32,000 nucleotides of DNA from Pseudidiomarina andamanensis. GTDB taxonomy: Bacteria > Pseudomonadota > Gammaproteobacteria > Enterobacterales > Alteromonadaceae. A model generated the notes under the pieces. The model searched no databases and had not been told where the DNA came from. It worked only from the letters and a program-made list of their open reading frames with translations. The stretch is from positions 2,340,001-2,372,000 of the forward strand of contig NZ_CP032551.1 of NCBI RefSeq assembly GCF_009734345.1, written 5' to 3'. A program made the position numbers and the translations under genes. Positions 1 to 32,000 of this stretch are shown here, in pieces (within the stretch, counting starts at the first letter, position 1; the number at the start of each line of letters is the position of its first letter).

Positions 1-310
1 CGTGCTGCTGTTAAATACGGTGTTGACGGTGGAGCAGGGCAAAGCTCACTCACATGCAAGTTGGGGATGGGAAACTTTCACCGATAAAGTGGTTGAACAA
101 ATTAACCAGCATTGCGAAGGTATCGTGTTCTTGTTGTGGGGTGCGCATGCACAAAAGAAAGGCGCGTTGATTAATCGCAAGCGCCATCATGTTTTAGAGA
201 CGGTGCATCCGTCGCCGTTATCGGCGCATCGCGGCTTTCTCACCGCTGGCCACTTCCGCCAAACCAACCAACTGCTCACGCAGCAAGGCAAAAGCGTTAT
301 TCGTTTTTAG
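1..310 (+). CDS. ung: Uracil-DNA glycosylase, C-terminal part (5' end lies off the window)
   Basis: The ORF 2..310 translation [55 protein letters not shown] is near-colinear with the family-1 UDG C-terminal half, including the HPSPLSA motif. The last five codons and the stop lie inside a heptamer repeat element. Confidence 0.9.
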
Positions 311-390
311 TTATTCGTTACTCGTTATTCGAGGGTCTCGATTTTCGCTTTTGGTTTATCGAATAACCAATAACGAGTAACGAACAACGC
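294..390. repeat. Heptamer-array palindromic element, copy A (between convergent ung and the small ORF)
   Basis: The left arm is AAAGCGTTATTCGTTTTTAGTTATTCGTTACTCGTTATTCGA. The right arm is TCGAATAACCAATAACGAGTAACGAACAACGC (359-390). The arms are imperfectly complementary and each is built from tandem 7-mers. Confidence 0.85.
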
Positions 391-392
391 TT

Positions 393-560
393 TTACAGGT
401 CTAATTCGTCGAGTTCGGCATCGAATTCAAAATCGATATCTTGGAGTTCGTCGCGTAACCGATACTTTTCTTTCAGCATCTCAATTTCACGCCACTTACG
501 AGGGGCTGCTTTCTTGCTAGACTTAGATTCAACTTGCTTTAGCTCTTCTGAATGATCCAT
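393..560 (-). CDS. Small (55 aa) acidic/basic hypothetical protein. It resembles the short conserved KWREIE-type proteins (DUF3545-like) seen next to suhB in some gammaproteobacteria.
   Basis: Hand translation of the minus strand gives MDHSEELKQVESKSSKKAAPRKWREIEMLKEKYRLRDELQDIDFEFDAELDELDL*. A GGAGGA SD sits 4 nt upstream of the ATG (plus-strand tcctcc at 565-570). It is missing from the ORF track because it is under 60 aa. The family assignment is from memory only. Confidence 0.5.
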   Translation of the reverse strand: MDHSEELKQVESKSSKKAAPRKWREIEMLKEKYRLRDELQDIDFEFDAELDELDL

Positions 561-660
561 TGGATCCTCCGGCTTTTATTGTGTTGTTGTTCTAATTTTG
601 TGCCTGTTTTTTTGCATAGCGCAACATGGTTATAACACGAGCTGTTTGAAAAGTGAACAC

Positions 661-689
661 TTGCTTAACTGCCTCATTCTACGTATAAT
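661..689 (+). promoter_or_regulatory. Candidate sigma70 promoter of suhB
   Basis: TTGCTT (661-666), a 17-nt spacer, then TATAAT (684-689), followed by the GC-rich discriminator CCGCGCCC. It lies about 40 nt upstream of the suhB ATG. Confidence 0.6.
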
Positions 690-731
690 CCGCGCCCACA
701 AAATTGTTCTTTCACAGCACAGGTAATTGGT

Positions 732-1532
732 ATGCATCCGATGTTAAACATAGCGGTGCGCGCAGCGCGTGCGGCCGGTAAAATTTTAGTCAAAAACTTT
801 GGCGTAGAAGTTGACCTTAACGTTCAAACGAAAAGCCAAAACGATTTCGTCACCGAAATTGATAAATCGGCTGAAAGTGCCATCATTCGCACCATTCAAA
901 AAGCCTACCCAGATCACTCTTTCTTAGCAGAAGAAAGTGGTGAAGTGGTTGGCAAAGACAGCGACCATCAGTGGATTATTGACCCACTTGACGGTACCAC
1001 CAATTACCTGCGCGGTATTCCTCATTTTGCCGTATCTATCGCTTACCTATTTAAAGGTGTTGTGCACGCAGCCGTCGTTTATGATCCGCTGCGCGAAGAA
1101 CTATTTACCGCAACCAAAGGCCAAGGTGCACAGCTAAACGGCAAGCGTTTACGCGTAACCAAACAACGCGACTTGAACGGTGCTTTACTAGCCACCGGTT
1201 TCCCATTCAAACGTAAAGACATGACCAAAGATTATCTCGCGGTGTTTGCAGCGTTATTCGAACACACAGCTGATATGCGTCGTGACGGCTCTGCAGCTCT
1301 AGACCTTGCATATGTTGCTACCGGCCGTATCGATGGTTTCTGGGAATTCAGCCTCAAACCATGGGATATTGCAGGCGGTCAATTAATCGTGCGTGAAGCG
1401 GGCGGTATCGTCACAGATTTCGCTGGCGGTCATGGCTTTATGCGCAACGGTCACGTGGTAGCAGGTAATCCGAAGGTAGTGCAGCATTTGCTAACCAAAG
1501 CGCGCCCGCACTTACCTGAAAGCTTGAAGTAA
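732..1532 (+). CDS. suhB: Inositol-1-monophosphatase / SuhB
   Basis: The N-terminus MHPMLNIAVRAARAAG is almost identical to E. coli SuhB. IMPase motifs are present: EESG, WIIDPLDGTTNY, WDIAAG-like (WDIAGG). Confidence 0.93.
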   Translation: MHPMLNIAVRAARAAGKILVKNFGVEVDLNVQTKSQNDFVTEIDKSAESAIIRTIQKAYPDHSFLAEESGEVVGKDSDHQWIIDPLDGTTNYLRGIPHFAVSIAYLFKGVVHAAVVYDPLREELFTATKGQGAQLNGKRLRVTKQRDLNGALLATGFPFKRKDMTKDYLAVFAALFEHTADMRRDGSAALDLAYVATGRIDGFWEFSLKPWDIAGGQLIVREAGGIVTDFAGGHGFMRNGHVVAGNPKVVQHLLTKARPHLPESLK

Positions 1533-1677
1533 AACGTTACTCGTTATTCGTTATTGGTTATTTGTTGACGGCGGTAGCGAATAGCCAAGAATTCCGCGCA
1601 GCACCGGAGCAAAATTCGGAGCTGCGCGTAACAGCAAAAGAAGCCACGAATAACGAATAACCAATAACGAACAACGC
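1533..1677. repeat. Heptamer-array palindromic element, copy B (suhB-trmJ spacer), long variant with an inner hairpin
   Basis: The left arm is AACGTTACTCGTTATTCGTTATTGGTTATTTGTTGAC (1533-1568). The right arm is CCACGAATAACGAATAACCAATAACGAACAACGC (1644-1677). The centre carries an 8-bp stem, CGCGCAGC (1595-1602) with GCTGCGCG (1621-1628). Confidence 0.85.
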
Positions 1678-1694
1678 AGTTAAAGGTTTAAACC

Positions 1695-2411
1695 ATGCTG
1701 GAAAGAATTCGAATTGTTTTAGTCAACACCAGCCACACCGGCAACATCGGCTCAGTAGCCCGCGCCATGAAAACCATGGGGCTGAGCGAACTGTATCTGG
1801 TTGATCCTGTGCAGGAACCAGACAGTCATGCATCGGCACTCGCAGCCGGTGCTACTGATGTGTTGTACAACGCGAAAATCGTATCCACCTTGAGCGAAGC
1901 CATCGGTGATTGTGGTTTGGTGGTTGGCACCAGTGCCCGCAATCGTACCTTAGACTGGCCGTTGTTAGGCCCGCGCGAAGCGGCAGCGAAAGTCTTGGCA
2001 GAAGCACCGAACTATCCGGTTGCTATGGTGTTTGGCCGTGAGAGTAGTGGCCTGACCAACGAAGAATTGCAGCAATGCACGCATCATGTACATATTCCTT
2101 CGAACCCTGATTACAGCTCGTTAAATTTAGCAATGGCGGTGCAAACACTGGCTTACGAAGTACGTATGCAATTCTTAGAAGCAGACGCTCACCCTGAGCG
2201 CGAGCAAAGTGAGTACCCACTTGCTGAAGATCTCGAGCGTTTCTACGTGCATTTAGAAGAAACCTTGGGCGAAACCGGCTTCATCATCAAAAACCATCCA
2301 GGCCAAGTGATGGCGAAGCTACGCCGTTTGTTTAATCGTGCGCGTCCGGAATCTGCCGAGCTTAATATTCTGCGCGGCATCCTGACCTCAATCGACAAGA
2401 AAATTCGTTAA
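1695..2411 (+). CDS. trmJ: tRNA (cytidine/uridine-2'-O-)-methyltransferase TrmJ (SpoU family)
   Basis: [30 protein letters not shown] closely matches the E. coli TrmJ N-terminus. The suhB-trmJ-iscR synteny supports the call. The stop codon lies within a heptamer repeat. Confidence 0.9.
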
Positions 2412-2562
2412 TCGTTATTCGTTGCTCGTTATTGGTTATTCGTCATTCGAGGCGCATTTATACGAATGACCAAAATCGCCGCACAGAAAAAAGTGATAGC
2501 TTTCAACTGTATTAACGAGCGAGAGGGACAACGAATAACGAATAACGAGCAACGAATAACGG
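2403..2562. repeat. Heptamer-array palindromic element, copy C (trmJ-iscR spacer), long variant
   Basis: The left arm has seven tandem heptamers: ATTCGTT AATCGTT ATTCGTT GCTCGTT ATTGGTT ATTCGTC ATTCGAG (2403-2451). The right arm is CAACGAATAACGAATAACGAGCAACGAATAACGG (2529-2562). An inner hairpin pairs GTCATTCG (2442-2449) with CGAATGAC (2463-2470). Confidence 0.85.
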
Positions 2563-2571
2563 CTCTTAAGA

Positions 2572-2604
2572 ATACTTGACTAAAATAGTCGGGAATGGCA
2601 AAAT
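2572..2604 (+). promoter_or_regulatory. iscR promoter with an overlapping IscR type-1 operator
   Basis: ATACTTGACTAAAATAGTCGGGAAT (2572-2596) matches 24 of 25 positions of the type-1 IscR consensus as I recall it (ATASYYGACTRWWWYAGTCRRSTAT). The embedded -35 is TTGACT (2576-2581), followed by a 17-nt spacer and CAAAAT (2599-2604). Confidence 0.65.
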
Positions 2605-2635
2605 TGAGGCCTAACTAAATGGAGGCAACACCGCT

Positions 2636-3118
2636 ATGCGTTTAACCTCAAAAGGCCGCTACGCCGTAACCGCAATGATTGACGTTGCATTGCATACAGA
2701 ACAGGGTCCAGTACCACTGGCGGATATTTCCGAACGCCAAGGTATTTCCTTGAGTTATCTTGAACAATTATTTGCGCGTTTGCGTAAACAGGGTCTGGTA
2801 AGCAGTGTGCGCGGACCAGGCGGCGGTTATCGATTAGGCCTAGAAGCCCATCAAATTTCAATTAGTGCTGTCATTCAAGCGGTGGATGAAAGCATTGACG
2901 CCACGCGTTGCCAAGGAAAGGGCGGTTGCCAAGGCGGAAGTCGTTGCCTAACGCACTCGTTATGGACCGACTTAAGCGAACGTATTGAAGATTTTCTGGC
3001 TGGCATCACGTTAGCCGAGCTGGTCAAGCAAGAAGACATTGCACAAGTGGCATTACGCCAAAATAAGATTATTTCCGACCAGAAAAAACGCGAAAACCAA
3101 ATTGCATTGAGCCAGTAA
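2636..3118 (+). CDS. iscR: Fe-S cluster assembly transcriptional regulator IscR (Rrf2 family)
   Basis: [19 protein letters not shown] is an Rrf2 wHTH. Cluster-ligand cysteines are present ([16 protein letters not shown]). It sits directly upstream of iscS. A GGAGG SD is at 2621-2625. Confidence 0.93.
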
Positions 3119-3143
3119 GCAGTCTGGCAAGAGGAGTAGCTTG

Positions 3144-4358
3144 ATGAAATTACCGATTTATTTCGATTATGCAGCAACCACCCCAGTTGATCCGCGTGTT
3201 GCTGAAAAAATGATGCAGTTTCTGACCCCAGATGGTCAGTTCGGTAACCCTGCGTCACGCTCGCATCGCTTTGGTTGGCAAGCCGAAGAAGCGGTTGATA
3301 TTGCCCGTAACCAAGTGGCAGAACTCATCAACGCTGACCCGCGCGAAATCGTATTTACCTCGGGCGCAACCGAGTCAGACAACCTGGCTATTAAAGGTGC
3401 AGCTGAGTTTTACAGCAAAAAAGGTAAGCACATCATCACGGTGAAAACAGAGCACAAAGCAGTGCTTGATACTTGCCGTCAAATGGAGCGTGAAGGCTTC
3501 GAAGTAACTTACCTTGACGTGCAAGAAGATGGATTAATCAACATCGACGCATTCAAAGCAGCACTGCGCGAAGACACAGTATTAGTTAGCGTGATGCACG
3601 TGAACAACGAAATTGGTGTGATTCAAGATCTCGAAACTATCGGTAACTTGTGTCGCGCGAACAAAACCATCTTCCACGTAGACGGCGCACAAAGCTGCGG
3701 AAAAATTGATGTGGATATGGAAAAGCTTCCGGTTGATTTGTTTAGCATCTCAGCTCACAAAATGTATGGCCCGAAAGGCGTTGGCGCATTGTATGTTCGC
3801 CGTAAGCCACGGGTACGCTTAAACGCACAAATGCACGGCGGTGGTCATGAGCGTGGTATGCGTTCTGGCACATTGGCAACGCATCAATTAGTAGGCTTCG
3901 GCGAAGCGGCGCGTATTGCGAAAGAAGAAATGGCCGCTGAGCGTGAGCGCTTCAAAATGTTGCACGACCGTTTGTGGAACGGTGTCAAAGATATTGAAGA
4001 AGTATATGTGAACGGTAACCAAGAGCACGCGGTGCCACACATCTTTAACATCAGCTTCAACTTCGTAGAAGGCGAAAGCTTGATTATGGCGTTGAAAGAC
4101 TTAGCGGTATCGTCAGGTTCAGCTTGTACATCTGCAAGCCTTGAACCTTCGTACGTATTACGTGCATTAGGCCGCAACGACGAATTGGCTCATAGCTCAA
4201 TTCGCTTCAGCTTCGGTCGTTTCACCACCGAAGAAGAAGTCGACTACGCCATTAAACAAATTAACAATTCAATTGGTCGTCTACGCGACATGTCACCCCT
4301 TTGGGAAATGTACAAAGACGGCGTCGACCTTACCAAGGTCGAATGGGTGGCACACTAA
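3144..4358 (+). CDS. iscS: Cysteine desulfurase IscS
   Basis: [26 protein letters not shown] matches the IscS N-terminus. The PLP-lysine region [12 protein letters not shown] and active-site loop SSGSACTS are present. I start at ATG 3144 (GAGGAG SD at 3131-3136) rather than the track's TTG 3141. Confidence 0.95.
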
Positions 4359-4373
4359 GAGAGGTAACACGGT

Positions 4374-4757
4374 ATGGCATACAGCGAAAAAGTAATCGAC
4401 CATTATGAAAACCCGCGCAACGTAGGCGCATTCGACAAAAACGATCCGTCTATTGCAACTGGTATGGTCGGCGCACCAGCATGTGGTGACGTGATGAAGT
4501 TACAGTTGAAAATCAACGACGACGGCATCATTGAAGATGCGAAGTTTAAAACCTACGGCTGTGGTTCTGCTATTGCGTCAAGCTCGCTAGTCACCGAATG
4601 GGTGAAAGGCAAATCTATTGCCGAAGCTGAGCAACTGAAAAATACGCAAATTGCTGAAGAATTAGCGTTGCCACCAGTGAAAATTCACTGTTCAATTTTG
4701 GCTGAAGACGCAATTAAAGCAGCAATTGCAGACTACAAAAAGAAACACGCAGGTTAA
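4374..4757 (+). CDS. iscU: Fe-S cluster scaffold IscU
   Basis: MAYSEKVIDHYENPRNVG, GAPACGDVMKL, TYGCGSAIASSS and LPPVKIHCS form the canonical IscU motif set. Confidence 0.95.
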   Translation: MAYSEKVIDHYENPRNVGAFDKNDPSIATGMVGAPACGDVMKLQLKINDDGIIEDAKFKTYGCGSAIASSSLVTEWVKGKSIAEAEQLKNTQIAEELALPPVKIHCSILAEDAIKAAIADYKKKHAG

Positions 4758-4769
4758 TTAGGTTAGCAA

Positions 4770-5093
4770 ATGGCAATTACCATAACTGAAGCAGCGGCGC
4801 AGCGTGCCCGTTCGTTTCTGGAACAACGCGGTAAAGGTGTTGGTATCCGCTTAGGTGTAAAAACCACCGGATGCTCCGGCCTTGCCTACGTGATGGAATT
4901 TGTTGATGAAGTCGACGATACCGACACCATCATTGAAGACAAAGGCGTGAACATTGTCATAGATGGCAAGAGCTTGGTTTATCTCGATGGCACCGAAATC
5001 GACTTCGTCAAAGAAGGCCTAAACGAAGGCTTCGAATTCCGTAATCCGAACGCCAAAGGCGAATGTGGTTGCGGCGAGAGCTTCAACGTTTAA
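4770..5093 (+). CDS. iscA: Fe-S cluster insertion / A-type carrier IscA
   Basis: A 107-aa protein with GCSG and a C-terminal CGCGESF motif. It occupies the position after iscU. Confidence 0.93.
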
Positions 5094-5103
5094 CAGGTAA
5101 AAA

Positions 5104-5604
5104 ATGAATCATTTTGAACTGTTTGATATGCCCGCCGCATTCAATTTGGATGCGGCGGAATTACAACAGCGCTACCGAAAACTACAACAAACCATGCATC
5201 CCGATCGTTTTGCCAACGGCAGCGAGCGCGATAAGTTGATGGCGGTACAACGTACTTCCCAACTTAATGATGCGTATCAAACCTTGCGTTCACCGCTGTC
5301 GCGCGCTGAGTATTTACTCGAGCTACGTGGCATTGAACTCGCCCATGAGCAAACCACCTTGCAAGACCCTGAGTTTCTCATGGCGCAAATGGAATGGCGC
5401 GAGCGCATTGAAGAAGTTGATGATTTTGATTCGCTTGACGCGGCCTACAAAGATTTGCAAGAGCAGATGCGTGATTTGCAATCAGAGCTTGAACAGCAGC
5501 TGAATAGTGATGCCAATGATGAGGCAGCAAATACGGTGCGTAAGTTGAAGTTTATGCACAAACTGCATCACGAGCTCGAACAGCTTGAAGACAAACTGAA
5601 TTAA
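5104..5604 (+). CDS. hscB: Co-chaperone HscB (J-domain)
   Basis: MNHFELF...YRKLQQTMHPDRF carries the J-domain HPD motif. It lies between iscA and hscA. Confidence 0.9.
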   Translation: MNHFELFDMPAAFNLDAAELQQRYRKLQQTMHPDRFANGSERDKLMAVQRTSQLNDAYQTLRSPLSRAEYLLELRGIELAHEQTTLQDPEFLMAQMEWRERIEEVDDFDSLDAAYKDLQEQMRDLQSELEQQLNSDANDEAANTVRKLKFMHKLHHELEQLEDKLN

Positions 5605-5688
5605 AAAGCGTTATTCGTTATTGGTTATTGGTTACTCGAAGTTTTGTTTAGGTTTTTCGAATAACGATTAACGAATAACGAACAACGA
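5605..5688. repeat. Heptamer-array palindromic element, copy D (hscB-hscA spacer, inside the isc operon)
   Basis: The left arm is AAAGCGTTATTCGTTATTGGTTATTGGTTACTCGAA (to 5640). A 15-nt T-rich loop follows. The right arm is TTCGAATAACGATTAACGAATAACGAACAACGA (5656-5688). Confidence 0.88.
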
Positions 5689-5702
5689 AATAGAGGTTTT
5701 AA

Positions 5703-7601
5703 ATGGCTTTATTACAAATTGCGGAGCCGGGCCAAAGCACCGCGCCCCACCAACATCGACTCGCTGCCGGCATCGACCTCGGCACCACTAACTCATTGGT
5801 GGCGACCGTGCGTAGCGGTGAAGCGAAGGTGTTGCGTGACGAGCAAGACCGCGCCATTTTGCCATCGGTTGTTTATTACGGCGCTAATGAAGTACTTACC
5901 GGACATGAAGCACTAGCCAAACACGCAGATAAGAATATTGATACCGAGAACACCATTGTTTCGGTGAAGCGTTTTATTGGCCGCACCATTGCCGACGTGC
6001 AGAAAAACTTCTCAAATCTACCGTATCGTATGAGCGAAACCGATAATGGTGTGCCGGTATTCCATACTGCAGCTGGTGAGAAGAATGCTGTGGAAGTATC
6101 AGCTGATATCTTACGTACGTTAGCGGCTCGCGCTGAAGCGTCGTTAGGTGGCGAGTTAACCGGTGTGGTCATTACGGTGCCGGCGTATTTTGATGACGCA
6201 CAGCGCCAAAGTACGAAAGACGCCGCTCAGCTAGCTGGCCTGAAAGTATTACGCTTATTAAATGAACCGACTGCTGCGGCAGTCGCGTACGGTCTTGACT
6301 CTGGCCGCGAAGGCTTGATTGCCGTATACGATTTAGGTGGCGGCACCTTCGATATCTCTATTCTTCGTCTACAGGGTGGTGTGTTTGAAGTTCTGGCAAC
6401 CGGTGGTGATAGTGCCCTCGGCGGTGATGACTTCGACCAACTCATCGTCAACTGGCTCAAGCAAGAATGGCAGTTACCAGACAACGTTGACGCTCGCACC
6501 GAGCGCGACCTCGTCAACGCCGCCAAAGCCGCCAAAGAGCAATTGACGGACGTAGCCCGGCGTTCCACGCCGGGTGGCGAAGCCGTTAATATCGAGCCGG
6601 TCAACGGTATCGAATCGAAAACAGCCGTTGCACTGTCTCTTGCAAAATTTAATGAGCTCATTGAGCCATTAGTACGCCGTACGCTTTCAGCCTGCCGTCG
6701 CGCCCTAAAAGATGCCGACGTCAGCGCCGATGAAATCCTTGATGTCGTCATGGTTGGCGGTTCAACCCGCGTGCCACGCATTCGCGAAGCAGTTGGCGAA
6801 TTTTTCGGTCGCGAGCCATTAACCTCCATCGACCCCGATCAAGTCGTGGCGATTGGTGCCGCAGTACAAGCCGATATCTTAGCCGGCAACAAGCCAGATT
6901 CTGACATGTTGTTACTCGATGTGATTCCATTATCACTAGGCCTTGAAACCATGGGCGGCTTGGTCGAAAAAGTCGTCGCGCGAAATACGACGATTCCGGT
7001 GGCCAAAGCTCAAGAATTTACCACCTTCAAAGATGGCCAAACCGCCATGATGATCCACGTGGTGCAGGGCGAGCGTGAGTTAGTTGATGATTGCCGCAGC
7101 TTGGCGCGTTTCGTATTAACCGACATTCCGCCAATGGCAGCTGGAGCCGCACACATTCGTGTAACATTCCAAGTGGACGCCGACGGTTTGCTCAGTGTCA
7201 CCGCTATGGAAAAATCGAGCGGCGTCACTGCGTCGGTGCAAGTGAAACCATCATACGGCTTAGGCGATGATGACATCACCAAAATGATTCAGTCGTCCAT
7301 GACCAACGCCAAAGAAGACATGGCTGCGCGTATGCTACGTGAACAGCAAGTAGAAGCCGACCGCGTGTTAGAAGCCCTAAGCAGCGCATTAGCGGCTGAC
7401 GGCGCCTTGTTAAATGAACAAGAACGCACAATATTAGATGACGCCATGGACGCCTTGCGCATTGCTCGCAACGGTACCGATACCGACGTCATTGAAAAGG
7501 CCATTGAAGCCGTCGATAAAGCTAGCGATGATTTCGCTGCCCGCCGCATGGACGAGAGCATTCGCAAAGCTCTCTCCGGCAGCAAAGTCGACGAATTGTA
7601 G
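5703..7601 (+). CDS. hscA: Fe-S protein assembly chaperone HscA (Hsp70 family)
   Basis: [26 protein letters not shown] is nearly identical to the E. coli HscA N-terminus. Hsp70 motifs run throughout. Confidence 0.95.
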
Positions 7602-7616
7602 AGTAACGAGGTTTTT

Positions 7617-7955
7617 ATGCCGAAAATTATTTTTTTACCGCACGAAGAATTATGTCCTGAAGGCGCTGCGCTCGACGCCGCTGAAGGTGAAAGCGTACTA
7701 GACGTTGCTTTACGCAACGGCATCGGCATTGAACATGCCTGCGAAAAAGTGTGCGCCTGCACCACTTGCCACGTGTACATCCGCGAAGGCATGGATTCGT
7801 TGAACGAAATTGAAGAAAACGAAGACGATATGCTCGACAAAGCCTGGGGCCTTGACCCTGATTCACGTCTGAGCTGCCAAGCGCGCGTAGATGGCGAAGA
7901 TCTCGTTGTTGAAATACCGAAGTACAGCATTAACCACGCCAAAGAAAACCATTAA
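7617..7955 (+). CDS. fdx: [2Fe-2S] ferredoxin of the ISC system
   Basis: MPKIIFLPHEELCPEG...CEKVCACTTCHV...LSCQ has the adrenodoxin-type Cys pattern. It follows hscA. Confidence 0.93.
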   Translation: MPKIIFLPHEELCPEGAALDAAEGESVLDVALRNGIGIEHACEKVCACTTCHVYIREGMDSLNEIEENEDDMLDKAWGLDPDSRLSCQARVDGEDLVVEIPKYSINHAKENH

Positions 7956-7992
7956 TAAGAGAGGTGCAGTCCAAGGACTGCACCCCACCTCC
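7954..7992. repeat. GC-rich palindromic element, copy P1 (immediately after the fdx stop)
   Basis: The sequence is AATAAGAGAGGTGCAGTCCAAGGACTGCACCCCACCTCC. The core GGTGCAGTCC/GGACTGCACC is a perfect 10-bp inverted repeat around AA. Confidence 0.9.
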
Positions 7993-8002
7993 TGCTCAAA
8001 AC

Positions 8003-8031
8003 TTGCACAAACTCAGTTTATCCACCATAAT
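8003..8031 (+). promoter_or_regulatory. Candidate promoter of the hipBA-like operon
   Basis: TTGCAC (8003-8008), a 17-nt spacer, then CATAAT (8026-8031). Downstream lie short inverted repeats that could be operators: CCACCA (8022-8027) with TGGTGG (8061-8066), and TATC-GAT-GATA (8048-8058). Confidence 0.35.
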
Positions 8032-8069
8032 TCATTTATTAGCTATTTATCGATGATATTTGGTGGTTT

Positions 8070-8357
8070 ATGAATTCCGAGCTATTCCTGCAAGCAGTCG
8101 GCGAACTGATCAAAAAGCACCGCACACAAACCATGGACCAAGAAGAGTTCGCGAAGCGTTTGGGCTGTGGTGTGAATACCGTGTACCGTATGGAAAACGG
8201 GCAGGGCGTGAATGCAATGACTCTTGTTTCGGCTCTTGAACTCCTCGGTTTATTGGGGGAGTTTACAGACGTCGTTGATGAGCAGCTTGCGCGCGTGGCC
8301 GACGCACCAGAGCGCAAGCGCCGTAAACCGGTTGAGGATTTCTCCAATGATTTCTGA
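8070..8357 (+). CDS. XRE-family HTH protein, HipB-like antitoxin
   Basis: A 95-aa protein with an HTH (QEEFAKRLGCGVNTVYRMENGQ). Its 3' end overlaps the hipA-like start by 11 nt (ATG 8347; stop 8355-8357). Confidence 0.75.
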   Translation: MNSELFLQAVGELIKKHRTQTMDQEEFAKRLGCGVNTVYRMENGQGVNAMTLVSALELLGLLGEFTDVVDEQLARVADAPERKRRKPVEDFSNDF

Positions 8358-9549
8358 AGCCTATATATTCATTGAAGGCTTAGAAGACGAGCCAGTCATT
8401 TGTGCGAAATTTCGTTACGATATCGCACGCAAAGTCGGGCAGCTGCGTTACGGGAAATCCTATCTATCGCGTGATGATGCCTTTCCGCTCGATCCGATAC
8501 ACCTACCACTTAGCCAAGAAATTTTTACCACCAAACTCAATAAGGGCATCTTCGGGGTGTTAAGCGATGCCGGAGCGGATGCTTGGGGTCGTAAACTGAT
8601 TCTGCAATTGCGTAAAACCAAACCGCAAAACGAACTTGAGTTTTTGATTGCTGGCGCCACTATGGGCGTTGGTGCTATTAGCTTTAGTTTGTCGCGCACC
8701 AAAGCTAAGGCAAAACAATCTCGCAATACGCTGGATGATTTGGACTTACTACTACGTGGGAAAAGAGCCATTCTCAACTCAGAGAATGTCAGTGTCGAGG
8801 TTAAAAAAGCATTCCAGTTCGGTGACTCAATGGGGGGGGCGCGTCCGAAAACCTTGTTAGTTGATAACCATCAAACGTATTTATTGAAGTTTAACCGAGC
8901 CGACGATCTGTATAATGTCGCTCGCGTCGAATACGCCACCATGCAGATGCTAACCGAGCTCGAGGGGGTACGCACTGCGGATGTACGTTTGCTTGAAGGT
9001 GAAGAGGATGCGTTGATGGTGAAGCGTTTCGATAGGCATTTCGACGGTGTTATCGAATCGGTATCGCATCATTTTATCAGTGCAAACGCACTCTTGATGA
9101 ATGACCATGTGAATGAGACAGCGCTGCGAAGTTGGTACTCTTATGGCGCACTGGCCGAGTTATTGCGTAAACACAGTGCTTCGGCCGACGATGCCCCCGA
9201 GTTATTCAAACGTATGGTGTTTAACGTACTGATTGGTAATACCGACGACCATGCTCGAAATCATGCCATGTTGTGGCATTTACAAGAACGGTATTGGCGA
9301 TTAGCACCTGCTTATGATGTGCTTCCGATTAGTAATAGCAAGGAGCATGGATTAGGAATTGGCGATGATGGGCGTGCCGGCACTGTGGGAAACTTAATGT
9401 CGCAGTCACGTCGATTTGGGCTGCAGCCATACAAAGCGCGAGCAGTCATAAACGAAGTACAAGAGCTAATAGCAGAATGGCCAATTTACTTCCGACGCCA
9501 CGGTGTCGGTGATGGCGACATTGAAATCCTCCGTAGCATTATTGCATAA
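8347..9549 (+). CDS. HipA-family serine/threonine kinase toxin (400 aa)
   Basis: It has a HipA N-terminal-like SDAGADAWGRKL motif and a C-terminal catalytic loop LIGNTDDHARNH. The start is placed at the in-frame ATG 8347 (MISEAYIF...). The track ORF start at 8224 would overlap most of the antitoxin gene. Confidence 0.85.
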   Translation: MISEAYIFIEGLEDEPVICAKFRYDIARKVGQLRYGKSYLSRDDAFPLDPIHLPLSQEIFTTKLNKGIFGVLSDAGADAWGRKLILQLRKTKPQNELEFLIAGATMGVGAISFSLSRTKAKAKQSRNTLDDLDLLLRGKRAILNSENVSVEVKKAFQFGDSMGGARPKTLLVDNHQTYLLKFNRADDLYNVARVEYATMQMLTELEGVRTADVRLLEGEEDALMVKRFDRHFDGVIESVSHHFISANALLMNDHVNETALRSWYSYGALAELLRKHSASADDAPELFKRMVFNVLIGNTDDHARNHAMLWHLQERYWRLAPAYDVLPISNSKEHGLGIGDDGRAGTVGNLMSQSRRFGLQPYKARAVINEVQELIAEWPIYFRRHGVGDGDIEILRSIIA

Positions 9550-9555
9550 ACAGGG

Positions 9556-9592
9556 AATAAGAGGGGTGCAGTCCAAGGACTGCACCCCACCT
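9556..9592. repeat. GC-rich palindromic element, copy P2 (between convergent hipA-like and msrA)
   Basis: AATAAGAGGGGTGCAGTCCAAGGACTGCACCCCACCT matches P1 at 36 of 37 nt, in the same orientation. Confidence 0.9.
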
Positions 9593-9596
9593 TTTT
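9561..9596. terminator. Candidate bidirectional intrinsic terminator formed by P2
   Basis: A 12-bp GC-rich stem (GGGGTGCAGTCC/GGACTGCACCCC) is followed by ACC + TTTTT on the plus strand, 12 nt after the hipA-like stop. The msrA stop (9595-9597) abuts it from the other side. The minus-strand T-tract is weaker (CTTATTCC). Confidence 0.55.
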
Positions 9597-10128
9597 AGCC
9601 GTCGAGTTTCTCGGCAAATGTACGTTTAAATTTCGCCAATTTCGGGTGTACTACCGCCTGGCAGTAGGCGTTTTCAGGATTGCGTTCCACGTAATTCTCG
9701 TGATATTCCTCAGCTGGCCAGAATTTCTCCAGCGCCTCAATAGTCGTCACAATCGGCGCATCCCACGTTTGCTCGCGCTCCATTTCAGCAATAATCTCTT
9801 CCGCCAAACGTCTTTGCTCGTCGGTTTGATAGAAAATCGAGGTGCGATATTGCGTACCAATGTCGTTGCCTTGACGGTTCACCTGAGTTGGATCATGCAG
9901 AGCAAAAAAGATCTCATAAATTTCACGTACGCTCAGAGCAACCGGGTCAAACGTAATCTGAATCACTTCAGCGTGACCCGTATCGCCCTTGCACACTTCT
10001 TCGTATGTCGGTTCGGCTTTATGACCACCAGCGTAACCTGACTGAACTTTCAGTACGCCGCGAACCTGCTTAAAGGCGCCTTCAAGACACCAAAAGCAAC
10101 CGCCACCTAATGTAATTTGTTGCGTCAT
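9595..10128 (-). CDS. msrA: Peptide-methionine (S)-S-oxide reductase MsrA
   Basis: MTQQITLGGGCFWCLEGAF contains the MsrA GCFWC active site. The start is at the internal ATG 10128, with a GAGG SD 5 nt upstream (plus-strand cctc at 10134-10137). The 51-aa N-terminal extension in the track ORF is read-through of a palindromic repeat. Confidence 0.9.
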   Translation of the reverse strand: MTQQITLGGGCFWCLEGAFKQVRGVLKVQSGYAGGHKAEPTYEEVCKGDTGHAEVIQITFDPVALSVREIYEIFFALHDPTQVNRQGNDIGTQYRTSIFYQTDEQRRLAEEIIAEMEREQTWDAPIVTTIEALEKFWPAEEYHENYVERNPENAYCQAVVHPKLAKFKRTFAEKLDG

Positions 10129-10195
10129 AACTACCTCATTAATTATATGGACGTCTAGATGCCCACACTTTACGCCCGTTCCACCCAAAGCGCAA

Positions 10196-10232
10196 GAGGA
10201 GGGGGGCAGTCCTTGGACTGCCCCCCTCCTTT
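10196..10232. repeat. GC-rich palindromic element, copy P3 (divergent msrA/ndk spacer)
   Basis: The sequence is GAGGAGGGGGGCAGTCCTTGGACTGCCCCCCTCCTTT. A perfect 16-bp inverted repeat (10197-10212 with 10215-10230) surrounds TT. The core has T-to-G and A-to-C compensatory changes relative to P1 and P2. Confidence 0.88.
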
Positions 10233-10258
10233 CGCTTGTCATAGGTTTTATGTATAAT
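10231..10258 (+). promoter_or_regulatory. Candidate promoter of ndk
   Basis: TATAAT (10253-10258) is followed by the GC-rich discriminator CCGCGCG. A weak -35, TTCGCT (10231-10236), sits 16 nt upstream. The 13-nt string GTATAATCCGCGC is identical to the suhB promoter. Confidence 0.5.
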
Positions 10259-10314
10259 CCGCGCGACTTAAACTTAGGCAACCTTTAACTTTAAAAACTC
10301 GATTGGAGAAAATC

Positions 10315-10746
10315 ATGGCTTTAGAGCGCACTTTATCAATCATCAAGCCAGACGCAGTTGGCAAAAACGTCATTGGCGCTATCTACAACCGCTTCGAAAC
10401 TGCGGGTTTCCGTATTGTTGCAGCGAAAATGATGCACTTGAGCACCGAGCAAGCAGAAGGCTTCTACGCTGAACACAAAGAGCGTCCATTCTTCCGCGCA
10501 TTGGTTGACTTCATGACTTCTGGCCCAATCATGGTGCAAGTATTGGAAGGCGAAGACGCAGTAAAACGTCACCGCGACATCATGGGTGCAACTAACCCAA
10601 CTGACGCATTGGCAGGAACTTTGCGCGCAGACTATGCTGTATCTATTGATGAGAATGCAGTTCACGGTTCTGACGCGTTAGAATCAGCGGCTCGCGAAAT
10701 TGCATACTTCTTCACTGAAGAAGAACTCTGCGCCCGCACCCGCTAA
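10315..10746 (+). CDS. ndk: Nucleoside diphosphate kinase
   Basis: [15 protein letters not shown]...NAVHGSD is canonical Ndk. The start is at ATG 10315 (GGAGAA SD at 10305-10310), not the track's TTG 10303. Confidence 0.95.
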
Positions 10747-10750
10747 AAGC

Positions 10751-10853
10751 AAAAGCGTTACTCGTTATTCGTTAGTCGAGCGCTTCGCTTGTCGTTAAGC
10801 CCGACTACGAATAACGAATAACCAATAACGAATAACCAGTAACGAACAACGCC
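10751..10853. repeat. Heptamer-array palindromic element, copy E (ndk-rlmN spacer)
   Basis: The left arm is AAAAGCGTTACTCGTTATTCGTTAGTCGAG (10751-10780). The right arm is CGACTACGAATAACGAATAACCAATAACGAATAACCAGTAACGAACAACGC (10802-10852). Confidence 0.88.
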
Positions 10854-10866
10854 GTTAAGGTTTTAT

Positions 10867-12000
10867 ATGAATGCTGTAGACAAAAAAGTGAACTTACTCG
10901 ACTTGAACCGCGAAGGTATGCGCGCGTTCTTCAAAGAGTTGGGTGAAAAACCATTTCGCGCCGACCAGGTCATGAAGTGGGTTTATCACTATTGCGTCGA
11001 CGACTTCGATCAAATGACCAACCTCAACAAGGTCTTACGAGAGAAGCTCAAGCAGGTGGCCGAGATTCGGGCGCCTGAAGTGCGTATGCAACAGCAATCA
11101 TCAGACGGCACCATTAAGTTCGCAATGACCTTATTCGATGGTCAGGATGTGGAAACCGTATGGATTCCAGATCGTGATCGTGCCACCTTATGCGTGAGCT
11201 CGCAGGTGGGTTGTGCACTGGAGTGCACGTTCTGTTCAACCGCGCAGCAAGGCTTTAACCGCAACCTCAAGGTTGCGGAAATTATCGGCCAAGTATGGCG
11301 CGTGAACAAATTGCTCGGCGCCTTTGGCGACACCGGCGTGAAAGCCGTTACCAACGTGGTGATGATGGGCATGGGCGAACCGTTGCTCAACCTGAACAAC
11401 GTGGTACCAGCAATGGATCTGATGCTAGATGACAATGCCTTTGGTTTATCCAAACGTCGCGTCACGCTCAGCACCTCAGGCGTTGTACCGGCGCTTTACA
11501 AGCTGAAAGAAGAAATTGATGTTGCCCTCGCCATTTCACTTCACGCGCCGAACGATGAGTTGCGTAATGAAATTGTGCCAATCAATAAGAAGTACAACAT
11601 TCAAGAATTCTTAAAAGCGAGCCGCGATTATATCGACGGCAGCAAAGCCAATAAAAACATCACCATTGAGTACGTGATGCTTGATCATATCAATGACTCA
11701 ATGGAACAAGCCGCCGAACTTGCAGAGCTTCTCAAAGATACGCCGTGCAAGATCAACCTCATTCCGTTTAATCCATTCCCAGGTTCAGACTATGGTCGTT
11801 CGAGCAATTCACGCATCGACCGATTCGCCAAAGTGCTGATGGAAAAAGGCTACATTGTGGTGGTTCGACGCACTCGTGGTGACGACATTGACGCCGCATG
11901 CGGTCAGCTGGTGGGGGATGTCATTGACCGTACCAAGCGCATTCTGAAGAAGCAGCAAGCACAGCGCGGTGGTGATGGAATTCAAGTGAAAGCGGTTTAA
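10867..12000 (+). CDS. rlmN: 23S rRNA/tRNA m2A methyltransferase RlmN (radical SAM)
   Basis: It has the radical-SAM motif CALECTFC, an RlmN-type N-terminus ([12 protein letters not shown]) and a C-terminal DIDAACGQL. The ndk-rlmN synteny supports the call. Confidence 0.93.
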
Positions 12001-12108
12001 TCGCACTCAAAATCCCTACTTAAGACAAACTTAACACGGCTTTGACGCCGCATCGCTTGATCTACCGCTGATAAAGGTTAAGATAGCTTTCTTTACAGGG
12101 GGATTTTC

Positions 12109-12876
12109 ATGCGGATACTATTGCTTGTGCTGTTTACCGCGCTCGTCACGACTGGGTGTGTCAGTCAGCGCACGGTTGATGGTAAGCAACAACCTGCTCA
12201 ACAATTCAATGCACAAGAGGCGGCGCGTACGCGGCTTGCCTTGGGTTTGCAGTATTTACGCAGTGGTAACTTCGAGCAAGCGAAAGCAAATTTAGAGCGC
12301 GCTCGCGAATATACTCCCGAAAATGCCGACGTCTACACTGGCCTTGCTTACTACTATCAGCAAGTTCGCGATTTCAAAAGCGCCGAAGCGCACTACCGAA
12401 AAGCCATTGATTTAAAACCCAAAGATGGCGATAACTATAACAATCTCGGCGTGCTACTGTGTGGTCAGCAACGCTATAATGACGCCGACCAAATGTTCCG
12501 CAAGGCGGTTGCGCAACCTGGTTACGTGAAAGTTGCCAGCACTTATGAAAATGCCGCGCGCTGTGCAGCCGAGCAGGGTGACCTAGCAAACGCTGATCGC
12601 TATTACGAATTGGCGTTGAACCACAGTGGTGGCGGCGTCAACATACTTGAAAATTACGCCTCCTTGTTAATGCAGCAAAAACGCTACGACAAGGCAGCAA
12701 CCATGATAGAACGCCGCAGTAATTACCCCCAATTATCGGCGCAATACTTGTGGTTAGAAGTGCAGTTAGCCCATGCCCAGAACCAGAAGAATAAACGGCA
12801 GCAATTTGGCGATCTGCTGGTACAGCGCTTTCCTGCATCGCAGCAAGCGACTGATTATCTCAAACTTATCAAATAG
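12109..12876 (+). CDS. pilW: Type IV pilus biogenesis/stability TPR lipoprotein PilW (PilF-like)
   Basis: It has a signal peptide with a lipobox-like TTGC and TPR repeats. It sits in the conserved slot between rlmN and rodZ. Confidence 0.75.
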   Translation: MRILLLVLFTALVTTGCVSQRTVDGKQQPAQQFNAQEAARTRLALGLQYLRSGNFEQAKANLERAREYTPENADVYTGLAYYYQQVRDFKSAEAHYRKAIDLKPKDGDNYNNLGVLLCGQQRYNDADQMFRKAVAQPGYVKVASTYENAARCAAEQGDLANADRYYELALNHSGGGVNILENYASLLMQQKRYDKAATMIERRSNYPQLSAQYLWLEVQLAHAQNQKNKRQQFGDLLVQRFPASQQATDYLKLIK

Positions 12877-12885
12877 CGATACCCC

Positions 12886-13968
12886 ATGGCACAAGATAAA
12901 GACTTATTTGAAGAAAATGCAGAGCCGGCTGAGCCACAGCCAGAGCCGTATACTGGCGAAACGCCCGGTCAAATTTTTCGCGAAGCACGTGAAGCAAAAG
13001 GCTTAAGTACGCAACAGGTAGCAGATAACTTACGCCTGCGTAAGGTTGTTGTTGAATACATGGAAGCCGATGATTACGACCAGTTATCGTCGCCAACCTA
13101 CGTGCGTGGTTATTTGCGCTCGCTCAGTAAAGCGCTTGAAGTTGACGAAGCACGAGTGTTTGAAGCCTACAGAAAAATGGGCTTCGGCCAGGTGGTGCCA
13201 AGCACTATCACTATGCAGAGTTTCTCGAAGCGCAAAGTACGCGAACGCAACGATAACCGCTTGATGCTAATTAGCTACTTAATTATTGCCGTTGTCATTG
13301 CGATGGCCGTGGTGTGGTGGTGGCAAGATAGCAATGCTGGCAATATGTTTGCAGACGGCAACGGCAATAACGGTGCCAGCCAACAAATCACCGAACGTCA
13401 GCCAACGCGTCGAACCGAAACGCAAGTGCGCGAGCAGTTGCAAAGCTCGAACAACACGATGCAATCGAACACCGTGGATGATAGCGGAAATGATTCAGGC
13501 ACTACCTCAGGCAGCGTTGACGCAACCGAAACAACAGCCGACAACGCCAGCAAGAACACCAGCAGCCCGATTGTAACGGGCGCAGATAACTCGCAAGAAT
13601 CGCCCGTTGTCACCGAAGAGCCAGAGCCAACTACCCGCACCGACAGTCGCTCGGCTAGTACCGATAATAATCAGGTTGTTGCCGACACCAGCCGTGAAGC
13701 CCCAACCGTTACTGAACCTGTCGCCGCCAACCAAGCGAGTCTCGTCATGGAATTCAGTGGCGCTTGCTGGATCAAAGTCACTGATGGCACCGGCACCGAT
13801 ATCGCCATTGGCGTCAAAGAAGCGGGTTACAGAATGCCGCTGACGGGCGAGCCGCCATTTGATATCATTTTATGCAAGCCAGAATTCGTCGAATTGACGT
13901 ATAATGGAGAACCGGTTGATTTGAGCAATTATCGCCGCAACCGCAGCGTAACCATGACCTTGAACTGA
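12886..13968 (+). CDS. rodZ: Cytoskeleton protein RodZ
   Basis: Architecture: N-terminal XRE-type HTH (GQIFREAREAKGLSTQQVADNL), one TM helix (LISYLIIAVVIAMAVVWWW), a low-complexity S/T/N/D linker and a conserved C-terminal domain. The rodZ-ispG synteny supports the call. Confidence 0.85.
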   Translation: MAQDKDLFEENAEPAEPQPEPYTGETPGQIFREAREAKGLSTQQVADNLRLRKVVVEYMEADDYDQLSSPTYVRGYLRSLSKALEVDEARVFEAYRKMGFGQVVPSTITMQSFSKRKVRERNDNRLMLISYLIIAVVIAMAVVWWWQDSNAGNMFADGNGNNGASQQITERQPTRRTETQVREQLQSSNNTMQSNTVDDSGNDSGTTSGSVDATETTADNASKNTSSPIVTGADNSQESPVVTEEPEPTTRTDSRSASTDNNQVVADTSREAPTVTEPVAANQASLVMEFSGACWIKVTDGTGTDIAIGVKEAGYRMPLTGEPPFDIILCKPEFVELTYNGEPVDLSNYRRNRSVTMTLN

Positions 13969-13970
13969 TA

Positions 13971-14056
13971 AAAGCGTTAATGGTTATTCGTTATTGGTTA
14001 CTCGAAAAAATTAAAACCAACCACGAATAACGATTAACGAATAACGAGTAACGAAT
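13971..14056. repeat. Heptamer-array palindromic element, copy F (rodZ-ispG spacer)
   Basis: The left arm is AAAGCGTTAATGGTTATTCGTTATTGGTTACTCGAA (13971-14006). The right arm is CACGAATAACGATTAACGAATAACGAGTAACGAA (14022-14055). It ends 3 nt before the ispG ATG. Confidence 0.88.
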
Positions 14057-14058
14057 TT

Positions 14059-15168
14059 ATGCATTTAAACCCCATCAAACGTCGACCTTCTCGCCGTATC
14101 TACGTAGGTAACGTGCCGATTGGTGATAGCGCACCGATAGCCGTGCAATCGATGACCAACACCGAGACCACTGACGTGGCCGCCACGGTGAAACAGATTC
14201 AAGCCATTGCCAATGCCGGTGCTGACTTGGTGCGGGTGAGTGTGCCGACGATGGATGCCGCCGAAGCATTCAAATTCATCAAGCAGCAAAGTCCAATTCC
14301 ACTGGTGGCCGATATTCACTTTGACTATCGCATTGCCTTGAAAGTAGCGGAATACGGTGTCGACTGCCTGCGAATTAACCCAGGCAACATCGGTAACGAG
14401 CAACGTATTCGTGCAGTGGTTGATGCTGCGCGTGATCGTGGTATTCCTATTCGTATTGGAGTCAATGGCGGCTCGCTTGAAAAAGATTTGCAAGAAAAAT
14501 ACGGCGAGCCTACACCAGCCGCATTGGTTGAATCTGCCATGCGTCATGTGGATATTCTTGACCGCCTAAATTTCCATGACTTCAAAGTGAGCGTGAAAGC
14601 TTCCGATGTATTCTTGGCGGTTGAATCGTACCGTTTACTGGCGAAACAAATCGAACAACCATTGCACTTAGGTATCACTGAAGCAGGTGGCTTACGTAGT
14701 GGCTCAGTAAAATCATCGATTGGCCTTGGCATGCTGTTAGCCGAAGGTATTGGCGATACGTTGCGTATTTCACTGGCAGCCGACCCAGTGGAAGAAGTGA
14801 AAGTTGGCTTTGATATTTTAAAATCACTGCGTATTCGCAGCCGCGGCATCAATTTTATCGCTTGCCCAAGCTGTTCCCGCCAAGAATTTGACGTGATTGG
14901 TACCGTGAATGCGCTCGAGCAACGCCTTGAAGACATCACTACACCAATGGACGTGTCGATTATCGGTTGTGTGGTAAACGGCCCAGGCGAAGCTTTAATT
15001 TCTCATGTTGGCTTGGCTGGCGCGAAGAACAAAAGTGGTTTTTACCTCAATGGCGAGCGCCAAAAAGACCGTCTCGACAACGCCGATTTGGTCGATGAGC
15101 TCGAAAAACGTATCCGCGACCAAGTAAAACGTCTAGAAGCTGAACAGATTCCCGTGAAGCAAGCGTAA
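14059..15168 (+). CDS. ispG: 4-hydroxy-3-methylbut-2-en-1-yl diphosphate synthase IspG
   Basis: [24 protein letters not shown] is nearly identical to E. coli IspG. Cluster cysteines are present ([15 protein letters not shown]). Confidence 0.95.
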
Positions 15169-15245
15169 AGCTGCGGTATACTATGCGCCATTTTTCGTAA
15201 TAAATTTCCGTCTTAAGTAGACCCTAAGCAGAAAAGAACTCGAAC

Positions 15246-16496
15246 GTGGCAAAAAATATACAAGCAATTCGCGGCATGAACGACATCCTGCCGAATCAAA
15301 CCCCAGCGTGGCAATACGTTGAAGGTGTGATTCGTCAGGTGGCAGCCCAATATACCTACCAAGAAATTCGCATGCCGGTACTCGAAAGCACCGACCTGTT
15401 CAAGCGCTCCATTGGTGAAGTGACCGATATCGTCGAAAAAGAGATGTACACTTTCGATGATCGCAACGGTGACAGCTTAACCTTGCGCCCGGAAGGCACC
15501 GCCAGCTGTGTGCGCGCCGGTAACGAGCACGGCTTGCTATATAACCAAACCCAGCGTTTATGGTACTTGGGTCCAATGTTCCGTCATGAACGCCCGCAAA
15601 AAGGTCGCTATCGCCAGTTTCATCAGTTTGGTATTGAGGCGTTTGGTATGGATACACCAGACATTGATGCTGAAGTGATTTTGCTGTCAGCTCGTTTGTG
15701 GCAGGCATTTGGTATTAGCGAACAAGTCGAATTACAACTCAATTCATTAGCATCGAACGAAGCGCGGGCGCGATATCGTGACGCGTTACGTGAATTTTTG
15801 CGTGCTCATGAAGATAAGCTGGACGAAGACTCCAAGCGTCGTTTAGATACCAACGTGTTGCGTGTGCTCGATAGCAAATCGCCGGAAACCCAAGCGGTAC
15901 TTGCTGATGCACCAAAGTTATCGGAATATTGGGACGACGAATCGCGCGAGCATTTTAATGGCTTATGCAAACGTCTCGATGCGGCGGGTATTAAGTACGT
16001 ATTGAACGAACGTTTAGTCCGTGGTCTCGATTACTACAACCGTACCGTGTTTGAGTGGGTCACCACTGAACTTGGCGCGCAAGGCACGGTTTGTGCCGGT
16101 GGCCGATACGACGGTTTGGTTGAGCAGCTTGGCGGTAAACCAACGCCAGCTGTAGGCTTTGCTATGGGCATGGAACGCTTGGTCTTGTTGTTGGAGTCGC
16201 AAGGCAAAATTCCACCAGAGCAAGCTATTGATATTTACGTGATTGCAGCAACTGAAGCGGCGGAACTAATCGCCCCAGCCGTTGCCGAACAAATTCGAAG
16301 TGCCAAGCCGCAACTCAAAGTACAATTGCACAGCGGCACCCAGAACATGAAGAAGAAGTTGGCAAAAGCTGACAAGTCAGGCGCCACCTACGCCTTGCTT
16401 GTCCGCGACACCGATTTCGAACTAAAGCACCTGCGCGACCGCACCACCGACGCTATTGTGCTTAACAGCATCGACGAGCTATCGTTTCACGAATAA
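15246..16496 (+). CDS. hisS: Histidine--tRNA ligase
   Basis: It uses a GTG start. [40 protein letters not shown] and GGGRYDGL-like motifs are present. The last codons and stop (CAC GAA TAA) fall within a half heptamer element. Confidence 0.95.
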
Positions 16497-16517
16497 CGAT
16501 TAACGAACAACGAATAA
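16488..16517. repeat. Heptamer-array element, solo right arm (hisS 3' end to the yfgM spacer)
   Basis: CACGAATAACGATTAACGAACAACGAATAA is almost identical to the right arms at 14022 and 5658. I could not find a matching left arm upstream. It includes the hisS stop codon. Confidence 0.75.
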
Positions 16518-16536
16518 TGCATTTGAGGTTTTAAAA

Positions 16537-17142
16537 ATGGAAACTGAAGAACAACAAGTCGAACGAATTAAACAGTTTTGGAACGAACACGGCAAAGGCA
16601 TCGTTGCCGGCCTCGTCGTTGGTTTTGCGCTTTTCTACGGCTGGCGCTACTACGACGCCCAAGTGCGCGCTGACCAAGAAGCAGCTTCTGAAAAGTTCGA
16701 AAGCATTCTCGTACAACTTGAAGCCAATCAAGAAAATAGTACTGCTGCGGCACAAGAGTTTGTTAGCTCAAGCGACAGCACCTATGCGCTTTTAGCTGCA
16801 TTGGAACTTGCTAAACATGCTGTAGAAAGCAACGACTACGCGACTGCAGTCAGCGCATTACAAACCGTACGCGACAACGCGCAACCGGCTTTACGTGCTG
16901 TGGCAGATATTCGTCAAGCACGTATCTTGCTGGCACAAGAGCAATACGACGCCGCGTTAGCTGCTGCAGAAGCCGCCGCAACCGTTGAAGCATTTAAAGC
17001 ACAAGCTGCTGAGCTGAAAGGCGACATCTTGTTAGCTCAAGGCGATAACGCCGGTGCACGTGCAGCCTATCAAGCCGCTCTCGACGCTGGTGCACAAGGC
17101 ATCGCCGAGATCAAACTCAACAGCATTGTGGCGGGTTCATGA
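16537..17142 (+). CDS. yfgM: YfgM-family membrane-anchored TPR-like protein (ancillary SecYEG-associated)
   Basis: It has an N-terminal TM segment (GIVAGLVVGFALFYGW) followed by an Ala-rich helical domain. It sits in the conserved slot between hisS and bamB, and its stop overlaps the bamB start. Confidence 0.75.
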   Translation: METEEQQVERIKQFWNEHGKGIVAGLVVGFALFYGWRYYDAQVRADQEAASEKFESILVQLEANQENSTAAAQEFVSSSDSTYALLAALELAKHAVESNDYATAVSALQTVRDNAQPALRAVADIRQARILLAQEQYDAALAAAEAAATVEAFKAQAAELKGDILLAQGDNAGARAAYQAALDAGAQGIAEIKLNSIVAGS

Positions 17143-18326
17143 AACAAGCAAAAAACTTAGGTCTTGCAGCGCTTGCAACCCTCTTTGTGAGTGGTTGTTC
17201 GTTGTTTAGCACCGAAGAAATTACGTACAAAGAGCTACAAAGCTTTGATGTGAAAATTACCCCTCAAGTTGTGTGGGAAACCAGTGTCGGCGACGGCATC
17301 GATGGTTACTTTTCACACTTAAACCCAGTTGTGGTTGGTGACAGCATCATCGCTGCAGACCGCCGTGGTGTGGTCGAAGCGTTTAACCGCGGCAATGGTG
17401 ACTCATTGTGGCGTGTTGATTTACGCAGCGTGTTAGATTTAGAAAAAAGCTCATGGTGGAGCGCCGGCGAACCAATGCGTATTGCAGGCGGCTTGGCAGC
17501 CTCGAATGGCGTGATCTACCTCGGTAGCGAAAACGGCGACGTGGTAGCCATCAATGCCGCTGACGGCAGCGTGAAATGGCACCAAGTAGTCCGCTCAGAA
17601 ATCATGTCAGACCCGGCTATTGGCGGTGGTTTCGTTGTCGTAAAAGGTTCCACCGGTGAAGTGATTGCACTCAATGAAGAAACCGGCGAAGAGCTATGGA
17701 AGCATGTTAGCGAAACCCCAGCGTTGTCATTGCGTGGCACCTCGTCACCCGTGTACGAGCAGGGCGGTATCTTCGTTGGTACCTCAACCGGTAAAGTGAT
17801 TGTACTCATTGCTGAGAATGGCCAACCAGCGTGGGAAGCGCGTTTAGCTATCCCTAGTGGTACCACTGAGTTACAGCGTTTAGTTGATGTTGACTCACGC
17901 CCAGTTTTAGCTGGCCGCTTTGTTTACAACGTTGCGTACAACGGTGCGTTGGCAGCTATTGAAGCGAACACCGGTGAAATTGCTTGGCGTCGTGATTATT
18001 CGTCGTATCAAAACGTGTTATTTGCAGGCGGTCGCTTGTTCGTGACTGACGCTGATGACGCGGTGTCGGCGCTTGATGCTCAAGGCGGTGTCGAAATGTG
18101 GTCGAATAACGACTACAACGGCCGTCATGTGACATCGCCTGTGCGTTTCGGTGACTACATTGTGGTTGGCGATCGCTTTGGATATTTGCACTTTATTAAT
18201 TTACTAAGCGGCGTCACGGAAGGTCGTTTAGAAGTGGGTGACGACGTCTACACCGCACCAATTGTGGTTGACGACACCCTTTATGTTCAGTTACGCGACG
18301 GCAGTTTACTCGCGGTAAGGATTTAA
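17139..18326 (+). CDS. bamB: Outer membrane protein assembly factor BamB (PQQ-like beta-propeller lipoprotein)
   Basis: It has a lipobox (LFVSGC) and repeated beta-propeller blades with W/G-rich motifs. The yfgM-bamB-der synteny supports the call. Confidence 0.88.
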   Translation: MKQAKNLGLAALATLFVSGCSLFSTEEITYKELQSFDVKITPQVVWETSVGDGIDGYFSHLNPVVVGDSIIAADRRGVVEAFNRGNGDSLWRVDLRSVLDLEKSSWWSAGEPMRIAGGLAASNGVIYLGSENGDVVAINAADGSVKWHQVVRSEIMSDPAIGGGFVVVKGSTGEVIALNEETGEELWKHVSETPALSLRGTSSPVYEQGGIFVGTSTGKVIVLIAENGQPAWEARLAIPSGTTELQRLVDVDSRPVLAGRFVYNVAYNGALAAIEANTGEIAWRRDYSSYQNVLFAGGRLFVTDADDAVSALDAQGGVEMWSNNDYNGRHVTSPVRFGDYIVVGDRFGYLHFINLLSGVTEGRLEVGDDVYTAPIVVDDTLYVQLRDGSLLAVRI

Positions 18327-18332
18327 CACGAT

Positions 18333-19931
18333 ATGTTACCCGTAGTTGCCCTGGTAGGGCGCCCGAATGTGGGCAAATCAACCTTGTTTAATCGGCTTAC
18401 CCGTACTCGGGACGCCTTGGTTGCAGACTTTCCTGGCTTAACGCGAGACAGAAAATACGGCCAGGCCAACTACGACGGTTACCAATTTATTGTCATCGAC
18501 ACCGCTGGTGTTCACGGTGACGAAGAAGGCATTGATGCTGAAATGGCATCGCAGTCATTGCGCGCCATTGATGAAGCAGACGTGGTGCTGTTCATGGTTG
18601 ACGCACGCGATGGTATTACTGCTGCCGACATGGGCATCGCTGCGCATTTGCGCCGCCTTGGCAAAAAGGCTTACGTGGTCGCCAATAAAATCGATGGTAT
18701 TGATTCCAACGCTGCCCGCGCTGACTTCTTCGAACTTGGCTTAGGCGACGTGCACGGTATTGCCGCCGCACACGGCCGTGGCGTCGAACAATTGCTACAA
18801 GAATGTTTTGACCCGCTGTTAGAAGAATATCCAGGTGTCGTAGCCCGTCGTTCCACGACGGGTGACGAAGTCGTTAATCTCGACGCCGAAGGCAATCTAG
18901 TCAATGCCGAAGGTGAAATTGTCGAACCCGACGAGGACGGCAACGTCTACGACGCCGACGGCAACATTGTCGACGCCGATGGCAACATCATCGATCACGA
19001 AGGCAATATCATTGGCCAACTCGGTGATCGTAGCCACGACGAAATTGATTACGACGCACTGCCATTAAAACTCGCCATTGTCGGCCGCCCGAACGTGGGC
19101 AAGTCAACGCTGACCAACCGCATTCTTGGTGAAGAACGGGTAGTGGTATACGACATGCCAGGCACCACCCGTGATTCAATTTATATTCCAATGGAGCGCG
19201 AAGGTCGCCAATACATCCTAATCGACACCGCTGGTGTGCGTCGCCGTGGTCGTATCGACGAAACTGTCGAAAAATTCTCGGTGATTAAAACCCTGCAAGC
19301 GATTGAAGATGCGAACGTGGTCATCGCCGTTATTGATGCGCGCGAAACCGTCTCCGATCAAGACCTAAACCTGATTGGTTTCGCTTTGAACGCTGGCCGT
19401 TCAATCGTCATCGCCGTCAACAAATGGGATGGCTTGTCGCATGATCACCGCGAAGAAATTAAACGCGAACTCGATCGCCGCTTAGGCTTTGTCGATTTCG
19501 CTCGCGTACACTTTATCTCAGCCCTGCACGGCAGTGGCGTTGGTAATTTGTTCGAATCGGTGCTTGAAGCTTATGCCTCAGCATCGGCGCGTGTTGGCAC
19601 CGCCAAATTAACGCGTATTTTGGAAACCGCAGTAGAAGATCATCAACCACCATTGGTGAGCGGACGCCGCGTCAAACTCAAGTACGCCCACGCCGGCGGC
19701 TACAACCCGCCACGCGTCATTATTCACGGCAACCAAGTTGACTCGCTACCAGGCTCGTACAAACGCTATCTGATGAATTACTTCCGTAAATCATTAGGCG
19801 TGATGGGCACCCCCATCAAAATCGAATTCCGCGAATCCGTCAACCCATACGCCGGTCGCAAAAACCAGCTCACGCTCTCGCAAACCCGCAAGCGCAAGCG
19901 CCTCATGAAGTTCCTAAAGAAGAAAAAGTAG
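18333..19931 (+). CDS. der: Ribosome-biogenesis GTPase Der (EngA), with an expanded inter-domain linker
   Basis: It has two GTPase domains (two [10 protein letters not shown]-loops, two DTAG motifs, two NKxD motifs) and a KH-like C-terminal domain with a basic tail. Confidence 0.95.
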
Positions 19932-19999
19932 CCCGAATAGCATACATAGAACCCCTGAGTTTTGTGGACTATGTATGTGTTACCCATCTTTAAAACATG

Positions 20000-20068
20000 T
20001 GTTCAGTTGCATCAAAAAAGTTACATTTAGAGGGGCTGTTTTTGTAACTTTTTTGATGCAACTGAACA
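20000..20068. repeat. Perfect 26-bp inverted repeat (hairpin) in the der-hslR convergent spacer
   Basis: TGTTCAGTTGCATCAAAAAAGTTACA (20000-20025), a 17-nt loop, then TGTAACTTTTTTGATGCAACTGAACA (20043-20068). On the minus strand it is followed by TGTTTTA. Confidence 0.8.
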
Positions 20069-20165
20069 TTCAAAAAAAATAGGGTTGCCATAGTAACGGG
20101 AGTAAATTTACTGTTACTTGGGATACTGGGAATATTCGGAACGCCGACACGGCGAGCGCGTGTAT

Positions 20166-20543
20166 CTAACGGTTTTTGAACTTGATGAGCTCGCGGCGTT
20201 CTTTTTTGTCGGGTTTGTGATCGGGGTGAGGGTTATACAACGCATTCATTTTGCGTAGTTCGGCCTCCTTCTCGCGGCGTGCAATGGAGTCGGCCGTTTC
20301 ACGGTAAATTTCTTGAGCCAACGGCGCGCTGAGGCGGTTTTCGCTCAAACCTAAAACTTCCACTTCGTAGATATCATGGCCCCGTGGAGCTTTGACAATT
20401 TGTCCGACGTTAATAGTTTTCGAGGGTTTGCATCGCTGGCCGTCAACGGTGACTTTGCCCGCTTGCACGACTTGGCGCGCAAGCGAGCGGGTCTTGTAAA
20501 AACGAGCGGCCCAAAGCCATTTGTCGATACGTACAGCGTCCAT
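20166..20543 (-). CDS. hslR: Ribosome-associated heat shock protein Hsp15 (S4 domain)
   Basis: VRIDKWLWAARFYKTRSLA...PDKKERRELIKFK matches the E. coli HslR pattern. It lies directly downstream of hslO. Confidence 0.88.
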   Translation of the reverse strand: MDAVRIDKWLWAARFYKTRSLARQVVQAGKVTVDGQRCKPSKTINVGQIVKAPRGHDIYEVEVLGLSENRLSAPLAQEIYRETADSIARREKEAELRKMNALYNPHPDHKPDKKERRELIKFKNR

Positions 20544-20546
20544 GGG

Positions 20547-21395
20547 TCAGGCGAGGTCGCTTTCGGTGAAGCGATACTGGGTTTGGCAGTAGTCGCAGGT
20601 CATCACCACGGCGCCTTCTTCGGCAATGATTTCGCGCAGCTCTTCCGGTGATACAGACGCTAACGCTTCCAGCGTGCCTTCGCGTGAGCAGCCGCACTTG
20701 AAGCTAACCGGCTGAGCGGGGTACAACTCAACATGCTCTTCATGGTACAAGCGATGTAGTACTTGCTCGCCTGGCAAAGTAAATAATTCAACTGCGCTAA
20801 TGGTGTCGGTTAAGTGCTCAAGGTGCTCGAAGGCTTCCAAGGTCGTGCCTGCTGCAGGCATCACCTGCAGCATCATTCCAGCAGCGTGCTCACCGTCAGC
20901 AAATAGCCAAATACGCGTGCGTAACTGTTCCGATTGCATAAAGTAATCTTCAACCACACCGGCAATCGATAGGTTATCAGCGCTGACGACGCCCTGATAA
21001 CGCTCACCTTCAAGAGGCGTCAATGTAATCACCATCACGGCTTTGGCGCCCATCAAGGTACGTAGGTCGTTCATGTCATCAGCAATTTCTGAGCGCACGC
21101 GGGCAATACCGCGTAGTTCTTGATGATGCGAACCATTAACAGCCACGAAATTCACCGGACCATCGCCTTGAATTTGAACAGAAATATGGCCTTCAAACTT
21201 CAAGGTTGCGGTTAATAAAGAAGCGGCAGCCATTAATTCACCCAACAAGCGTTGAACTGGCGCTGGGTAATCGTGTCCTAGAATCATGCGTTGATAACTG
21301 GTGCTCAATTGCACGAGTTCGCCACGCACGTCTTGCTCTAAAAACGTATAGCGCAACAGCTTATCGGTCGGGTAATGGGTATCGTTTTTGCTCAT
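20547..21395 (-). CDS. hslO: Redox-regulated chaperone Hsp33
   Basis: C-terminal zinc-centre motifs are present (CGCS ... CDYC). The start is at the internal ATG 21395 (MSKNDTHYP...), giving 282 aa. The 76-aa upstream extension in the track ORF has no Hsp33 similarity and runs into the gspC promoter region. Confidence 0.9.
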   Translation of the reverse strand: MSKNDTHYPTDKLLRYTFLEQDVRGELVQLSTSYQRMILGHDYPAPVQRLLGELMAAASLLTATLKFEGHISVQIQGDGPVNFVAVNGSHHQELRGIARVRSEIADDMNDLRTLMGAKAVMVITLTPLEGERYQGVVSADNLSIAGVVEDYFMQSEQLRTRIWLFADGEHAAGMMLQVMPAAGTTLEAFEHLEHLTDTISAVELFTLPGEQVLHRLYHEEHVELYPAQPVSFKCGCSREGTLEALASVSPEELREIIAEEGAVVMTCDYCQTQYRFTESDLA

Positions 21396-21545
21396 GGTGA
21401 TAATACGTCTGTCATACTTGTGTAAAAAAGTGGCGGCATTATACCAGAATCCTCGAATTTGATCTGTTCTCTTGTGTATAGTAAGGCTAGAATGACCAAA
21501 AGACGCACATGTCACATAATTATAACGAAAGCGTAGTATTAACCC

Positions 21546-22451
21546 ATGCAGATACAGAACACGCACGTCAACGCAATAATTACTGCGGTTTGCGCAGTAG
21601 CGGCAGTATGGTTGGGCGCGCAACTAACCTGGCAGCTAATTACGCCTGCCAGCGAGGTGCCTTCGGGACCGATTCAAGTTACCACACAAAGTGCTGAGTC
21701 ATCGTACTCAGCGCGTTCTATTGTTGCGCTCGATTTATTTGGTGCCGCCTCAGAAGCAACACCACAAGCAGCATCGAATGCGCCAAAAACATCGCTGAAT
21801 ATCCGCTTGTTAGGTGTGTCTGCATCAAACGTGCCTGAACGCTCCGCTGCAATTATTGAACGCAGCGGCAAGCAAGAAGTCTACGTGATGGGTGACAAGC
21901 TGGAAGGTACCCAAGTTATTATTAAAGAAATCTATGCTGATCGGGTAATTCTGGATAATAACGGTCGCCTTGAAACGCTCGAGTTAGAAGGCATTGGCGA
22001 GCTCAGTGAAGGGCTGTCGTTAACCATGGCGAACATGACTGGCAACGTGGTTCGTACGTCTGGCCGTGCTGTACGCGAGGGTGGTTCAAGCCCAAGTCGC
22101 AGTACCAGCGATACCCAAATCACCGCGTCAGATGTCAACCCTGAAAGTCTTCTCGAATTTATTCAAATTACTCCTGTACGGGGCGGAAGTGGCATACGAG
22201 GCTATCGATTAAGTGCCGGTAAAAATCCTGAACTGTTCCGCCAAGCAGGTTTTCGTGACGGCGATTTAGCCGTCGCGATTAATGGGCAAGATTTAACGAA
22301 TATAAGTACCGCGATGAAAATCACCAGCGAACTCGGTGATATGACACAAGCCACAGTCACTGTGCTACGCGGCAATGAATCGGTCGACTTGCAACTCGAT
22401 ATTCGAGACCTTCCTAGCGAAGTCGTGCAAGACCAAGATCAAGGGAATTAA
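21546..22451 (+). CDS. gspC: Type II secretion system protein GspC (TM + HR + PDZ)
   Basis: It has an N-terminal TM helix (AIITAVCAVAAVWLGAQL) and a C-terminal PDZ-like segment (GYRLSAGKNPELFRQAGFRDGDLAVAING). It is the first gene before gspD. The SD is weak. Confidence 0.8.
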   Translation: MQIQNTHVNAIITAVCAVAAVWLGAQLTWQLITPASEVPSGPIQVTTQSAESSYSARSIVALDLFGAASEATPQAASNAPKTSLNIRLLGVSASNVPERSAAIIERSGKQEVYVMGDKLEGTQVIIKEIYADRVILDNNGRLETLELEGIGELSEGLSLTMANMTGNVVRTSGRAVREGGSSPSRSTSDTQITASDVNPESLLEFIQITPVRGGSGIRGYRLSAGKNPELFRQAGFRDGDLAVAINGQDLTNISTAMKITSELGDMTQATVTVLRGNESVDLQLDIRDLPSEVVQDQDQGN

Positions 22452-22460
22452 GGGATAAGT

Positions 22461-24569
22461 ATGCGTAAAACCTCATTGGCATTGGCCATCACACTCGGCG
22501 CCGCGCTTTCGGGAACCTTCCACGATGTGAGTGCGCAGCAATCACGCCAGGCGACGCAGCAACAACGCCAAACTGCAGACGAACCGGTTGAATACGCCGC
22601 TAGTTTCAAAAACACCGATATCACTGAATTTATTCAGGTGGTGGGACGCAACTTAGGCCGCACTATTATTATCGATCCGGATGTGCGCGGCCGCATTGAC
22701 GTACGCAGTTATGATGTGATGAACGAAAGCCAGTACTGGCAGTTCTTCTTGAACGTGCTGGATGTATATGGCTTCGCAACTATCGAAATGGAATCCGGTG
22801 TGATTAAAGTCATGCGCGACAAAGACGCACGCAACGGTGCGATTCCGGTGGTCGATGATAACTCGCTTGGTGGCGATACCTTGATTACCCGCGTAGTGCC
22901 TGTGGCGAACGTCAGCGTGCGCGAATTGGCGCCGTTATTACGCTTATTGAACGACCAAAGCGGTGGCGGCAACGTGGTGAGCTATGATCCATCCAACGTG
23001 ATTATGATCACCGGTCGTAGCGAAACCGTGCAGCGCTTGGTGGAAATTATCGAACGCGTTGATCGCGCGGGTGACCAAGACGTAACGGTGGTGAAACTTG
23101 AATTTGCATCGGCGTCAGAAGTGGTGCGTATTGCTTTAAGTTTGTTTGAGAAAGCGAATGATGGCACACCGCCATTGTTGATTCCCAAAATTGTTGCCGA
23201 TGAGCGAACCAATAGCGTCGTCATCAGCGGCGAGCCGCGTGCGCGTGAACGCGTGATGAAGCTGATTAATCAGCTCGATCAAGATTTGAAGACCGAAGGC
23301 AATACGCGCGTCTACTACTTAAAGTACGCGAAAGCTGAAGAGCTGGTGGATGTGTTGCAAGGTGTTAGTCAAAGTTTGCAGGCTGAAAAAGAATCAGCAT
23401 CGAACGCAGCCGGCACAACTGCAGCCGCGCGTCGCTCAAGTTCATCAAACGGTCAAATTTCAATTAGCGCGCATGATGCATCGAATTCATTGGTGATAAC
23501 CGCACAGCCAGACTTGTTAGCCAGCCTTGAAAGTGTGATTCGTCAACTCGACATTCGCCGCGCGCAGGTGCACGTTGAAGCGATTATCGTTGAGATTATG
23601 GAAGGCGATGGCGTCGATTTCGGTCTGCAATGGATTAGCGAAGACGGCGGTATGGTGCAATACAACAACGGTCGCCAAGCACCAATTGGTCAGGTGGCTG
23701 CGGGTGCGTATTTGGCGCGCGAACAGCCAGGCACCGAAACCACTACCATTGTCGATGGCAACGTGGTGACCACGCGTGAACCGGACCGTCCAGGCGATGT
23801 GTCGTTGTTGGCGCAAGTGCTGCAGAACGTGAATGGCATGATGATTGGTGTGGTGAAGAATGACTGGGGTGCCATTTTGCAAGCGGTAACCACCAATACG
23901 AATTCAAATATTTTGGCAACGCCATCAATTATGACGGTCGATAACGAAGAAGCGTCGTTCTTGGTCGGCCAGTCAGTGCCAACAATTACCGGTTCAACCA
24001 CTGGTTCAAATAACGACAATCCGTTCCAAACCGTCGAACGTGAAGACGTGGGTATTAAATTGAAGGTTACGCCGCAAATTAACGAAGGCAGCGGCGTACA
24101 GCTTGTGATTGAGCAGGAAGTATCAAGCATCAGCGGTGCCACCTCGGTCGATATCACCATCAACAAACGTGAATTGAAAACCGTAGTGATGGCTGACGAT
24201 GGTGAAACCATTGTACTTGGCGGCTTAATTGACGAAGACGTACAGGAATCGGAATCGAAAGTACCAATTTTGGGCGATATTCCGTTCTTGGGACATCTGT
24301 TCAAGAGCACCTCTACGTCACGTCAAAAACGGAACTTGATGGTGTTCTTGCGTCCGACCATTGTGCGTGATGGTGGGGTAGCCACGCAGATCTCGTCGCG
24401 TAAATACAACTACATTCGCGCCGAGCAATTGAAGGCTCAAGAAGATGGCATTTCGTTGATGCCGCTAACCGACCAACCCGTATTACCAGAGTGGGATGGC
24501 CCGTTAACCTTACCGCCTTCGTTCGAAAAATACATGGAAGAAGAGAAAAAGGGCAGTGGTAATGACTGA
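22461..24569 (+). CDS. gspD: Type II secretion system secretin GspD
   Basis: It has a signal peptide, N0-N3 domains and a secretin domain ([15 protein letters not shown]...[10 protein letters not shown]). Confidence 0.95.
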
Positions 24570-26085
24570 TATCGCGAACGTGGCCGCGCAAGTGGCACCG
24601 CGACGGTTGCCATTTGCGTTTGCGAAACGCCACGGAGTGGTGGTGGCTTTTGCCGGCGCCGCCGATGACGGCACTGCAAATGATGCCATCGTGCATGCGC
24701 GCCATGGTGTAAGCTCGCAAGCTTTGCTCGAAGTGCGTCGCGTATTAGGCGCACCGTTCGTGCTGCAAGAGCACAGCGCTGAAGAATTCGAAGCGATTTT
24801 GACGCAGGCGTATCAGCGCGATTCGTCAGAAGCCAAGCAGTTGATGGAAGATATTGGCAACGAAAGTAATCTATTTTCGCTGGCTGACGAATTACCGCAA
24901 ACTGAAGACTTGTTAGAAAGCGAAGACGACGCGCCAATTATCAAACTCATTAACGCCATGTTGTCAGAGGCCATTAAAGAAGGTGCTTCTGATATCCACA
25001 TTGAAACGTTTGAAAAAGATTTGCTAGTACGCTTTCGTATCGATGGCGTGCTGCGCGAGGTGATTCGTCCGAATCGTAAACTCAGCTCATTGCTCGTGTC
25101 GCGGATTAAGGTTATGGCGCAGCTCGATATCGCTGAGAAGCGTGTACCGCAAGACGGGCGTATTAGTTTGTTGATTGCTGGCCGTGCAGTCGATGTGCGG
25201 GTATCAACCATGCCATCGAATCATGGCGAACGAGTGGTGTTGCGTTTGCTTGATAAAAACAATGCTCGCTTGAACCTCGAACAGCTTGGTATGACCGAAG
25301 CGAACCGGCGTATTTTCTCGCAACTGATTAAAAAGCCACACGGAATTATCTTGGTCACGGGGCCGACGGGCTCGGGTAAATCCACCACCTTGTATGCAGG
25401 CTTGATGGAAATTAACTCGCGTGACCGCAATATTTTGACGGTGGAAGACCCAATTGAGTACTCCATCGAAGGCATTGGCCAAATGCAAGTGAATCCGAAG
25501 GTGAACATGACCTTCGCCCGCGGTTTACGTGCTATTTTGCGTCAAGACCCTGATGTGGTGATGGTGGGTGAGATACGAGACGTCGAAACCGCGCAAATTG
25601 GTGTGCAGGCGTCGTTAACGGGTCACTTAGTACTATCGACCCTACACACGAATACGGCTGCTGGCGCAATTACACGCTTGGAAGATATGGGCGTAGAACC
25701 ATTCTTGCTTTCATCATCGTTGTTAGCTGTGCTGGCGCAGCGTTTGGTGCGCACCTTGTGCGACGATTGTAAAGAGCCGTATCAGGCCTCCGCTGACGAA
25801 CTTGCCTATGTTGCAGACGCAGCGGTAGACGGCGGTGCGCAGTTGTATCGTGCGGTGGGCTGTGAAAAATGTAATCACACCGGTTATCGCGGGCGTACCG
25901 GTATTCATGAATTATTGGTGGTAGATGAGCGCGTACGTGAGTTGATTCATAACGGCCACGGCGAGCAAGCGATTGAAAAATATGTGCGTGCTTTAGCGCC
26001 ATCCATTCGTGACGATGGTTTGGCGAAAGTGATTGCCGGCGTCACCACCTTAGAAGAAGTTTTGCGCGTAACGCGCGAGGAGTAA
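24562..26085 (+). CDS. gspE: Type II secretion ATPase GspE
   Basis: It has Walker [10 protein letters not shown], Asp/His boxes and a tetracysteine motif (CDDC...CEKC). The ATG at 24562 overlaps the gspD stop (ATGACTGA). The track's GTG 24556 is an alternative start. Confidence 0.95.
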
Positions 26086-26088
26086 CCG

Positions 26089-27339
26089 GTGGCAGCGTAT
26101 GCATTTCAGGCGTTAAACGCTAGCGGCCGCAAAACCAAAGGCGTCATTGAAGCTGATACCGAACGTCAGGTGCGCGCACAATTGCGCGAGCAGGGGCTGA
26201 TTCCTGTTGCTGTTGAATTGGCAGAGGAGGGGACCAGTCCCAAAGCCGGAGCTAGATCCGGAGCTGGGCCTGCACCCCTCCTCAAACGCTTGCAAACGCG
26301 CGGTGTTGGCGCAGCCGATTTAGCCCTGATTACCCGCCAATTAGCGACGTTAGTCTCGGCGGCACTGCCAATTGAGCAAGCGTTGTTTGCGGTATCTGAG
26401 CAGACCGACAAGCCACGATTACAAAAACTGATCATGGCGGTACGCTCGAAAGTGGTCGAAGGCTATTCGTTAGCAGAAGCCATGTCGGAATATCCGCATG
26501 TGTTCGATAAGTTATTTACCGCGATGGTGGCAGCCGGCGAGCGCTCTGGGCACTTAGACGAAGTGCTGAATCGCTTGGCTGATTACACCGAACAGCGTAA
26601 CCGGCTCAAAGGCCAATTAGTGCAAGCGCTGGTGTATCCAACTATTTTGACACTGGTTGCCATTGGCGTGATTATTTTCCTGTTAGTGAGTGTGGTGCCA
26701 CAAATTGTGGAACAATTTAGCGGGCTTGACCAAGACTTACCGCCAACCACCACCTTCTTATTAGCGGTAAGTCAATTCTTACAAAATTATGGGCTGTTTC
26801 TACTGGGGATAATTCTAGTGGGGTTAGTGGTGGGCTCCCAATTATTGCGTAAGCCATCACGGCGAGACAAATTCGATGCCTGGGTATTGAAAGTGCCGCT
26901 GTTTGGGCGTGTGATTAAAGGCGTGAACACCGCTCGTTTTGCTCGTACGCTGAGTATTTTAGCTGCTTCGGCAGTACCTTTATTAGACGGGTTACGAATT
27001 ACCGGCCGCGTGTTAACGAATCGTGCCATGCAAATTGCTGTCGAAGAAGCCTGCGACCGCGTGCGTGAGGGCTCATCGTTACGCGCCGCACTCGCCCAAA
27101 CCAAATTATTTCCGCCAATGATGCTTCACATGATTGCCGCCGGCGAAAAATCAGGCGAACTCGAACAATTACTCGGCCGCGCCGCCGATAACCAAGATCG
27201 CGATTTCGAAACCACCATGAACGTGGCGCTAAAAATATTTGAACCGGCACTGATCGTTGTCATGGCTGGCGTGGTCTTATTGATTGTACTTGCCATCATT
27301 CAACCAATACTTGAGCTCAACCAAAGCGTAGGACTTTAA
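26089..27339 (+). CDS. gspF: Type II secretion inner-membrane platform protein GspF
   Basis: It uses a GTG start. The N-terminus is MAAYAFQALNASGRKTKGVIEAD, followed by two GspF repeats and three TM segments. It contains a 60-nt repeat-derived insert (codons 46-65). Confidence 0.95.
   Translation: MAAYAFQALNASGRKTKGVIEADTERQVRAQLREQGLIPVAVELAEEGTSPKAGARSGAGPAPLLKRLQTRGVGAADLALITRQLATLVSAALPIEQALFAVSEQTDKPRLQKLIMAVRSKVVEGYSLAEAMSEYPHVFDKLFTAMVAAGERSGHLDEVLNRLADYTEQRNRLKGQLVQALVYPTILTLVAIGVIIFLLVSVVPQIVEQFSGLDQDLPPTTTFLLAVSQFLQNYGLFLLGIILVGLVVGSQLLRKPSRRDKFDAWVLKVPLFGRVIKGVNTARFARTLSILAASAVPLLDGLRITGRVLTNRAMQIAVEEACDRVREGSSLRAALAQTKLFPPMMLHMIAAGEKSGELEQLLGRAADNQDRDFETTMNVALKIFEPALIVVMAGVVLLIVLAIIQPILELNQSVGL
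26224..26283. repeat. GC-rich palindromic element, long variant P8, in-frame inside gspF
   Basis: The sequence is GAGGAGGGGACCAGTCCCAAAGCCGGAGCTAGATCCGGAGCTGGGCCTGCACCCCTCCTC. It has perfect 9-bp terminal inverted repeats (GAGGAGGGG/CCCCTCCTC). It is exactly 60 nt and starts on a codon boundary (gspF codons 46-65). Confidence 0.7.
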
Positions 27340-27348
27340 GGGAAAACC

Positions 27349-27765
27349 ATGAAAAAACAATCCGCATTCAGCCTTATCGAAGTAATGGTCGTTATCGCCA
27401 TTCTCGGCCTGTTAGCCTCATTAATTTTGCCAAACGTGCTCGGCTCAGCAGACCAAGCCAACCGCCAAAAAGCGCGCACCGACATCATTGCGCTGGAAAA
27501 TGCCTTGGCACAATATCGTCTTGATAACGGCACCTTCCCATCTACTGAGCAAGGCCTCGAAGCGTTAATAGAAGAACCAAACGTTGATCCGCGCCCACGT
27601 AACTACCGTCGCGGCGGCTACATCCAGCGTTTACCTGCCGACCCATGGGGCAACGAATACTTGTTATTAAGCCCAGGTGAATTCGGCGATATCGACATCT
27701 TCTCTGCTGGCCCAGATGGTCAAACCGGCACCGACGACGACATCGGCAACTGGAACATCGAGTAG
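27349..27765 (+). CDS. gspG: Major pseudopilin GspG
   Basis: A prepilin leader is followed by FSLIEVMVVIAILGLLA. The C-terminal GspG motifs DPWGNEY and GPDG are present. Confidence 0.95.
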   Translation: MKKQSAFSLIEVMVVIAILGLLASLILPNVLGSADQANRQKARTDIIALENALAQYRLDNGTFPSTEQGLEALIEEPNVDPRPRNYRRGGYIQRLPADPWGNEYLLLSPGEFGDIDIFSAGPDGQTGTDDDIGNWNIE

Positions 27766-27769
27766 CACT

Positions 27770-28342
27770 TTGCGCGTAAAAGGCTTCACCTTAGTCGAAG
27801 TCATGGTCACCATGGCGGTTATCGGCATGCTGGCGCTCACCGTCAGCTTTGTGGTACCTGACAAAAAAGACGACGAAACCGCCGAAAATGCCCGAGTTTT
27901 GTACGAACGCATCCGCTATGCGCGCGAATACGCATTAGTGCGCCACGCCATTCTCGGTTTACGTATTGACGACGGGCATACGTATCGTTTTTTGCAATTC
28001 ACAGATGGCCGCTGGCAAAATCTTACCCACCGTGGCTTGCGGCAAACCGAACTCAGTACCGATATTGAGCTTTCGGTTGAAGCGGGCGATCTCGAGCTCT
28101 TGGAACAAGACGACACCGATTTAAACGAAGTATTTGCGGTTGATGAAGAAGACCTCGGTACCCGGTCAGACGACGACAAACCACCCAGCGAACCCACACC
28201 TCAATTATTTATTTTTGGTAGCGGCGATCTCCCACCATTTGAATTGTTTGTTCGTAACGTCGGCCTTGTTGGCGAGCCGGTCAGCTGGCGTATTGCCAGT
28301 ACCGACGGCATTGATATTTCGTTAGAGCGCGAAGACCGATGA
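27770..28342 (+). CDS. gspH: Minor pseudopilin GspH
   Basis: It has a prepilin-type N-terminus (RVKGFTLVEVMVTMAVIGMLAL). The only start codon giving a normal short leader is TTG 27770, 5 nt after the gspG stop. The track's ATG 27677 lies inside gspG. Confidence 0.72.
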   Translation: MRVKGFTLVEVMVTMAVIGMLALTVSFVVPDKKDDETAENARVLYERIRYAREYALVRHAILGLRIDDGHTYRFLQFTDGRWQNLTHRGLRQTELSTDIELSVEAGDLELLEQDDTDLNEVFAVDEEDLGTRSDDDKPPSEPTPQLFIFGSGDLPPFELFVRNVGLVGEPVSWRIASTDGIDISLEREDR

Positions 28343-28746
28343 TTATGCGCACCCGTGGATTCACCTTAGTTGAAGTCATGTTTGCGCTGGGCATTTTCGC
28401 CTTGGCGGCATTAGCTGCGGTGGCTGCTACCAGCCAACATCTGAACGACTTAAACTATATGCAAGACAAATCGATGGCGCAGTATGCAGCGGCCAATGCC
28501 ATGGCCCGCGTGAGTTTAAATTATCCGCCTGAGAACGGTGCTAAAGGCGTTGAAATGGTTGGATCACGCGAGTGGTTTTGGCGCTCGGAAGTGCTGAAAA
28601 CACAAACCGAAGATGTGTTTTATGTCACCGTGCGTGTGTTCGACGAGCAACCAGCTTCGGCGGAAGTGAATGATGGCGCATTGGTGGTGTTGAGCCGATA
28701 CTTGGGCCCTGATTCTGGTTCTACTGATGACGGTGCACGCCCATGA
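28339..28746 (+). CDS. gspI: Minor pseudopilin GspI
   Basis: The N-terminus is MIMRTRGFTLVEVMFALGIFALAAL. The start overlaps the gspH stop (ATGA). ATG 28345 is an alternative start. Confidence 0.85.
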   Translation: MIMRTRGFTLVEVMFALGIFALAALAAVAATSQHLNDLNYMQDKSMAQYAAANAMARVSLNYPPENGAKGVEMVGSREWFWRSEVLKTQTEDVFYVTVRVFDEQPASAEVNDGALVVLSRYLGPDSGSTDDGARP

Positions 28747-29363
28747 TGCCATATCGTCGCGGTTTCACCCTTGTTGAAGTATTAGTCACTGTCGTGATCA
28801 TGGCGGTGATTGGCCTCGCTTCGGCGTCGGTAATTAACGCGATTATGCGTACCAGCGAGCAAAGCGAAACCGCCATCGCACGGCTTGAAAAGCTCCAGTA
28901 CGGTATGCTGATTTTAGAGCAAGACATTCGCCAAATTGTGGCACGAGATAATCCGACAGGGCGATATATCTTCATTGACGAAGGCCGCTTAGGTTTTGTT
29001 CGCTCCGGCTGGTTTAATCCGCTGGGCTTATTTCCGCGTAGCGAATTGCAACCGGTGGCTTATCTCATTCGCGAAGGTAACCTCGTACGCGAACACTTTA
29101 ACTTTGTGGATGTAACCGAATCGTCCGAGCCGAAATCGCGCGTCGTGCTTGAAGGCGTCACCGCCTTCACCGCCAAACCCCTTAAGAGGGGTGCAGTCCA
29201 AGGACAGACCCCCTCCTCTGTGCGTAATAATTCGGGCGACAATGGCGACATCGAAGGCTTACCGCCGGCATTAGAAATTACCATTGAGACCGAAGCTTGG
29301 GGCACGATCACGCGGGTATTCTTGATAAATGACGGAGGTTTAAGTGAACAGCCGTCGCCGTAA
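28743..29363 (+). CDS. gspJ: Minor pseudopilin GspJ
   Basis: The N-terminus is MMPYRRGFTLVEVLVTVVIMAVIGL. There is an ATGA overlap with gspI. A palindromic repeat lies in-frame at 29184-29219. Confidence 0.85.
   Translation: MMPYRRGFTLVEVLVTVVIMAVIGLASASVINAIMRTSEQSETAIARLEKLQYGMLILEQDIRQIVARDNPTGRYIFIDEGRLGFVRSGWFNPLGLFPRSELQPVAYLIREGNLVREHFNFVDVTESSEPKSRVVLEGVTAFTAKPLKRGAVQGQTPSSVRNNSGDNGDIEGLPPALEITIETEAWGTITRVFLINDGGLSEQPSP
29184..29219. repeat. GC-rich palindromic element, copy P4, in-frame inside gspJ
   Basis: The sequence is AAGAGGGGTGCAGTCCAAGGACAGACCCCCTCCTCT. Its first 22 nt are identical to intergenic copy P2. It encodes KRGAVQGQTPSS. Confidence 0.88.
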
Positions 29364-30573
29364 TTCACGAGTAGGCATCGTGACACCGCAACATCAACGT
29401 GGTGTTGCACTGTTGATGGTGCTTCTTGTTGTGGCACTGGTATCCGTCATGGCCGTGACATTAAGTGGACGCTTACAAACAACCGTATTGCGAACCGCTA
29501 ATTTTCAACAAGCGGAACAAGCCTATTGGTATTGGTTAAGTGCTGAAGAAATTGTGCGAGAGTTACTCCAACGCGAGGTAAGCGAGAGCGACGGCGTCGT
29601 ACATCAGCAACAAATGTGGTATCAGCAAAGTCAGAGCAACAGCATTTACCCTGTCGATGGCGGGGCGATTAAGGGAGAAATTCAAGATCTGCAAAGTTGC
29701 TTTAACTTGAATTCATTGCGAGTAGAAGATGGGGTCAGCTCCGGCTCCGGAACAGGGACTGCACCCCCTTCAAATGCGCCGCAAGCGACACCGAATTCTG
29801 GCTCAACTCCGAACGCCGGCTCGAACACGGGTAATGCTAATACAGGGGGTGGCGCGACCACCGGTGGCTCACTGGCCCCTGATGTTTTACGGGAGCGTCG
29901 CAAAGCCCAGCTACGAATGCTGTTTATGGCGGTAGACGAAAATATAGAGTCGTATGCGGTGGACGTGATTGTCGATTCGCTGGCAGATTGGCTCGATAGT
30001 GATGATGATATTGACGGCAGCTACGGCGCGGAATCAGTGGATTATCAAAGTTTGCAGTTTCCGTATCGTGCAGCGAACAGTTGGCTGGTTCACGTGAGCG
30101 AATTACGCTTAGTGCGTGGTGTGACGGCGCGTATTTATAACCAAATAAAACCGTACGTGTGCGTTATTCCGCGAGATAACAGCCTGAAATTAAACATAAA
30201 TACGGTTAAGAAAGATCAGCCAGCTTTGTTGCATGCGGTAACTGTCGGCGCTATGTCGATGGGGGATGCCGCGAGTTTCTTGGCCTCCCGTCGAGAAAGC
30301 GGCTATGAAAGTATGGACGATGCGCGTAATAATGGGGCCATAAATGATGCAGCAACGCGCGGCGTGCAACCTAAATTTGTCGGCAACGTGCCCCCAAATG
30401 GCGTGACCGCACAAACCATCGGTGGCGCACTTGACGATTTAGATGTGAAAAGTAAGTATTTCCAATTAAACGCAAAAATTGGTTATGGCGATCTAACCAT
30501 GGCCGCCGAAAGCCAGTTTTTAATCACCAGCGAGACCGCTGAAGTTTTGTATCGCGGCGCAGGAGAACCCTAG
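29344..30573 (+). CDS. gspK: Minor pseudopilin GspK (unusually long, 409 aa)
   Basis: QRGVALLMVLLVVALVSVMAV is a GspK-type N-terminus. GTG 29344 has a GGAGG SD at 29333-29337 (GTG 29380 is an alternative). It overlaps the gspJ 3' end and contains a repeat-like segment plus a low-complexity tract. Confidence 0.85.
   Translation: MNSRRRNSRVGIVTPQHQRGVALLMVLLVVALVSVMAVTLSGRLQTTVLRTANFQQAEQAYWYWLSAEEIVRELLQREVSESDGVVHQQQMWYQQSQSNSIYPVDGGAIKGEIQDLQSCFNLNSLRVEDGVSSGSGTGTAPPSNAPQATPNSGSTPNAGSNTGNANTGGGATTGGSLAPDVLRERRKAQLRMLFMAVDENIESYAVDVIVDSLADWLDSDDDIDGSYGAESVDYQSLQFPYRAANSWLVHVSELRLVRGVTARIYNQIKPYVCVIPRDNSLKLNINTVKKDQPALLHAVTVGAMSMGDAASFLASRRESGYESMDDARNNGAINDAATRGVQPKFVGNVPPNGVTAQTIGGALDDLDVKSKYFQLNAKIGYGDLTMAAESQFLITSETAEVLYRGAGEP
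29725..29771. repeat. GC-rich palindromic element, degenerate long variant P7, in-frame inside gspK (boundaries approximate)
   Basis: GAAGATGGGGTCAGCTCCGGCTCCGGAACAGGGACTGCACCCCCTTC shares GGACTGCACCCC and the internal CAGCTCCGG motif with copy P6. Confidence 0.55.
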
Positions 30574-30576
30574 ATT

Positions 30577-31803
30577 ATGGAACAACTATTTATCCGCTTG
30601 AGCTCGGCTGAACGCGAGCCGCTGCACTGGCTGATTTGGAGCCCAGAGCAAAGCGAACTCATTGCAAGCGGAACGCTGAATGATCTGTCCGAATTAAGCC
30701 AACTGACCGATCATGCCCGTAGCCGCGAAGTGATTTGTTACGCGCCGGGTACCGATGTGTTGCTCACTGAAGTTGAGTTACCGAGTAGCGCGATTCGCAT
30801 GCTGCCTCAGGTGGTGCCGAATGCGCTGGAAGATGAATTGGCGCAGGATATTAGTGAGTTGCACTTCGCATGGCCTCCAGCGAAGAAGGGGGGTGCAGTC
30901 CTTGGACTGCACGTTGCTGTTGTCGCCCGCGATGCCATGCATAAATGGCTATCAGCGCTTGAGCAAGCCGACATCGAATGCGATGAAATTTACCCCGATA
31001 TTTTTATGGTGCCAGCGCCGCAGGTGCAGCCGCAGTTGTCTGAAAGCGAGGAGGGTGCAGACCCAGCTCCGGAGCAAGGACTGCACCCCACCTCCCTAAC
31101 CTTAGGCGAGACGGTGATTATTCGCACCGGGCAGTACACTGGCTTCACCACAGACACCGCGCTCGCGCCGATAGTAACCGAAGGTATGCAGTTGCAGCCG
31201 GTTGAAAAAATGGACATTGAAGTGCCGTTGAGTGTGGTCGCCACCACTTATAATGCGCGCAAATCCACGCCACCGATGATTAATCTTCGTCAGCAAGAGT
31301 TTCGCTCGCAGCACAAAAAGCGTAAAGGCGTGAAAGCAAGCACTTACAAACCTGCGGCGATTGCTGCAGGCGTGTTACTCGCCGTGGCCTACAGTTCGCA
31401 GGTGATTGAGTATGTGCATCTTGGCAATCAAAGTGAACAACTCGAGCAAGCGATTGAGCAAACTTACCGCGATGCGTTTCCGAACGAAAAACGCATTGTG
31501 AACGTGCGCTCGCAGCTTAATCGTCATTTAGAGAGCTTAGGTATGCAAGGCACAAAGTCATCGCCGCTTGAGTTATTGGCGCATCTCGAAAGTGCATTTA
31601 AAGCGAATCGCGATGTCAGACTTGAACTGATTCGATACGATGACAAGACCCTCCGCATGCAGGTAAAAGCGAATAGTTTCGCGAGCTTAGAGAATTTTCG
31701 AAAAGTGGCGAATCAAGGCGGTCAGATTGTCGTCGAGCAAGGGCCTGTGAATAACCAAAGCGGTGCTGTAAGCGGCGCCCTAACCGTGAAGAAGGACGTG
31801 TGA
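30577..31803 (+). CDS. gspL: Type II secretion inner-membrane protein GspL
   Basis: A 408-aa protein in the slot after gspK. It has a cytoplasmic domain, a single TM helix (AAIAAGVLLAVAY) and a periplasmic domain. It contains two in-frame palindromic repeat copies. Confidence 0.85.
   Translation: MEQLFIRLSSAEREPLHWLIWSPEQSELIASGTLNDLSELSQLTDHARSREVICYAPGTDVLLTEVELPSSAIRMLPQVVPNALEDELAQDISELHFAWPPAKKGGAVLGLHVAVVARDAMHKWLSALEQADIECDEIYPDIFMVPAPQVQPQLSESEEGADPAPEQGLHPTSLTLGETVIIRTGQYTGFTTDTALAPIVTEGMQLQPVEKMDIEVPLSVVATTYNARKSTPPMINLRQQEFRSQHKKRKGVKASTYKPAAIAAGVLLAVAYSSQVIEYVHLGNQSEQLEQAIEQTYRDAFPNEKRIVNVRSQLNRHLESLGMQGTKSSPLELLAHLESAFKANRDVRLELIRYDDKTLRMQVKANSFASLENFRKVANQGGQIVVEQGPVNNQSGAVSGALTVKKDV
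30884..30912. repeat. GC-rich palindromic element, copy P5, in-frame inside gspL (right flank missing)
   Basis: The sequence is GAAGGGGGGTGCAGTCCTTGGACTGCAC. The 9-bp perfect inverted repeat GTGCAGTCC/GGACTGCAC surrounds TT. It encodes KKGGAVLGLH. Confidence 0.85.
31048..31095. repeat. GC-rich palindromic element, long variant P6, in-frame inside gspL
   Basis: The sequence is GAGGAGGGTGCAG-ACCCAGCTCCGGAGC-AAGGACTGCACCCCACCTCC. Its last 20 nt are identical to P1. It is exactly 48 nt and starts on a codon boundary (gspL codons 158-173, EEGADPAPEQGLHPTS). Confidence 0.85.
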
Positions 31804-32000
31804 TGCCTAGTTTGTTACAGCAATTTATACAGCGCGTTCCAGGCCTCGAAACACGGTTAAACCAAATGAACCAGCGCGAGAAGCTTTTAGTGAGTGTCGC
31901 TGCTGTGCTATTTGTGGTTACACTCGCGTATTTCATTGCATGGAAGCCGTTAACCGATGGCATCGCTGAGCGCGAAACCAAAGTTGTCGCGCAGCAAGAG
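31803..32000 (+). CDS. gspM: Type II secretion protein GspM, N-terminal part (runs off the window)
   Basis: Hand translation from ATG 31803 (TGATG overlap with the gspL stop) gives MPSLLQQFIQRVPGLETRLNQMNQREKLLVSVAAVLFVVTLAYFIAWKPL..., which is open to the window end. This short N-tail plus TM helix is typical of GspM. Confidence 0.7.
   Translation, partial: MPSLLQQFIQRVPGLETRLNQMNQREKLLVSVAAVLFVVTLAYFIAWKPLTDGIAERETKVVAQQE

Follow-up and report, generated by a model that had tools for sequence, protein, structure and literature searches.

Intergenic palindromes with degenerate heptamer arms in Pseudidiomarina andamanensis, probable lineage-specific relatives in kind of REP, REPIN and MITE repeats

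The window, the whole stretch of 32,000 nucleotides analysed here (contig NZ_CP032551.1 of Pseudidiomarina andamanensis, positions 2,340,001 to 2,372,000), was found to contain housekeeping genes in its left half followed by the T2SS operon. The seven repeat sites described in an earlier note on this DNA were found at their positions, all of them between open reading frames and with an overlap with coding sequence limited to stop codons (Table 1). Six were full palindromes; the site at the 3' end of hisS had also been listed as a palindrome but was found to consist of a right arm alone, with no left-arm array upstream. Several elements supply the stop codon of the upstream gene, and those of ung (TAG, 308-310), trmJ (TAA, 2409-2411) and hisS (TAA, 16494-16496) were found inside the left arm of element 1, the first unit of element 3 and the first unit of element 7, respectively. 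The solo unit in the hscA-fdx spacer is possibly the relic of a deleted element or the seed of a new one. A separate GTAG REP was found in the window genome at 6552-6577.

Table 1. Heptamer elements of the window, with their arms and RNA folds (kcal/mol)
Feature	Coordinates	Strand	Location	Left arm	Centre	Right arm	Fold
Element 1	290..394	.	between convergent ung and DUF3545 gene; head AAAAGC, tail GCTTTT	296-330 (5 units)	331-360	361-388 (4 units)	-33.8 (+) / -37.2 (-); z -5.5 / -7.6
Element 2	1533..1677	.	suhB-trmJ spacer	1536-1563	84 nt, inner GC-rich hairpin	1648-1675, ending GAACAAC-GC	-57.8; z -6.8
Element 3	2403..2562	.	trmJ-iscR spacer, upstream of iscR promoter	2407-2448 (6 units)	84 nt	2533-2560	
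Element 4	5605..5689	.	hscB-hscA spacer within isc operon	5610-5637	21 nt	5659-5686	-28.4; z -5.4
Solo unit GAGTAAC-GA	7601..7610	+	hscA-fdx spacer, 15 nt, otherwise empty				
Element 5	10751..10853	.	ndk-rlmN spacer	10757-10777 (3 units)		10809-10850 (6 units)	z -3.9
Element 6	13971..14056	.	rodZ-ispG spacer	13976-14003	21 nt	14025-14052	z -5.8
Element 7 (relic)	16488..16518	+	hisS 3' end			units GAATAAC, GATTAAC, GAACAAC, GAATAAT	

A search with the three-unit 21-mer GAATAACGAATAACGAATAAC, with up to 3 mismatches, gave 31 matches, every one within the seven sites, and the same search of 100 dinucleotide-preserving shuffles of the window gave 0 matches (expected 0). Period-7 arrays were found by Tandem Repeats Finder in 13 arms, with 3.3-6.7 copies, and an inverted-repeat search of the window gave inverted arms of 23-38 nt. 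The description of the sites as imperfect palindromes with a strict 7-nt register was supported, with amended dimensions: the arms contained 3-6 units where 3-7 had been claimed, were 81-97% complementary rather than 75-80%, and enclosed centres of 21-84 nt rather than 15-80 nt. The inverted arms were 38 nt long and 82% complementary in element 1, and 31 nt long and 97% complementary in element 3, where the rare unit GTTGCTC was mirrored by GAGCAAC. The arms of elements 4 and 6 were nearly identical and had the same unit order. The introducer described for the left arm, AAAGCGTTA, was present in four of the six left arms, the other two containing AAAACGTTA at 1533 and AAATTCGTTA at 2403; the ending described for the right arm, CGAACAACGC, was present in three of the seven right arms, and CGAACAACGA in two others. 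The confinement of all copies to the window's left half was confirmed in that 0 copies lay after 16518, but it largely reflects where intergenic space exists, since the genes of the T2SS operon half overlap or lie ≤10 nt apart and leave almost no room for elements. In the next 10 kb of a 98.6%-identical relative, spacers were present and heptamer arrays were absent.

The elements, 85-160 nt long and non-coding with terminal inverted repeats, were found to contain (GTTAYTS)3-6 followed by a unique centre and (SARTAAC)3-6, so that the whole element is palindromic whereas each arm by itself is a direct array. Positions 1-4 and 6 of the unit were fixed and positions 5 and 7 variable (G26 T26 T25 A24 N T26 S among 26 left-arm units). 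The T-rich array was always 5' of the A-rich array, and the reverse order was never seen in the window or the lineage. The ends were polar, with the head (TAA)-A/G-AGC-GTTA and the tail GAACAAC-GC(TTTT). The head was co-oriented with the upstream gene and adjoined its stop codon in 6/6 full window copies and at 4/4 independent loci (L042, L144, L204, L230), and the elements were found to span from this stop codon to the ribosome-binding site (Shine-Dalgarno) of the next gene. The centres of the window copies were mutually unrelated.

Long AU-rich hairpins can form on both strands (folds of -26 to -63 kcal/mol, z -3.8 to -8.9). Such very stable folds, the position directly after stop codons and before ribosome-binding sites, and the orientation of the head with the upstream gene are points in favour of dedicated cis-regulatory RNAs (terminators, attenuators or RNase III sites), on which selection would act locus by locus to set operon expression ratios, as are the A-tract, stem and T-tract of element 1 and several relatives' copies, which resemble bidirectional terminators. 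This explanation is nevertheless very improbable. The two strands fold equally well, and neither a folding bias nor a G-U bias between strands was found; cognate arms were no more complementary than arms of different elements (0.891 vs 0.886), with no arm-specific compensation, and therefore nothing shows selection for a specific RNA structure. The search of Rfam gave 0 hits at the gathering threshold and only sub-threshold matches to eukaryotic miRNA hairpin models (29-40 bits vs thresholds of 74-117), and the family is accordingly not a known annotated element there. Near-identical strains contained unrelated elements or an empty spacer at the same sites. An identity as intrinsic (Rho-independent) terminators, which have a GC-rich stem directly followed by a U tract, was rejected: the terminator scan called no element, in-operon copies were without a U tract, and only the small hairpin at 329-341 in the centre of element 1, followed by a T run, was called; among window copies the GCTTTT end was present in element 1 alone.

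The window, of a Pseudidiomarina-type genome, is 87% identical to I. tainanensis PIN1, and presence/absence polymorphism was found when orthologous spacers of relatives were compared. Within one species (98.6-99.6% identity), one spacer was found to hold an element of the kind seen in the window (family A), an element of the sister family B (unit GATATTA, one core substitution from family A), a GTAG-REPIN or nothing. The suhB-trmJ spacer retained the orthologous A allele in L251 (flanks 86% identical, arms about 97% identical) and held family B in L001, L252, L254, L255, L257 and L258. Family B was found in the hscB-hscA spacer of most relatives, and the hscA-fdx spacer contained a family B palindrome in L002, L254, L256 and L257 and a GTAG-REPIN in L251, L252, L255, L258 and L260. 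In L001, which is 98.6% identical to the window, exactly 13960-14058 of the rodZ-ispG spacer was swapped for a family B element, with the nearest other SNPs at 13727 and 14128; the replaced segment was bounded by the two flanking genes and its edges were sharp. Nested repeats were also observed: in Pseudidiomarina sp. EA23-05 heptamer palindromes enclose a GTAG-REPIN at their centre, and in P. marina an arm of family B is embedded in an element of family A.

The arms of established elements lengthen, shorten and become homogenised by entire 7-nt units, as is characteristic of replication slippage. The arms of L257 and L258 differed by +14 nt with 0 mismatches, and those of L255 differed from L256 and from L252 by +7 nt with 0 mismatches. 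The element 5 ortholog in L215 contained 4 right-arm units and differed from the window by two 7-nt indels, and in element 3 of L001 three left units were homogenised to GTTAATC with the right arm unchanged. Arm growth by slippage, proposed earlier, is thus borne out by alleles that differ in nothing but 7- and 14-nt indels, but slippage alone was found insufficient for the family. The arrays could instead be local simple-sequence repeats that arose in place by polymerase slippage, for which the heptamer is the preferred unit, with the inverted partner produced by intrastrand template switching and with neither mobility nor function. The 7-nt indels and the lack of special matching between cognate arms agree with this, and the excess of heptamers in bacteria has been ascribed to slippage (PMC4692102, PMC4679880). 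Heptamer arrays of many motifs are, moreover, common in many phyla. In viral contigs, three permuted control heptamers gave 20, 9 and 19 stretches against 24 for the real motif; because permuted heptamers are about as common, the hits in other phyla are regarded as generic heptamer repeats.

A purely local origin is nevertheless unlikely, since the motif, the polar head and tail and the unit order recur at many unlinked loci, across genera 74-87% identical. The family was not confined to the loci of the window: family A was found at at least 12 further, non-orthologous loci in relatives, of which 11 showed no homology to the window by tblastx and one (L119) only a short HipA-like match. The outer flanks AAAAGC/AAGAGC and GCTTTT/GCTCTT were common to families A and B. 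The family B right arm contained an identical four-unit order at six loci, and the B copies in rodZ-ispG of L001 and in ndk-rlmN of L002, two different loci, had their centre and 13 nt of right flank in common. The constant precedence of the T-rich arm in the lineage also stands against a local origin, as do the arms themselves, which drift far less than synonymous sites, unlike the free arrays of other phyla, which drift along their length. The sharing of the polar head and tail and of unit order across loci indicates that the copies were dispersed as units; as the family A centres are unrelated, whole-unit copying is clear for family B only, the support for family A coming mainly from its arms and termini. 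The sequences examined, none of them a complete genome, showed no transposase, RAYT or other gene for mobilisation. Comparison of empty and filled sites revealed no discernible target-site duplication, any such duplication being masked by the palindromic ends and remodelled gene ends.

The arms were found to evolve more slowly than third codon positions and to be more conserved than the centres. Between the window and L251, identity was about 97% in the arms and about 85% over the entire spacer, compared with 56-68% at third codon positions; between the window and L215, element 5 showed about 95% substitution-level identity, compared with 67-77% for third codon positions in the genes on either side. 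The B alleles were 94-97% identical and their flanking genes 84-91%. The high conservation of the spacers could result from recent inter-lineage recombination, which is evidently frequent here because the flank identities are mosaic. The strong conservation of the heptamers, as judged from sequence comparison, points to a trans-acting factor that recognises them or to gene conversion between copies. The omega repressor of plasmid pSM19035, a ribbon-helix-helix protein, binds contiguous heptads in direct or inverted orientation, and contiguous 7-bp repeats, direct or inverted, are present here at the sequence level. Cold-shock proteins bind one heptamer each on single-stranded RNA or DNA (PMC4679880). 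The arms could be arrays of protein sites whose 7-nt register is read on DNA by an omega-like protein, or on single-stranded RNA or DNA by cold-shock proteins, which could melt the hairpin. Of the seven positions in the unit, five hardly vary and two are free, the pattern of a recognition site and also of GGGANTN in Xanthomonas (PMC4692102); across Idiomarinaceae, conservation of the motif is well in excess of the neutral proxy, and the arms are better conserved than the centres. This explanation is unlikely, however, because no candidate protein was identified, the unit number is not constant, and any site is dispensable, being empty or occupied by family B or an unrelated REPIN in >98.6%-identical strains.

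The elements are probably lineage-specific, non-coding, dispersed REP/REPIN/MITE-like palindromic repeats of Idiomarinaceae clade II (Pseudidiomarina), with arms formed by degenerate heptamer arrays. They were dispersed with a fixed polarity, the head lying against the stop codon of the co-oriented upstream gene, and the length of their arms then changed by slippage in 7-nt steps. In mRNA, the hairpin would loop out the insert and bring the downstream start near to the stop codon, which would explain the tolerance of insertions inside tight operons. By analogy with REPs, the hairpin would probably serve as a 3' barrier or a site of processing, and so adjust how stable the segments of an operon are relative to each other. 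In a bolder form, held to be improbable, the arms would be recognition arrays for a lineage-specific trans-acting protein (a transposase, a recombinase or a binder with a 7-nt register), and families A and B a new class of operon-compatible mobile palindromes that carry their own stop codon (family B also the Shine-Dalgarno region), home to stop-to-start gaps and overwrite one another, which would give rise to the sharply bounded allelic replacements observed within one species.

In the intergenic DNA of bacteria, no other long simple-sequence repeats are as over-represented as heptamers. The lineage offers a tractable case, with short paired arrays at defined positions in housekeeping operons, alternative alleles (A, B, REPIN or empty) in close strains and visible one-unit steps. 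Whether heptamer arrays are mere slippage products or are read by a protein, and whether such hairpins alter expression inside operons, can be tested with existing isolates. In annotation, the elements account for the variable C-termini and stop codons found in flanking genes, and they are useful as strain markers.

The elements share features with several known systems. A REP is defined by a GTAG or CGTC tetranucleotide at one end (PMC3733652). An identity as REPs was rejected, because the arms are not imperfect palindromes of 20-40 nt and the ends AAAAGC-GTTA and AAC-GCTTTT contain neither tetranucleotide, and as REPINs, because the long hairpin is present but its arms are not REPs; the earlier view that the elements differ from classical REP and BIME elements therefore stands, for the definitions of REP, BIME and REPIN alike. 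They resemble REPs and REPINs as short non-coding, extragenic, hairpin-forming repeats in spacers of co-directional and convergent genes, with several families per genome, families A and B competing with genuine GTAG-REPINs for spacers in relatives; similar roles in mRNA would be expected by analogy. They differ in that the arms are direct heptamer arrays and the stems AU-rich, not GC-rich. Like MITEs, which are non-coding elements of 50-500 nt with terminal inverted repeats, they contain a variable centre between such repeats and show presence/absence polymorphism and dispersed copies with shared ends, whereas no target-site duplication is recognisable, no parent insertion sequence is known, and the terminal repeats have an internal period and vary in length through slippage. 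Small dispersed repeats that lie within tandem heptamers were reportedly described in Nostoc by Elhai et al. in 2008. These are alike in containing other small repeats inside heptamer arrays, as in Pseudidiomarina sp. EA23-05 and P. marina, and differ in phylum and motifs.

The 7-nt periodicity has precedents. Among the long simple-sequence repeats of bacteria, intergenic heptamers are the most frequent, and they have been described as GGGANTN in Xanthomonas, as TAACTGA in Beggiatoaceae, Cyanobacteria and Bacteroidetes, and also in Calothrix (PMC4692102, PMC4679880). As in these heptameric repeats (long SSRs of Mrazek 2007; Calothrix, cyanobacterial STRR), at least 2-3 tandem, head-to-tail 7-nt units lie in non-coding spacers, and close relatives differ in unit number at a given gene pair. 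The Xanthomonas unit GGGANTN (GGGAATC) is conserved at positions 1-4 and 6, as is GTTANTS here, and some of its arrays occur as inverted pairs (PMC4692102, PMC4679880). Inverted pairing is, however, the rule here (6/7 sites) and the exception there. The arrays here are short (3-6 units), AT-rich and without G-quadruplex potential, they form dispersed units with a conserved polar head and tail and sister families, and they lie after stop codons, not just upstream of start codons. The elements are a variant of repeats already known, namely REP/MITE-like palindromes and the heptamer repeats of intergenic DNA, rather than a new kind of system.

The seven sites of tandem heptamers that an earlier note had listed in the window were found as it had described them, the palindrome being complete at six sites and the seventh containing a right arm alone (see the table). 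The complete elements of this family (family A) were found to contain a left arm of 3-6 tandem GTTAYTS units, followed by a centre of 21-84 nt, unrelated between the window copies, and a right arm of 3-6 SARTAAC units. The T-rich array came first in every window element and the reverse order occurred 0 times. Thirteen arms of period 7 were found in the window by Tandem Repeats Finder, the inverted-repeat search of the window returned arms of 23-38 nt with 81-97% complementarity, and three consensus units, at up to 3 mismatches, gave 31 matches at the seven sites only and 0 in 100 dinucleotide-preserving shuffles. The left-arm units (n = 26) contained near-fixed G1 (26), T2 (26), T3 (25), A4 (24) and T6 (26) nucleotides, with variable nucleotides at position 5 (T in 17, C in 6, A in 2, G in 1) and position 7 (C in 18, G in 6). 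Fur-box arrays are hexamers, of period 6, and Hfq A-R-N repeats have a period of 3; both were dropped as candidates because the period in the window is 7.

The genes were found in the order ung, DUF3545 (minus strand), suhB, trmJ, iscRSUA-hscB, hscA-fdx, hipBA and msrA (minus strand), followed by ndk, rlmN, TPR, rodZ, ispG, hisS and yfgM-bamB-der, and then by hslRO (minus strand) and the T2SS operon. Each window element begins on, or 0-10 nt past, the stop codon of a plus-strand gene, and most end 2-20 nt ahead of the Shine-Dalgarno sequence or start codon of the next gene. Among the left-half spacers of at least 40 nt downstream of a gene, seven contained family A and the remainder contained promoters or GC-rich REP palindromes. 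The absence of copies from the T2SS half is mostly due to lack of room, since that half is practically without intergenic spacers; in the next 10 kb of a relative of 98.6% identity, spacers were present and contained no heptamer arrays. The GC-rich palindromes (GGGGTGCAGTCC / GGACTGCACCCC), the other repeat family of that note, border the hipBA-msrA segment and have terminator-like scores.

Features of the window and occupants of four spacers in the compared loci (L numbers, from genomes of relatives and from metagenomes)
Feature	Window position	Description
Family A, elements 1-6	290-394, 1533-1677, 2403-2562, 5605-5689, 10751-10853, 13971-14056	complete palindromes
Family A, element 7	16488-16518	right arm without partner
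Stop codons within heptamer units	308-310, 2409-2411, 16494-16496	ung, trmJ, hisS
GC-rich REP palindromes	7961-7986, 9556-9595, 10192-10235	intergenic
Weaker GC-rich REP copies	26224-26283, 30885-31094	within T2SS coding sequence
hipB-hipA toxin-antitoxin pair	~8070-9549	between fdx and msrA, inside the GC-rich REP frame; present in L001, L002; absent from L256, L257 (fdx directly to msrA)
GTAG-tagged REP GTAGCCCGGCGTTCCACGCCGGGTGG	6552-6577	inside hscA, in frame, as coding sequence; absent from L002 (LTDEAAVNIEP)
hscA insertion breakpoint	6595-6649	ortholog with insertion: L254:4833-6983
GTATAATCCGCGC	695-712, 10255-10270	-10-like element with GC-rich discriminator, upstream of suhB and ndk; also L106; upstream of suhB conserved in Pseudidiomarina sp. 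EA23-05
21-nt tandem repeat	18929-19012	~3 copies within der (EngA) coding sequence; also matches DUF3659
Inverted repeat TGTTCAGTTGCATCAAAAAAGTTACA	20000-20068	perfect, 26 nt, loop 17 nt; 234-nt der-hslR convergent spacer
suhB-trmJ spacer		A: window, L004, L251; B: L001, L252, L254, L255, L257, L258; L256: A outer, another repeat inner; EA23-05: empty, 5 nt; GTAG-REP-framed: none
trmJ-iscR spacer		A: window, L001, L003, L004; B: L002, L006, L251; GTAG-REP-framed cassette of 30-nt tandem repeats: L252, L254-L258, L260
hscB-hscA spacer		A: window, L001, L003, L006; B: all other compared relatives; GTAG-REP-framed: none
hscA-fdx spacer		A: none; B: L002, L254, L256, L257; GTAG-REPIN: L251, L252, L255, L258, L260; empty save one GAGTAAC unit: window, L001, L003

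Elsewhere, Pseudidiomarina genomes and metagenomes contained family A at 12 or more loci, 11 of them without coding homology to the window and one (L119) with a short HipA-like match only, so the family reaches beyond the window neighbourhood. The metagenome scan with the tail motif SARTAACGAACAACGC had low specificity, about 115 of 120 stretches being chance single matches, and its genuine elements were L144, L162, L204, L215 and L230 only. The elements share an outer frame, left (TAA)-A/G-AGC(AAAAGC) and right GCTTTT/GCTCTT, with a sister palindrome family of heptamer GATATTA (family B). GAACAAC was the outermost unit of 5 of the 7 right arms in the window, as it was in many relatives, and its complement was never the outermost left unit; the elements are thus polar, with a head and a tail. 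The head adjoins the stop codon of the co-oriented upstream gene in all six full window copies and at four independent loci (L042, L144, L204, L230). The order of arm units was nearly alike in elements 4 and 6, and a single four-unit order was fixed in the family B right arm across six loci. The family B copies at rodZ-ispG of L001 and ndk-rlmN of L002 have a common centre and a common 13-nt right flank, which takes in AAGG from the ribosome-binding site of the next gene.

Otherwise identical alleles were found to differ by whole units only, which shows replication slippage: a difference of +14 nt with 0 mismatches in suhB-trmJ (L257 against L258), +7 nt with 0 mismatches in hscB-hscA (L255 against both L256 and L252), and two 7-nt indels in ndk-rlmN (6 units in the window, 4 in L215). 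In element 3 of L001, three adjacent left-arm units were all GTTAATC and the right arm was unaltered, a homogenisation confined to one arm. The interpretation given in the earlier note is thus supported in part: slippage is borne out, but it does not by itself explain the family, whose copies were dispersed as polar units as well; that they are simple-sequence repeats arisen in place and nothing more, as the whole-unit indels alone would allow, is accordingly unlikely. The family is probably a lineage-specific REP/MITE-like palindromic repeat that was dispersed in polar units and is now evolving through slippage of its heptamers.

The same spacers were found to contain different occupants in close relatives. 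At rodZ-ispG, the differences between L001 and the window were limited to 13960-14058, the closest other SNPs being at 13727 and 14128, and the terminal codons of suhB and hscB go along with the spacer allele. GATATTA differs from GTTATTC by one conserved-core substitution and the free position 7. Simple recombination, with import from a divergent lineage, was considered for the A-to-B swaps; the SNP map around the swap was without divergent flanks, but such import may have occurred, recombination being rampant in this group. Nesting was also found: in P. marina a family A element encloses a family B arm, and in EA23-05 GTAG-REPINs occupy the centres of heptamer palindromes.

In L106 (reverse strand, ~4950-5130 and 5640-5800), L049, L204, L230 and L256, some family A palindromes are replaced by a third periodic family or have it as their inner part; this family, GAACAGC / GCTGTTC, shows a 14-15-nt pattern (ACGAACAGCGAAGCG). 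The trmJ-iscR cassette (L252:1534-1763; L254-L258, L260) contained inverted GTAG REPs around 1-4 tandem 30-nt units (CCTGATAACAGGCAATAA...), and then a small palindrome (GGTATTAGCGACTTTGTCGCTAATAC), the left REP being missing in L258. The HscA loop of the GTAG REP contained longer in-frame insertions in relatives, one of nine tandem 8-residue repeats (SRIDAQSE), so that HscA varies from 624 to 716 aa.

The window IscS and IscU were identical to proteins on contigs of two relatives: L001, a NORP-type MAG with a DNA identity of 98.6%, and I. tainanensis PIN1 (PIQJ01, L252), with 87%, a strain of Idiomarinaceae clade II, that is, Pseudidiomarina (PMC6193092). Identity to the window was 98.6-99.6% for L001, L005 and L006, and 73-77% for the syntenic ung-suhB-trmJ-iscR region of EA23-05; exact-protein look-ups with IspG, Ndk and TTG-start IscS gave no match. 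Against L251, the arms were ~97% and the whole spacer 85% identical, with flanks at 84-87% and third codon positions at 56-68%; against L215, identity was ~95% at the substitution level, with third positions at 67-77%; and the suhB-trmJ family B alleles were 94-97% identical, with flanking genes at 84-91%. These alignments suggest that the sequence itself is constrained or homogenised, beyond pairing alone. Binding of the arrays by a protein with a 7-nt register, also raised in the earlier note, would accord with such constraint and is nevertheless improbable; the high spacer identity could also reflect recent exchange, because flank identities are strongly mosaic in this group.

Long AU-rich hairpins were predicted on both strands (-26 to -63 kcal/mol, z -3.8 to -8.9), in keeping with dedicated regulatory RNA structures, a reading that is very doubtful. 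Across 17 elements, neither folding energy nor the number of G-U pairs differed consistently between the sense and antisense strands, and G-U pairs were in excess on neither. Arm complementarity was 0.891 within the same element and 0.886 between different elements, and since cognate arms are not specially complementary, the complementarity stems from the shared unit and not from element-specific compensation; a rare unit was mirrored in element 3 only (GTTGCTC/GAGCAAC). Rfam gave no match at the gathering threshold and, in the permissive search, sub-threshold eukaryotic miRNA hairpin models only. The elements were not called by the terminator scan, and an A-tract/T-tract frame like that of a bidirectional terminator was found in element 1 only. 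For the dispersed polar repeat preferred here, we propose that the hairpin may loop itself out of the operon mRNA, and that the element is tolerated, possibly exploited, for this reason.

A motif scan of 185,579 genomes gave at least 120 matches, and those listed fell in Bacteroidota (many Saprospiraceae), Cyanobacteria, Desulfobacterales, Verrucomicrobiota and others, with at least 8 Pseudidiomarina genomes. Among the matches listed, 87 arrays were solitary, 30 had a T-rich array upstream and 6 were reversed, and 42 different motifs formed the other period-7 arrays at those loci. In viral contigs, the real motif was found in 24 stretches and three permuted heptamer controls in 20, 9 and 19; a family widely conserved across phyla was therefore rejected, and the cross-phylum matches are generic heptamer repeats. 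In an unrelated phylum, L045:7700-7900 (a Pontiellaceae MAG) contained adjacent GTTATTN and GATATTN arrays, equivalents of A and B, facing a NAATAAC array, with drift among one-step neighbour motifs.

The chief value of the family lies in a tractable system for the unexplained heptamer-repeat excess and for the within-species turnover of spacer elements. The finding is a variation on kinds already known. The generic heptamer-repeat phenomenon is known (Mrazek 2007, cited in both PMC4692102 and PMC4679880), with Xanthomonas GGGANTN, Beggiatoaceae TAACTGA and Calothrix among its cases (PMC4692102, PMC4679880), and the Xanthomonas unit has conserved positions 1-4 and 6, as has GTTANTS here (PMC4692102), a likeness that is a lead only.

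Follow-up and report, generated by a model that had tools for sequence, protein, structure and literature searches.

Introduction

Intragenic copies of REPs (repetitive extragenic palindromes) have been described for the GTAG/CGTC-tagged superfamilies by Di Nocera et al. (2013, BMC Genomics 14:522; PMC3733652). These REPs are short, GC-rich and palindromic, are found mostly outside genes and near gene 3' ends, and flank tyrosine transposase genes (REPtrons); a minority lie in frame in known genes, where they are thought to be tolerated in linkers and loops, and several genes have two inserts. The palindromic family of Pseudidiomarina analyzed here is like these REPs in each of these respects. 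By contrast, the intragenic copies of that survey, whose coverage excludes Idiomarinaceae, are dispersed among unrelated genes, of which many act in replication or repair, whereas here 7-10 copies are found in one operon beside the locus of a REP-associated tyrosine transposase (RAYT), the pattern recurs in several lineages with a REP variant of their own, and the repeat is without a strict GTAG or CGTC tag. An earlier note on this DNA, which held that gammaproteobacterial REPs are normally strictly intergenic, was overstated in view of the documented intragenic REPs (PMC3733652). Intragenic REPs are already known, gammaproteobacteria included; what is new is the recurrent colonization of an entire operon adjoining a RAYT locus.

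REPINs are doublets that are extragenic and spread genome-wide. The Pseudidiomarina copies, unlike REPINs, occur for the most part as singlets or nested long forms, are locally clustered and enter coding sequence. A REPIN doublet organization was rejected for this family, in which close pairs are occasional (L036 1440/1534 and L028 2842/2921; L numbers denote the loci compared). Similarly to the REPIN/RAYT systems of Pseudomonas and TnpA-REP of E. coli (PMC5581495, PMC8049555), however, the RAYT gene is conserved in position and apparently inherited vertically, cognate REPs flank it, and the REP sequence varies in step with RAYT from one lineage to the next.

Rickettsia palindromic elements (RPE; Ogata et al. 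2000, as related in PMC3184786 and PMC3733652) are, by these accounts, palindromes that occur both inside and outside genes and that are inserted in frame in protein genes, which they leave intact, their peptides residing in surface loops. The Pseudidiomarina copies behave likewise and are also at structurally permissive sites. As related in the same sources, RPE are about 105-146 nt, Rickettsia-specific and scattered over unrelated genes, in contrast to the units of 36-60 nt in one operon, linked to RAYT, that we describe. The RPE-like label of the earlier note thus held for in-frame behavior but not for the family itself, which is of REP/RAYT type; membership in the RPE was rejected based on unit length and gammaproteobacterial host, and no sequence relationship is expected.

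Results and Discussion

Repeat copies in the window

The window (i.e., the whole stretch of 32,000 nucleotides of Pseudidiomarina andamanensis DNA that was analyzed) was found to contain five matches of the core GGTGCAGTCCWWGGACTGCACC with up to 3 mismatches, compared to 0.00 expected from 100 shuffles. Three of these matches are intergenic (7963, 9565 and 10203) and two are in gspJ (29190) and gspL (30892). Three long variants, which have the common ends GAGGAGGG(T)GCAG...CTGCACCCC(H)CCTC and an inner GCTCCGGAGC palindrome, were detected in gspF, gspK and gspL, giving eight copies in total (Table 1). A scan of the window with the consensus gave nothing else within 11/33 mismatches, so that the approximately 20 kb of leftward CDS has no copies, as had been claimed. 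The five in-CDS copies that had been placed in gspF, gspJ, gspK and gspL were all confirmed in open reading frames that are unbroken and correspond to intact type II secretion system (T2SS) F, J, K and L genes. The gspJ copy matched intergenic copy P2 over 23 nt (22 claimed) and the end of gspL copy 2 matched P1 over 21 nt (20 claimed). The motif was also not limited to this window at a chance frequency, but recurs in several related genomes much more often than chance would predict.

Table 1. Repeat copies and gsp genes in the window, with predicted hairpin stability.
Feature	Coordinates	Strand	Hairpin (kcal/mol)	z	Remarks
Intergenic short REP copy P1	7954..7993		-18.2	-4.6	directly 3' of the stop of a 112-aa ORF (7617-7955); terminator-like on - strand
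Intergenic short REP copy P2	9556..9592		-24.6	-4.8	between convergent ORFs 8224-9549 (+) and 9595-... (-); terminator-like on both strands
Intergenic short REP copy P3	10194..10232		-36.1	-6.2	between msrA-like and ndk-like genes; solo REP
gspC	21546-22451	+			Pfam matches on L001/L003
gspD	22461-24569	+			Pfam matches on L001/L003
gspE	24556-26085	+			Pfam matches on L001/L003
gspF CDS	26089..27339	+			PF00482 at residues 82-204
Long-variant REP in gspF	26224..26283	+	-40.2	-5.0	aa 46-65, EEGTSPKAGARSGAGPAPLL
gspJ CDS	28743..29363	+			T2SS J gene
Short REP in gspJ	29184..29219	+		-0.9	encodes KRGAVQGQTPSS; right arm decayed
gspK CDS	29344..30573	+			T2SS K gene
Long-variant REP in gspK	29725..29771	+		-1.0	encodes EDGVSSGSGTGTAPPS; decayed
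gspL CDS	30577..31803	+			T2SS L gene
Truncated short REP in gspL, copy 1	30884..30912	+	-14.1	-2.1	encodes KKGGAVLGLHV
Long-variant REP in gspL, copy 2	31048..31095	+	-26.6	-3.5	encodes EEGADPAPEQGLHPTS

The repeat is a REP-type family in two nested forms

The copies constitute a REP-type family of Pseudidiomarina with two nested forms. The loci compared gave 74 distinct copies. The short form is a 36-nt GC-rich imperfect palindrome, AAGAGGGGTGCAGTCC-WW-GGACTGCACCCCHCCT, with arms of 16-17 nt flanking a 2-nt loop, and the long form is of 48-60 nt with the loop lengthened by CAGCTCCGGAGCTG. As expected of REPs, the palindrome is multi-copy, is predominantly extragenic outside the gsp operon (P1 and P2 come directly after genes or between convergent ones) and flanks RAYT in relatives; in 97 kb of other loci, 26/27 copies outside the operon were extragenic. 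In place of a strict tag the 5' consensus is A-(A/T)-A-R-G-D-GGGG, with GTAGG in few copies only, and the unrelated REP of P. homiensis (L027) does bear GTAG. As to the hallmarks of a MITE (terminal inverted repeats, a target-site duplication, and empty and filled sites), the whole element is one palindrome and no direct repeats were recognizable beside the copies. Neither a target-site duplication nor a clean empty/filled junction was definable in the loci compared because the loops are too diverged.

The earlier note had proposed that one frame of the element is open. By contrast, the palindrome was found to have zero stop codons in all six frames, and three reading frames are in use among the CDS copies, in which other codons stand in place of the element's Cys codons. 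Intergenic copies folded with z-scores of -4.6 to -6.2 and, from its sequence, P2 resembles a terminator that acts in both directions. The sole CDS copy to pass a permissive terminator scan was gspL copy 1, and the number of sites in that region was at chance level. Of the strong hairpin that had been ascribed to each copy, those of gspF and gspL copy 2 were borne out, while the z-scores of about -1 for gspJ and gspK indicate that both hairpins have decayed to background. Compensatory pair changes were few among the copies and thus gave no independent sign of selection on structure.

In-frame copies in the gsp genes

In the window strain no clear copy was detected in gspC, gspD or gspE (a resemblance near 22077 in gspC is too weak to claim), and relatives bear copies in all three genes. 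Strain L001 of the same species, with 97.9% identity to the window over the shared region, was found to have two further in-CDS copies just beyond the window end, in gspM and gspN. The enrichment in T2SS genes is therefore real and larger than had been claimed, with 7 in-CDS copies in this species, about 10 in L025 and at least 7 in P. woesei (L022); overall, 7-10 in-frame copies per genome are spread from gspC to gspN.

The gspF copy makes up the stretch that links the N-terminal domain to the first T2SSF domain, as delimited by Pfam. Each relative has a variant of its own at this site, where the linker of the outgroups is S/T-rich, unrelated and similar in length. At the gspJ site a pristine copy in L025 encodes QEGGAVQGLHPTS, and in L023 the loop is about 18 aa shorter. 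The gspK copy is the start of a low-complexity insert of about 50 aa that is absent in L022 and outgroups; the T2SSK_1st profile, of 106 positions, stretches over 159 GspK residues. In gspL, copy 1 is a loop replacement (loop 99-107 ahead of strand 108-117 in the AF2 model), with the loop equal in length in all orthologues. Copy 2 is absent in homologues of 61% identity or less and largely absent in L021, and mapping onto the AF2 model, as had been suggested, put its region (residues 151-167) at pLDDT <50. Thus, gspL copy 2 is a lineage-specific insertion in a loop predicted to be disordered.

Distribution among relatives

Copies in gspC and gspD were found only in L025 (and L022), that in gspC adding 11 aa in L025, and a copy in gspE only in P. 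woesei, where it adds 17 aa. Together with gspL copy 2, the copies in these three genes are, as judged from sequence comparison, lineage-specific insertions. By contrast, at gspL copy 1, the gspF linker and gspM the loop was replaced with no or almost no net length change compared to outgroups. The earlier view of the copies as insertions thus applies to some of them, while several are loop replacements. The in-frame embedding of a palindromic repeat in T2SS genes was itself borne out by presence and absence among relatives, and in orthologue alignments distant orthologues were without the element-encoded residues.

The CDS copies are near-identical in nucleotides to intergenic copies. Those of each species match its own intergenic and RAYT-flanking variant, also at orthologous sites; within L022, the gspE and gspF copies match at 49/50 nt, short flanks included. 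Although the window species and L025 agree at 46% of third codon positions, their gspL copy 1 sequences are the same over about 40 nt; this copy is decayed in the sister lineage L024 and in L021, both closer relatives than L025. The family is confined to one Pseudidiomarina clade, with zero copies in outgroup loci, and L023 and L026 have intact gsp operons with neither RAYT at the locus nor copies. By use of the exact core from this window, a count that favors orthologous copies and misses variant cores elsewhere, 15/24 copies in five genomes fell within the 42-kb neighborhood.

In the distant lineage L046 an unrelated REP core, GGGGGCTGACACC / GGTGTCAGCCCCC, was found throughout the same operon, with 19 arms in gsp CDSs, 7 around RAYT, 2 within the RAYT CDS and 0 exact arms in other CDSs of that locus. 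Many of these copies are single arms that are unable to fold, and one arm lies in a conserved GspF segment. As a separate observation, the length-neutral copies (gspL copy 1, gspF and gspM) and the solo half-arms of L046 fit poorly with a simple cut-and-paste insertion.

A RAYT-like transposase gene beside the operon

Four related lineages have a RAYT-like gene 0.1-2.6 kb past gspN that is flanked by the lineage's own REP variant and is, in 4/4, beside or close to the MscS gene that comes after gspN. The repeat is on both sides of the gene in P. woesei and P. gelatinasegens (L028), RAYT is flanked by its own variant in each of the P0058 lineage (L029-31) and L046, and the matching REP variant fills the RAYT neighborhood in related lineages. 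The best NCBIfam match of the protein was NF047646 REP_Tyr_transpos, at 72.3-76.4 bits just under the curated cut-off of 80, and the sole PDB match was E. coli TnpA-REP (4ER8; E 6e-4), in an alignment that pairs the HxH and Y..NPV motifs. Cluster member P0184 is named REP-associated tyrosine transposase by NCBI. These matches point to a putative RAYT-like Y1/HUH transposase.

No RAYT was detected in the 42 kb examined of the window species, which has a solo REP at the RAYT spot (L001 13365), nor at this locus in L024, L021 or L025, though the CDS copies of L025 are the most pristine. MscS and OMP, although nearer to RAYT than gsp, have no CDS copies, so proximity by itself is insufficient.

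Origin of the in-frame copies

We consider it probable that this REP family is seeded mainly locally in a RAYT-dependent manner and that the gsp copies are the in-frame survivors in permissive linkers and loops; we infer that RAYT acts locally on these copies. RAYT, or RAYT-dependent REP-templated recombination, would seed and refresh copies mainly nearby. The 11-kb gsp operon, with genes that overlap or abut, offers no intergenic space, so that only copies in frame in permissive linkers or loops would survive. The REP would be pre-adapted to this by a length that is a multiple of three, by having no stop in six frames and by encoding peptides rich in Gly, Ala, Pro and Ser. Once arrived, copies would be translated and molded by selection, with Cys codons of the element mutated away, and the reading frame may be reset through compensating slips in G and C runs. 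Ancestral loop residues would be lost, so that some copies become length-neutral, and hairpins would then decay or be renewed to the species-specific consensus.

It is possible, though we hold it tentatively, that many of the copies in CDSs, and the length-neutral copies in particular, arose or were renewed from other REP copies by short-patch gene conversion or templated repair and not by transposition. Such an origin would account for the ancestral length of the gspL copy 1, gspF linker and gspM loop sites, for a gspM frame that differs among species via compensating changes in G and C runs, and for the pristine gspL copy 1 that is common to the window species and L025 but not to L024 and L021, which branch between them. 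In L046, moreover, the arm over the conserved GspF segment lies where the ancestral sequence was already similar to the arm. It does not account for the clear net insertions in gspE of L022, gspC of L025 and gspL copy 2; no conversion tracts were seen to reach into the flanks, and the flanks of gspL copy 1 have little pre-existing similarity to the REP.

A more far-reaching proposal, which we think unlikely, is that the gsp hairpins are kept for operon function (mRNA stability or processing, subunit stoichiometry, or DNA sites) and that RAYT is their domesticated partner. The RAYT/REP pair would then be functionally coupled to the T2SS operon, with a vertically inherited RAYT renewing the hairpins in gsp CDSs. 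Synteny of RAYT, MscS and gsp is retained down to 48% GspL identity, REP cores of two unrelated kinds are found in this operon, partly at the same sites (e.g., GspE N-terminus and GspF linker), the L025 copies are pristine though synonymous sites are saturated, and very stable hairpins are formed by the copy in gspF and by gspL copy 2. Were the hairpins needed, however, one would not expect decay of gspJ and gspK in the window species and of many copies in L024 and L021, intact operons free of copies in L023 and L026, Cys-avoiding changes that disrupt stem pairs, the scarcity of compensatory changes, or the many unfoldable single arms of L046.

Insertion may instead be genome-wide with no local bias, gsp simply retaining more copies by virtue of its many dispensable linkers and lack of intergenic space. 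All mapped copies are indeed in variable loops or linkers that vary in length in outgroups as well, and permissive sites are shared between different REP families. Retention of this kind is nevertheless improbable, as no in-frame copy was found in about 26 kb of other CDS of the window species or in non-gsp CDS of six relatives' loci (7/7 copies in gsp, P about 3e-4), extragenic copies are also concentrated in this neighborhood, and gsp copies are missing where a lineage lacks RAYT at the locus. That the segments are ancestral low-complexity linkers whose likeness to intergenic hairpins is coincidental or compositional, as the similar-length variable linkers of outgroups at the gspF, gspM and gspL copy 1 sites might suggest, is already refuted by matches of 21-40 nt to intergenic copies versus 0 in shuffles, by palindromy, by presence and absence that differ among close relatives, by use of the same DNA in three reading frames and by unrelated outgroup nucleotides.

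In several lineages, REP copies that lie in frame add or replace flexible protein loops in almost every gene of the Pseudidiomarina T2SS operon. Under the unlikely functional coupling, the gsp hairpins would be built-in RNA or DNA control elements (e.g., of segmental mRNA stability or subunit stoichiometry), REP copies would also supply the secretion machinery with new loop sequence, and the gsp operon would be the 'home' of a REP population. Outside the operon, the site of P3 is occupied in P. tainanensis and P. marina by a REP-flanked pagL-like cassette instead of a solo REP.

In-frame REP copies in the gsp operon

The earlier note had proposed that a palindromic repeat family lies inside intact type II secretion (gsp) genes of the window, and this was borne out by pattern search. 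With up to three mismatches allowed, the core GGTGCAGTCCWWGGACTGCACC matched at 7963, 9565, 10203, 29190 and 30892, the first three all intergenic, compared to no match in 100 shuffles. Three long relatives were confirmed by reading the sequence (see table); these have common ends, GAGGAGGG(T)GCAG...CTGCACCCC(H)CCTC, and an additional inner palindrome, GCTCCGGAGC. The ORFs hosting the copies (gspF, gspJ, gspK and gspL) were all intact. No further position of the window was within 11/33 mismatches of the consensus by Hamming scan, and no family was found by Rfam scan of the window at gathering thresholds. A resemblance in gspC at about 22077 (EGGSSPSRS) was too weak to be counted as a copy.

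The window GspL is encoded identically on MAG contig GCA_002733325.1 (locus L001, same species), which shares 97.9% identity with the window across 11.4 kb. Exact cores were detected in P. tainanensis, P. marina, P. gelatinasegens, one Pseudidiomarina MAG and one 'Idiomarina' MAG, as well as in 14 metagenome contigs, and no copy of this REP family was found in the gsp loci of the more distant Pseudidiomarina L023, L026 and L027. Exact or near-exact cores inside long ORFs of an unrelated Faecousia MAG and of one metagenome contig probably represent chance hairpins rather than members of the family.

Away from the gsp neighbourhood, 26 of 27 copies in 97 kb of loci were extragenic. The gsp genes abut or overlap, and every copy in the operon sits in frame within coding sequence. 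One frame of the element had been described as open; the palindrome is open in all six frames, of which three are in use (GAVQGLHPTS, GVQSKD(C)TP and G(C)SPRTAPL). The encoded peptides of the window include GAVQGQTPSS in GspJ, GGAVLGLH and GADPAPEQGLHPTS in GspL, and SPKAGARSGAGPAPL in GspF. The REP-encoded peptides, concatenated and compared to a protein database, gave only eight candidates with common words and none at E <= 10, a result uninformative for hosts other than type II secretion proteins. In coding copies whose frame would yield Cys, the codon was found changed to Gly or Ser, which argues that these copies are translated and under protein-level selection.

Positions and host genes of the repeat copies and of neighbouring features
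Feature	Sequence	Positions	Remarks
Long relative of REP	window	26224-26283	gspF
Long relative of REP	window	29725-29771	gspK
Long relative of REP	window	31048-31095	gspL copy 2
In-frame copies	window species		gsp F, J, K, L (two), M, N
In-frame copies	relative L025		gsp C, D, F, J, K, L (two), M, N; nearly all pristine
In-frame copies	P. woesei (L022)		gsp D, E, F, J, K, L, N; all woesei-specific long type
Low-complexity stretch	window	29772-29900	GspK
pagL-like cassette	P. tainanensis (L004)	34-779	window counterpart 10194-10232
pagL-like cassette	locus L007	4009-4750	window counterpart 10194-10232
pagL-like cassette	P. woesei (L022)	15878-16722	70% identical copy, adjoins RAYT gene
Different REP	distant locus L046	9786-20320	GGGGGCTGACACC / GGTGTCAGCCCCC
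Tandem units	distant locus L046	3400-5250	three units
GTAG-tagged REP arrays	P. homiensis (L027)	7573-7729, 8114-8346	GTAGCCCGCAGTTCTACTGCGGGT
Core match	Faecousia MAG (L018)	3917-3938	inside 739-aa ORF, then T run
Core match	metagenome contig (L034)	8941	inside 806-aa ORF
Heptamer arrays	window	292-407, 1532-1694, 2396-2579, 5604-5705, 10756-10869, 13968-14071, 16479-16537	intergenic
21-nt tandem coding repeat	window	18881-19021	within ORF 18333-19931

A RAYT-like partner beside the operon

The repeats form a REP family whose partner is a RAYT-like gene (RAYT, REP-associated tyrosine transposase). In P. woesei, a gene for a 238-aa Y1 transposase lies 2.6 kb past gspN and is bordered on both sides by the long element variant GAGAGAGGGGTGCAGACCC...GGGTCTGCACCCCTCTC. 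In P. gelatinasegens, the gene for a homologue 61% identical to this protein has an OMP gene on one side and, on the other, the MscS gene located after gspN; it is bordered by GGGGTGCAGTCCCAGCTCCGGAGCTGGGACTGCACCCC, the form that recurs, slightly decayed, as gspL copy 2 and the gspK copy of the window and as the L001 gspN copy just beyond the window end. A third homologue (P0058) adjoins MscS and is bordered by its own variant, and a fourth (P0184), in the order RAYT-MscS-gspN, is named REP-associated tyrosine transposase by NCBI. The best NCBIfam match of these proteins was REP_Tyr_transpos at 72-76 bits (cut-off 80), and E. coli TnpA-REP is their only solved relative. No RAYT was found in the sequence available for the window species, which has a solo REP (L001 13365) where relatives carry RAYT. 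The REP/RAYT character of the family and the in-frame position of its copies are demonstrated by these data, and from them we infer that the RAYT acts locally.

A gene between two REPs in P. tainanensis was considered as a RAYT and found to be a pagL-like outer-membrane gene. It belongs to a cassette (REP, promoter motif TACATACATTCGTGTATGTATGTAAA, 185-aa gene, REP) that P. tainanensis and P. marina carry between msrA and ndk. At this site the solo REP P3, with matching outer flanks, is all that the window has, and in P. woesei a pagL-like copy, 70% identical, directly adjoins the RAYT gene. This distribution suggests that the gene may have been gained, lost or moved by way of the REPs.

Other REP cores at gsp loci

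At locus L046 of a distant Pseudidiomarina lineage, where GspL is 48% identical to that of the window, the RAYT gene is bordered by GAGGAGGGGGCTGACACC-N-GGTGTCAGCCCCCTCCTC. Of the arms of this REP, 19 (16 exact and three with one mismatch) are embedded in gspN, M, L, J, I, H, F and E; two more fall within the RAYT coding sequence and seven surround it, and the other genes of the locus have no exact arm. The sites partly coincide with those of other lineages, as at the GspE N-terminus and the GspF N-terminal region. Loci L023 and L026 have neither a RAYT nor copies.

The L046 REP, which differs from that of the window and runs around RAYT and through the gsp genes, often occurs as solo or tandem half-arms (e.g., VEGGADTIEGGADTT in GspL), and one arm falls in a conserved GspF segment in which the ancestral sequence was already similar to the arm. 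Elsewhere in this locus, three tandem units of ~490-550 bp stand between two YjbF-like genes, each with a small ORF (54-aa and 70-aa among them) and Ala/Pro/Gly-rich coding repeats. In P. homiensis, arrays of a classical GTAG-tagged REP occupy the gspH/gspI and gspI/gspJ junctions, where the N-termini annotated for GspI and GspJ are too long and read through the arrays; no RAYT was found within 10 kb.

Insertion, replacement and renewal of copies

Alignments of eight gsp operons were used to judge whether copies are lineage-specific insertions, as the earlier note had supposed. This was upheld for the gspK insert, which is clearly lineage-specific, and for gspL copy 2, which is absent from relative L021 and from homologues at 61% identity or below. 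Insertions were likewise detected in gspC (+11 aa, L025 only), at the gspD C-terminus (L025 and P. woesei only) and in gspE (+17 aa, P. woesei only), the last copy being identical to the P. woesei gspF copy at 49 of the 50 nt listed. By contrast, gspL copy 1 and the gspF linker, as well as the gspM loop, are unchanged in length; at these sites the loop of the outgroups is unrelated but similarly long. The GspF copy precedes the first T2SSF domain and the GspK insert interrupts T2SSK_1st. In the AF2 model of GspL (mean pLDDT 73.6), copy 2 is predicted to be a disordered loop (residues 151-167, pLDDT below 50), with copy 1 placed in the turn preceding strand 108-117. Adjoining the GspK copy is a ~40-aa stretch rich in N/S/G/T/P, which follows the REP in the window and sister locus L024 but precedes the REP in L021 and L025; P. 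woesei and the outgroups lack this stretch.

Synonymous sites are saturated, with third-position identity of the window species at 46% to L025 and 53% to L024; yet ~40 nt of gspL copy 1 are identical in the window and L025, and decayed in L024 and L021. At the gspM site, the frame differs between L001 and L025 owing to length changes that compensate each other in the G and C runs. Taken together, these comparisons show that orthologous sites carry the current REP variant of the species, which means either repeated arrival or homogenisation. Short-patch conversion is a likely route for the length-neutral copies, and may be the main route of copies in general.

Origin and survival of the gsp copies

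In five representative genomes, 15 of 24 exact-core copies fell within 42 kb (the window plus the L001 tail), a count biased to orthologous copies because the pattern was taken from the window and variant cores exist elsewhere; in P. tainanensis, six of nine were inside this neighbourhood. REP copies elsewhere also form small local groups. The best supported explanation is a REP/RAYT-type family whose copies would arise or be renewed mainly near the RAYT locus, combined with a survival filter: where the genes of an operon leave no intergenic space, a copy would persist only if it lay in frame in a permissive loop. The element suits such survival: its length is 36 or 48 nt, it lacks stop codons, and the residues that it encodes are small. 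The gsp enrichment may instead reflect a pure tolerance filter.

The hairpins may also be under selection for a role in the gsp mRNA or DNA. The strong hairpin previously claimed for each copy was recovered for gspF (-40.2 kcal/mol, z -5.0 vs shuffles) and gspL copy 2 (-26.6, z -3.5) and weakly for gspL copy 1 (z -2.1), whereas the gspJ and gspK copies folded no better than shuffles. Double-sided changes were few among 74 copies, and thus selection on structure was unsupported beyond common descent. The AA loop orientation was found in six of eight L025 coding copies, numbers too small, and an element too symmetric, for a strand bias to be inferred. A reading as uptake sequences was rejected, since no copies occur inside genes in 10 kb of non-gsp L046 sequence and 20 kb of the window. 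Coincidental resemblance was excluded.

Intragenic REPs, also in gammaproteobacteria, and REPtrons have been described (PMC3733652) and in-frame repeat fusions reviewed (PMC3184786), so the kind of element is known. No paper was found that deals with REPs of Idiomarinaceae or with REPs located in type II secretion genes. What is new is the recurrent, operon-wide colonisation beside the RAYT locus, together with the evidence for renewal of copies within coding sequence. For studying how REPs spread and what RAYTs do, this conserved locus forms a natural series, consisting of a RAYT gene with its REPs and a neighbouring 11-kb operon without intergenic space; across lineages the REP core changed, and coding copies changed with it or were replaced. 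It allows direct tests of local RAYT action, of REP homogenisation by conversion and of the way in which a hairpin, selfish or domesticated, turns into protein sequence (by frame switching, Cys codon purging and loop replacement). For annotators and structural biologists, a caution is that loops of T2SS proteins in Pseudidiomarina are encoded by REPs. An effect of the hairpins on gsp mRNA, if there is one, would amount to a new mode of operon-internal regulation.

Other repeats of the window

A second, unrelated intergenic family consists of heptamer arrays (CGAATAA, CGAGTAA, CGAACAA and CCAATAA) of 30-60 nt, in both orientations, in nine intergenic regions and often as an inverted pair across a gene boundary; these had no Rfam match. 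A 21-nt tandem coding repeat (GACGCCGA[CT]GGCAAC...), with four copies listed, lies within a 532-aa ORF.
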